Origin: a virus
Taxonomy: Duplodnaviria > Caudoviricetes
Direction: 5' to 3' (one strand)
Length of the DNA stretch: 64,000 nucleotides
IMG/VR virus record: IMGVR_UViG_3300020247_000002
Coordinates: 1 to 64,000 of that record
Shown: one piece after another, positions 1 to 64,000 of the stretch
How positions within the stretch are numbered: the stretch's first letter is position 1
Layout: every line of letters starts with the position of its first letter
Translations under genes and position numbers: made by a program
Notes under the pieces: model-generated
Database searches by the model: none
What the model was told of the DNA's origin: nothing
Seen by the model: only the letters and a program-made list of their open reading frames with translations

Positions 1-19
1 ACTATATAATATAACACTA

Positions 20-48
20 TGGACAAATTGATTTGACCGTGGTATACT
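20..48 (+). promoter_or_regulatory. Sigma70-like (early/host-type) promoter
   Basis: TGGACA (20-25), 17-nt spacer, TATACT (43-48) with an extended -10 TG, 22 nt upstream of the ATG at 71. Confidence 0.55.
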
Positions 49-70
49 TACTATGTACTGACAACAAGTT

Positions 71-829
71 ATGGCTAAAGGATTTACAGTAAAAGCAAAC
101 GCTCCCAAGACTAAGAAGGTTGAGGATGATTTTAATCTTGAGGAAGCGAAGGCATTAGCAAAAGGAAAAGCGATCGTCTTCTGTCTGCCTGGCAGAGGCG
201 TGTCATATATCTTCCTCAAGAACTTTGTTCAACTTTGTTTTGACCTCGTTCAGAATGGATCTTCAATTCAGATCAGTCAAGACTACTCATCTATGGTTAA
301 CTTTGCACGTTGCAAGTGCCTAGGTGCGAACGTATTGCGTGGACCTGACCAAGTTCCTTGGGATGGTAAACTCAAGTACGACTGGCAACTCTGGATTGAC
401 TCTGATATCGTCTTTGATACAGAGAAGTTCTACCGTTTGGTTTGGATGCAGAAAGATATTGCTGGCGGTTGGTATTGCACAGAGGATGGAAAGACCACTT
501 CAGTGGCACATTGGTTGGAAGAAGAGGACTTTGCCAAGAATGGTGGGGTTATGAATCACGAAACCATTGAATCTATCTCTCGTAGACGCAAGCCTTTCAC
601 AGTTGACTACACTGGATTCGGTTGGTTGCTCATCAAGAACGGTGTATTTGAACATAAGGAGATGAAGTATCCTTGGTTTGCACCTAAAATGCAAGTCTTT
701 GACTCAGGTGAAGTCCAAGATATGTGTGGAGAGGACGTTTCATTCTGCTTAGATGCAAAAGAAGCGGGTATGGAGATCTGGATTGATCCTAAAATTCGCG
801 TTGGACACGAGAAAACAAGGATTATCTAA
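71..829 (+). CDS. GT-A fold glycosyltransferase-like protein of the type seen in T4-like cyanophages
   Basis: 252 aa with a DxD motif (WIDSDIVF), TGFGWLLIK, GEDVSFC and a C-terminal VGHEK, resembling GT2-like enzymes. Confidence 0.6.
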   Translation: MAKGFTVKANAPKTKKVEDDFNLEEAKALAKGKAIVFCLPGRGVSYIFLKNFVQLCFDLVQNGSSIQISQDYSSMVNFARCKCLGANVLRGPDQVPWDGKLKYDWQLWIDSDIVFDTEKFYRLVWMQKDIAGGWYCTEDGKTTSVAHWLEEEDFAKNGGVMNHETIESISRRRKPFTVDYTGFGWLLIKNGVFEHKEMKYPWFAPKMQVFDSGEVQDMCGEDVSFCLDAKEAGMEIWIDPKIRVGHEKTRII

Positions 830-993
830 TGGAAACCAAGTACAAAGTAGTCGAATTGGGTACTTCTGGGTGGTGTGTAAACGATCCGAAGCAAGATGTA
901 GGTCTTACTAAGGATCAAGCACAACAAAGACTGGAGTTTTACCTTGAAGAGGGTATCTCTCCAGACCGATTACGGGCTCAAATTGATAAATAA
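829..993 (+). CDS. Small hypothetical protein (54 aa), resembles a small cyanobacterial/cyanophage family
   Basis: Read manually: ATG overlaps the upstream TAA; METKYKVVELGTSGWCVNDPKQDVGLTKDQAQQRLEFYLEEGISPDRLRAQIDK*. Confidence 0.7.
   Translation: METKYKVVELGTSGWCVNDPKQDVGLTKDQAQQRLEFYLEEGISPDRLRAQIDK
985..992 (+). promoter_or_regulatory. T4-type late promoter variant
   Basis: GATAAATA, 22 nt upstream of the ATG at 1015. Confidence 0.45.
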
Positions 994-1014
994 AAGAAAA
1001 AAAGGTAAGTAGTT

Positions 1015-1167
1015 ATGGATTCAGATCCTACAAAGTCACCATTGAATGTAGAAAGCGCTGGTTTAAAGAGTGGCAGTGTCAAAGGTCAGTACGATGTGAG
1101 TGCTCAAGCTCGCAAAAAGGCTGCCGCAAACACCAATTCTAATCAGTCTCCACTAGCTGCTGGCTAA
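1015..1167 (+). CDS. Small hypothetical protein (50 aa)
   Basis: Read manually: MDSDPTKSPLNVESAGLKSGSVKGQYDVSAQARKKAAANTNSNQSPLAAG*, with AAGGT upstream and a terminator downstream. Confidence 0.6.
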   Translation: MDSDPTKSPLNVESAGLKSGSVKGQYDVSAQARKKAAANTNSNQSPLAAG

Positions 1168-1189
1168 GATTCACTCAAAATTCTTTTAC

Positions 1190-1214
1190 AGACCCTCAAA
1201 AAGGGTCTTTTTTT
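1190..1214 (+). terminator. Rho-independent terminator
   Basis: AGACCCT-caaaa-AGGGTCT stem followed by a T run. Confidence 0.8.
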
Positions 1215-1217
1215 GTG

Positions 1218-1225
1218 TCTAAATA
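1218..1225 (+). promoter_or_regulatory. T4-type late promoter variant
   Basis: TCTAAATA directly after the terminator, heading the baseplate operon. Confidence 0.55.
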
Positions 1226-1247
1226 CATAATGATAATAATTTTGTCC

Positions 1248-1388
1248 ATGATGAAGTTAAAAAACACTCAATTTACAGTTCCCGATGATGGTTTCATCGA
1301 AAAACCAGAGGAATCGGACGATATGTTGCGTGAAGTTGTTGGCGATGACGCTAATGATAAGAAAAGAAAACAAAATCTGAGTGAATAA
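1248..1388 (+). CDS. Small acidic hypothetical protein (46 aa)
   Basis: Read manually: MMKLKNTQFTVPDDGFIEKPEESDDMLREVVGDDANDKKRKQNLSE*; its TAA overlaps the gp25 ATG. Confidence 0.6.
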   Translation: MMKLKNTQFTVPDDGFIEKPEESDDMLREVVGDDANDKKRKQNLSE

Positions 1389-1804
1389 TGTCAAAAATCG
1401 ATAGATCGTTAGTCCAGAAAAGGTATTTTCGGGATATTAGTCTTAGTTTCGCAAAGCATCCTGTCACAGATGACATTGGAGCCTTGGGAAATGAGGATGC
1501 AATCAAGCGATCTGTTGAAAATCTGGTAAGAACACAGCTTGGAGAGAGGTTTTTCGCTCCACGTCTAGGAAGTGACATCACAAATTCTCTATTTGAGATA
1601 CCTGATGAGGCAATGGCCTACAGTTTAGAGGATGACATATACCTTTTACTGGAAAACTTTGAACCTAGAATCGCAGAAGTGAGTATTAAAATATCTTTTC
1701 CTTACGATACTAATGATTTGAATGTAACTATAGCATATGACATCGTTGGATTAACCCTTCCAAGACAAAATGTAGACTTTATCCTCCAATCAACTAGAAT
1801 ATAA
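1388..1804 (+). CDS. gp25: Baseplate wedge subunit (T4 gp25-like)
   Basis: AIKRSVENLVRTQLGERFFAPRLGS and ENFEPRI motifs; lies directly before gp6. Confidence 0.92.
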   Translation: MSKIDRSLVQKRYFRDISLSFAKHPVTDDIGALGNEDAIKRSVENLVRTQLGERFFAPRLGSDITNSLFEIPDEAMAYSLEDDIYLLLENFEPRIAEVSIKISFPYDTNDLNVTIAYDIVGLTLPRQNVDFILQSTRI

Positions 1805-3678
1805 TGTCTTTCAATCAATTTACAAACCTAGACTTCGCTGATCTTCGAGCTCAAATCAAAGATTATCTTCGAGCGAACAGTGATTTTTCAGATTTTGACT
1901 TTGAAGGATCTAACTTTTCGATTCTAATTGATCTTTTAGCGTACAATAGTTACATTACTGCCTATAATACCAACATGGCAGTCAATGAGTGCTTCCTTGA
2001 CAGTGCAACTTTAAGAGAAAACGTTGTTTCACTTGCTAGAAACATTGGATATGTACCCAGATCGACTAGATCTGCTAGGGCAGTCATTAATTTCTCAGTA
2101 AACATGGGTGATAATGAAACTAGAATCGTTTCTTTGAAGGCTGGACAGGTTGCTTTAGGTGCTCAACAGGGCGGATCTTACATTTTTTCAATTCCAGACG
2201 ACTTTGTTGCAACAACAGACGAAACTAATGTCGCTAGATTCAACAATTTAAACATTTACGAAGGAATTTACCTTCAAAAAACTTTTAAGATTGATTATTC
2301 TCAACCAAATCAACGTTTTATTCTTCCAAACGCACAAATTGACTCAACTTCTATTCGTGTTATCGTCGAATCTACGACAAAAGAGATTTATACACTGTAT
2401 GATAACATTTTAAGAGTTGATGCTACGTCAAAACTCTTCTTAATTCAAGAAATTGAAGATGAACAATATGAAATTCTCTTTGGAGACGGTATTTTAGGTA
2501 AAAAACCTCCTGCTGGAGCTACAGTTACCGTAAATTACATTGTGTCAAATGGAAGACTTGGAAATGAGGCTAGAAAATTCTCATTTGTCGGAGTTTTGGA
2601 GGATGATCAGGGTCAATCAGTCACATCAGGCATCTCAGTTGTCAGAACTTCACAGGCAGCAGCTGATGGAGACAATATTGAAGACATTAGTTCTATCAAA
2701 TACCTAGCACCTCGTATATACTCCTCACAATACCGTGCAGTAACGGCAAATGACTACACAGGTATAATTCCATTCGTGTATCCTAACGTTGAATCTGTGA
2801 CCTCCTACGGTGGAGAGGAACTCGAACCACCTGAGTATGGAAAAGTGTTTATTTCCATCAAACCGAAGAACGGTTCTTTCCTTTCACAAATTACAAAGGA
2901 CGATATTTCCAGACAACTCAAACAATATTCGATTGCTGGTATCAAACCAGAAATTATCGACCTCAAATATCTTTATGTTGAAGTTGATACTTCTGTTTAC
3001 TTTAACAGTAACGCAATTTCAGATTCCGCTGAACTGGTGACATCTGTAACCAAGGCTTTGTCATCATATTCACAATCATCTGACATTAATGCTTTCGGGG
3101 GAAGATTTAAGTATTCTAAAATCGTCAGTTTGATTGATGACTCTGCAAGAGGTGTTACTTCTAACATTACAAAGGTAAAAATGAGAAGGGACATCACTCC
3201 TGAGATCAATACCTTTGCAACTTATGAACTTTGTTACGGAAATGCGTTCTTCAAACAACGTAATGGTTATGGAATACGTTCTACAGGATTTAACGTAAGT
3301 AATATCTCTGGAACCGTTTACATGGGCGACATTCCTACTGCTGGAACTGATGTAGGTAAGATCATTTTCTTTAAACTTGAAAACAACCTACCTTTAGTCG
3401 TTAAAAATGATGCTGGTACAATCGATTACGTCCACGGAGAGATTAATCTTGATGTGGTAAATATAACAGGTACTTCTTTAGCGAATGGTCAGATACAAGT
3501 TGAGGCAATTCCTCAATCTAATGATGTTATCGCTCTTAAAGATCTTTATCTACAATTAGACGTTACCAATAGTTCTGTTAATGCACTTCCTGACGTTGTA
3601 TCCTCTGGTGAGAATACATCTGCTACTGCATACGTCACAACATCTAGTTACGCTAGCGAATCAATCTACACAAGATAA
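1804..3678 (+). CDS. gp6: Baseplate wedge subunit (T4 gp6-like)
   Basis: LDFADLRAQIKDYL, FSDFDFEGSNFS, FLDSATLRENVVSLARNIGYVPRS, RAVTANDY; 624 aa. Confidence 0.95.
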   Translation: MSFNQFTNLDFADLRAQIKDYLRANSDFSDFDFEGSNFSILIDLLAYNSYITAYNTNMAVNECFLDSATLRENVVSLARNIGYVPRSTRSARAVINFSVNMGDNETRIVSLKAGQVALGAQQGGSYIFSIPDDFVATTDETNVARFNNLNIYEGIYLQKTFKIDYSQPNQRFILPNAQIDSTSIRVIVESTTKEIYTLYDNILRVDATSKLFLIQEIEDEQYEILFGDGILGKKPPAGATVTVNYIVSNGRLGNEARKFSFVGVLEDDQGQSVTSGISVVRTSQAAADGDNIEDISSIKYLAPRIYSSQYRAVTANDYTGIIPFVYPNVESVTSYGGEELEPPEYGKVFISIKPKNGSFLSQITKDDISRQLKQYSIAGIKPEIIDLKYLYVEVDTSVYFNSNAISDSAELVTSVTKALSSYSQSSDINAFGGRFKYSKIVSLIDDSARGVTSNITKVKMRRDITPEINTFATYELCYGNAFFKQRNGYGIRSTGFNVSNISGTVYMGDIPTAGTDVGKIIFFKLENNLPLVVKNDAGTIDYVHGEINLDVVNITGTSLANGQIQVEAIPQSNDVIALKDLYLQLDVTNSSVNALPDVVSSGENTSATAYVTTSSYASESIYTR

Positions 3679-6600
3679 ATGACAGATATTAAAAGAGTAA
3701 AGATATCTCATTTAGTTGAGTCTCAGATTCCTGAGTTCATTAACGAAGAGTCTGCAATGTTCCAGGCCTTCCTAGATCAGTATTATCAATCTCAGGAACA
3801 TCAATCAGGTATCGTTGACTTGGCAAACAACCTTGCTGAGTACAGACAGATTAGTGCCTTCAATAATGAGACTTTAATACCAGCTACAGCTCTTGCTGAC
3901 TCTTGTTTTGCTGGTGATAGCGTAATTCAAGTTGCTTCAACAGTTGGTTGGCCAGACACATATGGTTTGTTGAAGATTGAGAACGAAATTATAACTTACA
4001 AGTCCAAAACTGCCACATCCTTTGTTGATTGTGCTAGAGGATTCAGTGGTATCGATCAAATATCAAAAGATGACGATGCCGAGTTTCTACAGTTCAGTGA
4101 AACAGTTGCAACTGCACATCCAGCTGGATCGGCAGTCTTAAATTTAAGTAATCTATTCTTACAGACATTCTTTTCAAAATTCAAGACTGAATTCTTGCCT
4201 GGATTTGAAAATAGAAGTTTTATTAGTGGAACATCTGTCACTAATATTCTTACTAGGGCAAAAGACTTCTACATGTCGAAGGGAACTGACGCTTCATACC
4301 AGATTCTCTTTAAACTTCTATACGGTGAGGATATTGAACTCCTCAAACCGATTGACAGAACTATAACTCCGTCTGCAAACGTATATTTCAAAACCAAACA
4401 CGTTTTAGTTGAAAACCTCTTTGGTGGACAACCATTAGAATCTATTGGTAACTTCTTATTCCAAGATGTTGCTGGAATTGGTACTGTAAGTGCTTCAATC
4501 TACAATGTAGAGTACAGACCAATCAATCAAGTTGACTTTTTTGAGTTATCATTGGATGCTACATCATTTGATGGCAATTTCCAAGTGCCTGGTAAGACAA
4601 AAACACTTGAGGTCATCGGTGCTGCGTCAAGTACGATTGTAGTTGACTCTACAGTTGGGTTTGGACAGTCTGGAACCCTTCTTGTAAGACCTACAAAGGG
4701 TGCTAACTTCCTAAACGTCAGTTATAACGATAAAACTATTAATCAGTTCCTAGGCGTTTCTGGGATCTCTACAGACTTGATATTTGGTGCAGATATTCTT
4801 GAAAATAAACTTGCATATGCTTATGCTGGTTTTGGTCAAACATCTATAATGCAATTTAGACTTGTGAACGTCATTGATGATGCAGATGCAAGTCAATCCA
4901 CCAATATGCAAATTGGTGACAGTCTTAAATTGCTTTCATTCGGTAAAGACTTAGGACAACAACCTCAATTCAATAACTGGATCTATAATATCCCTTCCAG
5001 TCATAATATTTCTAAAGTTAGTCAGGTAAACGTCAACACTTTCAGAATTAACATCTTCGATTCTGTTGTTTTCTACATTGATGAAGTTTTAGTCATCAAA
5101 AATCAAAATGGAGACTCTGCTCGTATTACAGTTAAAGATATTGAGTATGATGCAACCAATACTTCCAAGATTTATGCAAATACTATTGTTGTTCAGACTG
5201 CCACAACAATTCCATCTAATCCAACTGTAATTACAAAAACAGTTACTAAAGCATCTCACAACTCAGACTATTTCCCAGGCGTAGACGACTTCCCTGTTGG
5301 TATTCAGAATAGTTACTTAGACAAGAATGACGAATTCTTCTATATCACTTCTTCTGGTCTACCTAACTATCCAATCTTTGCAACTGACAACAAGGTCTTT
5401 ACAAAAAGTTCCCCAGTGGAGGTTGTAGACGGTTTTGGGACACCTTTACTCGGTGGTGGGTTTACTTATACCCTACAATCTTACGACCCCTCATTCACCG
5501 TAGGAGCGAACACTAATCAACTCCTAAATCACAACTATGTGACTGGTGATAAGATCTATTGGGACAATACAACCAATAGTGGTATCAGCACTGGTATCTA
5601 CTTTGTAACTGCTATCAACCAAACTGACTTCTACTTGTCATATAGTGGTTCTGATGTATTTGCTAAGAAATATATCGCTGTCAAGACTGATACTTCTGGA
5701 CAGTTCATCTACAAGTCAGGATGGGAGAACAAAACTCTTAAAAATCAAAAGATTCTTAGAAAGTATCCTAATTACAAGCAACAGACTTTATTCGACGATA
5801 AGAATCAAAGACAAATCAACAACAGACCTGTAGGATTGTTAGCAAACGGTGTTGAACTGTTTCCTCCTACTGTTTTTGATGAACAGATCTTCCACGGTGA
5901 CATCACAGAGATTAAAGTTACTAATTCTGGTAAAGATTATGATGTTATCACAGGACCTCCACTCGTCATCAACGATCAACAGGGAACTGGTGCTGTTGCT
6001 CATGCTAATGTGTCTGGATCTTTCAGAGAAGTTAAACTGGTTACTCCTGGCATCGGATATCAGGAAAAACCCAAGATTACTGTTACTGGTGGTAACGGAA
6101 CTGGTGCCGTCCTTGAGTCTAACTTAGTCAGAGGTCGTATCGTAGCTAACTTTAAGGCTGACGGTACATCTGTTGATACATTTGATGAAAGTATCACTTT
6201 CCAAATAAGACATAACTTTGAATCTGGAGAAGGTATTGTATATGACTCTAGAGGTAACACTCCTATCGTTAATATTGTTGATGGATCAACATATTACGCT
6301 GGTGTCATCAATGAGAAGACAATCAAGTTACATAAGACACCCGAAGATGCAAAAGCAGGCATCAATACTGTAAATATCGGAAATATCAGTTTTGGTTTCC
6401 ACAGTCTAACAACTGTGCAAGCGAAAAACACAATTACTAGGATCTACGTCAAAAATTCTGGGTCTGGTTACTCAAACAAGAAAGTTATCATTCAAGGTAG
6501 ACCAACTAACGGTGATGTGCAGTCAGGTATCAGCACATCAGACGATTACGTTCTTGCATTTAATCATAACTTCAATAATGGTGAGATTATTGAGTATTCT

Positions 6601-9600
6601 ACAGAGGGAACCATTGCAAGTGGTCTTTCTACAACTACACAGTATGCAGTTAAAGTAATTGACAATAATAGATTCAGATTATGTGATGTTGGAGTTGTTA
6701 CACAAAGAAATCTTACCAATTACAACAAAAACAAGCCAACTGTCATTCGTGGATTCGGTTCTGGTAGACATACCTTCAGATATCCTCCGATTGTTGTTAA
6801 TGTTGAAAGTTTATCTGCTATTGGTAGTACAACTGTTATTCAACCTGAGTTTTCACCTCTGGTTCTTGGTGAAGTCGAAAGTGTTTACCTAGAAGAGGGT
6901 GGTATTGGTTATGGTTGCACTAACATCATGGATTTCCACAGAAGACCTGATGTTGGTATCTCTACTGTTGTATTCAACGCTCTACTCAAACCAATTATCA
7001 TTGATGGTTCAATCGTTGACGTTCAGATTCTTGCTTCTGGTAAAGGATACCGTGAAGACTCCGATATTAACATCTTTAGTCCTACTGGTGACTTTGCAGA
7101 CATCAGACCAGTCATCACTGGTGATAAGATTACTGGTGTACGAGTTCTTGACGGCGGTATTGGTTATGATTCAGCAACAACAACTCTGGATCTTCAAAAC
7201 AGAGGTAAATCTGCAAAGTTCATTGCAAATGTTCGCGAATGGAAGATTAACCAAGTTCAGAAGAACGATGCCATCATTAGTGATGAAGATTCACTACTTA
7301 CTAAACCAAGTACAAACCCTGCCTTCCAATTACAGACAATAGGCATCTATCCACCACAAAAACTTAGATTCCAACTCGGAGACAATATTGATTCTGGTAA
7401 TCTGGAGACTCCCAATGCTTTTCACTCACCTATACTCGGTTTTGCTTACGATGGTAATCCAATTTATGGTCCTTACGGATATCAAACCCCAACTGGAGGA
7501 GCCGTTAGACGATTGCAGTCTGGATATATTCTTGACACCACTCTAAGATCGGGTCTGAGACCTCCTGGCTTTGCCTTTGGGTATTTCACCAATGATTACC
7601 TCTTTGACAACTCTGGAGACCTTGACGTGCATGGTGGGCGTTATTGTGTAACACCACAGTACCCAGATGGTACATATGCTTACTTCTACAGCGTAGATGT
7701 TGATTCTAGTGGAGTTGCCAAACCAAAATTCCCATATCTACTTGGTGGATCATTTAAAGACAGTCCAATCGAAGAAAACTTCACAACTTTCTTCAATCAG
7801 GATATTGATATCACTGAAAGAGAACTTACAAGAAACGTAGCACCATATTATCTCTCATATGGTAATTCCGACTATGAATTGATTGATGATGTTAAGGATG
7901 CCTTAAAACAAGAGTTTGAAGTCACTAAAACAAAGAGTGCTGGTATTTCTTCCGTAACTATCTTCTCTAGAGGTGATGGATACAAAGTTGACGACGTATT
8001 AGAACTTGATAATAGTGGAACTGATGGAACTGGAGCAAATATTGTCATTGGATCAGTTTTAGGTAAGGCTGTTGATTCTGTACAGATTGGAGTTACTACT
8101 TTCCGTGAAACTGAGTTAGTTAAGACCAAAGAAACGATTACTGGGGTAACAACCGTGCCTCATGGTATTGCAAGTGGTGAAAGTGTAATTCTAAGTGGTA
8201 TTAGCACTGCTGACTTTACTGAGTTCAATGGTATTCGCAAAGTTAGCGTTATTACAAGAACATCTGGTCTTTCTCAGTTCTTAGACAACGTAACTAACAC
8301 TGGTGTTAGCACTGCGATCTTCGTTACTGATGTAAGAGGGTTTGAACCTGGCGATACGATTGGTATTGGTACAGAGATCATGACAGTCACTAATATTGAC
8401 ACAAGGTTCTCTAGATTGTTCATCAACAGAGAAAACTATGTTGGTGCTGCAATGACTCATGCAGTTGGTACTAATAACATTGTTTTAAAACCAACTAAGT
8501 TCTCTTTCCCTGTTGGAAACTCAACTGTCACTAGATTTACCTTCGAGAACAATACTACCTTCTTTAATCCACAAGAAACAGTCGGTGTTGGTTCTACAGG
8601 TACACATTACGACATTCCTCTTACTGGACTAAACACATCTGCAGCACAAACCATTGAAAACAGGTTTGTACCTCAACAGAGAATCTTTATTAAGGGACAT
8701 ACGTTCTTCACAGGTCAAGAGTTGACCTACAACATGGGTATTGGTGGAACATCTATTGTGTGGGCAAAAGTCTCTGCTGGTGCTACATCTGGTATCGGAA
8801 CTCAGGTTTTAGAAAACGATAGTAGTGTTTATGCAATTAACTTTGAACAAGACTACATTGGATTATCTACAACTGGTATTCCTACAACAGGTGATGCAGT
8901 TTGGTTCTATAACGTTGCCTCAAATTCAGGATTTGCACATTCCTTCAGGACTAACTTCCCTAAAGTTACAACCAAGGTAGAAAGGTTCTTTGGTGAAGTT
9001 GGAGTGAGTTCTGTACACGAATTACTCACTGGCGACATTATTACACTAGATGCACTTCCACAAGCCGCTGAGACTGTTGAACTTAGGTATGATCCAGTCA
9101 TTTCTAAGATTACAACTGCAAAAGTTGGATTCTCTAGATCTGACTTTACTGATGACTTGAGAAGTTTCAATATTGGGGATGATGATTTCCAAAGTGGCGA
9201 TAAAGTTGTTTATTACGACAATGGTAATACTATTGGTGGATTAGTTCATAATGAGACTTACTTTGTACTTAGAGAGGACATTGATAACATCAAACTCTGC
9301 AAATACAAGTCTGATGTCTTTGAATCCAATCCTGTAGCGATTACAACTATAACAACACCATCTTCAACCAATCCAAGTTTCATTGCTAAGATTAATCCTT
9401 CATTGGAGTTCATAACTGGTAACATCATCACTTTTGATGTTTCAGACCAAAGTTTATTGGATATGAAACTTGATTTCTTCGAGGATCTCAATTTCACTCA
9501 AAGACTTGATGTTAATGGAACAAATGCCACTGGATTCAATATCTTAAGAGATGGTATCTCTGGAAACGTTGGATCTACAGTCAAAGTAAAAACAAACACT

Positions 9601-12600
9601 GATTGGCCTAAAAAGACCTTCTATAACTTGACTCCTGTTGTCCCTTCCGACGCTAGAAAGTTATATGGATCTTCTGATATGGATGTTACAGGTAGAAACA
9701 ACATAACATTCAAAAATGTCGTTCTTAAGACTGATCATGAAATTATCAGAAAAGATGATAAGACATTTACCTTCAACTTGAAAGAAAAACCAACTGCACC
9801 TCAAAGACTCATATCTAGAGTCGGTGTAAGTACAATCACATATAGCACTGCTTCTAAGAACGCTAGAGGACCTATTGCATCTACAAAGATCAATTTCCCA
9901 GGCAAAGGATACACTGTTCTTCCTAAAGTCATTGGTTTTGCTAGTACACAGGGTAGAGATGGTATTGTTAAAGTTTCATCTCCTGAGATTGGTCAAATTG
10001 ACATTATTGAAAGAATCAAAGATGGATTTGACTATCCTACTGATCCTACTCTACTTCCCTTCCTAAGTGTCCCTGCAATCGTTGATATCAGCGGTATTGC
10101 AAGGATGGATGAGATTCAAGTGGTTGATGGTGGTACAAGATACAATCAACCTCCTACACTTGCAGTTCGTGGTAATGATAAAGTAAAAATTGCTGCAACT
10201 GTAAAAGGTGGATCTGTTGATAAGGTTGATATCATTGAAAACGCTTTTGAGTTCAGTGAACCACTCAGTGTTATTACAACCAATAACTCAAATGGTTATG
10301 ACATTGATGCCATAACTCATAGTGGTACAAGTGTTACAGTTGAACTTCTTTTAGACCCACAGTTCAACCTTCCCGTAACAACAGGCTTTGCATCTACAGA
10401 TGTTAAGTTGCCATTTGATGTTGGTGATAAGGTATTTGTTGAGAACTGTAGAATCAAACCATCTTCACTTGCAAATGGAGAGGGCAATTTCAACTCTTCT
10501 GACTATGACTTCTCATTCTATACAGTTACAGGTGTAAACACTACAAATTCTACTGTTACATTTGATATGGGAAATGCTCCTGGCATTTCTACTGTCACCC
10601 TTGGTTCTTACGATGACGATTTCACTTTAGGATCTATTGTGAACTTCAATGATATGGCGAAGTTCAACATGACAATCATTGATGATGCTAAGTTCCTATC
10701 TGGTGAAAAAGTCACATCTACTAGATTTGAAGGATTTGTTGCAGAAGGTGGTTGGAAAGGTAATATTAGTCAACTTAGATTGAGAGACACTATTGGAACT
10801 CTTAGATCTGGCGACACATTGGTTGGTGAGGTATCTGGTTTAGTAGGTAATGTAAGAGATGTAAACAGATTTAGTGTTAGAACAACTCTTGGTGTTACTA
10901 GAGATAAGGTCACTAAGAATGACATGAACGTTGGTATCCTCAACGATTTCAGTCAGAGATTATCGGATAACTTCTACTTCCAGAAGTTCTCATACTCAAT
11001 CAAGAGCAGACTTCCATATAACACATGGAAAGAGTCTGTAAGATCTATTGTTCACCCATCTGGATTCTTAGAGTTCTCAGATTTAATTGTTGAGAGTGAT
11101 CCTAAAGATAACCTCGATACATCAAAGTTACCATCTAATCTGATTGGTTATGTAGATGGTAAACCATACAGCGGACCATATCATGTACATACGAGAGCTG
11201 ATGGAACACAGGTGAGAATGGTTGGTGCTGCACATACAAGCACACCACACAAACTCATATATCCTTACCCTCCTACCATGAAGGTCAAGGCTGTCGATAC
11301 TAAAGTTGATCTCATCTTAAACATTGATAATGAGATTTACATGGGTAAGAGATCCAACTTTGCCATGGTAACTGAGGATGATCAATTACCAAATGGTTCA
11401 GTGCAGAGAATCTTCTTCCCAGAAGGTAGACCAATTAAGAGTTTCATCATGAACAAGACTAACAAAGTCTTGAACTTAGATGATATCTCCTCTGGTTTCA
11501 ATGGTTCTCATGACAGAACAGGAACATTAGTTGGTAGTAAACAGTTCTCACTCTCTGTGGGTGGTGAACCTGTATTTAAGAAGTCATATAATGCTGCAGC
11601 AACTGCCAATGTTGATCTTGCATTGAACATCATTAGTATCCAGAATCATAACTTCCAGACTGGCCAGACTGTGCTTCTCGACACTCAAGGCGGTTCTAAG
11701 ATTGGTATTGCAACTACATCTCACACTACAGGAACTAAAGATATCATCATGGCTGCTAAGGCATCTGGTGTTGGTGGTAGTGCAATGTTTGAAAATGGAT
11801 ATAATGTTCAGATTCCAGGTCCTGTTACAGGAACCGCAGTGACAGAAAATCCTCCAGGCTCACTCTTTAGGATATATGGATTTGGAAATCCCAATGGTGG
11901 ATTACCTGGCATATCAACTAGAGGTAGTGGTGCTACATTCCAAGTTAAGTTTGATTTTGATCAAACCACTGGTCAATGTATATCTACCGCAGTTACTCTA
12001 ACTAATGGTGGATCTGGATACTTTGTTGGAGATGTAGTAAGTATTGCTGGAACCGATTTAGGTGGTACAAATCCTGCTAACATTCTTTCATTCCCAGTTA
12101 CAAAAGTTACTGGTACAAGAACAGGTGTTCAGACATCGTATCTTAACGTTCCATCGACAAACAATGGATCTGGTTCTGGTGCAATATTCAATATCACTAG
12201 AGATGGTAACTTGGATGTTACCGACATAGGTATTGTTTCTGGTGGTACTGGTTATGCCTCCACTAACGTTATCTCCATTGCTGGTACATATATTGGTGGT
12301 GCTACACCTACAGATAACATCTTCTTAAGTCCAGTTGAACTTGGAACTGATGTGATGCCTGATGAATTGTTTATTCAGAAGGTTGATGATGTTAAGTTCA
12401 GAATCTCTGGTTTATCTACATCATTACCATTCCAATTTACAGGTCTAGGAACTGGAACTCACTTACTCAAGGTTGCTGATCCAAACAAACAGGCCTTGAT
12501 TATGATTGATAATATTATTCAAACTCCTATCAAGAACAAGAAGTTAGGAGTAGAGGTCTCTGACCCAGTTGGACCAAGTGATCAGGGCATTGCAATCGGT

Positions 12601-12819
12601 GCTGGTATTGGTTCTCTTTCCAAAGGTGACATCATCAGAATGGATGATGAATTGATTAAAATTAATCAAATCGGAGACACAACATTTGTACAGGCAAGAT
12701 CTGCATTGGCAAACAGTACAGTCGCTACCGATTTCTATTATGATACTAAGAGAGTTAACTCAACCGTGACTAGAAGTGACAGCACATTTGCTACTCACGA
12801 TGATAACCCTCCATATTAA
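3679..12819 (+). CDS. Giant baseplate wedge initiator (gp7-like), N-terminal part
   Basis: 3046 aa; SQIPEFI and KDFYMSKGT...FKLLYG N-terminus; HSPILGFAYDGNPIYGPYGY (YHYH-like) domain; YFQKFSYSIKS...VHPSG; follows gp6. Confidence 0.8.
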   Translation: MTDIKRVKISHLVESQIPEFINEESAMFQAFLDQYYQSQEHQSGIVDLANNLAEYRQISAFNNETLIPATALADSCFAGDSVIQVASTVGWPDTYGLLKIENEIITYKSKTATSFVDCARGFSGIDQISKDDDAEFLQFSETVATAHPAGSAVLNLSNLFLQTFFSKFKTEFLPGFENRSFISGTSVTNILTRAKDFYMSKGTDASYQILFKLLYGEDIELLKPIDRTITPSANVYFKTKHVLVENLFGGQPLESIGNFLFQDVAGIGTVSASIYNVEYRPINQVDFFELSLDATSFDGNFQVPGKTKTLEVIGAASSTIVVDSTVGFGQSGTLLVRPTKGANFLNVSYNDKTINQFLGVSGISTDLIFGADILENKLAYAYAGFGQTSIMQFRLVNVIDDADASQSTNMQIGDSLKLLSFGKDLGQQPQFNNWIYNIPSSHNISKVSQVNVNTFRINIFDSVVFYIDEVLVIKNQNGDSARITVKDIEYDATNTSKIYANTIVVQTATTIPSNPTVITKTVTKASHNSDYFPGVDDFPVGIQNSYLDKNDEFFYITSSGLPNYPIFATDNKVFTKSSPVEVVDGFGTPLLGGGFTYTLQSYDPSFTVGANTNQLLNHNYVTGDKIYWDNTTNSGISTGIYFVTAINQTDFYLSYSGSDVFAKKYIAVKTDTSGQFIYKSGWENKTLKNQKILRKYPNYKQQTLFDDKNQRQINNRPVGLLANGVELFPPTVFDEQIFHGDITEIKVTNSGKDYDVITGPPLVINDQQGTGAVAHANVSGSFREVKLVTPGIGYQEKPKITVTGGNGTGAVLESNLVRGRIVANFKADGTSVDTFDESITFQIRHNFESGEGIVYDSRGNTPIVNIVDGSTYYAGVINEKTIKLHKTPEDAKAGINTVNIGNISFGFHSLTTVQAKNTITRIYVKNSGSGYSNKKVIIQGRPTNGDVQSGISTSDDYVLAFNHNFNNGEIIEYSTEGTIASGLSTTTQYAVKVIDNNRFRLCDVGVVTQRNLTNYNKNKPTVIRGFGSGRHTFRYPPIVVNVESLSAIGSTTVIQPEFSPLVLGEVESVYLEEGGIGYGCTNIMDFHRRPDVGISTVVFNALLKPIIIDGSIVDVQILASGKGYREDSDINIFSPTGDFADIRPVITGDKITGVRVLDGGIGYDSATTTLDLQNRGKSAKFIANVREWKINQVQKNDAIISDEDSLLTKPSTNPAFQLQTIGIYPPQKLRFQLGDNIDSGNLETPNAFHSPILGFAYDGNPIYGPYGYQTPTGGAVRRLQSGYILDTTLRSGLRPPGFAFGYFTNDYLFDNSGDLDVHGGRYCVTPQYPDGTYAYFYSVDVDSSGVAKPKFPYLLGGSFKDSPIEENFTTFFNQDIDITERELTRNVAPYYLSYGNSDYELIDDVKDALKQEFEVTKTKSAGISSVTIFSRGDGYKVDDVLELDNSGTDGTGANIVIGSVLGKAVDSVQIGVTTFRETELVKTKETITGVTTVPHGIASGESVILSGISTADFTEFNGIRKVSVITRTSGLSQFLDNVTNTGVSTAIFVTDVRGFEPGDTIGIGTEIMTVTNIDTRFSRLFINRENYVGAAMTHAVGTNNIVLKPTKFSFPVGNSTVTRFTFENNTTFFNPQETVGVGSTGTHYDIPLTGLNTSAAQTIENRFVPQQRIFIKGHTFFTGQELTYNMGIGGTSIVWAKVSAGATSGIGTQVLENDSSVYAINFEQDYIGLSTTGIPTTGDAVWFYNVASNSGFAHSFRTNFPKVTTKVERFFGEVGVSSVHELLTGDIITLDALPQAAETVELRYDPVISKITTAKVGFSRSDFTDDLRSFNIGDDDFQSGDKVVYYDNGNTIGGLVHNETYFVLREDIDNIKLCKYKSDVFESNPVAITTITTPSSTNPSFIAKINPSLEFITGNIITFDVSDQSLLDMKLDFFEDLNFTQRLDVNGTNATGFNILRDGISGNVGSTVKVKTNTDWPKKTFYNLTPVVPSDARKLYGSSDMDVTGRNNITFKNVVLKTDHEIIRKDDKTFTFNLKEKPTAPQRLISRVGVSTITYSTASKNARGPIASTKINFPGKGYTVLPKVIGFASTQGRDGIVKVSSPEIGQIDIIERIKDGFDYPTDPTLLPFLSVPAIVDISGIARMDEIQVVDGGTRYNQPPTLAVRGNDKVKIAATVKGGSVDKVDIIENAFEFSEPLSVITTNNSNGYDIDAITHSGTSVTVELLLDPQFNLPVTTGFASTDVKLPFDVGDKVFVENCRIKPSSLANGEGNFNSSDYDFSFYTVTGVNTTNSTVTFDMGNAPGISTVTLGSYDDDFTLGSIVNFNDMAKFNMTIIDDAKFLSGEKVTSTRFEGFVAEGGWKGNISQLRLRDTIGTLRSGDTLVGEVSGLVGNVRDVNRFSVRTTLGVTRDKVTKNDMNVGILNDFSQRLSDNFYFQKFSYSIKSRLPYNTWKESVRSIVHPSGFLEFSDLIVESDPKDNLDTSKLPSNLIGYVDGKPYSGPYHVHTRADGTQVRMVGAAHTSTPHKLIYPYPPTMKVKAVDTKVDLILNIDNEIYMGKRSNFAMVTEDDQLPNGSVQRIFFPEGRPIKSFIMNKTNKVLNLDDISSGFNGSHDRTGTLVGSKQFSLSVGGEPVFKKSYNAAATANVDLALNIISIQNHNFQTGQTVLLDTQGGSKIGIATTSHTTGTKDIIMAAKASGVGGSAMFENGYNVQIPGPVTGTAVTENPPGSLFRIYGFGNPNGGLPGISTRGSGATFQVKFDFDQTTGQCISTAVTLTNGGSGYFVGDVVSIAGTDLGGTNPANILSFPVTKVTGTRTGVQTSYLNVPSTNNGSGSGAIFNITRDGNLDVTDIGIVSGGTGYASTNVISIAGTYIGGATPTDNIFLSPVELGTDVMPDELFIQKVDDVKFRISGLSTSLPFQFTGLGTGTHLLKVADPNKQALIMIDNIIQTPIKNKKLGVEVSDPVGPSDQGIAIGAGIGSLSKGDIIRMDDELIKINQIGDTTFVQARSALANSTVATDFYYDTKRVNSTVTRSDSTFATHDDNPPY

Positions 12820-12820
12820 C

Positions 12821-12828
12821 TATAAATA
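12821..12828 (+). promoter_or_regulatory. T4 late promoter
   Basis: Exact TATAAATA in the intergenic gap before 12850. Confidence 0.85.
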
Positions 12829-12849
12829 AAGAAAAAACGTTTTTAAGTA

Positions 12850-13872
12850 ATGTCTAAACAAGGGATTAGTACTGGTTCGGCTCCTAATGATGGGACGGGC
12901 GATACCCTATTGGCAGGGACTATTAAGATAAATGATAACTTCAACGAGATATATGATATTTTCGGAGATGGTACAAACCTTGTAAGTTTTGTTTCCTTTG
13001 CCAGCACTGCTGGGTATTCCACAAACGCTGGTATTGCATCAACGTCTGTTCTTGCTGGTCTTGCAGCGAGTGTTACAGGTAATATTGATATCAATACAAC
13101 TGGTGTTGTGACATCAAGTTATGCAGATGTTGGTAAGATTACAATTCAACAGCCTGGTGCAATCACAGATGGTCCTATTGAAGTTGGATTTGCGGCAACA
13201 ATGTTCCGTATCAAAGCAGACGGAATGGTCGGCATTGGAACATCTTTACCTACATCACAATTAGAAGTTGCATCATTCTCAGCAGAAAGACCAACTATCT
13301 GGGCAGTTGCAAAAGGTAATGGACATGGATTGCGAGTATCCGATGATGCAGTATCAGATAACAAGTCTTTTGTAGTTACTAACGAAGCATATACTGGTAT
13401 TGGTTCTACCGCTCCTAGATGTAGATTGGATGTTAGAGGTGATATTCAAGTCAGTGGTGCAAGTACCCTGATGGATCAGGTTAACTTCAACTCTGATATT
13501 ACAGAAAAAGTTGTAGGAAACTTTAGTGATCAGTTGAATGTAAGTGCAGGCGGTACGTTCACATTCGACTTAGCACAAGGAACAGTTGTTCTTGGAGGTA
13601 TAACCACATCTGTTTCTTCTTGGGCATTTACTAATGTCAATCCCGACAACAGTAAGGCAACAACAGTTACTCTAATCAATAATGCTGGAGTCGGATACAC
13701 ATACGGAGATTCCTGTACAGTGAATGGAGCATCTATTGCAAATGGTGTCAAATGGGTTGGTGGAAACCCACCGCCTGCAACGGCCAATGATGATATTCTA
13801 ACCTTTAGTATAGTGCGTGATAGCACTGGTGTTACCAGAGTCTATTGCAGCAGTTCTATTAACATTATTTGA
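12850..13872 (+). CDS. Baseplate tail-fibre connector (gp9/gp10 N-terminal domain protein)
   Basis: N-terminus MSKQGISTGSAPNDGTGDTL..G..KINDNFNEIY is the gp9/gp10 signature; VGIGT fibre repeats follow. Confidence 0.75.
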   Translation: MSKQGISTGSAPNDGTGDTLLAGTIKINDNFNEIYDIFGDGTNLVSFVSFASTAGYSTNAGIASTSVLAGLAASVTGNIDINTTGVVTSSYADVGKITIQQPGAITDGPIEVGFAATMFRIKADGMVGIGTSLPTSQLEVASFSAERPTIWAVAKGNGHGLRVSDDAVSDNKSFVVTNEAYTGIGSTAPRCRLDVRGDIQVSGASTLMDQVNFNSDITEKVVGNFSDQLNVSAGGTFTFDLAQGTVVLGGITTSVSSWAFTNVNPDNSKATTVTLINNAGVGYTYGDSCTVNGASIANGVKWVGGNPPPATANDDILTFSIVRDSTGVTRVYCSSSINII

Positions 13873-13885
13873 GGAAGACGATTAA

Positions 13886-16800
13886 ATGTCAACAAGAGTC
13901 ACGCCAGGATCAGGAGCTCTACTAAGACCGTCTTTTAACTCATTGTATGGAGTAGTCCAAGTTGAAGTTTTAGACGGTGGTACAGGATACGCTGCAACAG
14001 ATCCCCCAAAGATTACCATTGAAGGAACAACCACACCTTTAACAGAGGGTGTGTTTTTTCCTATAATTAGTGGTGTCGGAACGATATCGGAAGTTATCAT
14101 CTTCAATACTGGAGTAGGGTATTACCCAGTGTTCAGTACGTCTACACAATCTCAGGTTGTTGTAGAGAGGGGTGCTTTTGGTACTCTCTCCACTAGTCAT
14201 ACTGTTGGTACTGCATATTCTGTTTTCACTGGTGACTATAACATCATTGATGATAATATCTTCTTTACTGATGCACCATATGGTCAAGCAGGACCTATTG
14301 GATTGCAAACAAGTTCTTCTTTTGCTGGTAGATTATTCTCTAGAAAATTAGACCCATTTGATCCAGCAGATAAGAACGTAATTCTTGATGATATTGCACT
14401 AGAATTTACAGGTGTTGCAGGTACACAGTTTGACTTGTCAGAAAACCTTGGTGTAGTAACTTCTCTGTACAACAGTGTAAACACAGGTGTTGACATTAAC
14501 AACAATCCGTTTATTTTGATAAACAACGTTGTTCAAACGCCTGGTCTTGACTTTGAGATTGTTAATAATGCAGATAATAAGATTAACTTCCTGAGTGGAG
14601 TTCCTAGAGCTGGAAGAATTAATAAAGTTGGATTACAGACTGGTTCAGGATATTACTTACCCCTGAAAGCTGCAGCTAGAGTTGGTGTTGGATCAACAGG
14701 TAGTCTTCAGTTTATTCAACTAGAAGGAAAGGGACAAGGATATAGAAACCCACCTAAAGTCACTGTAAGGTCTTCACAAGGTTTTGGTGCAAGTATTACT
14801 GCACATTTGGGTACATCTGCTGGATCGGCAGTTGCCATCTCTACAGCGGATTATAACCAGTTCACAGGTGTCTGTACATTTGTTACTGGTGGTACATCTC
14901 ATGGATTTGTTGAGAATGATTTAGTTAGAATTACAGGTGCTGGATTTACATTTACTCCTGTCTCTGCACTGAGAAATATAAACACATTTGGGTATGATTA
15001 TGTAACTGGTATCGCAACTATTGGAGTATCAGGTGGCCACTATATTGGAACTGCAACTAATAGAAGTAGAAATTTACTTGTAAAAGAAGTTCAAGTTACA
15101 GATGGCATATCTACAAGTTTATTCAGAGAAGACGCATATCCTATTGTAGAAGTAATTGACAGTCTCAATGTATTAGTAGATTGCGGTGTCAGTACGATAC
15201 CACTAGCCTATGTTAGCGGAGGATTAGTGCGAGCAGGCGTTGATACCGCAATCATGGAAGGTAGAAACGTCATTGGTTTTGATGTTCTTAGTGGACACAC
15301 TACAAACACGTTCAGAGCGTTCGTTGGTGTCTCTACATTCCCACATCAATATGTCGGTGGTGGTGTTGTAAACAGAGCTGAAGCTGGAATCGTTACAAAC
15401 TTCACTATTGATAATGGTGGAACAGGATTCTTTGGTGCCAAGACTGTTGGATTCCTTGAAGGAACTCCTGTAAATGGTATTACAACTGTTACTGCATTTG
15501 GTAACAAGAGTGGAGACGAGAAGAATATAAATGCAGTCGATTATGACTTTGTTTCTGGTATCGCTACGATTACCGCAGCATCTGCTCATGGATTGACAAC
15601 TTCCAACGTTGTTAAAATAACTGGTATCGCATTTAGCACTGGAATTGGTGATATCATATTCCCTTCAAACGCAAACAGATACTTTGGTGTTGTAGGTGTA
15701 ACAAGTACACTTAATTTCCAAGTAAATATCGGTGCTGCAATGACAACCACTGGTATTCATACTGCAAATGTTGGTGCTGGTATTGGTTCATTCATACCTT
15801 ACGAAGGTCATGGATTGGAGACTGATGATTTTGTGAACGTAACTGGTATTGCGGTTACATTTGCAAGTGCTCCATCTGTTCGTGTTGGTGGTGCAGAATA
15901 TGATGAAACATCTGGTATTGCAACCATCTTTACAAGAGATAGACACAACCTTACAGAAGACGATTGTGTAATACTTTCTGGTATCGCATTTACTTGCGAT
16001 TATGACCCTGCATTGAATGTATCAATGGCTCAGTACAGTAACGTAACAGGAGTTATGACTGTTACTACTGCCGCACCTCATGGATACAAATTAGGTAAAG
16101 ATGTTATATTATCTGGTCTTGCATTTACATGTGCGTTAGACGGTGGTACTAGACAACATTACTACCCAAGAAGTAGATCCACTGCATACGATACATCTCT
16201 ACCTATTACAGGTTATGCTGGCACTGCACTTGCAATAGATGTTGGTGCTGCACCTCCTAAAGATCAATACACTCACTTATTCTCAGAAGCAATCAATGGT
16301 GCTTTAGTTTACGGTGGTGACTATGATCATACCTTTATTCGTGCAATAGATGGTGCATTACTTACTGGAGGACCTTTTGCACATTCCTTCATCGGTGCAA
16401 CTGCAACATCTACCTTTGCAGGCGGTGATTATGCACACACATATGTAAGTTCTGATGAAAAGACTATCAAGACTGGTGGAGACTATGCACACACCTTTGA
16501 TAGTGCTGTCAGCAATGCAATCCTTGTTGAAGGTGGTGGAGCGTTTACTCCTACTAATGCTGATTACGTTCCTACTACTGGTTCACTAATTGTAACTGTT
16601 GATGGTCATGGATTAACAGGACCTAGTCAACATTCACTTACAACTGCCAATTACAACCCGATTGTCGGTATCTTAACTATCACTGTTCCTAATCATGGAT
16701 TCTCAAATGGTGATCAAGTTTTAATTGCAGATAATTCTATAGGTTGGAAGTGTTCACTTGATGGATTTACTACAACCAAATATTATCCACGAACCACTGA

Positions 16801-19800
16801 TACTTTAAGCAATACTTGGGTTCCTATCAGTAACGTCTCTACAAACACATTTGAGGTCTTTGCTGGTATTACTACTAGAGTTGATTACACTGTGTCTGGG
16901 GCGGACTACACACCCTCTACAGGTATCATGACCATGAGTATTGGAACTCATGATCTAATAGCTGGACAAACCTTTAAATTCAAACCAGAATCATTAGGAT
17001 TTACTTGTGATGCTGATGGAAACAGTCTTGTAAAATACTACCCAAGATCTAAGGATCCTACTTACAACACTGCTGTTCCTATTATTAGTGTTGGTGGAAC
17101 TACAGTTACAACTCAGGTAGGTATTACTACAGAAGTCAAGTACAACATTAGATTCGCTGCATATACACCGCAGACTGGTATTATGACTGTCTCTCTTGAC
17201 AGACTTCATAACTTCCAAGTCGGGGAGGCAATCAAATTTAAGCCTGGATCTATCGTATTCAAATGTGAACAGGATGCTTTCCAAACAAATCATTTCTACC
17301 CAAGACCACAAGACCCTTACTATGAAAAAACTGTAACCTTAGTTGGTGCTGCTGGAACACTCTTCACTGTGAATGTAGGACCCACTACTTCATCACAGAT
17401 ATACGCTTTTGTTCCTAATCAGGGTGTTGCTGTAGATGCAGTTATTGCTGGTGGTGCATATCCATACAATTTGTCTGGTGTTGGTACAGATGCAATGATC
17501 ACTGGTGGTGGTGACTACACTCCATACTGGTATCAAAATTCTACTACTGGTGCAATTCAAAGACCTACTCAAAAAGTTGGTGTTGTGACTGGTGGATTAT
17601 CATTCAAGTGTGCTAAGGATAACTATGCAACTGTTCACGCATATCCTCGTCCTACAGACCCAATTCATAACATCAATGTTGGTATTGTTTCTGCCACAAC
17701 TAATACCTTTGAGATAAGAGTTGGTGTATCTACAATCAGAGAACGTGGCATCTCCACATCAGTTTACAACCCTGCAACAGGTGAGTTGACAATGACAGTG
17801 GGTGCTGGACACTCTTACATCAATCAGTCATCTCATACAATTTCGACGGCAACGTATAGTACTAGTACTGGTGTACTAGAACCAACCATCACAAATCACG
17901 GTTTTGTTGCTGGTGAATATGTCAAGTTTGACTTAGAATCAATTTCATTCAAATGTGCTCTAGATGGATACACTGCAACTAAGGCATATCCAAGATACTC
18001 TGATCCATTCTTGAACGTATGGTTACCAATTTATAACGTTGGTGTAAATACATTCTCTGTTTATGTTGGTGTTGCAACTCAAACGGCGTTCCTTGGAGGT
18101 GGAGCTCACATATTTGAATCAGCAACTGCTGGTGGTCTTAAGAAGGCAAGAAATACTGTTGGCATCAATACAGGTTCTATTGTATTCACATGTGCCAGAG
18201 ACGATCATGCTTCAGAACACGCATATCCTCGTTCTTATGATCCTATTGGTGGTAACGTCTCTGTAGGTATTGGTTCTACTTCAGCAACTACACTGACTAT
18301 CAATGTTGGTGTATCTACAATCGTAAACTACGGTATTACTACTGCTGCATATACACCTACCACAGGTATTATGACGGTGACTTCTGATGCTCATGGTTTT
18401 AACGGTTCATACGACGATAAGACCATCCAGTTTGCAACCTATGATGCTGGTAGTGGTATTATGACAGTCACCACTAACCAGGCTCACGGAATGATTACTG
18501 GTAACAGAGTCAACTTTAAGAGAGACTCTGTTAGATTCAGATGTTTGATGGACAATAGAAAATCTATCAAGAGTTATCCAAGAGCAAAAGATCCATCAGA
18601 TCAACAGTGGTTATCTGTAACTGGCATTGATGAAACTAACTTTAGTGTCAATGTAGGAACATCACCTCTTGTTTATCATGATCCTACAAGTGGTTCTTAT
18701 GATCCATTTACAGGATTGATGACTATAGATATTGGATCACATACACTTAAAAAAGGAACTGGTGTAAAACTCAAAACAAGGGGATTCAAATTCACTTGTG
18801 CCTTAGATAATCATGCGACAAATCACTTCTACCCAAGGGCAAGCGGCATATCTGGTCCAGACCCTGCTTACAATACTTCTGTTAAGATTACTTCTACAAC
18901 AGATACTACAATTACACTGGATGTAGGTAAGTCATCCAACCAAACAGAACACATCTTTGTTTCTGCTGCTACAAGTTCAGTTATTAGTGGCGGTAATTAC
19001 ATTCATACATTTGAAAATGCAGATATAGATTCACTGTTGATTGCAAGAGATACAGTTGGTCTTGCAACTGACTCCTACACATGGAGATGCGCTCAGGATA
19101 ATTATGCAACTGATCACACATATCCTAGAACCACTGATCCTATTCACGATGTAGAGGTTGGTATTGTTTCTACAACTGCCAATACATTCACAATGAATGT
19201 TGGTATCACATCAAGAGTCAAATTCAATATAACCAATGCTACTTACGATCCTAACAGTGGATTGGTAACTATGACGACTGATACATCTCATGGTTTATCT
19301 ACTACGACTGCTGTAGGTTTAGCAACGAATGGATTCGTGTACACATGTACAATGGATCAGAACTCTACTGAACATGCGTATCCTAGAACTACTGACCCTG
19401 CACACGATACATCACTGTATCCTAGTGCCGTAACTGCTAACAACGTCACTGTAAACGTTGGTGTTTCTACTAGAGTAGAGTACAACATTAACCATGCAGA
19501 CTACAATGATGTGGTAGGTATTATGACTATGTTCTTACCTACTGTTCATGGCATCACAACCGCAGCTGGTGTTCCTAGAAATGTCAAGTTAAAGAATGAG
19601 TCAATATACTTTACATGTTCTAAGGACGGATATGCAACAGCACATGTATATCCTAAAGGTGGAGATCCTTACTACAATGGTTCTCTTGTTAATAGAGTTA
19701 TTGACAATAATAATATTGAGATTCAAGTAGGACCTTCAACAACACCTAGTTTCTACAATGGTGGTGGTACAATTCAAGGTGTTATTCTTGCACCTAGACT

Positions 19801-22800
19801 TAGAAATAATTCTCCAAGTGGTGAGGACTTCGCATCAGGCGGTACATTTGTTGATAAGATTATTGACGATCATACTTACGTTGTAAATGTTGGTATCTCT
19901 ACAGTAGATCACATCTATGCAAGAGGTGGTATTTCGCAACAGGGTAAGAGAGTTGCTGCTTCTAATGAGATTGGATTCTCTGGATTTGACGTTATTGAAA
20001 AAATTGATGCTGGTAAGTTTAGAGTTAATGCTGGTCTTACAACTGAAATCGCACTCTTCAAGAGAGGTGGTAGAATTGATAAACCAGTATTCCTAGACAT
20101 CACAGAACCAGACGGATACTTCAACAGAGACCTAGAATACATTTCTGGATCAAGTGGAATTGGAACAAATGCAGTTGTTAACTTCCGTATCAATGTGGAT
20201 GGAAACATTGGTGAATTTGATCTTATTGAAGAAGGAACAGCATACAAAGTTGATGAGGTTCTAACTGTTTCTGGTATTGCAACCAACCCTAGAGTTGGTG
20301 TTCTAACTGAATTCCAATTAACAGTTCAAGAACTTGAGAATGATACATTCTCTGGATTCTATCCAGGCCAGTTCATTCTGTTTGATGATATTTCTACATT
20401 CTTCAATGGTTCTCGTACAAAGTTCACACTGTCTGTTACAACCAGTGGTGTTACTGAGATCTTAAGTCTCAAGACTCTGCCTGGTAGTGATATGGATATC
20501 ACAAATAATATCTTCATCTATATCAACGACATTCTACAGACTCCACAGTCTTCTTACACATTTAAGGGTAGTAGAGTCATCTTCTCTGAAGCACCAAAAC
20601 CAAACTCTAAGTGTTCTGTATTCTACTTCAGAGGATCTAAGAGAGACGTTGAAACTGTTGACCCAGTTGCATCTGTCAAGGCTGGTGACGTTGTTCAAAT
20701 CAAAGAGAACAAACTTAACCCTGCTGACATTGATCAGTTTGAGAGAACAGGTAAGAGAATCGTTGCTTCTGACGTTCTTGAAACATTCTCTTACGACAGT
20801 ATCGGTATTGATACTAACACCGCTGCAGAAAGACCACTTTCTTGGGAGAAACAGAGACAAGATCAAATTCTCTCTGGTGTTCTAATCTCCAAAGCAAGAC
20901 CAGGCTTGAAGAGTAAGGTTCTTCCTACAACTAGAATTATCAAGAACGTTGGGGAGTTAGATGACAGAATTTACGTCAATAATGCTTTCCCTGTATTCAA
21001 TGCGGTTGACTTGTTAGTACAATCTGAGAGAAATGTTCAGATCTTTGAAGATAATGAGATCTCTCCTGGCGTTGTTACATCTATTGTTTCTACTTCATCA
21101 AGTATATCCTCTCTAAGCATAGTTGATGGGGGAACAGGATATACATTATCAAATCCAACCGTTGCAATTTCTAGTGCATTAATTGAACGTAAAGATCCTA
21201 TCTCTGCTTGGGAGTTTGATGCGATTACTGGTATCACATCATCTATTGAGTTTAGAGCAATAACCAAACAGGATCCATATGTTGCTGTTGGTGCAAGTAG
21301 TTTCTACATGAACACTAAGAGTGGAACATTCTGGGAGAGAGGTAGAATTGGATTTGGTGGAACTATCACATTCAACGGTGTGGGAGTTGGTAACACTGCA
21401 ACTGGTGGTGTGAACGTTATGGCTGTGGGTGAGTTTGCATCCATGGCAAGAGCAGTTGCGATTGGTAACAGTATCGGTTCATGGACTCCTATCAACCTAC
21501 TAGAACAGAGACAAATACCTGCTATTGGTCAAGTTCAAACACTAGACAGTACCTACACAGGACATTTCCAAGATGTTATCTGGGAAGGAACTAGAAATAC
21601 ATGGGTTGCTGTTGGTGCTGCTGGATCTATCTTTACTGCCGTTGGTCTTACAACCGCAGATGCTTTCAGTCAATTCTCAGGAACATTACAAACTCTAAAT
21701 GCTGTTTGTTACGGTCAGTCAGAGTACATTGCCGTTGGTAATGGTGGAGTTATTATTGCATCTAATGATGGAACAGGTTGGGGAGATAAGACAAGTAATA
21801 CCGTCTTTGACTTAAATGACATCATCTATGATGGTAATAGATTTATCGTTGTGGGTGACAGTGGTACTATTGGTATTTCAACCGATAAAAACTTCTGGCA
21901 ACCTTGGAGTCAACAGTTGCCTGCTGGAACAATTAGCCCTGCAACATTTGACTTTGCTAAGATTAAATTCATTAATAATTTCTACGTTGGTATCTCCACA
22001 GTTGGTGATCTTTACTACTCCTTTGACCTTGCAAACTGGAACGCGAGACCTGTTGCTCATAGTAATGAAATTCGTGACCTTGTTCAAACACCTTATGGTG
22101 ATTTTGCAAGTACGAGAGTTATCGCTATTGGTTCTGGAACTACAAACTTCTATGCGGATCCAGTTATCAATAGGGCATCAGCAACTGCATCTGTAACTGC
22201 TGGTGTAATTACATCTATCAACATCACTGATGGTGGATTTGGTTACAGGGTTGGAAGTAGTCCACCTGTGATTGTAGAATCTGATAAAACTAAGAGAGAA
22301 GATATATTCTCTGTTGATGCGGAAGGTGATTTTGGTGACATTGTAGGAATAAATACATGGTTGCCAGGATCTGCAAATGTATTACCAAGATTGGCCTTTA
22401 CTCTTAAGTCTCAGTTCAATGATAATACTAATTTGGGTTATGGGTATTCTTCTCTTAATCAACTCGGCGTAAACTTCTCTGGATTGACTAAAGGAGACTT
22501 CTTCACTATCTACGATAGTTCATTAGTTGTTGGTCATGCACTGACTGGTATAACCACATCTAGTGGTGCAAATGAAGTTGTTGGTATGGTCACTGCTGGT
22601 GATTACCTCGGTGGTGTATTTAAAGTTGAACAAGTAACAACAGGAGATGCAGTTTCTGGATTAGTTACAGTCACCTGTGCTTTCATGCCAGGACCTACTC
22701 CTTACGGTAATAATACAATTCAAGTTGGAGTTGGTACAACTGCAACTACTGATACCTTCTGGGGTAAATATAGTTGGGGTAAATTACTTGGATATCAGAA

Positions 22801-22903
22801 TCGTGGTGCTGGTAATCCTACAAGTTTCCTCGTCAATCCTATGAACGGAAATGTCGGATTATCCACTGCTGCGGTGGTCTCCAGAAAGAAACCACTAACT
22901 TAA
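13886..22903 (+). CDS. Giant baseplate/fibre structural protein (gp7-like C-terminal part) with repeated beta domains and a BNR/Ycf48-like beta-propeller
   Basis: 3005 aa; 12 copies of an F.C..D......YP[RK] module; propeller-like blades (WVAVGAAGSIFT, YIAVGNGGVII, FIVVGDSGTIG); ends GKYSWG just before gp8. Confidence 0.75.
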   Translation: MSTRVTPGSGALLRPSFNSLYGVVQVEVLDGGTGYAATDPPKITIEGTTTPLTEGVFFPIISGVGTISEVIIFNTGVGYYPVFSTSTQSQVVVERGAFGTLSTSHTVGTAYSVFTGDYNIIDDNIFFTDAPYGQAGPIGLQTSSSFAGRLFSRKLDPFDPADKNVILDDIALEFTGVAGTQFDLSENLGVVTSLYNSVNTGVDINNNPFILINNVVQTPGLDFEIVNNADNKINFLSGVPRAGRINKVGLQTGSGYYLPLKAAARVGVGSTGSLQFIQLEGKGQGYRNPPKVTVRSSQGFGASITAHLGTSAGSAVAISTADYNQFTGVCTFVTGGTSHGFVENDLVRITGAGFTFTPVSALRNINTFGYDYVTGIATIGVSGGHYIGTATNRSRNLLVKEVQVTDGISTSLFREDAYPIVEVIDSLNVLVDCGVSTIPLAYVSGGLVRAGVDTAIMEGRNVIGFDVLSGHTTNTFRAFVGVSTFPHQYVGGGVVNRAEAGIVTNFTIDNGGTGFFGAKTVGFLEGTPVNGITTVTAFGNKSGDEKNINAVDYDFVSGIATITAASAHGLTTSNVVKITGIAFSTGIGDIIFPSNANRYFGVVGVTSTLNFQVNIGAAMTTTGIHTANVGAGIGSFIPYEGHGLETDDFVNVTGIAVTFASAPSVRVGGAEYDETSGIATIFTRDRHNLTEDDCVILSGIAFTCDYDPALNVSMAQYSNVTGVMTVTTAAPHGYKLGKDVILSGLAFTCALDGGTRQHYYPRSRSTAYDTSLPITGYAGTALAIDVGAAPPKDQYTHLFSEAINGALVYGGDYDHTFIRAIDGALLTGGPFAHSFIGATATSTFAGGDYAHTYVSSDEKTIKTGGDYAHTFDSAVSNAILVEGGGAFTPTNADYVPTTGSLIVTVDGHGLTGPSQHSLTTANYNPIVGILTITVPNHGFSNGDQVLIADNSIGWKCSLDGFTTTKYYPRTTDTLSNTWVPISNVSTNTFEVFAGITTRVDYTVSGADYTPSTGIMTMSIGTHDLIAGQTFKFKPESLGFTCDADGNSLVKYYPRSKDPTYNTAVPIISVGGTTVTTQVGITTEVKYNIRFAAYTPQTGIMTVSLDRLHNFQVGEAIKFKPGSIVFKCEQDAFQTNHFYPRPQDPYYEKTVTLVGAAGTLFTVNVGPTTSSQIYAFVPNQGVAVDAVIAGGAYPYNLSGVGTDAMITGGGDYTPYWYQNSTTGAIQRPTQKVGVVTGGLSFKCAKDNYATVHAYPRPTDPIHNINVGIVSATTNTFEIRVGVSTIRERGISTSVYNPATGELTMTVGAGHSYINQSSHTISTATYSTSTGVLEPTITNHGFVAGEYVKFDLESISFKCALDGYTATKAYPRYSDPFLNVWLPIYNVGVNTFSVYVGVATQTAFLGGGAHIFESATAGGLKKARNTVGINTGSIVFTCARDDHASEHAYPRSYDPIGGNVSVGIGSTSATTLTINVGVSTIVNYGITTAAYTPTTGIMTVTSDAHGFNGSYDDKTIQFATYDAGSGIMTVTTNQAHGMITGNRVNFKRDSVRFRCLMDNRKSIKSYPRAKDPSDQQWLSVTGIDETNFSVNVGTSPLVYHDPTSGSYDPFTGLMTIDIGSHTLKKGTGVKLKTRGFKFTCALDNHATNHFYPRASGISGPDPAYNTSVKITSTTDTTITLDVGKSSNQTEHIFVSAATSSVISGGNYIHTFENADIDSLLIARDTVGLATDSYTWRCAQDNYATDHTYPRTTDPIHDVEVGIVSTTANTFTMNVGITSRVKFNITNATYDPNSGLVTMTTDTSHGLSTTTAVGLATNGFVYTCTMDQNSTEHAYPRTTDPAHDTSLYPSAVTANNVTVNVGVSTRVEYNINHADYNDVVGIMTMFLPTVHGITTAAGVPRNVKLKNESIYFTCSKDGYATAHVYPKGGDPYYNGSLVNRVIDNNNIEIQVGPSTTPSFYNGGGTIQGVILAPRLRNNSPSGEDFASGGTFVDKIIDDHTYVVNVGISTVDHIYARGGISQQGKRVAASNEIGFSGFDVIEKIDAGKFRVNAGLTTEIALFKRGGRIDKPVFLDITEPDGYFNRDLEYISGSSGIGTNAVVNFRINVDGNIGEFDLIEEGTAYKVDEVLTVSGIATNPRVGVLTEFQLTVQELENDTFSGFYPGQFILFDDISTFFNGSRTKFTLSVTTSGVTEILSLKTLPGSDMDITNNIFIYINDILQTPQSSYTFKGSRVIFSEAPKPNSKCSVFYFRGSKRDVETVDPVASVKAGDVVQIKENKLNPADIDQFERTGKRIVASDVLETFSYDSIGIDTNTAAERPLSWEKQRQDQILSGVLISKARPGLKSKVLPTTRIIKNVGELDDRIYVNNAFPVFNAVDLLVQSERNVQIFEDNEISPGVVTSIVSTSSSISSLSIVDGGTGYTLSNPTVAISSALIERKDPISAWEFDAITGITSSIEFRAITKQDPYVAVGASSFYMNTKSGTFWERGRIGFGGTITFNGVGVGNTATGGVNVMAVGEFASMARAVAIGNSIGSWTPINLLEQRQIPAIGQVQTLDSTYTGHFQDVIWEGTRNTWVAVGAAGSIFTAVGLTTADAFSQFSGTLQTLNAVCYGQSEYIAVGNGGVIIASNDGTGWGDKTSNTVFDLNDIIYDGNRFIVVGDSGTIGISTDKNFWQPWSQQLPAGTISPATFDFAKIKFINNFYVGISTVGDLYYSFDLANWNARPVAHSNEIRDLVQTPYGDFASTRVIAIGSGTTNFYADPVINRASATASVTAGVITSINITDGGFGYRVGSSPPVIVESDKTKREDIFSVDAEGDFGDIVGINTWLPGSANVLPRLAFTLKSQFNDNTNLGYGYSSLNQLGVNFSGLTKGDFFTIYDSSLVVGHALTGITTSSGANEVVGMVTAGDYLGGVFKVEQVTTGDAVSGLVTVTCAFMPGPTPYGNNTIQVGVGTTATTDTFWGKYSWGKLLGYQNRGAGNPTSFLVNPMNGNVGLSTAAVVSRKKPLT

Positions 22904-22905
22904 CC

Positions 22906-22913
22906 ACTAAATA
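22906..22913 (+). promoter_or_regulatory. T4-type late promoter variant
   Basis: ACTAAATA in the intergenic gap before gp8. Confidence 0.6.
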
Positions 22914-22937
22914 AACCTAAAGACTAGTTTTTTTAAA

Positions 22938-24533
22938 ATGCCTGCTATCATATCCGAACAGTTTAGGATTCTGAACGCTGAGACTTTTGTACAAAGTTTC
23001 GTTGGTGTCGGATCTACAGTAAATAAGTATTATGCTTTTATGGGACTTCCAAATTCCATAGAACCAAAGGCAGGCGGTACTGCCACATGGGCTACTAATA
23101 CACCAGCACCGTTGGATGGATTTGAAGAAGAATATTCTATCAAAGAATCTATCATTGCGATGAAAAAGGTGACTGATAAAGATGTTCGCAGACTTGTCAG
23201 AAAAGTGTCATGGGTGGCGGGTACTACATATGAAATGTATAGACACGATTATAACATCTATAATCTAACACCTATTACTAGTCAAGGTAGTCTGTACGAC
23301 GCGAATTATTATGTTGTTAATGAAGACCTGAAAGTTTACATTTGTCTACAAAATGGATCAGACCCAGAGAACCCAAAGGGTAGGCCATCATATGACCAAC
23401 CCACATTTGTTGACCTTGAGCCAAGAGCAGCTGGCACTAGTGGCGATGGTTATGTTTGGAAATATCTTTACACAATTAAACCTAGTGAAATTGTTAAATT
23501 TGACTCTATTGAATACATACCAGTGCCCGAGAACTGGGGAAATCAAGGCGAGACTGTTGCAACTAAGGCGAACGCTATAGATGGAAAGATTGAAGTGGTT
23601 GTGGTTGATGATAGAGGTTCTAACTACCAACCAATCTCAACCTCATTTGCGAATGTTCCCATTCTGGGAGATGGGTCAGGAGGAAAGGCTACTATTACGA
23701 TTGACTCTTTCGGAAAAGTATCTGAAGTATTTGTTACTGACGGAGGAGAAGGATACACTCATGGATCCATCCAGTTTTTCCCAGGCGCTCCAGGCAGTGA
23801 GTCTGGCGGAGTACTTGCTAACCTTACCAATACAGGTATCGGAACGACATCGGTAGCAAACTTTAGTGTTATCATCCCTCCTAAAGGTGGTCATGGACAT
23901 GACATCTATAGGGAACTTGGTGCATACAGAGCACTACTCTATTCTAGATTTGAAACTCTAGAAACTAACCCTGATATCATTGAGGGTAATGATTTTGCAA
24001 GGGTTGGACTAATCAAAAATCCCACCGTATTTGGCAGTAGTACCGAATTACTGGACACTGCAATGGTGAGTGGATTGAAAGCTTTGAAACTTGGTGGTAT
24101 TACCACTGCAACAACCTATGCTGTTGACTCTGAGATTACACAGACGGTTGGTGTTGGTTCTACTGCGATTGGATATGTTGCATCTTGGGATAAAGTTACT
24201 GGAGTGTTGAAGTATTATCAACCTATGGGTCTTGCTTCTAGTGAAACTGGATATAAGATTGTCCCATTTACTTCTGTTCCTGATGCAGGGTATGGTGTAA
24301 CGATTAACGGATCATCAGTGAACGGTTCGTTGTTATCTATTGATACCAGTTATAACGGTGTCAGTACCTCAATAAATAATAAGACCTACCAATTAGGTAT
24401 GAGTTTTACTTCTGGTATTTCATCAGCGGAATTCAATACCAAATCGGGTGAAATAATCTATATTGATAATCGAACTGCGATTCCTAGATCTGCAAGTCAG
24501 AAGGAAGACATCAAGATAGTACTGGAGTTCTAA
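22938..24533 (+). CDS. gp8: Baseplate wedge subunit (T4 gp8-like)
   Basis: YEMYRHDY, VYICLQNG, DGYVWKYLYTI and C-terminal SGEIIYIDNR.AI.R...QKEDIKIVLEF. Confidence 0.92.
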   Translation: MPAIISEQFRILNAETFVQSFVGVGSTVNKYYAFMGLPNSIEPKAGGTATWATNTPAPLDGFEEEYSIKESIIAMKKVTDKDVRRLVRKVSWVAGTTYEMYRHDYNIYNLTPITSQGSLYDANYYVVNEDLKVYICLQNGSDPENPKGRPSYDQPTFVDLEPRAAGTSGDGYVWKYLYTIKPSEIVKFDSIEYIPVPENWGNQGETVATKANAIDGKIEVVVVDDRGSNYQPISTSFANVPILGDGSGGKATITIDSFGKVSEVFVTDGGEGYTHGSIQFFPGAPGSESGGVLANLTNTGIGTTSVANFSVIIPPKGGHGHDIYRELGAYRALLYSRFETLETNPDIIEGNDFARVGLIKNPTVFGSSTELLDTAMVSGLKALKLGGITTATTYAVDSEITQTVGVGSTAIGYVASWDKVTGVLKYYQPMGLASSETGYKIVPFTSVPDAGYGVTINGSSVNGSLLSIDTSYNGVSTSINNKTYQLGMSFTSGISSAEFNTKSGEIIYIDNRTAIPRSASQKEDIKIVLEF

Positions 24534-24539
24534 AGACAA

Positions 24540-27500
24540 ATGCCACAAAATACCAACTTAAACTCATCTCCATACTTTGATGACTTTAATGAGTTAAAAA
24601 ATTATCAGAGGGTACTATTCAAGCCAGGTTTACCTGTACAGTCTAGGGAACTCACAACACTTCAATCTATTCTACAGAATCAGGTTGAAAAATTTGGTAA
24701 GCACTTCTTCAAGGAAGGTTCTGTTGTTATCCCAGGCCAGATTGCATACGATAACGAATACACTTGTGTTCAGATTGATGACAGTCACTTAGGTATTCCT
24801 GTTTCCGTCTACCTAGACAACTTGATAGGTAAAAAAATTAAGGGTGAAACTAGTGGTGTTACCGCTAAAGTAGAAACATATATTACAAACAGAACATCAG
24901 TAAAAGGAGCATATACTCTTTACATCAAGTACAACAGTTCCAGTGATACTGATTTCTCAAGAAAGACATTTGCAGATGGAGAAAATTTATTACTAGAAGA
25001 GGACATGAACTATTCTCTGTCTAGTATTAGACAGGGTGCTAGTTTCGCAACAACACTTATCTCAAATGCAGTTGCTACAGGTGCTGCAGCAAAGATTGCC
25101 CAAGGTGTCTATTTCATCAGAGGTTTCTTTGTTACTGTTGCTGACTCCACAGTAATTTTGGATCAGTATAACAACAAACCATCATACAGAATTGGTCTTC
25201 TAATCAAGGAAGAACTTGTAACTGCGTCTGCATCAGATAACGACTTGTACGATAATGCAAGAGGTTTCTCAAACTTTGCGGCGCCTGGTGCAGATAGATT
25301 CAAACTATCAACAACCTTAATCAAGAAGTCTCTCACAGATTTGAATGATGAGAACTTTGTAGAATTGATGAGAGTTGTAGATGGTGTTCTACAAAAATTC
25401 GTAAAACCTGGCGCTGATAACTATAACTTAATTCGTGATGAACTTGCAAGAAGAACATACGATGAATCTGGTCACTACTATGTAAAACCATTCCCTCTCG
25501 TAGCTAAGGAATGTCTTAATGACAGAACAGGAAATGACGGTGCATTTTATCCTAATCAATTAACTCAGCAGGGCAATGTTCCTAGTGAGGATTTGATGTG
25601 TTTATCCATCGGACCTGGCAAGGCATACGTTAAAGGATATGAGATTGAAACACTCAACACAACTACTGTTGATGTTCCAAAACCAAGAGACACTGCAAAG
25701 ATTGTTAATGAGTCTTTACCGTTTAGTGTTGGTAGACAAATTGAAGTAAACAACGTTTATGGTTCTCCTCTACTTGGTATCAGCACAAGTTCTTATGTAA
25801 AACTATTCAACGAAAGAACCTCTACTGTTGGTACATCAAACGGTGAACAGATTGGTGTTGCTAGAGTCTATGATATGAAGTTGAAGAACGTTGGTTATGC
25901 CGACTCTTCTACAGTGTTTGAGACATCTCTGTATGACATTCAGACGTTCACATATCTACAATTAAACACTGGGACAACTGTACAGTGTCCAACCTATGTT
26001 ACTGGTCAAAATAGTAACGCTACAGGATACGCATATACTTCTGCAAATAATTCAACACAATTAACTTTATATCAAGTTAACGGACAATTCCAAGTTGGTG
26101 AAGAATTATTCTTCAATGGTTTTACTTCAAATAGAAGTATTACTGAGGTAGAAGACTACGGTGTAGAGGATATTAAACAACTTGTTAGTAATGATCCTAC
26201 AAACTACCCTTTCACAGCTGACCCTGTTCTAGGATTAGGTCATCTGATTGCTCCTATTGCAACACAGTTTACTGTTAGTGCAAACTCTGGTTCTGCATCT
26301 ACAATCACATCTCCTAGTGCAAGTTTCGTAAACTCTGGTATTAAGACTGGAGATATCATTCAGTATAGTATTTCAGGCAACTCCGTTCCTACATTTAACA
26401 GAGTTACTAATACATCTGCTGTTGCTATCAGTCTTGAAGCTACTGTAGATGTTGAAAATGTATGTTCTGGTGCATTACCTACCTCTGCCGTATCTGCAAA
26501 CGATCTGTTCAAGGTTACTTTAGAAGTTCAAAACAATTCACAAGCATTCTTGTTTAGTGAATTAACTAAACCTAATGTTGCATCTGTTGAATTGAACGGT
26601 GCAGATATCATATTCAAGAAATCCTACAACGTTACAGTTTCAAGTAATGCTTTTAGTGGAACTTTAGAAACTGATGCTGATTTGACTCTTGAACCATTTG
26701 ATGAAGAGGATTACAACCTTACATTTAAGACATCTGGTACAGTTGAATCATTAACGGATCAAAAACTTACAGTCAGTGGTAGAACTGTAACCTTATCTGG
26801 TTTAGACACTGCTTCTGGTGCTGCTGTATTGACAGTTACTTGGAAGAAGGTAAATGTCAAACCAAAATCAAAAATATTCAAAAGAGCAACAACATATACT
26901 TTAAACAAGTCCTCGAAAACCCAGTCAGGCACTGGATTAATGAAGTTAAATGATGGACTTACTTATGACACAACATTTGGTAATAGAGTTCAAGATGATA
27001 GACTTTCTCTTGGAGTTTGTGATGTTGCAGAAGTTCTTGCTGTATTAGAATCTTCATCAACTGCTGATCCTCAGTTCCCAATCTTACAACTTACTAATCT
27101 AAACTCCAACATTCTTAATGCGGTAGTTGGTGAGAATATTGTTGGTAAAACATCTGGTGCATCTGCTGTATTTGTTGCTACCAATGGATCCAATGAAGTA
27201 AGTTTTGTATCTCAAAATGAAAATGCTTTTGAGATTGGTGAAGAGATCATTTTTGAAGAAACCAAAGTTGCTGGTACAGTTCAGACCTTTATTCCAGGCG
27301 ACAGAGACATCAAGAATAACTATGAGTTTGATCCAGGCCAAAGATTGGATTATGTTGACTTCTCTGCACTTGTAAGAAAATCTGGTACAGAAGCACCTAC
27401 TAGAAGAATCACTATCGTCTACAATAACTTTGTTATTGATGAAGCAGATCCAGGCGATTTTGTGACTATAAACTCTTATGAGAAAAAGTATTACAAAGGC

Positions 27501-30500
27501 ACATTACCTTTTGTAGGAACGATTCCTATTTCTGACATCATTGACCTAAGACCTAGAGTTACATCTACTGTTGCTGGTAAAGCTCCTTGGGAATTTGAAG
27601 CAAGACAATTTACACCAGGCTCATCATCTTCTTCTCATGTTCTTGCCAAAGATAAATCATTCAACTTATCTTACGAATATTATCTTGGAAGAATTGACAA
27701 GTTATTCTTAAGTAAAGAGGGTATCTTCACTCTATCTCAAGGTGTTCCATCTGAGTTACCAAAACTTCCAAATACCATTGACAATGCTTTAGAAGTTGCA
27801 ACTATTCAACTTCCTCCATATCTTTACGATCCAGCGGAAGCACAAATCACTATTGCTAGACACAAGCGATTCCGAATGAAGGATATCGCAAGTATTGAGA
27901 ACAGAATCAAGAATATTGAATACTATACTTCACTTTCACTCCTTGAAGTTGAGACTACAAATATGTCTCTCCGTGATCCACAAACAAATCTTGATAGATT
28001 TAAGTCAGGATTCTTTGTTGATAACTTCAAATCTGTAACTGGTGGTGATGTAACTAACTCATCATATAAAGCATCTGTTGATGCGAAAGAGGGAAGATTA
28101 AGACCTCAACACTATACAACATCTATTGACCTACTACTTGGATCAGAGGCGATTGTTGGTGCTGCAACATCTTCTAATCCTACTGCTGACTACAGGTTTG
28201 TTGAGGATCTTGGTGATTCAAATGTCAAGAGAATTGGTGACGTTGTATGTTTGAATTACAACGATACCATTTACTTAGAAAATGAATTTGCAACTCGTAT
28301 TGAGAACGTAAACCCATTCGCTGTTGTAAACTGGATTGGTCAGGTTGAATTAAATCCAGGCACTGATACATGGATTGAAACTAGAAGAACTGCTGCTACC
28401 TATGATATTGAAGGTAGTTTCAATTCCACAATGGGAATTACTGGTGCAGATAGTAACACTGGTCTTTCACCTGTTGATTGGGGTTCATGGGAAACTACTT
28501 GGACTGGATCAAGCACATTCACAAGTCCTTCTCTATTCAGTGAGACTAGAACAACTGTAACAGGAAGATCTACTAGAAGAGGTCATTTCCAAAGACATCG
28601 TGGTATTCCTATCACTACAACAACTAACTTTAGAGATAGAACTACAAACTTTAGAGAGCAGACAACTACAACTACTACAAATCAAACAAGACAGGGTATT
28701 CAGTTCCGTGTTGGTGAAAGATTTGATACTACAAGTCTTGGTGACAAGGTTGTAAACACAGAAGTGATTGCTACAATGCGATCCAGAAACATTGAGTTTA
28801 TCTGTAGAAGACTTAAGCCAAACACAAGATTATATCCATTCTTCGATAGTATTGATATGTCGAAGTATGTTATACCTAAACTTATCGAAATTACAATGGT
28901 AAGTGGTACATTTGGTGCTGGTGAAGTTGTTGAGGGAAGTCGTCCTAATACTAATAATGATGCAATTAGGTTTAGACTTGCAAATCAGAATCACAAATAT
29001 GGTCCTTACAATAATCCTAATCAGGTTTATAAACAGAATCCATATGACCCTGCTTCTAGTATTTCATCCACATACTCTTCTACCACAACATTATTAAATG
29101 TTGATACTGCATCCTTAGAACTTCAAGCTGCGTCTGGTTTCTACGGATACATCACTACTGGTATGAAGTTGATTGGACAATCTAGTGGTGCTATTGCAAC
29201 TGTTACTGCAATCAGATTGATTACTGATAAGGCAGGAGCATTACTTGGATCACTGTTCTTACCTGATCCTACAGTCCCCTCTGCACCTTCATTTAACACT
29301 GGTACAAAGACATTTACATTATCTTCAAGTCCTACTAACTCTACTATCTCTGGATTCACAGATAGTTCTGGTGAAGCAAACTTCACATCATCTGGTACAC
29401 TTCAAACTGTAGAGGCATCTACTCTCAGAATGAGAAATGCAGATGTTCAGAGAATACCTCAATCTGCTGATAGAACTCTTACTGATTCAAGTAGTAGACT
29501 TGTCGTTGACAATACTTTTGCTAACAGATCTACATCTCAGACTAGATGGGTTGACCCTCTTGCACAATCGTTTGAAGTTCCTGATGTTAATGGTGTATTC
29601 CTTACTAAGTGTGATGTTTACTTCCAAGCAAAGGATACAAACCAACTACCTGTTACCTTACAAGTAAGAACACTTCAAACTGGTTTACCTACTCAAGAGA
29701 TCTTACCATTTGGTGAGTGTATTCTTGACCCTGATGAAGTTGTTATCTCTGATGATGGATCTAAAGCGACAACATTTACCTTCCCTGCACCTGTCTATTG
29801 TGAGGGTGGAGGAGAGTTTGCACTTGTTCTTCTTTCTGCATCTAATGAATACTATGTATTCATCTCTAGAATGGGTGAGGAGGATATAACTACGGTCAAT
29901 GCTGCTGACTCTGAAAAAATTATCGTTTCTCAACAACCATTACTGGGTTCACTATTCAAATCACAGAACGGTGCTACATGGGATCCAAGTCAGTTGGAGG
30001 ATCTTAAGTTTAATCTATACAGAGCAAACTTCACTGCAACTGCTGGTAGAGTCAACTTCTATAATCCAGATCTTGAAGTAGGAAACAGACAGATTGTTTC
30101 ACTTGCTAATAACCCCATTGACATGCTTTCATACAATGCAGTGGTTGGTTTAGGTAAGAGTTTGACTGCATCAGAACAGGCTGGATTGACAGAAGGAACT
30201 ACAATCTATCAACAGGCAAATCCAAACTTTAGTGCAAATCTAAACAAAGTTCTTGGTGCAATCGGTGTTGGTAGTGATCTAACAATCACTAATGGTGGTA
30301 GTGGTTTCTCTGCAACATCTGTTGTTTACTCTGGTGTACCTCTTATTTCGCAATTTGGTAAGGGAACTGGTGCAACTGTCAACTTAACTGTTGATAATAG
30401 AGTTGCCGTTGCTGCAACAGTGGCAATCGGTGGAACAGGATACTCAGCTGGTGATGTTCTTACTGTGTCTGCTACAAATACTGGCGGATTCGGAAAAGAC

Positions 30501-32057
30501 TTGAGACTAACAATTCCAAATAACGTTGGTGTTATTAGTGCGTTCAATACTTTAGTTCTTGACAACATTCAAGGTGTACCTAAAGTTGACTCCTCATCTG
30601 CTATCGTATATGTTGGTGGTGGCGGAACCAGTGTTGTAAATGGTGGTTCTATTCAGTACCTACAAAATGTAACTGATGGATTGCACTTCCGTGTTAGACA
30701 TTCTAATCATGGTATGTACTCTCAAGAAGATAGTGTAGTCTTGAGTGGTGTTGAAGCAGATGTAAAACCAGAGAAATTGACATCTACAGTTGATTCTTCA
30801 AGTACAGAAGATATGACTGTTACTGCTATTGGAATCTTCACATCATTTGAGAATATTGAAGTTAACAGTTCTAACCCAGGCTATGTTAAAATCGGAAACG
30901 AGATTATCAAATACACTGGTGTAACAACTACAACCTCGACTCTTAATAACATCACTAGATCTGTTGATGATACTAAGGCTGGTGACTACAATGTCAATGA
31001 CAAGATTTATAAGTATGAGTTGAATGGTGTTTCTCTCAGAAGAATCAACACATCTCATAGTTTCATTCCTACTAACAATACTACCTATCCTATTGACGTT
31101 GATCATTACTGGATCAAGGTTGGTGTTTCAAGTAGAGGTGTAGACAGAGCAACTGGAAATGCGAATGGATTCCCAGAACTATTCTTCAGAGAGAATAAGT
31201 CTGGTGGTAGTTATGATCAACAGTATGTACAGGTCAGTAACTCTTATGGACCTATGGCAACTCAGAACATTGCGTTCAATATTGTCAGACCTAATGTTGC
31301 AACTCTCTTACCAGAGGGAACTGACATCAGCGCTAAGGTCAGAACATTCTCAGGAAATAGTCCTGATGGTAACTTGAAATCATTTGTGGATCAAGGTTAT
31401 GAGTCAGTATCACTACAGAGTAATAACGTCTTATCTACTCCAAGAATCGTTGCTTCTAAAGTAAACGAACTTGCAAAACTTACTGATTTCCCAGGCAGAA
31501 AGTCATTTACACTACAAACAAATCTAACTACAGATGATCCTAAAGTGAGTCCTATGATTGACTTGGATAGAGTCAACATGATCACAATTATGGATAGACT
31601 CAACTCTAAGATTAGTGATTATGCAACTGACAGAAGAGTTAATTCAATCGATAATGATCCTAGTGCCGCAGTTTACTTATCTAAGGTTGTGAATCTTGAG
31701 AAGTCTGCTGATGGATTGAAGGTTATGTTTGATGCGTACAGACATTCAACAAATGACATCAGAGTTCTATACAGAATATTCAGAATAGATGCTCCACCTC
31801 AGTATCAGTTATTTGAACTATTCCCAGGCTTTGAAAACTTAGATTCCAACGGAAATGTGATAGATCAGTCAAAAAATAACGGTAAACCTGATAGAAGAAT
31901 CCTCGCATCTCAGACAGAAGATGACTATAAAGAGTATGAATTCAACGTGAAGAATCTTCCACAGTTCAATGGATTCCAAATCAAGATTGTAATGTCAGGA
32001 ACTAACTTCGCTTATGTTCCTAAGATTCGTGATCTAAGAACTATTGCATCTATCTAA
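24540..32057 (+). CDS. VrlC-like / DUF4815 large virion structural protein
   Basis: 2505 aa; NLNSSPYFDDF...YQRVLFKPGLPVQSRELTTLQSILQNQ, APGADR, RFKSGFFVDNF, DPLAQSF, GSLFKSQNG. Confidence 0.85.
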   Translation: MPQNTNLNSSPYFDDFNELKNYQRVLFKPGLPVQSRELTTLQSILQNQVEKFGKHFFKEGSVVIPGQIAYDNEYTCVQIDDSHLGIPVSVYLDNLIGKKIKGETSGVTAKVETYITNRTSVKGAYTLYIKYNSSSDTDFSRKTFADGENLLLEEDMNYSLSSIRQGASFATTLISNAVATGAAAKIAQGVYFIRGFFVTVADSTVILDQYNNKPSYRIGLLIKEELVTASASDNDLYDNARGFSNFAAPGADRFKLSTTLIKKSLTDLNDENFVELMRVVDGVLQKFVKPGADNYNLIRDELARRTYDESGHYYVKPFPLVAKECLNDRTGNDGAFYPNQLTQQGNVPSEDLMCLSIGPGKAYVKGYEIETLNTTTVDVPKPRDTAKIVNESLPFSVGRQIEVNNVYGSPLLGISTSSYVKLFNERTSTVGTSNGEQIGVARVYDMKLKNVGYADSSTVFETSLYDIQTFTYLQLNTGTTVQCPTYVTGQNSNATGYAYTSANNSTQLTLYQVNGQFQVGEELFFNGFTSNRSITEVEDYGVEDIKQLVSNDPTNYPFTADPVLGLGHLIAPIATQFTVSANSGSASTITSPSASFVNSGIKTGDIIQYSISGNSVPTFNRVTNTSAVAISLEATVDVENVCSGALPTSAVSANDLFKVTLEVQNNSQAFLFSELTKPNVASVELNGADIIFKKSYNVTVSSNAFSGTLETDADLTLEPFDEEDYNLTFKTSGTVESLTDQKLTVSGRTVTLSGLDTASGAAVLTVTWKKVNVKPKSKIFKRATTYTLNKSSKTQSGTGLMKLNDGLTYDTTFGNRVQDDRLSLGVCDVAEVLAVLESSSTADPQFPILQLTNLNSNILNAVVGENIVGKTSGASAVFVATNGSNEVSFVSQNENAFEIGEEIIFEETKVAGTVQTFIPGDRDIKNNYEFDPGQRLDYVDFSALVRKSGTEAPTRRITIVYNNFVIDEADPGDFVTINSYEKKYYKGTLPFVGTIPISDIIDLRPRVTSTVAGKAPWEFEARQFTPGSSSSSHVLAKDKSFNLSYEYYLGRIDKLFLSKEGIFTLSQGVPSELPKLPNTIDNALEVATIQLPPYLYDPAEAQITIARHKRFRMKDIASIENRIKNIEYYTSLSLLEVETTNMSLRDPQTNLDRFKSGFFVDNFKSVTGGDVTNSSYKASVDAKEGRLRPQHYTTSIDLLLGSEAIVGAATSSNPTADYRFVEDLGDSNVKRIGDVVCLNYNDTIYLENEFATRIENVNPFAVVNWIGQVELNPGTDTWIETRRTAATYDIEGSFNSTMGITGADSNTGLSPVDWGSWETTWTGSSTFTSPSLFSETRTTVTGRSTRRGHFQRHRGIPITTTTNFRDRTTNFREQTTTTTTNQTRQGIQFRVGERFDTTSLGDKVVNTEVIATMRSRNIEFICRRLKPNTRLYPFFDSIDMSKYVIPKLIEITMVSGTFGAGEVVEGSRPNTNNDAIRFRLANQNHKYGPYNNPNQVYKQNPYDPASSISSTYSSTTTLLNVDTASLELQAASGFYGYITTGMKLIGQSSGAIATVTAIRLITDKAGALLGSLFLPDPTVPSAPSFNTGTKTFTLSSSPTNSTISGFTDSSGEANFTSSGTLQTVEASTLRMRNADVQRIPQSADRTLTDSSSRLVVDNTFANRSTSQTRWVDPLAQSFEVPDVNGVFLTKCDVYFQAKDTNQLPVTLQVRTLQTGLPTQEILPFGECILDPDEVVISDDGSKATTFTFPAPVYCEGGGEFALVLLSASNEYYVFISRMGEEDITTVNAADSEKIIVSQQPLLGSLFKSQNGATWDPSQLEDLKFNLYRANFTATAGRVNFYNPDLEVGNRQIVSLANNPIDMLSYNAVVGLGKSLTASEQAGLTEGTTIYQQANPNFSANLNKVLGAIGVGSDLTITNGGSGFSATSVVYSGVPLISQFGKGTGATVNLTVDNRVAVAATVAIGGTGYSAGDVLTVSATNTGGFGKDLRLTIPNNVGVISAFNTLVLDNIQGVPKVDSSSAIVYVGGGGTSVVNGGSIQYLQNVTDGLHFRVRHSNHGMYSQEDSVVLSGVEADVKPEKLTSTVDSSSTEDMTVTAIGIFTSFENIEVNSSNPGYVKIGNEIIKYTGVTTTTSTLNNITRSVDDTKAGDYNVNDKIYKYELNGVSLRRINTSHSFIPTNNTTYPIDVDHYWIKVGVSSRGVDRATGNANGFPELFFRENKSGGSYDQQYVQVSNSYGPMATQNIAFNIVRPNVATLLPEGTDISAKVRTFSGNSPDGNLKSFVDQGYESVSLQSNNVLSTPRIVASKVNELAKLTDFPGRKSFTLQTNLTTDDPKVSPMIDLDRVNMITIMDRLNSKISDYATDRRVNSIDNDPSAAVYLSKVVNLEKSADGLKVMFDAYRHSTNDIRVLYRIFRIDAPPQYQLFELFPGFENLDSNGNVIDQSKNNGKPDRRILASQTEDDYKEYEFNVKNLPQFNGFQIKIVMSGTNFAYVPKIRDLRTIASI

Positions 32058-32266
32058 TGAAAAAAGTGAAAGTTAAAGACAGCAACTCTCTTTATAGAGA
32101 TGAAGAGAGTGGTGCAATTCTTAATTGTAATGATGCTGCATACAATAACTACCTCAAATTGAAAGAGAAAAAGTTACAAGAAGCAGCAGAAATGGATAAA
32201 CTAAAAGATGATGTTGATGAACTTAAGGATATGATGAAACTAATTTTAAGCAAATTAGATAAATAA
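32057..32266 (+). CDS. Hypothetical protein with C-terminal coiled coil
   Basis: 69 aa; LYRDEESGAILN motif; overlaps the VrlC-like stop codon. Confidence 0.8.
   Translation: MKKVKVKDSNSLYRDEESGAILNCNDAAYNNYLKLKEKKLQEAAEMDKLKDDVDELKDMMKLILSKLDK
32258..32265 (+). promoter_or_regulatory. T4-type late promoter variant
   Basis: GATAAATA, 21 nt upstream of the ATG at 32287. Confidence 0.5.
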
Positions 32267-32286
32267 CTAAAACCTCCCTTTGACAG

Positions 32287-32622
32287 ATGACAGCAAGGAA
32301 CATCAACTTAGTTTTAGATCAAGGTGTAGATTTTGAAGCAACCTTCACTGTAAGGAATGAAAATGCTTCTGCTCTAAATCTAACAGGTTATACTGGATCT
32401 GCTCAACTAAGGAAGCACCCTGAGGCATCTAAGTCCACTCCTTTTGTGGTATCTTTTCCCAATAGAGTGAATGGACAGATCAAAGTTGCAATGGCATCCA
32501 CTGTCACTGCTGTAATAGAAGGAGGAAGATATGTGTATGATCTAGTTCTAGAATCGCCCAATGCGTATAAGACTAGACCAATACAAGGAAATCTTCTTGT
32601 AATTCCAGGCGTAACACGATAA
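32287..32622 (+). CDS. Hypothetical virion protein (BppU N-terminal-like Ig fold)
   Basis: NLVLDQGVDF, LNLTGYTGSAQLRK, GRYVYDLVL, IQGNLLVIPGVT. Confidence 0.7.
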   Translation: MTARNINLVLDQGVDFEATFTVRNENASALNLTGYTGSAQLRKHPEASKSTPFVVSFPNRVNGQIKVAMASTVTAVIEGGRYVYDLVLESPNAYKTRPIQGNLLVIPGVTR

Positions 32623-33296
32623 TGGCAGATTACTTAGTCACTCTCAACGAACCTGGCAGTTATAATGTCGGTGTAGACTATGAGATTCCCTCAAAGTCGA
32701 TCCAATATGGTAATATCATTATTGGAAAAACACCAGTGCAAGATGGTACTGAAACTACATTTAACCTAAATGATCAAGGGGCACCATATACTCCTAACAA
32801 TAATCAACAACTTATTGTTACTAAAAATGGTCTTTTCCTAGATCCATCGAATGATTATAATATTTCTGGAGATCAAGTTGTATTTACAACTCCTCCAGCA
32901 GCAAATGATGACATAGTAATCATTGCTCTTGCTGCAGCTGCTGATTTAACACGAACTGTAAACTATGTTATTGACAGCGGCAGTCTTCCAATGCAGCCTG
33001 GTGATAAAGGTAAAGTCACAATAGATGTTACTGGAATCATCGAAAATATCAGAGTCTTATCCGATCAGACTGGTGATATTGTTCTAGAAATAGAAAAATG
33101 CACTTTCGCAAATTATCCGAATTTTACTAGTATTACTGGTGGCGCGAGAGTTCAATTAACCAATTCGGATAAATACTTTGATGATGTCCTAAATAATTGG
33201 ACGACTACTATTGGAGCAGGGGATATTCTCCGTTTCACTGTAGTAAGCGTGAATAATATTAGAAGGTTACTAATCTCTCTAAAATTAAAATTATAA
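32622..33296 (+). CDS. Hypothetical structural protein
   Basis: 224 aa; LIVTKNGLFLDPSNDYNISGDQVVFTTPP beta domain; coupled to the upstream gene. Confidence 0.75.
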   Translation: MADYLVTLNEPGSYNVGVDYEIPSKSIQYGNIIIGKTPVQDGTETTFNLNDQGAPYTPNNNQQLIVTKNGLFLDPSNDYNISGDQVVFTTPPAANDDIVIIALAAAADLTRTVNYVIDSGSLPMQPGDKGKVTIDVTGIIENIRVLSDQTGDIVLEIEKCTFANYPNFTSITGGARVQLTNSDKYFDDVLNNWTTTIGAGDILRFTVVSVNNIRRLLISLKLKL

Positions 33297-33299
33297 ATA
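33292..33299 (+). promoter_or_regulatory. T4 late promoter
   Basis: Exact TATAAATA overlapping the upstream stop codon. Confidence 0.8.
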
Positions 33300-33341
33300 A
33301 GTATAGTTCTTAACGTTCTAAGACCCTAGAGGTAGTTTTCA

Positions 33342-34349
33342 ATGGCATTACTCGTTCCTAATATTGGTGAAATTGAGTCGCTGCGTTATCTGATTGCTCA
33401 GAATAACTTTGTCGCAGATTTAGAAGATACATCACCGCGAAATCTTGTATTAAAACTTTTTACAAGTAACACGACCCCTGCTGAGGGCGATGTTCCGTCT
33501 GCAACTGCGTACTTTGAACCCTACATTGACGGAAACGTTAACGGTTACGGTACTACTGCAAATACTGGTTATCCTGTTTGTGTAAACAACAGAGGAGATC
33601 AGGATTATAACCAGCAGTATGGTATCCTGTTGAACGGATCTAGATGGGTGATCAAGAACGTTGGTAGTGGTACAACTGCTACATATCCAGAACAAACATT
33701 TACTTTCACTGGACCTGCTGGTAACATCTACGGTTACTACGTTACTAGAGCAAATAACATGCCTGTTGCAGTACAGGGTGTTGTTCATGGTGCTGGTGTT
33801 GGTATTGGAACCACTGTTACTAAGGGTAATAACACAGACCCAACTATCGGTGTTGTCGGTAACTCTTACCTCACAATCGACCCACAAGTTAGTATTGACG
33901 ACTTAACATTAGGACAGTTCGTTGCTGGTAACGCTGGTATCGCAACTGGTACTAAGATTATCGGTATTGACAGGGCTTACAGAACGATCTACCTAGACAA
34001 ACCTCTGGTTGATAACATACAGGTTGCAACTGACCCATCAGTTACATTCAGTTTCGGTAAGATTACGTTTGCTAACCACGGACTTAGATCAGGTGATATC
34101 CTCTATGTTAACGCTGGTACTGGTAACACAACTCTTGAGTCTAATGTTTACACCGTATTCGATGTTCCTAATGCAGATGAGTTCGTAACAACTCCTTCAT
34201 TAAGTGCCACATCAAACGGTAACTTAGGATTAAACACTGCGACTCTCTACAGTTCAATTATGTACGCTGAGAGATTCACAAACGGTCCTTACAACATCCA
34301 GAACAACGGAGACCAAATCAAGATTACTCTAAACGTCGCACTCGACTAA
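33342..34349 (+). CDS. Hypothetical virion structural protein
   Basis: 335 aa; GAGG ribosome-binding site; LKLFTSNTTP...YGYYV...YAERF..GPYNIQNNGDQIKIT; flanked by a late promoter and a terminator. Confidence 0.8.
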   Translation: MALLVPNIGEIESLRYLIAQNNFVADLEDTSPRNLVLKLFTSNTTPAEGDVPSATAYFEPYIDGNVNGYGTTANTGYPVCVNNRGDQDYNQQYGILLNGSRWVIKNVGSGTTATYPEQTFTFTGPAGNIYGYYVTRANNMPVAVQGVVHGAGVGIGTTVTKGNNTDPTIGVVGNSYLTIDPQVSIDDLTLGQFVAGNAGIATGTKIIGIDRAYRTIYLDKPLVDNIQVATDPSVTFSFGKITFANHGLRSGDILYVNAGTGNTTLESNVYTVFDVPNADEFVTTPSLSATSNGNLGLNTATLYSSIMYAERFTNGPYNIQNNGDQIKITLNVALD

Positions 34350-34373
34350 TAGAAACACTAAATATCAATATGT

Positions 34374-34410
34374 GGACTCTGCTTTATAATTAAGGCAGGG
34401 TCTTTTTATT
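34374..34410 (+). terminator. Rho-independent terminator
   Basis: GGACTCTGCTTTA-taat-TAAGGCAGGGTCT stem (with G-U pairs) followed by T-rich tail. Confidence 0.7.
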
Positions 34411-34423
34411 TCGGGGGAAACCT

Positions 34424-37400
34424 TTGACAGTATTTGTCTACGACAATACGAAGATAGATCAATTCACTACGTTCCAAGGCGGTGACATTACCGTAGCGTC
34501 AGTGGAGAATATTGACTATGGCGACATAAATCAACATGTAGAACCCGAAAGAGACGAGAATTTTTTCTTTGTAAACGACTGGGGACTTATCACTGCTACA
34601 GCAGATGTACTCCCATTCGGCCCAATAGAAGTAGTAGATGGAAGAGACGAGTTTGGTAGATCTAGAGCTCAGTGGATTCCAGAGAACGCAAATACTGTAC
34701 TGTTTGATATAAATGACTCTGCATTAGAGTCAGCAGTAACACCTTGGGTGGGTACTGGTACAATTCATGAATTTGGTAACGGTCTCGAAAGAGTCGTCAT
34801 ACCAGATCTCGGAGCGGCAGGAGCTGTCATCTTCATCCCATCTGGGACAGCAGAAGAATCTATATCTAGAGGAAATTATATCGGTGCTGGTGCGATTGCC
34901 AAGTCAGGGCTGTCTGCAACCGACCTAGACCAAGTTTATCCGTATAATGGTAGTGGCTCTGTATCCATAACTGGAACTCAACAGACTCCATACAACGAAG
35001 CCTACTTACCAATTATCAAGAACGCCTTTAGGGCGAAGGGTGGAGATACCAGACTATTTGACGTTGAGAAAGTCATATACAACTACGCCAGATCTGAGTC
35101 TGACGTATTCGAGAAAGAAGATAACGGCACAATTACAGTTAGAGAAGGTGCATCCTTCGATAATCTCAATGTCACATTTGACGAGATTATCACAGATCCT
35201 CTTGCGAAGGAGAGATCATTCTCTGACGAAGATCAGGTAGAATTTGAGAGTTACGGAAATATACTTTCTACACCTACATCTGCTGAAGATTACGGTGTAA
35301 TACCACAGAAATTACAAGGCGGAATATTCTTCGACGAATATCAGGCAACCACTGTTGGTGGCGAAGATGCTATCATTAGAGGATATCACGGTTCTGGTAC
35401 ATTCAAGAAAGAGGGTGTTGCAGATGCAGATCGTTTCTTTGCATACTCTGGATCTGGTACAGCAACATTCTCTGGAGAGAACTTCTTCAGTCAGGCACCA
35501 CAAAGTACATTCTTCGGTCTTGAGGGTGAGGTTGCCATATCTGGTAGTGCAGATGAGGCATTTGTCCCTGCAACTGTCGATAATACAGTTCTCTTCGATA
35601 TATCTGGAACTGGTGCTGACAGTAGAGTCCTACTTCCTGATACTAAAAAGGCTCTTGTTAGACTTACTGGTTCTGTATCTGGTATCGCTATCGTTACTGG
35701 TAGTGGAGATAAATCCAATACAGTTCTCTTCAATACTTCTGGTGCGGCAACAGATGTTGTACTTGTCAAGGATTACGAGAATACAAATCTATTCAATTTC
35801 TCTGGAGGGATGCAACAGGGTATACCTGTTTACACTCCTTCTTGGATATCACCTCTTGGAGATCAAAAAACAGAAGAATACGATTGGGGTCTTATCACTG
35901 CTACTCCAACTCAGCAGTCAGAAGATTGGGGACCAATCAATACAAACGACGAGACAATACCGAAGGAAGCAGAGAACTGGGGATTCTTACTTCCAGACTT
36001 CAACTACGTTCAGATCGGTGGTCAGCATTATCCAAACAGAGAACTTACATTCTCTACTGGAGATTCAAGTCTCATTGTACAGACAGATGGAACTACAGAG
36101 ACCGCAACCTTCCTACTTTCAGAAGATCTCGACGTTGCAGCTGCAATCGATTACGAGTCCTCTGGAAAATCTGGTATTGCTACACACAATGCTGGTATAT
36201 TCATATCTGGAGAACTATGGTTATCACAGGCTCCACAACACACAGTATTCGGTGAAGAAGGACAATTCAGTATTCTCGGTACTGGTAATGAGTCTATTAC
36301 ACCATTCATACCAGAAGGATCTGGTTCACTCTTCACTATTGGTGGTGCTGCAGAATCCAGCACCAAGGCATACTTGGTTGGAGATTACCAGTTCATCTCT
36401 GGAGAGGCAAGTGTCAACTTCGCTCCACATATCACTGGTGTTGGTACTGGAACGTTCAGTCAAGGAAGAGAACCTTATCAGACATATGCTCGTAAGATCA
36501 ACATTCCTGATGATGAGTTTGGTGGAACCATTTCTCTTACTGGTAATACCATCTTTGAGAAGAACACAGATTCTTACAACAGGTCTTCCATACTATTCGG
36601 TACAGAAAACGAAGACTATGGACTTATCAGTGTCGAAGATGTTGGTCGTGGATTCTCACTTACAAATGTTGGAATCGGAATTACATCCGTTGAATCTCTC
36701 GATGCTGGAGATATTACCTTTGACAATTCACAATCAACTGGTCTTACATATGACGAGGCAGTTGGTGGTCCTGGCGTTCTTCCAACGTTCGATAAGAACC
36801 AACAATATAATCTCGGATTTGATTCCAATGTTGTTTCTGAGGATCGTGGTATTCTCGGAATCAGTTCTGTTGGTGGTCGTCCTTACACCAGACTATATCC
36901 TTCCGATACTGGATTCGATCAACAGGAAATCAACAAAGGGTACGAAGATTCTGGATTCATCACAGACCCAGCACCAAGGGAATCTCAGTTCCCATTCGGA
37001 AAGATTGTATTCCCAACAATCCCTGCCAAGTTTACTCAGTTCATCCCAAGTTGGATTGGTTCTGGTTCACTTATCGTATCTGGTACTGGAGTCGAGAGAG
37101 TTGCAGTTGCAAGTAGCACAACATCTCTATTCGACTTTGTTAGTGGTGCAGATGAAAGATTCATCGTTGATACTCAAGAAGGAACAGTTCTATTCGATAT
37201 CTCTGGTGATGGTGATACAAGTAGAGCAAGAGACTTTGTTGGATCTGGAAATATTACCCTTCAACAAACTCAAGCGGTTGGGTTTACAACTTACAGAAGG
37301 ATACTCAATCCACCCGCTTCTGGTATTACTACATTCTCTGGAGCAGCCATCGAGGCATCCAGTTTCGATCCTCCAGAAGGAACTTACCTACACATTGTTG

Positions 37401-39079
37401 GTGGCGGATACACAGAACTCAGTGCAACCTTTGCTACTCAATCCGATAAGGCAACCTTACGTCTGGTTGGAGAACTTACACATCCACAAATCGACTTCAC
37501 ACCTCACTATGGTATCGAAAGGAACATTGGTATCGAAACAGGTATGTTCCTCTTGCCTGGTGGTGGAGAGGACAGAGAGACAGGTATTGTTACTACAAGG
37601 TTCTTACCAAGATATCCTGGCTCTGGTATTATCAGTCTCAACGGTAAGGCAATCGGTCGTACTAACGCTCCTATTCTTACTGACGGTACAATCTACATTC
37701 TCGGTATTGGTACTGAGGCCAATGGTGAAATTGGTGAAGATGGAATTGGCGATCTTAACGGTGTTGAGTTTGGTGCAAAAGAAAGATTTGTCCCTGCAAC
37801 CGAATTTGGTGCTGGATCTCTCCTATTCGACTTCCAGACAACTGGAGCAGATGCAAGACCAGTTTCTGTCTTTGGTTACTATGGAGACGACAAAGATCCA
37901 GGCACATCTGGTCAAATCACTATCCGTCAGGAAGGTGGTATTCTCACAATCGAGAAAACCTCTGTCCCAGAAGTCGGCAGTGGTACATTTACTTATCACG
38001 GTGCTGGTCAAGACGAAGCAACATCATCTGTCGAAGTTGGATCTGGTTCTCTGTTCGCAGTTGGTGGTATTGCAGAGGCAACTGCTGCTGCAGAACTTGT
38101 CGCTGGAACTTCTATATTCAATGGAACGGCAGAAGAATCCTTCTCCGCTCAGACTCCAGAAGATACTGCAACAATTACACTATCTGGAGATGCTGGTGCC
38201 TTCCGTCAACGCCAGTTCGAGGGATCTGGAACTCTCACACTCAGCAACGATCAAAAAGTCGTTACTGGTATCATACTTTCTCCAACAGGTTCTGGTTCGC
38301 TATTTGCAGCTGGTGGTGCTGCAGAATCTATTGTTGTACCATCTGCTGCAAGGGCAATCCTTACAGATATTACAGGTGCTGCAGAAACAAGATACTTCCA
38401 AGTATTCCAAGACTTTGTTCCATCTGGTACACTCACACTATCTGGAGAACTTACACATCCAGATATCGATTACACTCCAGCTTACACTGGTGTTGGCATC
38501 GCTACCTTCTCTGGAAGTGCAAGAGAACAAGGATTCTTCAGAGAAATTGGTGTTGGTATCGCTACATTCTCTGGTGCATCAGTTGTCAGATTTACAGCGG
38601 ACGATCTGGAAGGAACAGTCCTCTTCGATCTCAAGGGAGCATCTGCACTTACAGAACTCAATCAAGTTTACGGATACTATGGAGACGACAGAGATCCAGG
38701 CACATCTGGTATCACTACAATCTCTGGTGTTGGTATTACAAAACCAGTACAAGTATTTGGGTACTACGGAGACGACAGAGATCCAGGCACATCTGGAACA
38801 TTTACATTCTCCAATACACCTCTCGTACATCCATTTGTCGATTTCACACCTTCGATTGGTATTGGTGTTGCAGTTCTTTACCAGACAAGTGGAACAGCTG
38901 TCGAATCCTTTACCTTCGCCAACTACAAGACTCAAGGAAGATTCAAAGGCCTTGCAGGAGCTAAGGAATCTCAAGCTCGTGCAACTTACGTTGGAATTGG
39001 TCAAGTTAACACCTTCGGTAATGCTGAAACAGAGTATGCGGTCATCGAAGAAGGTAGAACTTTCGTTGTCATAATCTAA
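34424..39079 (+). CDS. Large acidic repeat-rich putative fibre/structural protein
   Basis: 1551 aa, TTG start after GGGGG; repeats of GSG..T.SG.A.E, [ED][DY][WY]GLI, and GYYGDD[KR]DPGTSG x3; no Cys. Confidence 0.8.
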   Translation: MTVFVYDNTKIDQFTTFQGGDITVASVENIDYGDINQHVEPERDENFFFVNDWGLITATADVLPFGPIEVVDGRDEFGRSRAQWIPENANTVLFDINDSALESAVTPWVGTGTIHEFGNGLERVVIPDLGAAGAVIFIPSGTAEESISRGNYIGAGAIAKSGLSATDLDQVYPYNGSGSVSITGTQQTPYNEAYLPIIKNAFRAKGGDTRLFDVEKVIYNYARSESDVFEKEDNGTITVREGASFDNLNVTFDEIITDPLAKERSFSDEDQVEFESYGNILSTPTSAEDYGVIPQKLQGGIFFDEYQATTVGGEDAIIRGYHGSGTFKKEGVADADRFFAYSGSGTATFSGENFFSQAPQSTFFGLEGEVAISGSADEAFVPATVDNTVLFDISGTGADSRVLLPDTKKALVRLTGSVSGIAIVTGSGDKSNTVLFNTSGAATDVVLVKDYENTNLFNFSGGMQQGIPVYTPSWISPLGDQKTEEYDWGLITATPTQQSEDWGPINTNDETIPKEAENWGFLLPDFNYVQIGGQHYPNRELTFSTGDSSLIVQTDGTTETATFLLSEDLDVAAAIDYESSGKSGIATHNAGIFISGELWLSQAPQHTVFGEEGQFSILGTGNESITPFIPEGSGSLFTIGGAAESSTKAYLVGDYQFISGEASVNFAPHITGVGTGTFSQGREPYQTYARKINIPDDEFGGTISLTGNTIFEKNTDSYNRSSILFGTENEDYGLISVEDVGRGFSLTNVGIGITSVESLDAGDITFDNSQSTGLTYDEAVGGPGVLPTFDKNQQYNLGFDSNVVSEDRGILGISSVGGRPYTRLYPSDTGFDQQEINKGYEDSGFITDPAPRESQFPFGKIVFPTIPAKFTQFIPSWIGSGSLIVSGTGVERVAVASSTTSLFDFVSGADERFIVDTQEGTVLFDISGDGDTSRARDFVGSGNITLQQTQAVGFTTYRRILNPPASGITTFSGAAIEASSFDPPEGTYLHIVGGGYTELSATFATQSDKATLRLVGELTHPQIDFTPHYGIERNIGIETGMFLLPGGGEDRETGIVTTRFLPRYPGSGIISLNGKAIGRTNAPILTDGTIYILGIGTEANGEIGEDGIGDLNGVEFGAKERFVPATEFGAGSLLFDFQTTGADARPVSVFGYYGDDKDPGTSGQITIRQEGGILTIEKTSVPEVGSGTFTYHGAGQDEATSSVEVGSGSLFAVGGIAEATAAAELVAGTSIFNGTAEESFSAQTPEDTATITLSGDAGAFRQRQFEGSGTLTLSNDQKVVTGIILSPTGSGSLFAAGGAAESIVVPSAARAILTDITGAAETRYFQVFQDFVPSGTLTLSGELTHPDIDYTPAYTGVGIATFSGSAREQGFFREIGVGIATFSGASVVRFTADDLEGTVLFDLKGASALTELNQVYGYYGDDRDPGTSGITTISGVGITKPVQVFGYYGDDRDPGTSGTFTFSNTPLVHPFVDFTPSIGIGVAVLYQTSGTAVESFTFANYKTQGRFKGLAGAKESQARATYVGIGQVNTFGNAETEYAVIEEGRTFVVII
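35355..39074 (+). CDS. Candidate overlapping gene in the +1 frame of the 1551-aa gene
   Basis: Frame is stop-free from 35301 to TAA 39072-39074; possible starts TTG 35355 or ATG 35367 (GGTGG upstream); main-frame NTA codons here are always followed by a pyrimidine. Confidence 0.5.
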   Translation: MVAKMLSLEDITVLVHSRKRVLQMQIVSLHTLDLVQQHSLERTSSVRHHKVHSSVLRVRLPYLVVQMRHLSLQLSIIQFSSIYLELVLTVESYFLILKRLLLDLLVLYLVSLSLLVVEINPIQFSSILLVRQQMLYLSRITRIQIYSISLEGCNRVYLFTLLLGYHLLEIKKQKNTIGVLSLLLQLSSQKIGDQSIQTTRQYRRKQRTGDSYFQTSTTFRSVVSIIQTENLHSLLEIQVSLYRQMELQRPQPSYFQKISTLQLQSITSPLENLVLLHTMLVYSYLENYGYHRLHNTQYSVKKDNSVFSVLVMSLLHHSYQKDLVHSSLLVVLQNPAPRHTWLEITSSSLERQVSTSLHISLVLVLERSVKEENLIRHMLVRSTFLMMSLVEPFLLLVIPSLRRTQILTTGLPYYSVQKTKTMDLSVSKMLVVDSHLQMLESELHPLNLSMLEILPLTIHNQLVLHMTRQLVVLAFFQRSIRTNNIISDLIPMLFLRIVVFSESVLLVVVLTPDYILPILDSINRKSTKGTKILDSSQTQHQGNLSSHSERLYSQQSLPSLLSSSQVGLVLVHLSYLVLESRELQLQVAQHLYSTLLVVQMKDSSLILKKEQFYSISLVMVIQVEQETLLDLEILPFNKLKRLGLQLTEGYSIHPLLVLLHSLEQPSRHPVSILQKELTYTLLVADTQNSVQPLLLNPIRQPYVWLENLHIHKSTSHLTMVSKGTLVSKQVCSSCLVVERTERQVLLLQGSYQDILALVLSVSTVRQSVVLTLLFLLTVQSTFSVLVLRPMVKLVKMELAILTVLSLVQKKDLSLQPNLVLDLSYSTSRQLEQMQDQFLSLVTMETTKIQAHLVKSLSVRKVVFSQSRKPLSQKSAVVHLLITVLVKTKQHHLSKLDLVLCSQLVVLQRQLLLQNLSLELLYSMERQKNPSPLRLQKILQQLHYLEMLVPSVNASSRDLELSHSATIKKSLLVSYFLQQVLVRYLQLVVLQNLLLYHLLQGQSLQILQVLQKQDTSKYSKTLFHLVHSHYLENLHIQISITLQLTLVLASLPSLEVQENKDSSEKLVLVSLHSLVHQLSDLQRTIWKEQSSSISREHLHLQNSIKFTDTMETTEIQAHLVSLQSLVLVLQNQYKYLGTTETTEIQAHLEHLHSPIHLSYIHLSISHLRLVLVLQFFTRQVEQLSNPLPSPTTRLKEDSKALQELRNLKLVQLTLELVKLTPSVMLKQSMRSSKKVELSLS
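37877..38797 (+). repeat. Three near-identical 36-bp direct repeats
   Basis: tactayggagacgacaragatccaggcacatctggw at 37877-37912, 38675-38710 and 38762-38797. Confidence 0.9.
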
Positions 39080-39083
39080 ATCC

Positions 39084-39091
39084 TATAAATA
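39084..39091 (+). promoter_or_regulatory. T4 late promoter
   Basis: Exact TATAAATA in the intergenic gap. Confidence 0.85.
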
Positions 39092-39124
39092 AATGGAGAA
39101 GCATAACTATTGGACATCTGATTC

Positions 39125-39583
39125 ATGACCAAGCAGGTTCAATTTAGAAAAGGAACGACAGCTGAACACTTTAACTTTACTGGAGCTCTGGCAGAGATAA
39201 CAGTAGATACTGACAAGAATACCGCTGTTGTACACGATGGGTCTACCCCAGGCGGATTTGAGCTTGCAAGGGCAAGATGGACGTTTGTATCTGGAAATTA
39301 TCCATTAAGTACAAACCAAAAATACACTGTTGATTCGCAGAATAGTCCCTCTGGATTCGATCTCGCCATGCCAATCCCTCGTGCGGTTGGTGACTGGGTA
39401 TGGATCGAAGATTTTGCTAATTTCTTTAGCATACATCCTATTAACGTTACATCACAATACAGTTTTGAAAACGGACATTTAGTTAGAGAATCTTCACCTT
39501 TTATCATGGACGTTTCGGGTGCGTCAGTGACTTTTATTTGGAATGGTTCCCTTTGGAAAGTATTCAACAATAGGGCAAGTTAA
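39125..39583 (+). CDS. Fibre-associated protein with Mtd N-terminal-like domain
   Basis: QVQFRKGTTAEH..FTGALAEITVDTDKNTAVVHDG.TPGG; its C-terminal domain resembles the C-terminus of 40027..44466. Confidence 0.7.
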   Translation: MTKQVQFRKGTTAEHFNFTGALAEITVDTDKNTAVVHDGSTPGGFELARARWTFVSGNYPLSTNQKYTVDSQNSPSGFDLAMPIPRAVGDWVWIEDFANFFSIHPINVTSQYSFENGHLVRESSPFIMDVSGASVTFIWNGSLWKVFNNRAS

Positions 39584-39585
39584 CA

Positions 39586-39990
39586 ATGGCACTTACGCTA
39601 AGTAATTCTATTTCTGGACAGTTTGACCCCTCCGAATCGTCGGGTTTTTTCGTGTATGCACTCAGAAGAGATGCAGAAGGCATGTTGCTGTTCTCCAAAG
39701 TTAGTGCGGCTTCAACAGAATTAGGAGAATTCTATCGTAACGATGGAACTGCTATACCAGAATTCGGTGATGGTTTAGATTATGGTACTTACGATGTTGG
39801 TGTTGGTAAAACATCAATCATTCGTAGTGATATCGCTACTGAAAAAAAATTCGTAGATGATCCGAATGATAAATACCAACAGATTCGCTTTGATCGAAGA
39901 AACTTATACTATTACATAGACGATGATGGCTTTTTCGTTATAAGATTTAATGGTCCTGACTATGCTTATAACAGCATCGGACCTAAGTAA
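39586..39990 (+). CDS. Hypothetical virion-associated protein
   Basis: 134 aa; YALRRDAEGML and YQQIRFD.RNLYYYIDDDGFFV; in an operon with the fibre genes. Confidence 0.75.
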   Translation: MALTLSNSISGQFDPSESSGFFVYALRRDAEGMLLFSKVSAASTELGEFYRNDGTAIPEFGDGLDYGTYDVGVGKTSIIRSDIATEKKFVDDPNDKYQQIRFDRRNLYYYIDDDGFFVIRFNGPDYAYNSIGPK

Positions 39991-40026
39991 AAATCCCAAA
40001 CCCTCAGATAATTACACGGAGAAAAA

Positions 40027-43000
40027 ATGGCTGAGTTTAGACTTGGAAGAGTAAAATTCAACTGGACAGGTGACTGGACAACATCCAAAGCCTATTTGAT
40101 TGACGATATCGCCAAGTTTGGTGGTAACACTTATGTGGCAATCGAAAACCACACGTCAACAGCAAGCGTCAGTGACTTTTACGCCAACGACCTTTCCAAA
40201 TGGAACGTCCATATTGAAGGTCTAGAACAAAAAGGACAGTGGCAAGCTGGAGTTTACTATCGTATCAACGATCTAGTAAAATTTGGTAACGTTGTCTACA
40301 GAGTAACCACTGCTCACACATCAGAAGGAACTTTCATCGATGCGACGAAAGTATCGGAATATGTAAAAGGATTCCAAAACGAAGGTGAGTGGGATCAGAA
40401 CAATGAATACCAATCAGGTGACGTTGTAAACTACAACGGTTCATCTTATGTTGCGTTAACCACATCACTTGCTGGTTTCCAACCTCCACAGTATTTGGGT
40501 GTTTCTACAGACCCAGCTGCAAAATGGAGTATCTTATCTGATGGTCTTGCTGGTGCTGCATCAACATATACAGAGGGTACTTACTATAGAGGAGACTTAG
40601 TTCAGTATGGTGGTAACATTTACCGTCATAAGATCGGTATTACAACTAACGTTTCTCCATTACAGGTTGGTTTAGGATCAATCTTCCCCGAAGGATATCA
40701 GGGCGGTCAAGTATGGGATTTACTTGTCAAAGGATTTGATTTCAAAGGCGGTTTCTCCACGACCTTTAACTACCATCCAGGCCACGTTGCAAGATACGGT
40801 TCGGACTCTTATGTTTCTATCGGTAACTCTCACAAGAATGTTATTCCTATTGCTGGAATCGGAACATTCTGGGAAGTACTTGCATCAGGAGATTCATCCG
40901 CTGCTCTTAACACCAAGGGTGACTTACTTACATACAACTCAGGTAACGTAAGAATCGGTATCGGTTCTACTGGTTACGCACTTGCAGTTCAGTCAAATGG
41001 ATTACCTGGCTACGAGATTGTAGGTAACCAAACTAGAATTTACTACGTTGACTCCGAAGACGGATTAGACACATATAACGGTCTTGCACCTAACTTGGCG
41101 TTCAAGACTATCAAGAAGGCTTGCGAGGCTGCTCGTCCTAAGACAGATATCACCAATATGGTGTATACCGCTTCCACTGGTGTGGCAACGGTTACTGCGC
41201 CTGGTCACGGTCTGTTAAACACTGGTACGTTCGTTCAGTTACAAGACATCGAGTTTGAGTGTCTATCTGGAGGTAACGTATTTACTGTCTTGGGTATGAC
41301 CTATAACAAGGCAGTTGGTCTTGCGACTATTACTGCTATTGGTCTTGGTGCTGCTCCCGAAGTTGGAATTGGTGCAACAGTTAGAATCAGAAACTTAAGT
41401 GTCCAATACCAAGGTTCCGCACAGTTCGCCCATACATTCCAGAGTGCATTAGCAAATGCTATTCAGTCTGGTGGTGACTATTCTCACACATTTAACAGTT
41501 GCGCTCCAAACGGAGTTCAAGTTGTTGGTGGATCAGCTGTAACACCTACAAGTGCTACATACGATCCTTCAAATGGTAACTTTATAATGACCCTTACTGG
41601 TCATAGTTTATCAACTTCCGATAAGGTTACTATTGCTGATAACGCATTTACGTTCACCTGTACGATGAACAACAATGGTTCTCAGAAGACATATCCTAGA
41701 CCTGGCAAAGACCCTGCACAAGGACAACAGTTAAGTATTACAGGTACAACAACTGATACATTTACTGTAAACGTTGGACCTTCTCCAATCGTCAACCATC
41801 AACCATCTGCGGTTTCCTATAACCAAGCAACTGGTGACATGGTTTGCACAATCGGTGCTCACGCATTAACAGTTGGTACTTCTGTAAGATTAGAAACAGA
41901 TGGTATGACATTCCGTTGCTCAATGGACGGATATACAACTGATCACTCTTATCCTCGTGCTGTTGCTGGAGACGGAAACCCTGACCCTGCATACAATACA
42001 GCTCTTAACATTACCGCTGTTACAACCAACACAATTACAATTAACGTTGGTACTGCGTCTGATGACCAGACAATCACTGGTAAGTTCCCTGCTGTACATA
42101 CTCAAGGTACTTATGAATTCCTTGTACAGGCTGTACCCGACTCTAACTCAATCACTCTTAACGTAGGTGTTTCAACTACTGATTACCTCTATGTTTCTGG
42201 TGGTACTGCGTTCGTTGGTCTAACAACTACTATCTACCCAGATAAAGTTGCTAAGTCTTACTACGAAGTTCTTGAAGTTCCTGATGTTGACAACTTTAAG
42301 GTCAACGTTGGTATCTCAACTATCAACCACACATACGTTGAAGGTGGTAAGGTAACAGACCTAACACCTGCTATCTTGAAACTGTCTGCGTCTCAGTTCT
42401 ATGAACAGTTACCAGTTACAGTTCCTCCTTTCACTTCGATTGTTGGTAACGCACTTAGAGGTTCTCAGGTTCTACCTAAAGATGGAACATCTGATGACTC
42501 TGTGACTCCTAACAACAGAAGTCACATGTTCAAGATGTCTGATGCAACAACTATTCAGGCAATCTCCATGAAAGGAATGGAAGGATTCTACTATGATCCT
42601 AACGCTCCTTTACAGTTAGACAATGCAAACTTAAGAACTGGTATCGGTACAACTGCTGCTGGTGTGTTCATCTCCTTGAACCCAGATTCACCTATCGATA
42701 ACAAGTCACCTTACGTTAAGGACTGTACTTGTTTCTCTGACCCTGCAACAGAAAGTGGCAGATTCGGTGGTGGTGGTGTTGGTGTATTCATCGATGGTGG
42801 TGTACACGACACTGGTGCAAAATCAATGGTGTTCGATGCGTTCACGCACGTTGCATCTGATGGTGCTGGTTACATTCTTGATAAGGGTGCAATCGCTGAA
42901 ATCGTTTCCTGTTTCACATACTACGCTAAGTGGGGTTACTACTCAGGTGGTGGATCAAGAATCAGGGGTGTTGGTGGAAACAACTCTTACGGAGACTACG

Positions 43001-44466
43001 GTGTTATCTCATCTGGTTTCTCAACTGATGAAGTTCCAAGAACTGCACAAGTCTTCGGTGACATGATGGAAGTTCAAGGTACAACTAAGGCTGGAACAGT
43101 TTCAGTTGGTGCTACCATGTTCGGACAAACATCTAAGGCAACTGCATGGTTCTTGAACGATCAGATTTCTGCTGATAAGATTTACTTCAAGTATCAGTCT
43201 GGTTACGGTAACGCTGGTATCGGTACAACTGGATTCGTAGACGGTGAAATCGTCTGGTTCGGTGCTGGTGCAGAACAGAGTTCTGGTATCGGTTCGATCA
43301 CAGTTGGTGCGGCTGCATCTTCCACAACTGGACAAAAAGGTACAATTCTAGAAGTTGACCAAACATCTGGAACACTTCTAATCGGTGATGCTATTGGATT
43401 CCAAACATCACTATATGGTGCAGATGATAGATTCTACATCATTAACACAATTACGGGCGTATCCGTCGCATCCACTTTCTTTGAGTGGCAGGCAGGATCG
43501 GGTGCTGGACAACAAGTTGTCTACAATAATCGTGCAACTCTGACAATCTCTCCTGAGAAATCAAGAGGAACATGGGATACTAGAAACTTAGGTTCTGGTC
43601 AAGGATCTGATATTCAAATCAGAACACTGTTCTCACAGGCAAGACTAACAGGACATGACTTCCTCGCAGTTGGTACTGGTAACAAGACTGAAACTGGATA
43701 TCCAAACGTCAACTTGGCGAACGTTATCCAAGGTCAAGAAACTAACGTGTTCGGACCTGGTAAGGTGTTCTTCGTATCTACCGACCAAGGTGGTAACTTC
43801 CGAGTTGGAGACTTCTTCTCCGTTGACCAGTTGACTGGTCGTGCTACATTGGATGCTTCCGCGTTCAACCTTTCTGGTTTGACAGAATTGAGACTTGGTG
43901 CGATTGGTGGTCAGGTTGGTGAGGCGATCAACGAATTCTCCTCTGACGAGACACTCGCTGGTAACTCTAACACTGCATGTCCTACAGAATTTGCGGTTAA
44001 GGGATTCTTAACTCGCGGTTCAATGGGTATCAAGGCAATGACACCTCCTGTTGGTACAACTGCTCAAAGACCAGGCGGTATCGACGACGAGTTCAACACT
44101 GGTGCGTTGAGATTCAACACTACCTTGGGTGCTCTTGAGTACTACAACGGTACTTCATGGATTCAGCCTGGTGTTAAGACATACAGTACAGTTTCCTCAA
44201 GTACATCTGTAACTTCTGGAGTTACATACTTTGTTAACACAGGTGGTGGTCAGGTAACATTGACCTTGCCTGGATCACCTAACTTAGGTGACGAAATTAC
44301 TTTCATGGACGTTGCGAAGACATTTGATTCTAACGCACTTGTATGTGGAAGAAACGGTAGACCAATTCAAGGTGACAATGCTGACTTGACAGTTTCAACT
44401 GAAGGTGCTGCATTTACCCTCGTTTACTCTGGTTCTACATACGGTTGGAGAATCTTCTCCATCTAA
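40027..44466 (+). CDS. Tail fibre-like protein with N-terminal CBM5/12 (ChtBD3)-like repeats
   Basis: 1479 aa; about 6 W....Y...D.V.YGG..Y repeats; GHDFLAVGTG, STDQGGNFRVG, INEFSSD..L motifs; GGAG ribosome-binding site. Confidence 0.8.
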   Translation: MAEFRLGRVKFNWTGDWTTSKAYLIDDIAKFGGNTYVAIENHTSTASVSDFYANDLSKWNVHIEGLEQKGQWQAGVYYRINDLVKFGNVVYRVTTAHTSEGTFIDATKVSEYVKGFQNEGEWDQNNEYQSGDVVNYNGSSYVALTTSLAGFQPPQYLGVSTDPAAKWSILSDGLAGAASTYTEGTYYRGDLVQYGGNIYRHKIGITTNVSPLQVGLGSIFPEGYQGGQVWDLLVKGFDFKGGFSTTFNYHPGHVARYGSDSYVSIGNSHKNVIPIAGIGTFWEVLASGDSSAALNTKGDLLTYNSGNVRIGIGSTGYALAVQSNGLPGYEIVGNQTRIYYVDSEDGLDTYNGLAPNLAFKTIKKACEAARPKTDITNMVYTASTGVATVTAPGHGLLNTGTFVQLQDIEFECLSGGNVFTVLGMTYNKAVGLATITAIGLGAAPEVGIGATVRIRNLSVQYQGSAQFAHTFQSALANAIQSGGDYSHTFNSCAPNGVQVVGGSAVTPTSATYDPSNGNFIMTLTGHSLSTSDKVTIADNAFTFTCTMNNNGSQKTYPRPGKDPAQGQQLSITGTTTDTFTVNVGPSPIVNHQPSAVSYNQATGDMVCTIGAHALTVGTSVRLETDGMTFRCSMDGYTTDHSYPRAVAGDGNPDPAYNTALNITAVTTNTITINVGTASDDQTITGKFPAVHTQGTYEFLVQAVPDSNSITLNVGVSTTDYLYVSGGTAFVGLTTTIYPDKVAKSYYEVLEVPDVDNFKVNVGISTINHTYVEGGKVTDLTPAILKLSASQFYEQLPVTVPPFTSIVGNALRGSQVLPKDGTSDDSVTPNNRSHMFKMSDATTIQAISMKGMEGFYYDPNAPLQLDNANLRTGIGTTAAGVFISLNPDSPIDNKSPYVKDCTCFSDPATESGRFGGGGVGVFIDGGVHDTGAKSMVFDAFTHVASDGAGYILDKGAIAEIVSCFTYYAKWGYYSGGGSRIRGVGGNNSYGDYGVISSGFSTDEVPRTAQVFGDMMEVQGTTKAGTVSVGATMFGQTSKATAWFLNDQISADKIYFKYQSGYGNAGIGTTGFVDGEIVWFGAGAEQSSGIGSITVGAAASSTTGQKGTILEVDQTSGTLLIGDAIGFQTSLYGADDRFYIINTITGVSVASTFFEWQAGSGAGQQVVYNNRATLTISPEKSRGTWDTRNLGSGQGSDIQIRTLFSQARLTGHDFLAVGTGNKTETGYPNVNLANVIQGQETNVFGPGKVFFVSTDQGGNFRVGDFFSVDQLTGRATLDASAFNLSGLTELRLGAIGGQVGEAINEFSSDETLAGNSNTACPTEFAVKGFLTRGSMGIKAMTPPVGTTAQRPGGIDDEFNTGALRFNTTLGALEYYNGTSWIQPGVKTYSTVSSSTSVTSGVTYFVNTGGGQVTLTLPGSPNLGDEITFMDVAKTFDSNALVCGRNGRPIQGDNADLTVSTEGAAFTLVYSGSTYGWRIFSI

Positions 44467-44517
44467 TTTGAGATCCTTTATATTATGTTTTTATTCAACC
44501 CCTCTTAAGGATCGTAA

Positions 44518-45303
44518 ATGGCCAACTATAGATCATATAGAAAAGTAAGATCAGACCAAATAACTTCGGGATCCATCGGAATCTCGAAGTTAGCGTCGGG
44601 TGTGACCCCTGATTATTGTGTCAAGATGTTCTACGGACATCCATGTTATTGCACACCAGGCTGTTGTTGCAACTGGCAAGTCCCATCTGGTGTAGGTAAG
44701 TTAACTATCGAACTCTGGGGTGCTGGAGGTAACGGTAATGGGTTCTGCTCATGTAACCGTTGTCAACACTTCCAAGCTCCTTCTGGAGGTACATATAATA
44801 CTAAGACAATTAGTACCGCTGCTGGTTGTCAATATACTGTATGTGCTGGTGGAGTTTATCGTTGCTGTTCAAGAGAATGTAACGGATGTCAAGGTTGTAC
44901 CTCATATGTAAATGGATACAACTTATCTAACTTCTGTGCTATTGGTGGTGCAAGAGGTTGTGCAAACCCTGATTGGTCAGTTAGATGTACATCTAGACAC
45001 TTCTGTTGTGTATCGCCTGGAACATGGGGTGGAGATTTCGCAATGTCTCCTCACCAAAAAGGTTGGTCAGGTCACTGGAACTGTCACTGTACTGGTGCGG
45101 TTACAAACACAATGTCATCAGGTGCTCCATTCTTAACATCGGAAGGTGTTGAGACTATGGCTGAACAGTGTTGGTCACGTTGTGGTTGTTGGACTGCTCC
45201 TTATGCAACAGGTGGTCAAAGTGCTATGACTACATACTGTGGTCGTTGTTGTGGTCAGGGCGGTCAAGGCGGCTCTGGTGTTGTAAGAATCACTTACGTC
45301 TAG
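44518..45303 (+). CDS. Cys/Gly-rich putative fibre-tip protein, paralog 1
   Basis: 261 aa, about 29 Cys; W.VP.GV....E.WGAGG.G...GG.G.V.ITY glycine-rich domain scaffold. Confidence 0.8.
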   Translation: MANYRSYRKVRSDQITSGSIGISKLASGVTPDYCVKMFYGHPCYCTPGCCCNWQVPSGVGKLTIELWGAGGNGNGFCSCNRCQHFQAPSGGTYNTKTISTAAGCQYTVCAGGVYRCCSRECNGCQGCTSYVNGYNLSNFCAIGGARGCANPDWSVRCTSRHFCCVSPGTWGGDFAMSPHQKGWSGHWNCHCTGAVTNTMSSGAPFLTSEGVETMAEQCWSRCGCWTAPYATGGQSAMTTYCGRCCGQGGQGGSGVVRITYV

Positions 45304-45316
45304 GAATTAAACAGAA

Positions 45317-46111
45317 ATGGCAAGTTATTCATCATACAAAAAAATTAATGGAGATCAATTAGAGGATAATATCCTCAGTGCTACTAGTTTTAGTGGATCT
45401 CCGAACTGTACCTACGGCGTAAAATGGGTATTCGGTACAATGTGCCGTTGCTCGCCAGGTTGTTGCTGCAACTGGTCAGTACCAACAGGTGTGAACAACA
45501 TGTGGGTTCAGGCCTGGGGTGCTGGAGGAAATGGTACTGGTGCATGTTCATGTAACAGATGCCAACACTTCCAATCTGGTGGTGGAGGATACTATAACTC
45601 CAAAATGATTACAACCAATAGTAATTGTGGATATAGTATCTGTGCTGCTGGTGTTTACCCATGTCTCTCTAGAGAGTGTTATGGTTGTATAGGTTGTTCA
45701 TCCTATGTAAATGGATACAACTTATCTAACTTCTGTGCTATCGGAGGATGTAGAGGTAACGCTAACCCAAGTTGGACAACCTCTTGTCAATCAGTTAACA
45801 CATGTTGTAGAGGTCCCAGTACAAACGGAGGAGACTTCGGAATTGGTAACCACGGTTCTATCTGGTCTGTATCTAGACACGATACCTACAGAGGTTGGTG
45901 TCACTGTTATCACTACGGTCAGAGACCTACTTCTGCACCGTTGATTGGTACACAAGTTACTCAGTCTATTAGAGAATGTTGGATTCGTTGTGGTTGTTGG
46001 ATCGTACCTTACGGTCACGGCGGACAAAGTGCTATGTCTACATATTGTGGTAGATGTTGCGGTCAGGGTGGTACTGGCGGTGGCGGACTTGTCAAAATTA
46101 CATACTTCTAA
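45317..46111 (+). CDS. Cys/Gly-rich putative fibre-tip protein, paralog 2
   Basis: 264 aa, about 28 Cys; same scaffold as paralog 1. Confidence 0.8.
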   Translation: MASYSSYKKINGDQLEDNILSATSFSGSPNCTYGVKWVFGTMCRCSPGCCCNWSVPTGVNNMWVQAWGAGGNGTGACSCNRCQHFQSGGGGYYNSKMITTNSNCGYSICAAGVYPCLSRECYGCIGCSSYVNGYNLSNFCAIGGCRGNANPSWTTSCQSVNTCCRGPSTNGGDFGIGNHGSIWSVSRHDTYRGWCHCYHYGQRPTSAPLIGTQVTQSIRECWIRCGCWIVPYGHGGQSAMSTYCGRCCGQGGTGGGGLVKITYF

Positions 46112-46120
46112 GGGGAAGAA

Positions 46121-46909
46121 ATGGCTACTTATTCAAGTTATAAAAAAGTTACTAACGAGAGAATTATTGATTCAACGATCGGTAGTTCAAAAGTTCAAGC
46201 TGGTTCATTCTCTAACTGGTGTGTAAAATGGGTGTATGGTCATCCATGTTATTGCACACCTGGCTGTTGTTGCAACTGGCAAGTTCCAACTGGAGTAACA
46301 AGAATCACTTGGGAAATCTGGGGTTCTGGGGGAAATGGACACGGTGCGTGTTCATGTAACAGATGTCAAAACTGGCATGGTGCTGGTGGTGGATACTACA
46401 ATACTAAAACTATTAGTACAACTGCTGGATGTTCATACACTGTATGTGCTGCTGGTGTTTACCGTTGTTGTTCTAGAGAGTGTACAGGGTGTTGCGGATG
46501 TAACTCCTATGTAAATGGATATAACCTCTCTAACTTCTGTGCCTTAGGTGGTACTAGAGGTTGTGCAACTGGTGACTGGTCTGCAAACTGTTATTCAGAA
46601 TTCCATACTTGCTGTATGCAACCTGGCGCTCACGGAGGAGACTTCGGAATGGGTAACCACGGTGGTAACTCATACAGACCTGACGGATTCAACTGTCACT
46701 GTTTCTATAATGAAGGATTACCAACAGGTGCTCCATTCATCGGAACTCTTGGTGTTTCATACGGACAAAGACAGTGTTGGATGCGTTGTGGTTGCTGGAC
46801 AGTTCCATACGGACACGGTGGTCAAGGTGCAAACAGTAACTACTGTGGTAGGTGTTGTGGACAAGGCGGACAAGGTGGAGGAGGACTCGTTAAGATCACT
46901 TACGTCTAA
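46121..46909 (+). CDS. Cys/Gly-rich putative fibre-tip protein, paralog 3
   Basis: 262 aa, about 30 Cys; same scaffold as paralog 1. Confidence 0.8.
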   Translation: MATYSSYKKVTNERIIDSTIGSSKVQAGSFSNWCVKWVYGHPCYCTPGCCCNWQVPTGVTRITWEIWGSGGNGHGACSCNRCQNWHGAGGGYYNTKTISTTAGCSYTVCAAGVYRCCSRECTGCCGCNSYVNGYNLSNFCALGGTRGCATGDWSANCYSEFHTCCMQPGAHGGDFGMGNHGGNSYRPDGFNCHCFYNEGLPTGAPFIGTLGVSYGQRQCWMRCGCWTVPYGHGGQGANSNYCGRCCGQGGQGGGGLVKITYV

Positions 46910-46930
46910 ACCGAACAAGAAAATTTTTCA

Positions 46931-46957
46931 AAAGGGGGTCATAGACCCTCTTTTTTT
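46931..46957 (+). terminator. Rho-independent terminator
   Basis: AAGGGGGTC-ata-GACCCTCTT stem followed by a T run. Confidence 0.8.
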
Positions 46958-46964
46958 ATAAATA
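46957..46964 (+). promoter_or_regulatory. T4 late promoter
   Basis: Exact TATAAATA immediately after the terminator. Confidence 0.85.
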
Positions 46965-46996
46965 GTCCCGAAGGAGTAAACCCGAAGAAATCCAAA

Positions 46997-47782
46997 ATGG
47001 CAACAAAAATTATCGAAAGACAGTGGAAGTTAAATCTTCCGAACGCTTTCCTTTCAGACCACTCTATGTCTGATGGAAACCAGAGAGACCAAACTTATGA
47101 TGGTCCCGACAAGATTTTTCTGCAAATCAATGCAGAAGGAAAAGAGGTATACGGACCTCTCACAGAAGATGACATCGCAGATGGTCGTCCAAAACCAGCT
47201 GACGTAGTTCAGTGGTATGAAGTTGATTGTGCTAGATCTGATCTACACACACTCATCTGTCAGTTAAGAGGACCCGTTGTAAACGAGAAAGAAGAAGACA
47301 GAGGTGCTGGTACAGATCTCAACCATCCTGGCTCTCCAGATGTAGATGGAGGTGTGTATCCTCAGTTCACATATTCTTCAACACTCTTCCCTGATGACAT
47401 CTACAACTGGGATACTATCAGAGTTGCAAATCCTGGCAGTGCTGGACCTGATGACATTACTATCGGTCAATTCACTCCTAGAGAGAAGTTAAACGGTACT
47501 GATGAGGACAAGACATGGGAACATGTCAGAAAGCATAGAGACAGTGTTCTTTCTAATAGTGACGGCCAGATTGCAGAAGATATGCCCGATGCACTTAAAG
47601 ATCAGTGGAAAGCATACCGTCAGTCATTGAGAGATCTTCCTAACAAAATGATTGCTGCTGGCGTTCATCCTAACTTCGCTGACTTGATGTTCCCCATTGA
47701 GCCTGGATTCCAAAATCCTCCTCACCAAGGAGACCCTGATTCAGAAACTGGACAAGCATGGGAACCACCTAATTCTATCTAA
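46997..47782 (+). CDS. Tail (fibre) assembly chaperone-like protein
   Basis: C-terminal WEHVRKHRDSVLSNSD...DMP...WKAYRQSLRDLP matches the phage tail assembly chaperone pattern. Confidence 0.75.
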   Translation: MATKIIERQWKLNLPNAFLSDHSMSDGNQRDQTYDGPDKIFLQINAEGKEVYGPLTEDDIADGRPKPADVVQWYEVDCARSDLHTLICQLRGPVVNEKEEDRGAGTDLNHPGSPDVDGGVYPQFTYSSTLFPDDIYNWDTIRVANPGSAGPDDITIGQFTPREKLNGTDEDKTWEHVRKHRDSVLSNSDGQIAEDMPDALKDQWKAYRQSLRDLPNKMIAAGVHPNFADLMFPIEPGFQNPPHQGDPDSETGQAWEPPNSI

Positions 47783-47810
47783 ATTAGTTTTATATATAAA
47801 TTACATCACT

Positions 47811-47839
47811 AAGATCCTCCTAATAAGGGGATCTTTTTT
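47811..47839 (+). terminator. Rho-independent terminator
   Basis: AAGATCCTC-ctaataa-GGGGATCTT stem followed by Ts. Confidence 0.75.
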
Positions 47840-47844
47840 ATTAC

Positions 47845-48504
47845 ATGTTTGAAGTAAATCCAGTCACAATTACTGAAATAAAAAGATGCTACGACTACGA
47901 CAGATATAATGACTCTGGTTACAAGTGGAGAAAGGTATTTGTAGTAGATGATTTCTACAAAAATCCTGATGAAGTCAGGGATTATGCGTTATCGTGTGAT
48001 AGAAAAAGTGACAAAGAACATTGTGGCGGTCTTATAGGAACGAGAGTTGTTGAAGATAGGCCAGACATGGTTGAGAATCTGAAACCAGTTTTCAAAGAAC
48101 TCTGCCAACATCCAGAGTGGACAAATCTGCAATTTAGTGAGGGAATGTTTGATTATAGATGGGACAGTCAAAAGTTCTGGGTCAATCATACAACTAATGA
48201 AGATATAAACGAAAGATTCAATAAAACAGTTTATTGTTTTACTCACCATAAAGATGCAGATTCCAGTTGGGCTGCTCTAGTTTATCTGAACAAGGATGAG
48301 GAATCTGAGGGAGGAACAGATTTTTACAAATATATGGAAGATCATGCTTATGGGGATTACAACATAAGAAATGATATAACATTTACATGTCCAATGAAAT
48401 ATAATAGAATGGTAATGTATGAAGCTGAATGTACCCACGGAGCAGACATAAATCGAAAGATGTTCAAGGAATATCCTCGTCTGGCACAGGTATTTTTTAT
48501 GTGA
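47845..48504 (+). CDS. DUF6445-like 2OG-Fe(II) oxygenase-fold protein
   Basis: VVDDFYKNPDEVR, HKD, AALVYLN, GGTDFY, YNRMVMY...HG, RLAQVFF. Confidence 0.7.
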   Translation: MFEVNPVTITEIKRCYDYDRYNDSGYKWRKVFVVDDFYKNPDEVRDYALSCDRKSDKEHCGGLIGTRVVEDRPDMVENLKPVFKELCQHPEWTNLQFSEGMFDYRWDSQKFWVNHTTNEDINERFNKTVYCFTHHKDADSSWAALVYLNKDEESEGGTDFYKYMEDHAYGDYNIRNDITFTCPMKYNRMVMYEAECTHGADINRKMFKEYPRLAQVFFM

Positions 48505-48522
48505 CTATATACTATAGGAATT

Positions 48523-49809
48523 ATGAGAACTATGAGATCAAAAGCATTCTTCGTCAATGGTGGGGCAGGGAGAGTAATAAGTTCAATACCAGCATTTGAA
48601 AAATATGCAGAAACTCATGATGATTTTGTCATCATTTGTGAAGGTGGTACTGATTTCTTCAAAGGGCATCCTACATTAGATAGTAGGGTTTACGACCACT
48701 GGCATAAAGGAGTATTCCAAGAACACGTTAAACAAAGGGATTGCGAGAGTCCAGAACCATACAGAGTATGGCACTATTACAATCAGAAGTGCAATCTAGC
48801 ACAAGCATATGATATGGAAATCAATGGGTTAGAAGAACCCAGAGAACTTCCTAAACCTACAATTCATCTCAATAAAACAGAGAGTATTGCTGCCTATAAT
48901 ATCGTTGAAGAAATCAAATCTGTTACTAAAAAAGACAAAGTAATTGTTGTTCAACCTTTTGGTAGATCTGTTGAACAGATGGGAGAGTTTATTGCAGATC
49001 CAACTTCCAGAAGTATGGCTCTTACAGGAGTTGTAGATATCATCAACGCTCTTAAGAAAGACTATGGAGTGATTGTGATGAGTGAGATTCATTTCCCAAC
49101 CGAGGAAAATGAAGACAAATATCCTATTGCTAGACCTCAAATTTCAGATATGAGAGTTTGGGCTGGTGTGATTGAGATTGCTGATCACTTCTTAGGATGT
49201 GACAGTATGGGTCAACACATTGCAAGAGCATTTGATAAGACTGCAACTGTTGTGATTGGTTCAACATACCCAGAGAACATTAGTTATCCAGGCCACAAGG
49301 ACTTTGATATTATTGATGTGGGAGATGGTCGTAGAGAGTATGCTCCTATCAGAATTGCAATGGATGAGAGAGTAGATCGTTTCAATGATGAAGCGATGGA
49401 ACTAAGTAAGAAACAGATTGATGAAATCATTGCATCTTGTAAGAAGAGATTAGGTAAACCAAAATCATATACTGGTACTTACGTTCCCCCACAACAGCAG
49501 GGACAATCTTGTTCACCTCAACAACAAGCACCAACGCAACCACAGATGGGACAAGGAATTGCATCACCAATGCAATCAGGTTTAAATAACTTAATTCCAA
49601 ATCAGGGACAATCTTGTTCACCTCCAAATTGGAATCCTTCTGCAACACAAACAACTAATCCTTTGATGAGTGGTGCTCCTAAACCTACCTTTACTATGGA
49701 ACCACAAAAACCAAAAAAACCAAAGAATAAGAAAGGTTTCCAATCTGAAATTAAAAATCTGTTAAAATCCGATAAAGATAACGCAATTACTATAGAAAAG
49801 AAAGATTGA
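48523..49809 (+). CDS. GT9-like (heptosyltransferase-fold) glycosyltransferase with Q/P-rich tail
   Basis: N-terminal GGAGR loop; IVVQPFG; ADHFLGCDSMGQHIARAFDKTATVVIGST resembles the GT9 A..FIGNDSG.MH.AAA......LFGPT motif. Confidence 0.65.
   Translation: MRTMRSKAFFVNGGAGRVISSIPAFEKYAETHDDFVIICEGGTDFFKGHPTLDSRVYDHWHKGVFQEHVKQRDCESPEPYRVWHYYNQKCNLAQAYDMEINGLEEPRELPKPTIHLNKTESIAAYNIVEEIKSVTKKDKVIVVQPFGRSVEQMGEFIADPTSRSMALTGVVDIINALKKDYGVIVMSEIHFPTEENEDKYPIARPQISDMRVWAGVIEIADHFLGCDSMGQHIARAFDKTATVVIGSTYPENISYPGHKDFDIIDVGDGRREYAPIRIAMDERVDRFNDEAMELSKKQIDEIIASCKKRLGKPKSYTGTYVPPQQQGQSCSPQQQAPTQPQMGQGIASPMQSGLNNLIPNQGQSCSPPNWNPSATQTTNPLMSGAPKPTFTMEPQKPKKPKNKKGFQSEIKNLLKSDKDNAITIEKKD
49498..49624 (+). 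repeat. 22-bp direct repeat encoding QGQSCSP twice
   Basis: cagggacaatcttgttcacctc at 49498-49519 and 49603-49624. Confidence 0.85.
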
Positions 49810-49813
49810 GATT

Positions 49814-51616
49814 ATGACACAATGGATTGCTGCAATCGCTAGAGGTCACAACTCTGGTGTATGCCTACTGAAAGATGGACAATTAGTTTTCTCTATTGAA
49901 GAAGAGAGATTATCAAGAAAGAAATATGATGGAGGTCCTTTTGCCTCCATGATTAAGATATTGGATTATACCGATACACTTGATTATCTTGTAGTTGCAC
50001 ACACGCAACCTTTAGATGAAGCTGGGAGAAATGACTTTACAGGAGAACCTGTCTACGTTGCTCTTGCAAGAAAACTAGGTCTCATTGATCGTAATGCAGA
50101 TGTTTACAAACATCCTCAAGTTGTAGATTACAGTCATATTCACCACAAACTTCACGCTTCTTGTGCTTTCTATAGATCTGGATTTAAGAGTGCAGTATCC
50201 GTTATAGTAGACGGTGCAGGGACATTCATTCCTATGCAGATTGATGGTGAACAGGAAATGACATGGGAGTTGGAAACTATTATTAATTGTGCCTATCCCG
50301 ATAAATTCAAAACTCTATACAAACATCAGGGAGGTAGAGGTCCTTGGGGTGCTGCAAAAATACCTAATTTCCCATCTGAAAGAGAAGATGAAGAAGGCAC
50401 TCATGAATTGATTATAGATGACTCTGCTGGAATTGTTAAGGCATACGAAGCAGTAACACAATACTGTGGATGGGCTCCGATTGAAGCTGGAAAAACTATG
50501 GGACTATTCCCATATGGTCAACAGAATTTAAAGATACCAGATATCTACACCGACTATGATGGTATGAGTGATTGGACTACTACCAATAGAGATCTTATTG
50601 TACCCACCTATCCTAATGGAGCAATAGTAAACAAAGGTAGATTTACAGAATTGAGAGAACCTCAAGATCCAAGCACAGTAAAAGATATTACGAAGTTAGA
50701 TAATCGTAGAGATATGGCTTATGCGATTCAAGTAGAATCAGAACAGATGGTTCTGGATTTGATTCGTAAGGCAGTTAAGATGAGTGGTGAAAAGAATGTT
50801 GTTCTCTCTGGTGGATATGGATTGAACTGTGTTGCAAACTATTGGTATCTTGAACAATTAAAAGGTGAAGGTATTAATCTATTTGTGGAACCAGTAAGTA
50901 ATGATGCTGGAACTGCAATCGGTGCTGCATACTGGCACTATCATAAAGTGACACAAGATAAGGAGGTAAAACCCATCATTACCGATCTATATTATGGACC
51001 TAAGTATGAATACGATACAGAATATATTACAGATCTTGCTAACTATTATGATGCAACTAGAATCTTTGAGGCAACGGATGAAGACGTAGTTGATTTGATT
51101 ATGAAGAAAAATATTGTTGCAATGTTCCAAGGTAAGTCAGAAGCAGGTCCTCGTGCATTGGGTAATAGATCAATCATGTATGATCCTAGAGATCCAGATG
51201 GTAAAGATCATGTCAATACTATCAAACGTCGTGAATACTTCAGACCTTTTGCTGGTTCTATTCTCAAAGAACATGTTCATGAATGGTTCGATCTTCGTGG
51301 TATGGATGAAACTCCATTCATGATGTATGCAGTTAAATGTCAGGACGGAATCAAAGAAAAGATTCCAGCAATTATTCATGTTGATGATACATGTAGAATA
51401 CAGACTGTTACCAAAGAAGTAAATCCAAATTACTATAATGTAATCAATACCTTCTACGAGAAGACAGGATGCCCTATTATCTTCAACACATCGTTCAACC
51501 TAGGCGGAGAACCTCTTGTGGAGACCCTAGACGACGCTCTAAGGACTCTTGCAAACAGTTTGATAGAATACCTCTATCTGCCTGAATATGGTCTCATGAT
51601 CGAAGTAAAGAACTGA
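49814..51616 (+). CDS. O-carbamoyltransferase (CmcH/NodU/TobZ family)
   Basis: EEERLSRKK, HHKLHA, VDGAG, GKTMGL, SGG..LNCVAN, DAGTAIGAA, GPRALGNRS, KRREYFRPFA, NTSFN. Confidence 0.92.
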   Translation: MTQWIAAIARGHNSGVCLLKDGQLVFSIEEERLSRKKYDGGPFASMIKILDYTDTLDYLVVAHTQPLDEAGRNDFTGEPVYVALARKLGLIDRNADVYKHPQVVDYSHIHHKLHASCAFYRSGFKSAVSVIVDGAGTFIPMQIDGEQEMTWELETIINCAYPDKFKTLYKHQGGRGPWGAAKIPNFPSEREDEEGTHELIIDDSAGIVKAYEAVTQYCGWAPIEAGKTMGLFPYGQQNLKIPDIYTDYDGMSDWTTTNRDLIVPTYPNGAIVNKGRFTELREPQDPSTVKDITKLDNRRDMAYAIQVESEQMVLDLIRKAVKMSGEKNVVLSGGYGLNCVANYWYLEQLKGEGINLFVEPVSNDAGTAIGAAYWHYHKVTQDKEVKPIITDLYYGPKYEYDTEYITDLANYYDATRIFEATDEDVVDLIMKKNIVAMFQGKSEAGPRALGNRSIMYDPRDPDGKDHVNTIKRREYFRPFAGSILKEHVHEWFDLRGMDETPFMMYAVKCQDGIKEKIPAIIHVDDTCRIQTVTKEVNPNYYNVINTFYEKTGCPIIFNTSFNLGGEPLVETLDDALRTLANSLIEYLYLPEYGLMIEVKN

Positions 51617-52083
51617 TGAGGGAAATAAAAGAATACGCATACCCATATCAAGAAGATAACACTGAATTAATGGGGGCGATTCTTAATGTTACTTCTCCTA
51701 TAGCAGAGAGTTATGCAGAAAGATCTGAGAATTGTCACATAGCAAAAGGAATCGAAAGTTCACTATCAGTTCAAAGATTTATAAAGTGGATAGAAGAGAC
51801 AACAGATACTATATTAGAAGACATATGGGGAGTTTGGTATTATGATGGTGGTGGTATAAAATGGCATTTACATATGGGAGATTTTAGATACTCATTTGTT
51901 TATTACATACAGGTGCCAGAAAATAGTTCATCAATAATTTTTGCTGAAGATCCAATGAAAGGTAAACAGACTACAATGTATCCTAACCAAGGTATTTGTA
52001 TGATATGGGATAACGATCTCCCACATTGCGTCCCTCCTAGTAATCATAATGGTAGATGCGTATTATCAGGTAACTTAATATGA
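51616..52083 (+). CDS. Putative 2OG-Fe(II) oxygenase (HxH type)
   Basis: WHLH...YSFVYYIQVP...HCVP...R.VLSGNL. Confidence 0.65.
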   Translation: MREIKEYAYPYQEDNTELMGAILNVTSPIAESYAERSENCHIAKGIESSLSVQRFIKWIEETTDTILEDIWGVWYYDGGGIKWHLHMGDFRYSFVYYIQVPENSSSIIFAEDPMKGKQTTMYPNQGICMIWDNDLPHCVPPSNHNGRCVLSGNLI

Positions 52084-53567
52084 AAAGAATTAAAAGATTA
52101 GTTATTGTTGGCGGCGGAACTGCTGGATGGATTACTGCATCTTGGTTTGCTCGTAGATGGGCAAATCATTTTGAGGTTGTAATTATTGATAAGTCCGAAC
52201 CAGAAAGAATTGGTGTGGGGGAAGCAACTCTTCTTAGTTTCCCAAATGTCATGAAGATGATGGGATACAAACCTACAGATTGGTTGAAAGAAGTAGATGC
52301 AACATTTAAGTCTGGTATTCTATTTCCTGGCTGGGGACATGAAGATGCAGAAATTTGGCATCCATTTTCGTTCACAAGCGTAGGTGAATCAAAAACACCT
52401 TTGTATGATATATGGCAGTCATTTCAAGAAAAATATGATCTGAAAGATATCTCACCAATGTATAATTCTTCTTTGAAGAATAAGATTGAGACCAATTATG
52501 TACATGATTCCTATGCCTTTCAAATTGACTGTGGAAAGTTAGTACAATTTTTAATGAGACATACTACACCTTATTGCAAATATATCCAATCTGATGTGGT
52601 AGATATCTACAGAGATGGCAATGCTGATGATATAACAAGGTCAAATATAAAAGAACTGGTGTTAGATGATGGATCAAAAATTACTGGAGATATATTCATA
52701 GATTGCACTGGTTGGAAACAACTTCTTATTGGTCAACATAATGTCGATCTAAGTGACAGATTGTATATCAATGCAGCTCTTGCTGGTAGAGTAAAGTATG
52801 AAGATTATAGAAAAGAACAACATCCATATACTGCTTGCCCTGCACAAGAACATGGTTGGATTTGGAAGATTCCTACAAGATCCAGAATAGGAACAGGATA
52901 CTGTTTCAATAGAGATATCAATGATCCAGATGAAGTAAGACAAGCGTTCTCTGATCATTGGGATGGTAGAATCAAACCAGATGAAATGAGATTACTTGAT
53001 TGGAAACCACAATATGCCAAGAATTTTTGGGTTGGTAATGTAATTCCTATTGGATTATCTGCTGGATTCATTGAACCATTGGAAAGTACAGGACTCGCAC
53101 TGATGATTAGAGGTGTGGAGTATCTCGAAGAAAGTCTTTTTGGTGGATACTTTGATTCTAAAGTAGAGGCACCTTTCTATGATTCTAAGATGAAATGTAG
53201 TTATGAAAGTGCAGTAGATTATGTCAATATGCACTATTCTTACTGCCGTAGAACAGGTAAATTCTGGGATTATGTTAGATCTAAATATAAGAAATCATCA
53301 ATGCAAGAATTGATGGAGGAGTATATTCAAGATCCCAATATAAGAACTCCTCAAACAGGAAAGGTAGGATCATTCTTTGATGGCACTAACTGGCATGTAT
53401 GGTTGTTACAGTTGATGACAGATAAGATTAACTCCAAAGAGTATTGGAAAAAAGACCTAACCGTAGTCCCAAGATTTCTCAATTTTGTAAATAACGATTT
53501 GCGTGAGAATCAAGCAAACTCTGTTATTCAGAGTCAATATATCACACATTTAGATACATTAGAATGA
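52080..53567 (+). CDS. Flavin-dependent halogenase (tryptophan halogenase/PrnA family)
   Basis: IVGGGTAGW, GVGEAT, ATFKSGI (catalytic Lys region), GWIWKIP (WxWxIP), GFIEPLESTG. Confidence 0.9.
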   Translation: MKRIKRLVIVGGGTAGWITASWFARRWANHFEVVIIDKSEPERIGVGEATLLSFPNVMKMMGYKPTDWLKEVDATFKSGILFPGWGHEDAEIWHPFSFTSVGESKTPLYDIWQSFQEKYDLKDISPMYNSSLKNKIETNYVHDSYAFQIDCGKLVQFLMRHTTPYCKYIQSDVVDIYRDGNADDITRSNIKELVLDDGSKITGDIFIDCTGWKQLLIGQHNVDLSDRLYINAALAGRVKYEDYRKEQHPYTACPAQEHGWIWKIPTRSRIGTGYCFNRDINDPDEVRQAFSDHWDGRIKPDEMRLLDWKPQYAKNFWVGNVIPIGLSAGFIEPLESTGLALMIRGVEYLEESLFGGYFDSKVEAPFYDSKMKCSYESAVDYVNMHYSYCRRTGKFWDYVRSKYKKSSMQELMEEYIQDPNIRTPQTGKVGSFFDGTNWHVWLLQLMTDKINSKEYWKKDLTVVPRFLNFVNNDLRENQANSVIQSQYITHLDTLE

Positions 53568-53971
53568 ATAAAATAGTATGGTGCAATGGAACCTTCGACA
53601 TCTTGCATCCAGGCCACATTGAATTATTTAAAGTAGGCAAATCTTTGGGAGACAAACTTATTGTAGCAACAGATACGGATGAGAAGATACGTCAAGATAA
53701 GGGTGAAACTAAGCCCATCAATAACCTTTGTGACAGAATTTCGATGTTACAAGCGATAAAATATATTGATGAAGTTTTTTACTTCAACGATAGATCAGAA
53801 TTGGAGGGGTTGATAGAATTATACTCTCCTGATATACTATTGTTAGGAGATGACTGGAAAGGTGGAGATGTAGTTGGCAGACAATTTGCCAAAGAGATAA
53901 GGTATCTACCTCGCCTAAATTATTCAACAACCGAAATTATCAGAAAAGTAAGGTGCAACAGTTTAACGTAA
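53564..53971 (+). CDS. Heptose-1-phosphate nucleotidyltransferase (HldE/RfaE domain II, HldC-like)
   Basis: NGTFDILHPGHIELF, LIVATDTD, KG..KPIN, GDDW, YSTT. Confidence 0.85.
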   Translation: MNKIVWCNGTFDILHPGHIELFKVGKSLGDKLIVATDTDEKIRQDKGETKPINNLCDRISMLQAIKYIDEVFYFNDRSELEGLIELYSPDILLLGDDWKGGDVVGRQFAKEIRYLPRLNYSTTEIIRKVRCNSLT

Positions 53972-54792
53972 TTGTTATAGGTGATAAGTGTACTGACAAG
54001 TACATCTATGGTGAATGTAGTAGGTTGAGTCCAGAACAACCTGTACCTGTGTTGGACAAATCTAAGGTTGAAGAAAAGCCTGGAATGGCAGGGAATACTG
54101 AGTTAAATCTCAAAGCATTTGGAATCAATACTGTTCTGCTTTCACAGAGAGAACCTATAACCAAAACAAGATTTGTAGATACTAACAGTGGCTATCAGTT
54201 ATTGCGTTTAGATGAAACTCCAAAGGTGAGTAGAATTGCAAATGCAGAATTGAAAATGGCGTTGATGCACATGAACCCTGATGCGATTGTTATATCAGAT
54301 TATGACAAAGGATACATTAACGATGAAGATTTGTGGCATCTATGTCACAATTTTAACAGACCTGTGTTCGTGGATACAAAGAAGCGTAGACTTTTCAACA
54401 AAGATAATGTATTCTGGAAAATAAACAAGAAAGAATACGATGACCTTGTACCAGAAAGTGTACCTGACAGCAGTAACCTTATCGTTACTCTTGGGTCTGA
54501 TGGCGCAATGTGGAATAATACCATATTTAAACCCGACCCTGTAAAAGTTTTTGACGTATGTGGTGCTGGAGATACATTTCTATCAGCGTTAGTCTATGAA
54601 TTTTTAAGAACAAAAAATATGCGGAAGGCCATTGAACTGGCAAATAAAGCCGCTGCAATTACAGTAACTCACCCTGGCGCTTACTATCTGACTAGGAGTG
54701 ATATTATCTCACTATATGGAGAAGAAAATGGAAAAACTGTCGATAGGCAAAGCGGATCTAATGCACCACAGACTGCAAGCGTGGTTGCGTGA
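53953..54792 (+). CDS. Heptose-7-phosphate kinase (HldE/RfaE domain I, HldA-like; PfkB family)
   Basis: RLSPEQPVPV, GMAGN, ITKTRF, LLRLD, VISDYDKG, VFDVCGAGDTF; GTG start. Confidence 0.88.
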   Translation: MQQFNVIVIGDKCTDKYIYGECSRLSPEQPVPVLDKSKVEEKPGMAGNTELNLKAFGINTVLLSQREPITKTRFVDTNSGYQLLRLDETPKVSRIANAELKMALMHMNPDAIVISDYDKGYINDEDLWHLCHNFNRPVFVDTKKRRLFNKDNVFWKINKKEYDDLVPESVPDSSNLIVTLGSDGAMWNNTIFKPDPVKVFDVCGAGDTFLSALVYEFLRTKNMRKAIELANKAAAITVTHPGAYYLTRSDIISLYGEENGKTVDRQSGSNAPQTASVVA

Positions 54793-54940
54793 ACATAGTT
54801 GTCCTGATATTGAATACTTGGGAGAAGAAGAAGATAAGGATGGAGAGTTGAAACACCTCTATCGTATCGGAGAGCATAAAGTATTTCATGATCAAGTTCA
54901 TGAATTAGAAATGGAAGTCATAGATGAAGACGAAGATTGA
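54728..54940 (+). CDS. Small acidic hypothetical protein
   Basis: ORF track gives 54698; a more likely start is ATG 54728 after GGAGAAG; MEKLSIGKADLMHHRLQAWLRE...; overlaps both neighbours. Confidence 0.65.
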   Translation: MEKLSIGKADLMHHRLQAWLREHSCPDIEYLGEEEDKDGELKHLYRIGEHKVFHDQVHELEMEVIDEDED

Positions 54941-55631
54941 ATATATTTTTAGAGTAGATGGATCTGATATCTTCTACACGCCAGAAACAAATGGTGGTGG
55001 AGATTACTTCTTTCCAGAATATCTAAACTTAGTTCTAGAAAACTATGGCAGAGTTCATCATCTCATGGAATGGTGTAGTGGACCTGGATTTATAGGTTAT
55101 GGAATGATGGCAGCTAATGTTTGCGATCAACTAACTTTGTTGGATAAATTTGAACCAGCAGTAGAGATAGCAAAGAAGACTGCTGAGAATTCATTTATAA
55201 AACATGGATTAGATCTTATAGATGTAGAAACTGTATATCACAGAAGAGTCTTTCCTCGTACAACAATATATCATTCTGATACTTGTTCGGTGTTATCTGA
55301 TCACAAAATAGATCTAGTTGTAGGCAATCCTCCCCATTTTGAGTGTAAAGAAGATGCAATAAAAGCTTTGAGTAAGTTAGGTGGGACACCCCTGTTTGAT
55401 AATCACCTGTCAGAAATTTTGTTAGATGCAAATTGGGATGCTCATAGAGATATGTTTAATGAACTATCGACAAGACTCTCAGATAATGGTACAATATGTT
55501 TACAACTTCACTCAGGTGGATCTAGTGCTGATACATTTAGATCAATGGTTGAGGAAGCTGGCTTGAGAATTACTGCAACCTTCAATAGTGTTCAGTATGA
55601 TGACATTTATTACATGGAGGTCAAGAAATGA
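54924..55631 (+). CDS. Class I SAM-dependent methyltransferase (NPPx motif, PrmC/small-MTase-like)
   Basis: MEWCSGPGFIG motif I and DLVVGNPPHF. Confidence 0.8.
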   Translation: MKTKIEYIFRVDGSDIFYTPETNGGGDYFFPEYLNLVLENYGRVHHLMEWCSGPGFIGYGMMAANVCDQLTLLDKFEPAVEIAKKTAENSFIKHGLDLIDVETVYHRRVFPRTTIYHSDTCSVLSDHKIDLVVGNPPHFECKEDAIKALSKLGGTPLFDNHLSEILLDANWDAHRDMFNELSTRLSDNGTICLQLHSGGSSADTFRSMVEEAGLRITATFNSVQYDDIYYMEVKK

Positions 55632-55963
55632 GGTACTGCTTTGATATTGATAATACTATCTGCACACCCACATTGGGTAGGGATTACTCCAAAGCACAAT
55701 CATGGCCAGCTCGTATTGCCGTCATAAATAAATTATATGATGAGGGTAATCATATCACTTATTTCAGTGCCCGTGGTATGGGTAGATTTGGTGATGATCC
55801 AGATGCAAGTGTAAAAGCATCTGCTTTATTGTTTGACCTCACAGAACAACAACTTAAGAGTTGGGGATGTAGATATCACTCTCTGATTCTAGGTAAACCA
55901 CATGCAGATTATTTTATAGATGACAAGGGGGTGAACGCAAATGAGTTCTTTGGGACCAAGTAG
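55628..55963 (+). CDS. Minimal HAD-superfamily phosphatase
   Basis: FDIDNTIC, YFSARG, GKPHADYFIDDK. Confidence 0.82.
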   Translation: MRYCFDIDNTICTPTLGRDYSKAQSWPARIAVINKLYDEGNHITYFSARGMGRFGDDPDASVKASALLFDLTEQQLKSWGCRYHSLILGKPHADYFIDDKGVNANEFFGTK

Positions 55964-56342
55964 AAGACCTCGTAATGCCCGTGCAGCAGAACCAGTAAAA
56001 TATGTCGCAAAAGGTTGGGGATTTGAAAAATGGATCGCCAACTGTGAAAAGTATTGTGGCAAATTATTGTACATTGTAAAAGGAAAACAATGTTCATGGC
56101 ACTATCATAAATTAAAAGACGAAGTATTTTTTGTTCAGAGTGGAAAGATAAAAATATATTACGGATGGGATGATGATATCGAGAAAGCAGAAACTATGAT
56201 CCTCAGAAGAGGTGATAAATTTCATGTACCTATTGGACTAAAACATAGAATGTATGCTTTGGAAGATACGGAACTATTTGAGTTCAGTACAGAACATATG
56301 GATTCTGATTCACATAGAATTTTAGCTGGCGATCTTATATGA
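55941..56342 (+). CDS. Cupin sugar-isomerase-like protein
   Basis: KGWGFEKWI, SWHYHKLKDEVFFVQSG, GDKFHVP.GLKHR, FEFST. Confidence 0.8.
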   Translation: MSSLGPSRRPRNARAAEPVKYVAKGWGFEKWIANCEKYCGKLLYIVKGKQCSWHYHKLKDEVFFVQSGKIKIYYGWDDDIEKAETMILRRGDKFHVPIGLKHRMYALEDTELFEFSTEHMDSDSHRILAGDLI

Positions 56343-56944
56343 TAGAGAACATTACCGACATGATATATGTTGAAAGAGATGTTCTATCTCAAGATCAGTG
56401 TGATGAATTAATAAAATATTTTTGGGACAACACACAGTTACATGATGATGGCAAAGTAGAACATTTTATTGATGGTGAATATAAAGGTAAGTTAGTAAAC
56501 AAGGATCATAAAAATTGTACTCAATTTCAGTTTGAACCTAACCATAAGTATGCAAACTTGATGACACAAGTTATTCAAGACGCATACATGAACTATAGAT
56601 GCGAACTACCAGTATTACCAGCATCAGATCTTGCAATATTAGATTATACAATCAGAGTGTATCCAAAGGGAGAAGGTATATTTAAAACTCATGTAGATCA
56701 ACTAGATGGAGGAACTATATCTAGATTATTTGCCTGCATCATATATCTAAATGATGTGGATGAGGGAGGAGAAACATTCTTTCCTGATTGGAATATTGGA
56801 TGTAGATGTGAAAGAGGCAAAATACTTATATTCCCCTGTAACTGGATGTTCCCACACGGATCTAATATTAATATATCTCACGACAAGTATATACTAACTG
56901 CTTTTATAAATCTAAACTACGATATGCCCATGTACAATGATTGA
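56339..56944 (+). CDS. 2OG-Fe(II) oxygenase (prolyl-4-hydroxylase-like)
   Basis: HVD, IIYLNDVDEGGETFF, IFPCNWMFPHG, KYI. Confidence 0.88.
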   Translation: MIENITDMIYVERDVLSQDQCDELIKYFWDNTQLHDDGKVEHFIDGEYKGKLVNKDHKNCTQFQFEPNHKYANLMTQVIQDAYMNYRCELPVLPASDLAILDYTIRVYPKGEGIFKTHVDQLDGGTISRLFACIIYLNDVDEGGETFFPDWNIGCRCERGKILIFPCNWMFPHGSNINISHDKYILTAFINLNYDMPMYND

Positions 56945-57395
56945 TATTGTAGATTATCCTGATTTATCTCTGAACAAAGAACTGAGATCATGGATAGATT
57001 TTTTGCCTAATGACACAGATGAATTTACTAATCTTGCAGTAGAAAAACATACAGGATACAATACATACCCTAAACCTTTTATTAAGTTAAAAGATTGGGT
57101 TGTAGAAAAATTAGAATTAGATTCAGATAAAATAGAATATCAATTATGGGGTGCTGTATATAATTACGGTGATTTTGCTTACGAACATAGACATGGCAAA
57201 AGTGAGTATTCATTTGTTTACTATGTTTCTACTCCGCCAGGCAGTTCTCCTTTAAACTTTGATGGATATATTATTCAACCACATGAAGGAATGTGTGTCA
57301 TTTTTCAAGATGAACTACATTCTGTGCCAGAAAATGAATGTGATGGTAGAGTAGTTGTTGCTGGTAATTTAAGATATTCGGATACTGATTTATAA
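56937..57395 (+). CDS. Putative 2OG-Fe(II) oxygenase (HxH type), paralog of 51616
   Basis: WGAVY..GD...EHRH, YSFVYYV.TP.GSSPL, HSVP, RVVVAGNL. Confidence 0.7.
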   Translation: MIDIVDYPDLSLNKELRSWIDFLPNDTDEFTNLAVEKHTGYNTYPKPFIKLKDWVVEKLELDSDKIEYQLWGAVYNYGDFAYEHRHGKSEYSFVYYVSTPPGSSPLNFDGYIIQPHEGMCVIFQDELHSVPENECDGRVVVAGNLRYSDTDL

Positions 57396-58174
57396 TCATG
57401 TTGATACCATGAGGTATCTGCACATGTATATTCTTGATACTTACCTTCTAGATGTTTGGGGAAGGGGATTACTTCAATCTCCGCCCCTTCTTTTTTGGCA
57501 ATCAATTCTGCAACCTCTTGGAAAGAGATAGGATTGCCAGTCCCAACATCATAGATGCCGCTCCCTGCCGTATTATCTAGGACAACATCTACCACATCAT
57601 CTACACATACAAAATCTCTAAAGGCATATTCTGAGTCTTCAAAGAGTTTGATTATATCATCCTCTTTTGCTTGTTTGGTAAACTTACTTATAGGACTTGC
57701 TTGATCTCCTTTATGTTCTTCACCTTCTCCATACACGTTGAAGTATCTAAATCCTTGTATCAATTCAAACTCATCTATGTGATCTAGAACCCAATAATCT
57801 ACAGTTGCTTTGCTCAGTGCATAGAAATTTAAGGGATTGATAGTTCCTTTTAAGTATCCAAAGTCAGCATGTATCTTACCATAGACAGATGCACTTGAGG
57901 CATATTTGACTGGAATAGAGTGTTCTATTGCTTTTTCAAATAGTTTGATTGAAAACTCTACGTTGTATTTGTGAATCTTACTTACGTCTGTCTCAGTTGT
58001 ACTTGATATTGCTCCTTGATGAAGGATGTAATCTACCTCATCCCACTTATCATACTGATTCAAGAACTCAAAAGCATGTGATTGTTCTACTTGATATAAA
58101 TTTTCACCTCCAATTCTTTTTGCAAATGCTTTACCTATAAACCCATTTGATCCTGTAAGAATAATATTGTGCAT
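57305..58174 (-). CDS. ADP-L-glycero-D-manno-heptose 6-epimerase (HldD/RfaD-like)
   Basis: ILTGSNGFIG, HQGAISSTTETD, YASSASVYG, PLNFYALSK, FRYFNVYG.GEEHKG, RDFVCVDD, P.HL.GKYQ.YT.AD. Confidence 0.9.
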   Translation of the reverse strand: MHNIILTGSNGFIGKAFAKRIGGENLYQVEQSHAFEFLNQYDKWDEVDYILHQGAISSTTETDVSKIHKYNVEFSIKLFEKAIEHSIPVKYASSASVYGKIHADFGYLKGTINPLNFYALSKATVDYWVLDHIDEFELIQGFRYFNVYGEGEEHKGDQASPISKFTKQAKEDDIIKLFEDSEYAFRDFVCVDDVVDVVLDNTAGSGIYDVGTGNPISFQEVAELIAKKEGAEIEVIPFPKHLEGKYQEYTCADTSWYQHDYKSVSEYLKLPATTTLPSHSFSGTECSSS

Positions 58175-58860
58175 TATGTTAGTGGTATAAAAAATACTTG
58201 AGTTAATCTGTATATGTCGTCAGTAAAGAATCCTTCCTTATCATAAGGGGCATGAAGAACATTTGATGGATACATTACCATTCTGTTATATTTCATCTCA
58301 GCAAGGTGTATCAGATCCCATGGACCTACACTATCTGAAACATGTTCCTCTTGCCATATTCCATCTTGTCTAGGATTAACTTGTTGTCCTTTATATGTAT
58401 AAAACCCAGTGCCACCCTTACATTCTTTGGGTTTGTTGAGATACACGACACCAGCCCATCCCCTGTCCGATACATCTGATAAATCTATATGTGGTTTTTT
58501 TCTTCTATAATGAGACTGAGTAACATTGACTGAAAAGGAGACGTTCATACATGACATTTCAAATGCCTTTCTATCTTTCTGTTCTAATCCATACACGTTC
58601 TCTGCTATTTCAAGCCATATTTCGTGCATATGATCAAGATTCATATTCATATCTACTCTCTCGCCAGGAACTCCACCCAGTATTCTGGGACATTTGGTGC
58701 CTGGTGTTCTTAATGCCAGATTCCTTACCTTGTCTGGATTCTTGTAGAAGTTATCAATGTAAACTACAGGGAACTCCTCCCATCCCATGAGTTCTACAGT
58801 TGCGTCTACAGGGGTGTTGATAGCGAAGGTTTCCGCTTCATCGATAAAATACTTTTTCAC
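58174..58860 (-). CDS. DUF6445-like 2OG-Fe(II) oxygenase-fold protein, paralog of 47845
   Basis: IDNFYKNPDKVR, PHID, WAGVVYLN, GGTGFY, MKYNRMVMY...LH, RLTQVFF. Confidence 0.72.
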   Translation of the reverse strand: MKKYFIDEAETFAINTPVDATVELMGWEEFPVVYIDNFYKNPDKVRNLALRTPGTKCPRILGGVPGERVDMNMNLDHMHEIWLEIAENVYGLEQKDRKAFEMSCMNVSFSVNVTQSHYRRKKPHIDLSDVSDRGWAGVVYLNKPKECKGGTGFYTYKGQQVNPRQDGIWQEEHVSDSVGPWDLIHLAEMKYNRMVMYPSNVLHAPYDKEGFFTDDIYRLTQVFFIPLT

Positions 58861-58863
58861 TTA

Positions 58864-58871
58864 ACTAAATA
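58864..58871 (+). promoter_or_regulatory. T4-type late promoter variant
   Basis: ACTAAATA, 26 nt upstream of gp13. Confidence 0.6.
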
Positions 58872-58897
58872 CTTCGGAGAACTTATGAATAGAGGGA

Positions 58898-59716
58898 ATG
58901 GCAAAACCCAATAGTAAAGACGGATTGAAAGAATATGCTCTTAGGAAACTTGGAAAGCCTGTTCTTGAGATCAATGTTGACGATGATCAGATAGATGATC
59001 TAATCGACGATGCCATCCAGTTGTTTCATGAAAGACATGGTGAAGGTATTGATAGAGTATTCTTAAAGCATAAGATTACTGAACAAGAGAAACAAACCAT
59101 GATTGGTGTTGCTTCTACTACAACTGCAACCAGCACTGCTGGCGGCATTGCTTCTATCGACTATACAGAGGGTGCAAACTACCTTCCACTACCTGATACT
59201 GTTATTGCAGTCAATAAGGTATTTAAAATGGACTCATCCACCATCTCGGCGGGTATGTTCAATATCAAATATCAGATCTTCCTTAATGATTTATACTACT
59301 ACGGAGCGATCGATTTATTGAACTATGCCATGACAAAATCATATCTAGAAACTCTAGATTACATGTTGAATCCCGATGTTCAAGTAAGATTTAATAAGAA
59401 GAACAGTAGATTATACATGGATCTGAATGTAAAAGAACTAACTGATAATAATTTCTTAATTATAGACTGTTTTAGAGTTGTAGACCCAGAAAGTGAAAGC
59501 AATGTTTACAATGATCACTGGTTGAAGATGTATGTAACGTCACTCATCAAACGTCAATGGGGTCAGAATCTCATTAAGTTCACTGGTGTTAAGTTACCTG
59601 GCGGATTAGAACTGAATGGTAGACAGATATATGACGATGCAGTAGGAGAGTTAGAAAAACTCGATGAGAAGTTAATGCAAGAGTATGCAATGCCACCCCT
59701 AGACTTTGTTGGATAA
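58898..59716 (+). CDS. gp13: Neck protein (T4 gp13-like)
   Basis: LRKLGKPVLEINVDDDQIDD and KRQWGQNLIKFTGVKLPGG..LNGRQIY. Confidence 0.95.
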   Translation: MAKPNSKDGLKEYALRKLGKPVLEINVDDDQIDDLIDDAIQLFHERHGEGIDRVFLKHKITEQEKQTMIGVASTTTATSTAGGIASIDYTEGANYLPLPDTVIAVNKVFKMDSSTISAGMFNIKYQIFLNDLYYYGAIDLLNYAMTKSYLETLDYMLNPDVQVRFNKKNSRLYMDLNVKELTDNNFLIIDCFRVVDPESESNVYNDHWLKMYVTSLIKRQWGQNLIKFTGVKLPGGLELNGRQIYDDAVGELEKLDEKLMQEYAMPPLDFVG

Positions 59717-62005
59717 ATGCCTCTATCACCTTTCTTTTTACATGGATCTCCAAGTGAACAAAGACTAGTTCAAGACTTGGTGAACGAACACTTAAAATTG
59801 TTCGGACAGGATGTATTGTATCTTCCTAGAAGAATCATCAATCAGAACACAGTAATCAGAGAGATTACTGCGTCTAAGTTTGACGATAGTTTTAGATTGG
59901 AAGCATACCTTACTAATGTAGATGGATTTGGAACTCCTTCTGATGTTCTGACTAAGTTTGGTGTTAGAGATCAGGATGAGATTACTCTTGTAGTATCTAA
60001 AGAAAGGTATGATGATTTTATTACTCCATTCATAAAGCAGTTCCCAGAAGGGGAAAGGGCAAATGCGGCTCATCCAAATGAAGGAGATTTGATATATCTA
60101 CCTCTTGACAACGCTCTATTTGAAATCAAATATATTGAAAGAAAAGTTCCTTTCTACCAGTTAAATGAACTCTTCATGTATGAGTTTAGATGTGAGATCT
60201 TTGAACCAGAAGATGAAGTTATCGATCTACCTGATGGACTTACTGATAAGAATGGTGAAGATGTGGATGATGGTATCATCACTCGCGGCAATATGATTAC
60301 TCTTAGGTTAGAGAGAGATGATAACGAGAACGCTTTAGCATATGTGTCTCTGGCATCTACAGTTCCAGGCGTGAAATCAATTCAACGCATACAACTAGTA
60401 GATGATGGTAATTACAAAGGAACTCCCTCTGTACAGATCTTCAAACCAACCAGAGGAAACCAAGCAACTGGTACAGTAACTATCGCTGAAGGTGGTATTG
60501 ATACTGTATCTCTTACTGATGCTGGATCTAATTATCTCAGTGTTCCTAGTATTTCATTTACACCTCCAAACAAAACTACATCTGCTCAGATACAGTTTGG
60601 TAACAACTCACTCCATCATACATCTATAACAGATGTAATTGGTGCTAACTTTAAGTTTACAAATAACGTAGATGCTAGAGATACTGGTGATGGTAGATTA
60701 TCATTAAGTTTCTGGTTATATCCAACTAAGTTTGATCCAGCAGTGAATGGTGGAACTATCATGTGGACTGATAGATTTAAGATATACTATAGAGAAACAG
60801 GTAATATTATCTTTGCTTCTGGTTCTGGATCTATTGAAAATACTACACAACTGAATCTAAATGCTTGGAACTTTATCAGAGTAGAACAGTACAATACTGA
60901 TGCAACTATATCTGTAAATGGAACTGTAAGTAACAGTCTCAATACTGCAAACCCAATCATGTTCTTTGCAGGCGATCTCCTGAATTTAGGTGCTGATGCT
61001 TCAGGACAAGGTTTCATTCCTTCACAAACTGCATCATGGGAAGGTTACTTAGACCACATCACTATTAACTTAACTGGTGATAATGCACTTAGAGGTTCTA
61101 CTGCATCGCAAGTGCCAGGCACTGAAACATCCCAGAATACAGATGCACAAACAGGAACCACTGCACAGTTCATTCGTAAATTAGATAATGAACTTCCTAT
61201 AGTCAGAGCTACAACTGATGCAAATAGAGTTGTTTCTGCATTGACAATAGAATACGAGGGATGGGGATATACTTCAATTCCTATCATGACTATCGAACAA
61301 CCAGATATAGGAACTCAAGCAACTGCTGTTGCAATTATGACAACTAGAGATGGTATTTCAAATCAAGCTATTGATAGAATCTTACTAACAAATCCAGGCA
61401 CAGGATATACAACACCACCTCTAGTTGTATTCAGTGGGGGTAGTCCTATATCTGGAGCGGCTGCCACTGCTATAGTTTCTGATGCAGTTTTAGGACCTAT
61501 AGGAATTACTACTGGTGGTAGAGGATATACGTTTACACCTACAGTTGGTATTACTTCTGTGTATATACAACAGTCTAACGAGACAATACCTCTCTTACAG
61601 AACGCACAGGCAGAGGCAATCATTAGCACTGCTGGTACAGTTACAGAGATTAGATATAGTAATGCTGGTGCTGGTTATACTAATACAACCGCATATGTTG
61701 GTATCCAATCAGTAACAAGTGATTTCTTCGGAGAGTTTGAAATTGATGAGATAGTAACACAAGTATCTTCAGGCACAAGTGCATACGTTGCTAACTGGGA
61801 TACTGCAAACAACATCCTCAAAGTTGTTGCGGCAAGTGGTGACTTTATAGTAGGACAAACAATCGTTGGTGCTGCTGCAAGTTACAGAATCCTCTCTACT
61901 GATGAGGAATTTAATGACGTTCCTTTCGCTGCAAATGACGAAATAGAAACAGAGGCAGATCAAATTTTAGACTTCACAGAAAGAAATCCTTTTGGGGAAT
62001 TCTAA
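59717..62005 (+). CDS. gp14: Neck/head-closure protein (T4 gp14-like) with inserted LamG-like domain
   Basis: EQRLVQDLVNE, YLPR, LTKFG, PNEGDLIY.P, PFYQL and C-terminal DFTERNPFG; 762 aa. Confidence 0.9.
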   Translation: MPLSPFFLHGSPSEQRLVQDLVNEHLKLFGQDVLYLPRRIINQNTVIREITASKFDDSFRLEAYLTNVDGFGTPSDVLTKFGVRDQDEITLVVSKERYDDFITPFIKQFPEGERANAAHPNEGDLIYLPLDNALFEIKYIERKVPFYQLNELFMYEFRCEIFEPEDEVIDLPDGLTDKNGEDVDDGIITRGNMITLRLERDDNENALAYVSLASTVPGVKSIQRIQLVDDGNYKGTPSVQIFKPTRGNQATGTVTIAEGGIDTVSLTDAGSNYLSVPSISFTPPNKTTSAQIQFGNNSLHHTSITDVIGANFKFTNNVDARDTGDGRLSLSFWLYPTKFDPAVNGGTIMWTDRFKIYYRETGNIIFASGSGSIENTTQLNLNAWNFIRVEQYNTDATISVNGTVSNSLNTANPIMFFAGDLLNLGADASGQGFIPSQTASWEGYLDHITINLTGDNALRGSTASQVPGTETSQNTDAQTGTTAQFIRKLDNELPIVRATTDANRVVSALTIEYEGWGYTSIPIMTIEQPDIGTQATAVAIMTTRDGISNQAIDRILLTNPGTGYTTPPLVVFSGGSPISGAAATAIVSDAVLGPIGITTGGRGYTFTPTVGITSVYIQQSNETIPLLQNAQAEAIISTAGTVTEIRYSNAGAGYTNTTAYVGIQSVTSDFFGEFEIDEIVTQVSSGTSAYVANWDTANNILKVVAASGDFIVGQTIVGAAASYRILSTDEEFNDVPFAANDEIETEADQILDFTERNPFGEF

Positions 62006-62008
62006 ATA
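62001..62008 (+). promoter_or_regulatory. T4-type late promoter variant
   Basis: TCTAAATA overlapping the gp14 stop, upstream of gp15. Confidence 0.55.
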
Positions 62009-62029
62009 GTTTCATAAAGTGCTAATATT

Positions 62030-63112
62030 ATGTTAACGAATCACTTCTATCATGAGATTATTCGGAAGACAATCGTGTCTTTTGGAACACTCTTTAATAA
62101 TATAGAAATACAACATACTGACAAGTCAGGAAAGACAGTCAGTGTTATAAAGGTGCCAGTGTCGTATGGACCTCAGCAGAAATTTTTAGCTAGAGTGACT
62201 CAAGGTAGAGATTATCAAGATGGTGTTGGTACAACACTTACTCTACCAAGGATGTCTTTTGAAGTGGTTGGGATGAATTATGATTCGACAAGAAAGGTAT
62301 CAACTATGCAATCTTTCAAGTCGGTCAATAAGAAGACTAAAAATCTTGTTAAGACATTCATGCCAGTTCCATATAACATCAATATGCAACTGAGTATCCT
62401 TGCAAAATTGAATGAGGATGCGATACAGATTTTAGAACAGATACTTCCTTACTTCCAACCAGCATTTAATCTTACTATTGATTTGGTAGATATCATTGGA
62501 GAGAAAAGAGATATGCCTATCACTCTGGAGGGGATCCAGATGGAAGATAACTATGAGGATGACTTCCTCACCAGAAGAGCATTAGTATATACGTTATCGT
62601 TTGTTTGTAAGACATACCTATTCGGACCTGTTAACAACAGTAGTGACGGACTTATCAAGAAAGTACAGACAGATTACTATTCAGAGACACAAAACATCAA
62701 GATCGCAACAAGGCAACAAAGATATACTGCTGTTCCTATTGCAGTCCAAGATTACAATACAGATGACACCGCTAGAACAAATGAGGTTATTGATACCACA
62801 GTAACGGAATTTAATGTCAACAGTGCAACTCCATTCAATAAAGGTGATTACATACAAATTGATGATGAGAAGATGTTGATTAGAGGTGTATCTGGAAATA
62901 GACTAACAGTTAAGAGAGGTGAGTTTACTAGTGAAATTGTAGCACATGACATAAATATTCCTATAAATGTTATCAATGCTCAAGATGATACTCAAATCAT
63001 CGAAAGGGTAGTTGAGTTTGGTGATGATTTTGGATTCGGTGAAACTGTCACAGATTACAAATCAGATGGAACTATCTACTCTGAGAGCCAAAGTAGGGAC
63101 GTTGAAAAATGA
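62030..63112 (+). CDS. gp15: Tail sheath stabiliser/completion protein (T4 gp15-like)
   Basis: FYHEIIRKTIVSFGTLFNNI, VPVSYGPQQKFLAR, LPRMSFE, QILEQILPYFQP. Confidence 0.95.
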   Translation: MLTNHFYHEIIRKTIVSFGTLFNNIEIQHTDKSGKTVSVIKVPVSYGPQQKFLARVTQGRDYQDGVGTTLTLPRMSFEVVGMNYDSTRKVSTMQSFKSVNKKTKNLVKTFMPVPYNINMQLSILAKLNEDAIQILEQILPYFQPAFNLTIDLVDIIGEKRDMPITLEGIQMEDNYEDDFLTRRALVYTLSFVCKTYLFGPVNNSSDGLIKKVQTDYYSETQNIKIATRQQRYTAVPIAVQDYNTDDTARTNEVIDTTVTEFNVNSATPFNKGDYIQIDDEKMLIRGVSGNRLTVKRGEFTSEIVAHDINIPINVINAQDDTQIIERVVEFGDDFGFGETVTDYKSDGTIYSESQSRDVEK

Positions 63113-63546
63113 TTGAAGATGAGAACTTCGACTCTATAGATGAGGCACTAGAGGTTTCTTCTGAAATAATACAGAAAGAACCTGTTGCCAAACCTACAAG
63201 AACTAGTCCTAAACACCTCAAGTCTGATGAAGAAGACGTAGAGAAGGACTACAAATATAGTAGAGCTCAGTTGTATTCTTTAGTAGAGAAAGGTCAAGAG
63301 GCAGTGGACGGTGCATTAGATGTTGCACAACAGTCTGACTCTGCAAGGGCGTATGAGGTTGCTGGTCAACTTATCAAACACGTTGCAGATACAGCAGATA
63401 AACTAATTGATCTCCAGAAAAAAATGAAGGACATTGATGAGGTCAAAGAAAAGAATACTACCAATGTTACTAATAACTCTTTGTTTGTAGGAAGCACTGC
63501 TGACTTACAAAAGATGTTAAAACAAATGAAAAAGGACACCAAATGA
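63109..63546 (+). CDS. gp16: Terminase small subunit (T4 gp16-like)
   Basis: DYKYSRAQLYSLVEKGQEA, RAYEVAGQLIK, NNSLFVGSTADLQK. Confidence 0.93.
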   Translation: MIEDENFDSIDEALEVSSEIIQKEPVAKPTRTSPKHLKSDEEDVEKDYKYSRAQLYSLVEKGQEAVDGALDVAQQSDSARAYEVAGQLIKHVADTADKLIDLQKKMKDIDEVKEKNTTNVTNNSLFVGSTADLQKMLKQMKKDTK

Positions 63547-63794
63547 AAAGTTTCAAATCAATCAACGAAGAAGGTAACTGGCAGAGATTGAATAAGTATG
63601 GTGCAACCTATACTATTACTTTTCAATTTAGAGGACAGACTAAGTTCATTCAGATGTTTTTTCCTCAAAGAGCACGACCCTTAAAAAAGAATGTTCAGTA
63701 TGAATTGAACAAAGTATATCCAGGCAGTAAAGTCTTATACTTTGATGCCAGTGACAAAGACCCTACGAAACCCCTATTAGTAATTGACGCATAA
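63543..63794 (+). CDS. Hypothetical protein
   Basis: 83 aa between gp16 and gp17; QMFFPQ...V...L.KVYPGSKV. Confidence 0.75.
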   Translation: MKSFKSINEEGNWQRLNKYGATYTITFQFRGQTKFIQMFFPQRARPLKKNVQYELNKVYPGSKVLYFDASDKDPTKPLLVIDA

Positions 63795-63797
63795 ATC

Positions 63798-64000
63798 ATG
63801 CCTGATAATAATGTACAATACCTTGGAAACCCTAATCTAAAAAAAGCAAACGTTGCTCAGAACTTTACAAAGAAACAAGTTGCTGAGTTTTTAAAGTGCG
63901 CTCAAGATCCTGTGTATTTTGCACAGACGTATGTACAGATCATCAACTTGGATGAAGGTCTAGTACCATTCAAGATGTATGACTTCCAAGAGAAGTTAGT
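63798..64000 (+). CDS. gp17: Terminase large subunit (T4 gp17-like), partial, runs off the window
   Basis: Read manually: MPDNNVQYLGNPNLKKANV...FLKCAQDPVYFAQTYVQIINLDEGLVPFKMYDFQEKL. Confidence 0.93.
   Translation, partial: MPDNNVQYLGNPNLKKANVAQNFTKKQVAEFLKCAQDPVYFAQTYVQIINLDEGLVPFKMYDFQEKL

What the first reader, a model, noticed from the sequence alone, without database searches (positions are those of the whole stretch)
186..63726. Window-wide rule: unavoidable CCNGG sites are always flanked as GCCWGG/CCWGGC or overlap GGWCC
Seen: Pro-Gly necessarily creates CCNGG. I traced about 77 Pro-Gly dipeptides by hand. All use CCA or CCT. About 74 either use the otherwise uncommon Gly codon GGC (cca ggc, cct ggc) or follow a G-ending codon, often a rare one (acg cca gga ~13902, gcg cct ggt ~25281, tcg cca ggt ~45452). 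The three exceptions (~11815, ~43753, ~55080) are all GGACCTGG or its reverse complement. I noticed only two CCWGG outside Pro-Gly (both obey the rule) and no CCGG. Known: ScrFI/SsoII-type enzymes cut CCNGG, and GGWCC methylases of the SinI/AvaII type modify the inner C, which here is the outer C of CCWGG. Inference: a host nuclease targets CCNGG, and the phage keeps only sites masked by an overlapping modification in GC/GCC and GGWCC contexts. That would be a codon-level footprint of an anti-restriction DNA modification whose enzymes are not in this window.
Basis: partly seen in the sequence, partly recalled or inferred. Interest (0 to 1): 0.85.

Follow-up and report, generated by a model that had tools for sequence, protein, structure and literature searches.

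The report
Flank rule at unavoidable CCWGG sites
In this marine cyanophage and its whole clade, every CCWGG that a Pro-Gly codon pair forces into the DNA is kept only with a G before it or a C after it (or inside GGACCTGG), which looks like the footprint of an unidentified host DNA-cutting defence with very precise context rules.

Summary
The window (a T4-like cyanomyovirus contig, 89% identical to Synechococcus phage S-SSM7) has 80 CCWGG, 0 CCGG and 0 CCSGG. 77 of the 80 are GCCWGG or CCWGGC, and the other 3 are GGACCTGG or its complement. Across the 92-kb contig, unflanked HCCWGGD occurs 3 times, against 97.8±6.0 in codon shuffles.

The rule is an all-or-none trait of a broad marine clade. 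In 1.19 Mb of rule-keeping sequence, 806 of 823 distinct sites are flanked, 16 overlap GGWCC and 1 breaks the rule. 100 related loci ignore the rule, with about 82% of sites unflanked. The flank base is under strong purifying selection, and the 8 CCGG sites left in the clade obey the same flank rule.

CCSGG absence follows automatically from CCGG absence. Two complete rule-keeping genomes encode no C5, N4/N6 or Dam methyltransferase and no DpdA; their only DNA-modification gene is Mom.

My best reading is a restriction-avoidance footprint in a lineage that must avoid both CCGG and CCWGG, leaving only the flanks free to change. I could not resolve whether the flank effect comes from the nuclease's own 7-bp specificity or from an overlapping modification. 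No host enzyme was identified, though a vsr–dcm–Mza-like island occurs in 2 of 401 picocyanobacterial genomes.

The parts
186..63726 (.). 80 CCWGG sites. 77 are in frame as Pro-Gly (CCA/CCT + GGN). 77 of the 80 sites are flanked by a 5' G and/or a 3' C. The window has no CCGG and no CCSGG.
11815..11822 (+). Unflanked site CCAGGTCC (reverse complement GGACCTGG), reading Pro-Gly-Pro. It is conserved as an unflanked site in S-SSM7 (65580).
43753..43760 (+). Unflanked site inside GGACCTGG (Gly-Pro-Gly). It is conserved in S-SSM7 (97507).
55080..55087 (+). Unflanked site inside GGACCTGG, within the MTS-domain ORF. It is conserved in S-SSM7 (110512). 7 of the 13 relative loci each carry one unflanked, GGWCC-overlapping site, presumed but not aligned to be this same one.
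13904..13908 (+). Example of the 5' solution: aCG CCA GGA, where a G-ending codon precedes Pro. Sites 25284 and 45455 are of the same type.
24624..24628 (+). Compensatory switch between relatives: GCCAGGT here and ACCAGGC at the orthologous S-SSM7 site.
3762..3766 (+). Out-of-frame CCWGG (frame 2) that still has a 3' C. Sites 18478 and 45513 are the other out-of-frame sites, and both are flanked.
54924..55631 (+). MTS-domain methyltransferase-like ORF (PF05175, GNPPHF motif). I considered it as the masking enzyme and rejected it, because it is absent from the complete rule-keeping genome G402.

Best explanation
The pattern is a restriction-avoidance footprint. This cyanomyovirus clade has been purged of CCGG, so Pro-Gly must be written CCW-GGN, which makes CCWGG unavoidable. 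A second DNA-cutting activity in its natural hosts attacks CC(W)GG. The only freedom left is the flanking base, and selection has fixed a 5' G or a 3' C at essentially every site.

I think the most likely mechanism is that the attacking enzyme's effective target is the 7-bp H-CCWGG-D (and H-CCGG-D). It would be read as two half-sites that must both be acceptable for a double-strand cut, as in the CCGG/CCNGG enzyme family, whose members differ in outer-base specificity. Sites inside GGACCTGG would escape because the flanking A:T pair is modified there. The clade's own Mom-type adenine-modifying enzyme is the only candidate found.

Shown: the rule, its statistics, its clade distribution, purifying selection on the flank base, and the absence of canonical phage DNA methyltransferases.
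Inferred: the existence of the nuclease, its flank selectivity, and any role for Mom.
For: The depletion is specific and near total.
- HCCWGGD 3 vs 97.8±6.0, with all nine H..D flank pairs depleted.
- Flanked non-Pro-Gly sites sit near expectation (8 vs 11.4), so the 6-mer is not positively selected. Unflanked non-Pro-Gly sites are 0 vs 30.7.

One good flank is enough.
- Flank classes are 65 '..C', 26 'G..', 8 both. This fits a symmetric two-half-site cutter.
- No further specificity appears upstream of the G.

The rule is actively maintained.
- The third base of GGC after Pro differs between the contig and S-SSM7 in 3 of 62 codons, against 67 of 137 for other GGC codons and 21% at four-fold sites.
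- 20 of 20 lineage-specific new sites are flanked, and there is one G..→..C switch.

The trait is discrete.
- 51 rule-keeping loci vs 100 rule-ignoring loci, with none in between among loci that have at least 6 sites.
- Rule-ignoring portal loci have 723 of 882 sites unflanked.

The double constraint is visible in relatives.
- 23 of 76 rule-ignoring loci lack CCGG but keep unflanked CCWGG.
- One locus (L058) has 0 CCWGG but 19 CCSGG and 29 CCGG, the opposite escape route.

The same flank rule holds for CCGG: 8 of 8 remaining CCGG in the clade are flanked, vs 58 of 192 in rule-ignoring sequences.

The clade has its own avoidance profile (CGCG, TTCGAA, CACGTG, TACGTA, CTGCAG, GAATGC), which points to a distinct host range. 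The CCWGG rule persists in G402, where CAATTG and GGSCC avoidance are relaxed, so it has its own agent.

There are no canonical phage MTases.

The host family does carry relevant systems.
- An AgeI homologue beside a C5 MTase (PDB 5dwa, E 1e-29).
- A vsr–dcm island whose MTase is 50% identical to E. coli Dcm over about 377 residues, followed by MzaB/C/D/E-like genes.

Mom and GGACCTGG.
- Mom is present in both complete rule-keeping genomes and absent from the complete rule-ignoring genome G405.
- G-A-C-C-T fits the Mu Mom consensus S-A-S-N-Y. That consensus is recalled, not retrieved.
Against: - No nuclease with this specificity was identified, and none is known to me.
- EcoRII-C (PF09019) was found in 0 of 401 picocyanobacterial genomes. 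No control genome rang either, so sensitivity is unproven.
- The Dcm-like island is in only 2 of 401 genomes, and 400 kb of one such host shows no CCWGG depletion or flank bias.
- A single enzyme cutting both CCGG and CCWGG is hypothetical.
- S-SSM7 and the contig have no CCGG at all, not even flanked ones, so a separate flank-insensitive CCGG pressure must also be assumed.
- The Mom idea is weak. The exemption needs GG before the A: 16 GGW vs 0 HGW halves, although HGW-only sites are twice as common in rule-ignoring phages (217 vs 111). The recalled Mom consensus does not predict this.
- 5 of the 16 exempt contexts (GGTCCTGG, GGACCAGG) do not fit the consensus.
- Cyanophage DSL-LC03 has Mom (65% identical) and ignores the rule, with 27 of 35 sites unflanked.
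- The Mom–rule association rests on 2 vs 1 complete genomes and is confounded by relatedness.
- The shared flank rule at two different cores (CCGG and CCWGG) also fits a core-independent GCC-context modification, which is the rival explanation.
Confidence: 0.4

Rival explanations
1. A plain CCWGG (and CCGG) nuclease is blocked when the outer C is modified on at least one strand, and the phage DNA carries modifications in GCC/GGC and GGWCC contexts. The modifications would be made by host methyltransferases or by a non-canonical phage enzyme, and only maskable sites are kept.
For: - One protected strand is enough, as expected if hemimethylation blocks cutting.
- The same G/C flank rule applies to two different cores, CCWGG and CCGG (8 of 8). 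A core-independent GCC-context mark explains this most simply.
- GGWCC overlap exempts sites (16 of 17 unflanked contexts), and the inner C of GGWCC is the outer C of CCWGG.
- C5 MTases occur in 44 of 401 genomes of the host family, one of them beside an EcoO109I-like (GGNCC-family) nuclease.
- From recall: GpC-specific phage C5 MTases linked to TET enzymes, and a GGC motif for DpdA in phage CAjan, are published precedents.
Against: - Two complete rule-keeping genomes have no C5, N4/N6 or Dam MTase; S-SSM7 and the contig, the only records searched, have no TGT/DpdA or Tet_JBP.
- The lineage-restricted MTS methyltransferase is missing from G402.
- Host C5 MTases are sporadic (11% of genomes), so a phage arriving from another host could not count on the mark.
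- AGCT, GCGC and GGSCC, which contain GC/GCC, are strongly avoided, so no general GC-context protection shows.
- G-flank enrichment is seen only for CCAGG and CCTGG.
- A symmetric GGWCC methylase should protect GGTCCTGG as well as GGACCTGG, yet the unflanked ratio is 11:3 against 17:48 in rule-ignoring phages.
- S-SSM7 and the contig keep no GCCGG/CCGGC at all.
Confidence: 0.3
2. Methylation avoidance. A host CCWGG (Dcm-type) methyltransferase marks phage DNA, and a methylation-dependent (Type IV) nuclease in the next host cuts it. Flanks are chosen so that at least one strand is not methylated or not recognised.
For: A Dcm-like MTase with Vsr exists in the host family. The one-flank-is-enough logic could reflect a need for full methylation.
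Against: - It needs an MTase or reader that rejects a G flank absolutely.
- The known reader motifs I recall (McrBC R-mC, the MspJI family) either ignore this flank or would favour the opposite base.
- It does not explain the same rule at CCGG or the GGACCTGG exemption.
- No test was run.
Confidence: 0.07
3. Self-avoidance. The clade encodes its own sequence-specific nuclease to destroy host DNA, and it has purged the nuclease's sites from its own genome.
For: - The trait is clade-specific, and so are 104 ORFs shared by S-SSM7 and G402 but absent from the rule-ignoring pool, among them a 505-aa HNH endonuclease.
- The purge is almost absolute (1 violator in 823 contexts).
Against: - Acquiring such a nuclease before purging about 200 sites would be suicidal, whereas a host nuclease gives stepwise benefit.
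- HNH genes in T4-like phages are usually homing enzymes (recalled).
- The GGACCTGG exemption would still need a separate cause.
- No specificity evidence exists.
Confidence: 0.06
4. The pattern is not a DNA-level constraint. It reflects translational codon-pair preference at Pro-Gly, or a mutational bias such as 5mC deamination.
For: Pro-Gly is a slow peptide bond, and codon-pair biases exist (recalled).
Against: - The 5' G of the preceding codon substitutes for GGC (22 of 25).
- Out-of-frame sites obey the rule (8 of 8 non-Pro-Gly sites flanked).
- Close relatives with the same proteins use GGT/GGA freely (82% unflanked).
- Deamination would remove the inner C and says nothing about flanks.
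Confidence: 0.02

Closest known systems
Restriction-site (palindrome) avoidance in phage genomes
   Same: Short restriction-type words are depleted against a codon-preserving null (CCGG 0 vs 77, TTCGAA 0 vs 32, CAATTG 0 vs 41, ATGCAT 0 vs 24). The profile is lineage-specific.
   Different: Here the core site cannot be removed, because two avoided words collide at Pro-Gly. Avoidance moves to the flanking bases and becomes an either/or codon-pair rule. I found no printed description of this (searches; listings only).
CCGG/CCNGG-family Type II endonucleases (EcoRII-C, PspGI, Ecl18kI/SsoII, AgeI, BsaWI, Cfr10I, NgoMIV, PfoI, SexAI); names and specificities recalled
   Same: They are dimeric enzymes that read CC:GG half-sites, cut just 5' of CC next to the flank base, and differ in outer-base specificity. 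An AgeI homologue with a C5 MTase is present in the host family.
   Different: No member with 'not-G' outer specificity (H..D), or with dual CCGG/CCWGG action, is known to me. EcoRII-C was found in 0 of 401 host-family genomes. No enzyme was tied to this phage.
Blocking of restriction by overlapping methylation (for example dcm-blocked AvaII at GGWCCWGG; recalled)
   Same: GGWCC/CCWGG overlap is exactly the context of the exempt sites, and one modified strand would be enough.
   Different: No methylase for GGWCC or GCC was found in the phage genomes. The exemption favours GGACCTGG over GGTCCTGG, which a symmetric GGWCC methylase does not predict.
Phage Mu Mom (adenine N6-methylcarbamoylation)
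   Same: A clear Mom-family protein is found in S-SSM7 (PF25680, E 2.5e-32) and in G402. A Mom homologue was reported in S-SCSM2R, the isolate that paper places closest to S-SSM7 (PMC12801897, passages read). GGACCTGG contains G-A-C-C-T, which fits the recalled Mu consensus.
   Different: Mom is not on the 92-kb contig. It cannot explain G/C flanks, which contain no adenine. The GG requirement is not in the consensus. DSL-LC03 has Mom but not the rule.
Cytosine-methylase-linked Mza-like defence islands (MzaB/C/D/E; GHKL ATPase, Z1, PD-(D/E)XK, AIPR)
   Same: vsr–dcm–MzaBCDE-like clusters lie beside an integrase in two picocyanobacterial genomes. mzaABCDE is called a validated defence system in PMC9523054 (passage read).
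   Different: Specificity and mechanism are unknown. The cluster occurs in only 2 of 401 genomes, and there is no link to this phage's hosts.

Membership tests
Restriction-site avoidance footprint | The word is depleted against a null that keeps protein sequence and codon usage | tested here: met
   HCCWGGD 3 vs 97.8±6.0; CCGG 0 vs 77.3
Restriction-site avoidance footprint | The constraint acts on DNA regardless of reading frame | tested here: met
   Non-Pro-Gly unflanked sites 0 vs 30.7, flanked 8 vs 11.4. A 5' G from the previous codon substitutes in 22 of 25 cases.
Restriction-site avoidance footprint | A cognate nuclease is present in the hosts | tested here: inconclusive
   EcoRII-C in 0 of 401 genomes, with no positive control. 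C5 MTases in 44 of 401. AgeI-like, EcoO109I-like and Dcm–Vsr–Mza-like loci were found, but none is tied to this phage or to the flank rule.
Phage-encoded anti-restriction cytosine/guanine modification (C5 MTase, N4 MTase, TET, DpdA) | The phage genome encodes the modifying enzyme | tested here: not met
   PF00145, PF01555 and PF02086 are absent from S-SSM7, G402 and the contig. PF01702 and PF12851 are absent from S-SSM7 and the contig.
Phage-encoded anti-restriction cytosine/guanine modification (C5 MTase, N4 MTase, TET, DpdA) | Modified bases are present in virion DNA at GCC/GGWCC | not testable with these tools
   Needs LC-MS, bisulfite/EM-seq, or SMRT/nanopore data.
Mom-type adenine modification | A Mom-family protein is present | tested here: met
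   PF25680 in S-SSM7 (112.6 bits) and G402 (111.2 bits). It was not found in the 92-kb contig itself, which is about 39% complete.
Mom-type adenine modification | Mom presence goes with the rule | tested here: inconclusive
   Present in 2 of 2 complete rule-keepers. Absent from the 1 complete and 5 partial rule-ignoring records. DSL-LC03 has Mom and ignores the rule.
Type III restriction logic (inverted asymmetric sites) | The remaining sites all point the same way | tested here: not met
   Both orientations are common: 26 'G..' and 65 '..C' in the contig.

The most novel reading that the evidence does not exclude
The flank rule is a sequence-level readout of an uncharacterised picocyanobacterial defence that senses unmethylated CC(W)GG only when neither flank is G(5')/C(3'). 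That defence could be a new outer-base specificity class in the CCGG/CCNGG nuclease family, or a Dcm-linked Mza-like system. The clade's Mom enzyme would have a GGACC-type specificity that shields the few sites it overlaps. If so, phage codon-pair statistics alone would give the full recognition grammar of a defence nobody has assayed, plus the first sequence specificity for a non-Mu Mom.
Probability: 0.15. Interest if true: 0.8.

Novelty: new variant of a known kind. Interest (0 to 1): 0.66.

Why it matters
Restriction avoidance is usually seen as missing words. Here two avoided words collide at an indispensable dipeptide, and the genome shows what the enemy enzyme cannot cut, with almost no noise: 806 of 823 sites, and all-or-none across clades.

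That gives a testable 7- to 8-bp grammar (H-CC(W)GG-D cut; GCC.., ..GGC and GGACCTGG spared) for a defence or modification system in the ocean's most abundant phototrophs. It provides a simple marker that splits marine cyanomyoviruses into two groups, which probably differ in host range. It also shows that synonymous and codon-pair choices in phage structural genes can be fixed by host immunity rather than by translation.

Tried and rejected
MTS-domain methyltransferase in the window (54924-55631; PF05175, GNPPHF, PDB 9l4q homologue E 2.5e-31).
- It looked promising. It matches only 8 of 50,697 phage records, and all 13 viral contigs carrying it keep the rule (120 CCWGG, 7 unflanked, all GGWCC-type).
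- I rejected it as the cause because the 99%-complete rule-keeper G402 lacks it. P-SSM2, with a 30%-identical homologue, ignores the rule (29 of 32 unflanked).

Mom as a full explanation. An adenine-centred motif cannot give a rule that is symmetric in G/C flanks. CCAGGT, a recalled Mu Mom site, is purged.

Union of SexAI-, PfoI- and PasI-like palindromic 7-mers. Rejected because non-palindromic flank pairs are purged too.

Type III logic. Rejected.

Positive selection for CCWGGC as a signal. Rejected because there is no excess outside Pro-Gly.

General GCC effect on other CC-starting words. None found. CCWWGG and CC-N3-GG show only a modest shift, which I judged (not separately tested) to match the general GCC/GGC composition difference between the pools.

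Host genome signature. 400 kb of G191 (Dcm–Mza host) and 400 kb of control G003 show no CCWGG depletion or flank bias.

Gene-content contrast. 104 S-SSM7 ORFs are shared with G402 and absent from the rule-ignoring pool, which is too many to single one out. Pfam on 10 of them gave DruA-like, DUF6267 and DUF4385 hits and 7 with no hit.

Literature.
- No paper on a GCCWGG/CCWGGC rule or on cyanophage CCWGG avoidance turned up (listings and abstracts only).
- 9L4Q was not found in print.
- Karambelkar 2020 (PMC7261163) has no consensus statement in the searched passages.
- Hattman 1980 is not held, so the Mu Mom consensus is recalled.
- Supplementary files were not opened and may hold host-range or gene tables relevant to S-SCSM2R and S-SSM7.

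Tools not used: structure prediction, complex prediction, sequencing-run tools, the search for homologous proteins and the representative search.

Full report
WHAT THE WINDOW IS. The window is the first 64 kb of a 91,897-bp viral contig. It belongs to a T4-like cyanomyovirus and is 89% identical in nucleotides to Synechococcus phage S-SSM7 (88.9% over 90,449 aligned positions). It carries baseplate, tail-fibre and neck genes, a sugar-metabolism cluster and very large structural ORFs. GC content is 39%.

THE OBSERVATION. The window has 80 CCWGG, no CCSGG and no CCGG. 77 of the 80 sites have a G before them or a C after them. The three that have neither (11815, 43756, 55083) are all GGACCTGG or its complement. 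The 22 further sites on the rest of the contig are all flanked.

I compared the contig with 100 shuffles that keep every protein and the overall codon usage. Unflanked HCCWGGD is 3 against 97.8±6.0 (minimum 83), CCGG is 0 against 77.3, CCWGGC is 73 against 16.0, and GCCWGG is 34 against 16.1. All nine H..D flank pairs are depleted, including the non-palindromic ones.

At the codon level, GGC supplies 69 of 94 Gly codons after Pro but 154 of 2387 elsewhere. When Gly is not GGC, the codon before Pro ends in G in 22 of 25 cases, against 65 of 1077 before other Pro codons.

Sites that are not Pro-Gly tell the same story. Unflanked ones are 0 against 30.7 expected, while flanked ones are 8 against 11.4, which is close to neutral. 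So the constraint is on DNA, not on translation, and the 6-mer is not itself selected for. No further base preference exists beyond the single flanking G.

A CORRECTION. CCCGG and CCGGG both contain CCGG, so CCSGG = 0 is not an independent fact. The exclusive use of CCA/CCT in Pro-Gly also follows from CCGG avoidance. A CCNGG-specific enzyme is therefore not required.

HOW WIDE THE RULE IS. The complete S-SSM7 genome (232,878 bp) has 206 CCWGG, 0 CCGG and 10 unflanked sites, and all 10 overlap GGWCC.
- Among 80 IMG/VR loci found with the portal protein, only the four with 94-96% portal identity keep the rule. The other 76 have 723 of 882 sites unflanked, and 23 of them also lack CCGG.
- Loci found with the neighbouring carbamoyltransferase show that the rule-keeping clade is large and the trait is all-or-none. 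Counting loci with at least 6 sites, 51 keep the rule, 100 ignore it and none lies in between.
- In 1.19 Mb of rule-keeping sequence there are 823 distinct CCWGG contexts. 806 are flanked, 16 are unflanked but overlap GGWCC, and one is a true violator, in G402.
- G402 is a 99%-complete genome, 84% identical to S-SSM7. It keeps the rule (215 sites, 7 unflanked, 6 of them overlapping GGWCC) although it has relaxed CAATTG, GGSCC and partly CCGG avoidance. The CCWGG rule therefore has its own cause.
- G405, a complete relative, ignores the rule (217 of 239 unflanked).

THE RULE IS ACTIVELY MAINTAINED. Between the contig and S-SSM7, the third base of GGC after Pro differs in 3 of 62 codons. The figure is 67 of 137 for other GGC codons and 21% at four-fold sites. 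Of the sites shared by the two genomes, 86 keep the same flank class, 3 change class while staying flanked, and one of those switches from a 5' G to a 3' C. All 20 sites present in only one of the two genomes are flanked.

TWO REFINEMENTS. First, the exemption is mainly the octamer GGACCTGG. Unflanked contexts in the clade are GGACCTGG 11, GGTCCTGG 3, GGACCAGG 2 and GGTCCAGG 0, whereas rule-ignoring phages have 17, 48, 18 and 23. Both Gs are needed: there are 16 GGW halves and no HGW half, although HGW-only sites are twice as common in rule-ignoring phages (217 vs 111).

Second, the 8 CCGG sites that remain anywhere in the clade are all G- or C-flanked, against 58 of 192 in rule-ignoring sequences. 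The flank rule therefore applies to CC(W)GG generally.

WHAT THE PHAGE ENCODES. Six-frame family searches of S-SSM7, G402 and the contig found no C5 methylase, no Dam-type methylase, and no N4/N6 methylase beyond one 12-bit frame full of stops. S-SSM7 and the contig have no TGT/DpdA and no Tet_JBP.

The only DNA-modification gene is a clear Mom-family protein. It is present in S-SSM7 and G402 and absent from G405 and five partial rule-ignoring records. A paper on the related phage S-SCSM2R also reports a Mom homologue (PMC12801897, passages read). Mom alone cannot explain G/C flanks, and the freshwater cyanophage DSL-LC03 has Mom but not the rule.

The window's own MTS-domain methyltransferase-like ORF is almost confined to this clade, but it is missing from G402, so it is not required.

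THE HOST SIDE. S-SSM7 psbA is closest to Prochlorococcus sequences. I sampled 401 genomes of the picocyanobacterial family.
- EcoRII-C was not found, and no control genome rang either.
- C5 methylases occur in 44 genomes.
- Their neighbours include an AgeI homologue (E 1e-29 to PDB 5dwa), an EcoO109I-like nuclease and several GHKL ATPases.
- Two genomes carry vsr plus a methylase 50% identical to E. coli Dcm over about 377 residues, followed by MzaB/C/D/E-like genes and an integrase. mzaABCDE is described as a validated defence system in PMC9523054 (passage read).

CC(W)GG-type systems therefore exist in this host family, but nothing links them to this phage. One such host shows no CCWGG depletion or flank bias over 400 kb.

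The rule-keeping clade also has its own extra avoided words: CGCG, TTCGAA, CACGTG, TACGTA, CTGCAG and GAATGC. This suggests a host range with a distinct restriction repertoire.

INTERPRETATION. The most economical reading is restriction avoidance under a double constraint.
- Phages that face only CCGG write Pro-Gly as CCW-GGN. Many relatives do this.
- A phage that faces only CCWGG writes it as CCS-GGN. L058 does this, with 0 CCWGG, 19 CCSGG and 29 CCGG.
- This clade faces both, so only the flanks can change.

One good flank is enough, which fits a symmetric cutter that needs two acceptable half-sites, or hemi-modification. I slightly prefer intrinsic flank selectivity of the nuclease (effective target H-CC(W)GG-D), for three reasons. 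The phages lack any canonical cytosine or guanine modifier. Host C5 methylases are sporadic. No general GC-context protection is visible, since AGCT, GCGC and GGSCC are all avoided.

The shared flank rule at CCGG and CCWGG and the GGWCC-overlap exemption keep the masking model alive. The GGACCTGG bias hints at a modified flanking adenine, with Mom as the only candidate, but the GG requirement is unexplained. I rate the intrinsic model 0.40, masking 0.30 and other explanations together about 0.15. The rest is unknown.

NOVELTY. Site avoidance is well known. A clade-wide, almost error-free either/or flank rule at codon pairs, with an octamer exemption, is not described in the papers I could search. 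I class it as a new variant of a known kind.

Noticed in passing
whole contig (window 1-64000 and beyond): Many other restriction-type words are purged against the codon-shuffle null: TTCGAA 0 vs 32, CAATTG 0 vs 41, ATGCAT 0 vs 24, AGCT 100 vs 290, GAATGC 6 vs 35, ACCTGC 9 vs 57. GGTACC, CTCGAG and GTCGAC are all 0. GATC is not avoided (468 on the contig).
   Followed up: partly
whole contig: A second flank-dependent word exists. ACCTGC (9 vs 56) and TCCTGC (12 vs 50) are depleted, CCCTGC is enriched (40 vs 18) and GCCTGC is neutral (16 vs 15). The effective avoided word looks like WCCTGC.
   Followed up: no
whole contig; S-SSM7; G402: GGSCC is avoided (2 vs about 15 in the contig, 0 in S-SSM7) while GGWCC is tolerated (59 vs 74). 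GGCC survives mainly as WGGCCW. G402 has relaxed GGSCC (22) and CAATTG (19).
   Followed up: partly
whole contig: AGCT is kept at expectation only as GAGCTC (16 vs 18.1, both strands counted). S..S flanks are retained more (0.55) than W..W flanks (0.24). This is the direction expected if a Mom-type S-A-S modification gives partial protection.
   Followed up: no
window 54924-55631: A methyltransferase-like ORF with FxGxG and GNPPHF motifs, a weak PrmC/HemK-like signal, and a solved homologue 9l4q (E 2.5e-31) with no paper found. It matches only 8 of 50,697 phage records. In P-SSM2 the homologue lies between gp41 and mazG.
   Followed up: partly
S-SSM7 147240-148382 (L003:47240-48382), just beyond the contig end: A 380-aa ORF between clamp-loader genes gp44 and gp62 matches DruA/DUF4338 (Pfam E 1.4e-11; PADLOC DruA E 5e-6). 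G402 has it (91% identical), and the rule-ignoring pool does not.
   Followed up: no
L058 (IMG/VR contig, 18,097 bp held): A cyanomyovirus locus with 0 CCWGG but 19 CCSGG and 29 CCGG. This is the opposite escape route at Pro-Gly, implying a plain CCWGG pressure without a CCGG pressure.
   Followed up: no
L317 (G191:C1:338000-357999) 8234-18318; also G276: A picocyanobacterial island carrying Vsr, a Dcm-like C5 methylase, MzaB-like GHKL ATPase, MzaC-like Z1 protein, DUF4420 PD-(D/E)XK, MzaE-like AIPR, then a phage-type integrase.
   Followed up: partly
L183 (G387), L175 (G271): C5 methylases paired with an AgeI homologue (PDB 5dwa, E 1e-29) and with an EcoO109I-like nuclease in picocyanobacterial genomes. 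A recurrent roughly 690-aa C5-methylase fusion sits beside DUF6339 in many small genomes.
   Followed up: partly
window 37898, 38696, 38783: The same 13-nt context agatCCAGGcaca occurs three times inside the 1551-aa ORF (34424-39079), which suggests internal repeats in that structural protein.
   Followed up: no
L005:15141-16325 (S-SSM7 psbA): S-SSM7 psbA is most similar to Prochlorococcus psbA (85-89% amino-acid identity in the top hits), although the phage was isolated on Synechococcus WH8109.
   Followed up: no
G402:C1:230557: The single true violator found in the clade is caccacCCAGGatacca, near the contig end and about 1 kb from the Mom gene (229061-229621).
   Followed up: no

Follow-up and report, generated by a model that had tools for sequence, protein, structure and literature searches.

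Depletion of stop codons from both alternative sense frames of a giant gene in a cyanophage tail-fibre cluster

We analysed a window of 64,000 nucleotides of viral DNA (Duplodnaviria; Caudoviricetes; positions 1 to 64,000 of the IMG/VR record IMGVR_UViG_3300020247_000002), in which a giant gene, hereafter the main gene, is strongly depleted of stop codons in its two alternative sense frames. The purge affects only the three stop triplets, only on the sense strand and in codon phase, and, within this phage, only the main gene. Such a purge of off-frame stops without conservation of an off-frame peptide is very unusual. Judging from sequence comparisons, our preferred reading, in which we place somewhat less than even confidence, is that this may be one conventional gene under ribosome-linked selection against off-frame termination, not on an off-frame peptide. 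As part of that same reading, the selection would be strong, old, gene-specific and purifying, and would act from about codon 293 to the gene end. The coordinates of all features are collected in Table 1.

Table 1. Features of the main gene and of its alternative sense frames, in positions of the window.
Feature	Position	Strand	Remarks
Main gene, TTG start	34424..39079	+	1551-aa ORF; putative tail-fibre-cluster structural protein, by homology and gene order
Stop-free +1 frame	35301..39074	+	1257 sense codons + TAA 39072-39074; first TTG 35355, first ATG 35367
Nested +1 ORF, TTG start	35355..39074	+	1239 aa
N-terminal 292 codons, ordinary off-frame stop density	34424..35299	+	Internal control
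Last +1 stop before the open run	35298..35300	+	TAA across main codons 292/293
+2 stop-free run, three sense frames open	35713..36255	+	180 codons
+2 stop-free run, three sense frames open over ~1.2 kb	37768..38964	+	398 codons
Middle zone	36292..37647	+	+2-open runs of 67, 91, 74 and 65 codons between +2-stop clusters

By homology, the source phage is a marine, T4-like cyanophage of the S-SSM7 type, and the main gene is the homologue of S-SSM7 gene SSSM7_110, whose record carries the note 'T4-LIKE GC: 1333'. Compared with S-SSM7 positions 88177-92835, the identity is 86% at the nucleotide level and 85% at the amino-acid level, with a dN/dS of 0.25. Gene order is shared with S-SSM7-type cyanomyoviruses, the same genes flanking the main gene in four phage records, and the neighbours match tail and virion PHROGs. 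A G-rich, Shine-Dalgarno-like run lies directly 5' of the TTG start, with which an ATG aligns in distant clades. Pfam gave nothing for the main protein, PDB sequence searches with the main and +1 products returned nothing informative, PHROG 11522 (unknown function) matches residues 877-973, and an Atlas feature search with the main protein retrieved only unnamed viral clusters at scores of 0.83-0.85, which have the value of a lead. The protein is internally repetitive, and the repeats within its first 292 codons are weakly homologous to those of the remainder of the gene, hereafter the body (for example, residues 87-187 with 1266-1367). The GC content of the gene is 43%, no internal T4-type late promoter was found within it, and no tRNA genes were found in the window. 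Two sets of metatranscriptome contigs contain parts of the gene (25/30 and 8/30 bins), although such contigs cannot show frame, ends or transcription.

The main gene has 17 stops in the +1 frame, 16 of them within 34425-35298; the only other one is the terminal TAA, which begins 5 nt ahead of the main stop at 39077. An earlier note, made from the sequence alone, had described the same open run with its closure 5 nt before the main stop, the many +1 stops of the first ~290 codons and a possible start at ATG 35367; the coordinates are confirmed, and both this ATG and the peptide TMETTEIQAHLV that it listed are present in the +1 frame. As a null, we used 2000 synonymous shuffles of the main gene that keep its codon usage. 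For the open part they give 28.3±3.1 +1 stops, with a minimum of 18, and only the terminal one is observed (internal stops in the body: 0 vs 27-28 expected, z = -9.1); permutation of whole codons of the open part gives 31.4±3.3. In the comparison with the null, the first 292 codons score 15 +1 stops vs 18.3±2.0 expected, and the adjoining 1479-aa gene 57 vs 57.7. The longest same-strand nested stop-to-stop frames in the other giant genes reach 149 and 139 codons, which makes the previous figure of at most 147 aa about right. For the two alternative sense frames of the main gene, z is -8.2 and -7.6, and its absolute value does not exceed 2.4 in any of the 40 other long frames of the 91.9-kb contig (21 of at least 250 aa in the window and 19 of at least 200 aa in the rest of the contig).

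The +1 frame is open because NTA codons almost always precede C or T. The open part holds 44 of them, followed by C in 19 cases, by T in 24 and by A once, at the terminal stop. A purine follows NTA in 1/44 vs 56-81% for all 15 other codon classes, among them the NCA, NAA and NGA codons with 65-69%. Of the codons that stand ahead of one starting with AA, AG or GA, 18% end in T, vs 46% of those ahead of others, and the junction words TAG, TAA and TGA rank among the most depleted in the main gene. Chance and codon bias as causes of the open +1 frame are ruled out by the shuffles together with these counts, and the earlier note, which had set codon bias aside and proposed the shuffle, was right in this. 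The two antisense frames that shuffling can alter have z = +1.1 and -0.5. The stop-free trait is absent from the phage's other giant fibre-like genes, in which +2 TGA is enriched (z +3 to +5).

Three further candidate causes were rejected. All giant genes of the phage share general codon-pair biases, with junction TTT depleted and T-GG junctions enriched, and these genome-wide preferences leave the stop purge unexplained. Recent DNA repeats fail as a cause, only short, motif-level repeats having been found, and so does the repeat fold, since the N-terminal repeats and distant relatives show normal stop counts.

The +2 frame was not mentioned in the earlier note. Its body has 50 stops vs 103.3±6.3 expected (z = -8.3), the depletion lying in the conserved segments, and the first 292 codons have 23 vs 26.3±3.3. 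The +2-open state is kept by homologues across about codons 450-600. In codons 1125-1510, 23.6±3.1 +2 stops and 7.1±1.6 +1 stops would be expected under the null, and none of either kind is observed; the three-frame-open state of the longest +2 run is kept in homologues at 38-98% identity. Variation of the protein peaks in the middle zone, which has the highest dN; the highest synonymous diversity of the gene (codons 651-850) lies within it, and the rare +1 stops of other clades at aligned codons 774 and 853 fall there.

Our homologue set comprises 52 rows, 49 of which contain the body, and many are near-duplicates. Between 0 and 5 +1 stops are found in 48/49 body-bearing rows (38-98% identity) vs null means of 6.5-30.7. 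The frame is wholly open, with alike boundaries, in the clade at 83-98% identity, where it opens after codon 293 and closes 5 nt ahead of the main stop, and in L014, L016, L036, L032/33 and L040. In most homologue clades the open run starts at an equal aligned place, and in every clade it extends to the 3' end of the gene. The other clades carry 1-5 shared, old +1 stops (aligned codons 454, 463/467, 774, 853 and elsewhere), remain stop-free downstream of them, and these stops were lost towards the crown clade. The earlier note had asked whether homologues keep the +1 frame open with the same boundaries; the 83-98% clade and some others do. In relatives at 27-32% identity, depletion is intermediate or absent, and +1 stop counts are normal in those at 29-32% identity with a GC of 0.36.

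Selection on the openness of the +1 frame is still visible between close relatives. Among 19 representatives, NTA has a share of 13-40% ahead of pyrimidines and occurs 0-4 times in ~200 positions ahead of purines, against an expectation of 28-83. In the comparison of the window with S-SSM7, turnover between A and non-A wobble bases at Val, Leu and Ile codons amounts to 15/68 ahead of pyrimidines and to 0/111 ahead of purines (24.5 expected), and ten further pairs show a like pattern. Wobble turnover being absent ahead of purines, selection against +1 stops is still acting; together, the shuffles, the homologue counts and this turnover establish selection on the +1 frame, suggested by the earlier note, as real, old and ongoing.

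A real +1 protein is an unlikely explanation of this selection. It would be a nested gene or a frameshift isoform sharing the first ~293 residues, long but able to take almost any sequence; a ruler, a partner in assembly or a filler of disordered or hydrophobic character would be examples, and the +2 runs might encode more such products. The length of the +1 ORF is hugely significant by single-genome criteria, its openness and boundaries are retained as described above, each clade's run reaches the 3' end, and the purge sets in just after ~292 codons of normal stop density. Furthermore, the codons of the +1 frame look somewhat more like those of genes than expected (z = 4.4 when the null, too, lacks +1 stops; a second null, which drove +2 stops to zero, gives z = 2.6 and is indicative only), and the hydropathy of the off-frame translations follows that of the main frame slightly above the null in 10/10 trait-bearing homologues (z 0.9-3.8; controls -1.2 to +2.4). 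These two features could hint at some peptide-level selection, but both are confounded by +2-stop avoidance, and hydropathy tracking arises without peptide selection because T-ending codons are avoided before Asp, Glu, Lys and Asn codons.

What speaks against such a protein is that the main gene shows no synonymous-site constraint across the overlap: main-frame dS has the same value inside it and in the N-terminal part (0.385 each), synonymous diversity is higher in the body (0.263) than N-terminally (0.196), and the wobble-match excess between distant clades is alike inside and outside. TTG 35355 and ATG 35367 are unconserved among homologues, even at 83-85% identity; no conserved start codon or RBS was found at the beginning of the frame, and no start codons follow the internal +1 stops of other clades. 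No signal for frameshift entry was found either: codons 284-329 of the codon alignment contain no canonical slippery site by eye, the RNA fold of 35270-35420 is not unusual (z = -0.93), and Rfam gave no match at E<=1 for 33000-40500. Codons 283-294 have a very low synonymous diversity (0.042), as do 14 other windows along the gene. Many clades break the +1 frame at their old shared positions while the remainder stays open, the +1 amino-acid composition equals the shuffled expectation, and over the last 424-427 codons the identity to the window is 26-81% for +1 translations vs 44-89% for main translations. Pfam and PHROGs gave nothing for the +1 product, and the database protein search yielded no independent homologues; the only proteins resembling it are 7 single-member predictions, frame mosaics of the main gene family that probably stem from indel-prone assemblies. 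Finally, the +2 frame is purged likewise, and one nested gene cannot explain both. A classical nested gene is therefore poorly supported, and the two products proposed in the earlier note, a gene starting at TTG 35355 or ATG 35367 and a single frameshift product sharing the N-terminus, find no support in that form, given the unconserved starts, the equal dS, the lack of a canonical slippery site by eye, the old stops of other clades and the purged +2 frame. A brief literature search found no ribosome profiling of cyanophage infection.

Tail-fibre genes are a class under arms-race selection, and the main gene sits in a tail-fibre cluster. It is conceivable, although improbable, that the trait serves evolvability: without off-frame stops, compensating pairs of indels would rewrite a host-range protein without truncating it, and open-frame lineages would diversify faster. 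Both alternative sense frames are purged, as this needs, and there are published precedents. [quoted passage not shown] The main gene resembles the PE_PGRS case in being a variable surface or adhesin-type gene poor in stops of both alternative sense frames. It differs in its GC of 43%, in a null that keeps codon usage and in a purge that comes from codon context, and neither mutational hot-spot motifs nor past compensated frameshifts were found in it.

The indel record also weighs against evolvability. Alternative-frame translations from the window and L001-L051 gave 0 blastp matches to main-frame proteins at E<=1e-3, and the 12 matches of a sensitive syntenic search for frame switching all lie in the untranslated leader. 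Under strict gap penalties, every indel is a multiple of three in 13/20 related pairs. The 5 paired non-3n candidates that were examined, taken from 4 pairs, prove to be segments that were replaced and have diverged, and none shows shifted identity of nucleotides; in 3 further pairs the non-3n indels are confined to the opening codons of the stop-to-stop frame or to the inserted domain. Frame-switch evolution and compensated frameshifts thus have no instance in the blastp, syntenic or strict-gap searches. Slippage-prone runs are nearly absent from the body (only three, all of A and 5-6 nt long), and no body indel variants were seen in metagenome contigs. The completeness of the purge also sits poorly with second-order selection, which tends to be weak.

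More improbable still is a non-translational cause, in which a codon-pair, dinucleotide, motif-avoidance or RNA-level constraint would remove the triplets incidentally or the open frames would be a relic of a repeat origin: the phage does have strong general codon-pair biases and the protein is internally repetitive, but those biases are common to genes without the trait and run in the opposite direction for +2 TGA, A-purine junctions are unavoided after NCA, NAA and NGA codons, antisense frames are unaffected, like repeats within the first 292 codons have a normal stop density, and the relatives at 29-32% identity have normal +1 counts. The depletion is also phase-dependent, complete in +1 and segmental in +2, which a phase-blind reader of RNA or DNA would not give, as avoiding a +1 stop costs no more than avoiding a +2 stop. 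A relic, finally, would have decayed: change at synonymous sites is free wherever it creates no stop.

We thus return to ribosome-linked selection against off-frame termination in one conventional gene. Under this reading, selection would strip TAA, TAG and TGA from both alternative sense frames, with full effect for +1 in the clade of the window and for +2 in the conserved segments. With a purge limited to stop triplets, sense strand and codon phase, the selecting agent would most likely be the ribosome. Whether they had slipped or had initiated internally, ribosomes in an alternative frame would be selected against when they terminated inside the gene, and the selected trait would be uninterrupted readability, as passage or as length, and not the off-frame amino-acid sequence. 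Each off-frame stop seems to be modestly costly, which would make the trait graded and not an all-or-none ORF. The fallback offered by the earlier note, that only the act of translation is selected, fits the data best. Points that oppose the reading are the lack of the trait in the other giant fibre-like genes of the phage, the missing entry signal described above and the prevailing ambush idea, which predicts the reverse. Moreover, were run-through to the 3' end all that counted, decay would be expected on the 5' side of long-lived stops; codons 293-774, upstream of the long-lived stop at 774 in the clades that have it, are undecayed in their openness. We know of no mechanism that makes off-frame termination costly.

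A more specific proposal, which we advance with less confidence than the general one, is that readability in all three sense frames may be a designed-in property of the main gene, an 'anti-ambush' arrangement that the family has retained through deep divergence; off-frame ribosomes would have to run on instead of terminating, or their products would be giant +1 and +2 polypeptides of roughly fibre length and free sequence. Our literature searches found no report of the main gene's open frames.

Several known systems offer comparisons. In lambda, Rz1 lies inside Rz as a same-strand phage gene embedded in the +1 frame, and Rz1-type genes are short, with their own start and a conserved protein. 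The likeness is an open +1 frame within a longer same-strand phage gene, beyond chance length and open in relatives; unlike Rz1, the frame described here covers 3.77 kb without a conserved start, imposes no synonymous constraint, breaks in some clades and is accompanied by a second purged frame. Lambda G/GT exemplifies isoforms of tail genes made by programmed frameshifting, the known cases being -1 shifts into short conserved extensions. Here too, an open frame follows the N-terminal part of a tail-cluster protein, and a frameshift product would share that N-terminus; however, no slippery heptamer or stimulatory structure was found, and the 1257 codons are unconstrained. According to the ambush hypothesis (PMC5909447, PMC3700767, PMC2996987), off-frame stops are favoured because they end the run of frameshifted ribosomes early. 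The main gene shares with it the idea of selection on off-frame stops via the fate of frameshifted ribosomes, with the opposite sign: its body loses every internal +1 'ambush' stop, and its neighbours are neutral or enriched in +2 TGA.

The usual view takes off-frame stops either for neutral consequences of composition or for useful 'ambushes' of frameshifted ribosomes, and long alternative ORFs for hidden genes. The main gene fits neither view, with near-total stop removal in two frames, in a family diverged to 38% identity, while the off-frame peptides drift freely. This is a caution for the prediction of overlapping genes, as ORF length and conserved openness may be selected without a conserved protein. 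If a product were made, it would come from by far the longest same-strand nested frame in a phage known to us. S-SSM7 and its Synechococcus host are both cultured, which opens the system to direct tests. Given a translational cause, our results point to an unrecognised cost of internal termination, or a benefit of run-through, in the synthesis of giant fibres. Should the 'anti-ambush' proposal be true, it would be the first documented case in which active selection on codon context keeps alternative frames free of stops although no overlapping protein is conserved, and it would imply that, in phage morphogenesis, terminating off-frame has a cost, or translating off-frame a use, so far unrecognised.

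By its sequence, the window belongs to a T4-like cyanomyovirus closely related to Synechococcus phage S-SSM7, whose positions 88177-92835 (gene SSSM7_110, "hypothetical protein") match the main gene at 86% DNA identity. The neighbours are the same in both phages and match tail and virion-structural PHROGs. The TTG start aligns with the ATG of distant homologues and is preceded by a G-rich Shine-Dalgarno-like run. The protein is G/S/T-rich, internally repetitive at the motif level and under purifying selection (dN/dS 0.25 against S-SSM7); PHROG 11522, of unknown function, is its sole PHROG match, and searches returned no Pfam family and no PDB sequence relative. It contains two Met and no Cys, and in-frame ATG, GTG and TTG total 4 in its last 1259 codons, where the neighbouring 1479-aa gene has 44; internal in-frame starts may possibly be avoided. 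Outside the gene, at 33292 and 39084, are exact octamers of T4-type late promoters. Since the nearest one to the terminator-like hairpin before the TTG is that at 33292, upstream of the preceding gene, this hairpin may reduce the transcription that reaches the giant gene; its sequence is conserved across the 69-73% clade of homologues.

Coordinates of the main gene, associated features and the giant genes with general codon-pair biases
Feature	Position	Strand	Size or description
Main ORF	34424..39079	+	1551 aa
Terminator-like hairpin	34374-34403, tail to about 34413		13 pairs, then T-run; in the 75-nt gap directly upstream of the main-gene TTG
+2 stop-free run	35713-36255	+	180 codons
+2 stop-free run	37768-38964	+	398 codons
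Giant gene with codon-pair biases	3679-12819		
Giant gene with codon-pair biases	13886-22903		
Giant gene with codon-pair biases	24534-32057		
Giant gene with codon-pair biases	40027-44466		neighbouring tail-fibre gene, 1479 aa

The +1 frame has 16 stops within 34425-35298 and the next one only at TAA 39072-39074, which begins 5 nt ahead of the main stop, in agreement with the open frame from 35301 described in the earlier note. For this open part (codons ~293 to the end), synonymous-codon shuffling gives 28.3±3.1 expected stops, with a minimum of 18 in 2000 shuffles, and whole-codon permutation gives 31.4; only the terminal one is observed, which excludes chance. The first 292 codons (15 stops against 18.3 expected) and the next giant gene (57 against 57.7) are normal. 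The codon context is also as the earlier note had it: the open part holds 44 NTA codons, of which 43 precede C or T and one, at the terminal stop, precedes A, whereas for every other codon class, NCA, NAA and NGA among them, the next base is a purine in 56-81% of cases. Before pyrimidines, where they are harmless, NTA codons make up 36% of NTN codons, and the same share before purines would produce 76 stops.

The +2 frame, absent from the earlier note, is also purged, having 50 stops where 103±6 were expected. Here the loss is segmental, short open runs alternating with stop clusters between the 180- and 398-codon runs, and this segment pattern is conserved among homologues. Codons ending in T represent 18% before codons starting with AA, AG or GA, against 46% before other codons. 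Because the longer +2 run lies inside the open +1 frame, about 1.2 kb of this 43%-GC gene is free of TAA, TAG and TGA in all three sense frames; across codons 1125-1510, the null predicts 7.1 (+1) and 23.6 (+2) stops, and none is observed in either.

Expressed as z, the deviation of the off-frame stop count from the shuffle null, the two alternative sense frames of the main gene reach -8.2 and -7.6, while no other frame exceeds |z| = 2.4 (21 of at least 250 aa in the window and 19 of at least 200 aa elsewhere on the 91.9-kb contig). The two antisense frames of the main gene that shuffling can change show no depletion (z +1.1 and -0.5). Repeats in the first 292 codons have weak homology to those of the body, yet carry a normal stop density, so the purge depends on position along the gene, not on the kind of repeat. 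When all 64 triplets spanning codon junctions were compared, the stops ranked with those most strongly depleted. The other strong signals, depletion of TTT (z -5 to -9) and enrichment of T|GG (z +4 to +8), are general codon-pair biases shared by every giant gene of the phage. The three genes of 2507-3046 aa have an excess of +2-phase TGA (z +3 to +5), which the 1479-aa gene does not share (z +1.1); general codon-pair bias was rejected as the cause of the purge. Separately, one antisense frame of the 1479-aa gene has 114 stops against 140.2±5.9 (z = -4.5).

Selection against off-frame stops is still acting. Between the window and S-SSM7 (dS 0.385), 15 of 68 Val, Leu (CTN) and Ile codons before a pyrimidine differ by an A at the wobble position, against 0 of 111 before a purine, where 24.5 were expected; ten further pairs gave 0-1 such differences before purines against 6-27 expected. 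Selection beyond codon bias, as first proposed for the +1 frame, is thus borne out.

Homologues comprised four phage records and 47 IMG/VR loci (52 rows with the window), of which 49 rows contain the body. Of these, 48, many of them near-duplicates, have 0-5 +1 stops against null means of 6.5-30.7, the exception being S-SCSM2R (27% identity; 14 against 23). The frame keeps identical boundaries in the 83-98% clade; other clades carry 1-5 stops at recurrent aligned codons (454, 463/467, 774, 853 and a few more). Such stops come from avoidable choices (at codon 774, CTA Leu before a Thr codon, where the window has CTT); downstream of them the +1 frame remains open, and no start codon was found after them. 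In a quick maximum-likelihood tree, they are common to several deep clades and missing from the crown group, which suggests that they were lost over time. Only about 15 distinct body positions have a +1 stop in any of 21 sequences, on a tree whose total length is several substitutions per site.

A profile built from the last 427 residues extended the search, in a second scan, to relatives sharing 29-32% identity. Among them, a 1090-aa group shows intermediate depletion (z -2.4 to -4.4); in several members a single long +1-open run covers the last 290-440 codons and closes at the end of the gene or no more than about 30 codons from it. An AT-rich group (GC 0.36) shows no +1 depletion (z +0.5 to +2.6). 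The purge is therefore a graded trait, and the protein family does not force it. In four homologues (L034, L039, L040 and L050), a ~190-aa domain, itself with +1 stops, is inserted at aligned codon ~283/284, just before the +1 opening. At about 37950-38000, loci L009/L011/L014/L036 carry alternative short cassettes (e.g. 8 residues versus an unrelated 11) common to clades that differ elsewhere, a pattern suggestive of mosaic recombination inside the gene.

A purge confined to three stop triplets, the sense strand and codon phase, and which is gene-specific, old and still acting, fits, as we see it, no reader but the ribosome, and we infer that ribosomes read the alternative frames of this gene. 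The best explanation, at a little under even confidence, is selection against the termination of off-frame ribosomes anywhere in the final ~1257 codons.

It is unlikely that a protein tolerant of almost any sequence is really made from +1 (and +2). Such a product would fit the codon usage of +1 (z 2.6-4.4) and the tracking of hydropathy (z 0.9-3.8), both weak and confounded by +2-stop avoidance, but the evidence speaks against a conserved off-frame protein. Main-frame dS is 0.385 in both the N-terminal control and the body (segments 0.35-0.40), synonymous diversity among eight sequences of at least 69% identity is 0.196 and 0.263, respectively, and wobble positions of distant clades match no more often in the body than in the N-terminal part. 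As the main-frame wobble is the second codon position of +1 and the first of +2, off-frame peptides are free to change: over the last 424-427 codons, +1 translations are 26-81% identical to the window and main-frame ones 44-89%. The amino-acid composition of +1 equals the shuffled expectation. Neither proposed start of a nested gene, TTG 35355 or ATG 35367, is conserved among homologues. For the suggested frameshift product sharing the N-terminus, inspection of the boundary by eye showed no canonical slippery site, and neither a stimulatory fold nor an Rfam element turned up there. The sole database proteins resembling the +1 product, seven single-member predictions from long metagenome contigs (P0003-P0009), were rejected as independent homologues: they are mosaics switching repeatedly among the three frames of the main-gene family, most likely from indel-laden assemblies, and show how open frames let gene callers read through indels. 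Synonymous variation is nearly nil (0.02-0.04 against 0.26 overall, eight homologues of at least 69% identity) at codons 283-294, right where the open frame begins, 339-350, 1152-1163 and 1472-1483; these patches could be recombination junctions or nucleotide-level elements.

Less likely than such a product, and improbable, is that stop-free alternative frames allow the main protein to be rewritten by compensated frameshifts, a concept with published precedents in PE_PGRS genes (PMC13328622) and a B. subtilis loop (PMC13006647). No trace of compensated-frameshift evolution was found in this family: alternative-frame translations match no homologue's main frame, all indels are multiples of three in 13 of 20 pairs of relatives under strict gap penalties, five paired exceptions examined were replaced segments with no shifted identity, the body has almost no slippage-prone runs (three A runs of 5-6 nt), and in metagenome contigs no indels were seen in it. 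A non-translational cause, which the stop-triplet, strand and phase limits speak against, is more improbable still.

Full-text literature searches found no description of these open frames, and a search directed at ribosome profiling of cyanophages returned none. The concepts that come nearest are nested phage genes, frameshift isoforms, OSC-depleted variable genes and the ambush hypothesis, also about off-frame stops but opposite in sign. Selection against off-frame termination does not explain why the other giant genes of this phage lack the purge, nor the open regions upstream of long-lived +1 stops. Under it, ribosomes would enter the alternative frames and termination there would be costly, each off-frame stop carrying a modest cost of its own, with stops best tolerated in the most variable stretch (codons ~650-850).
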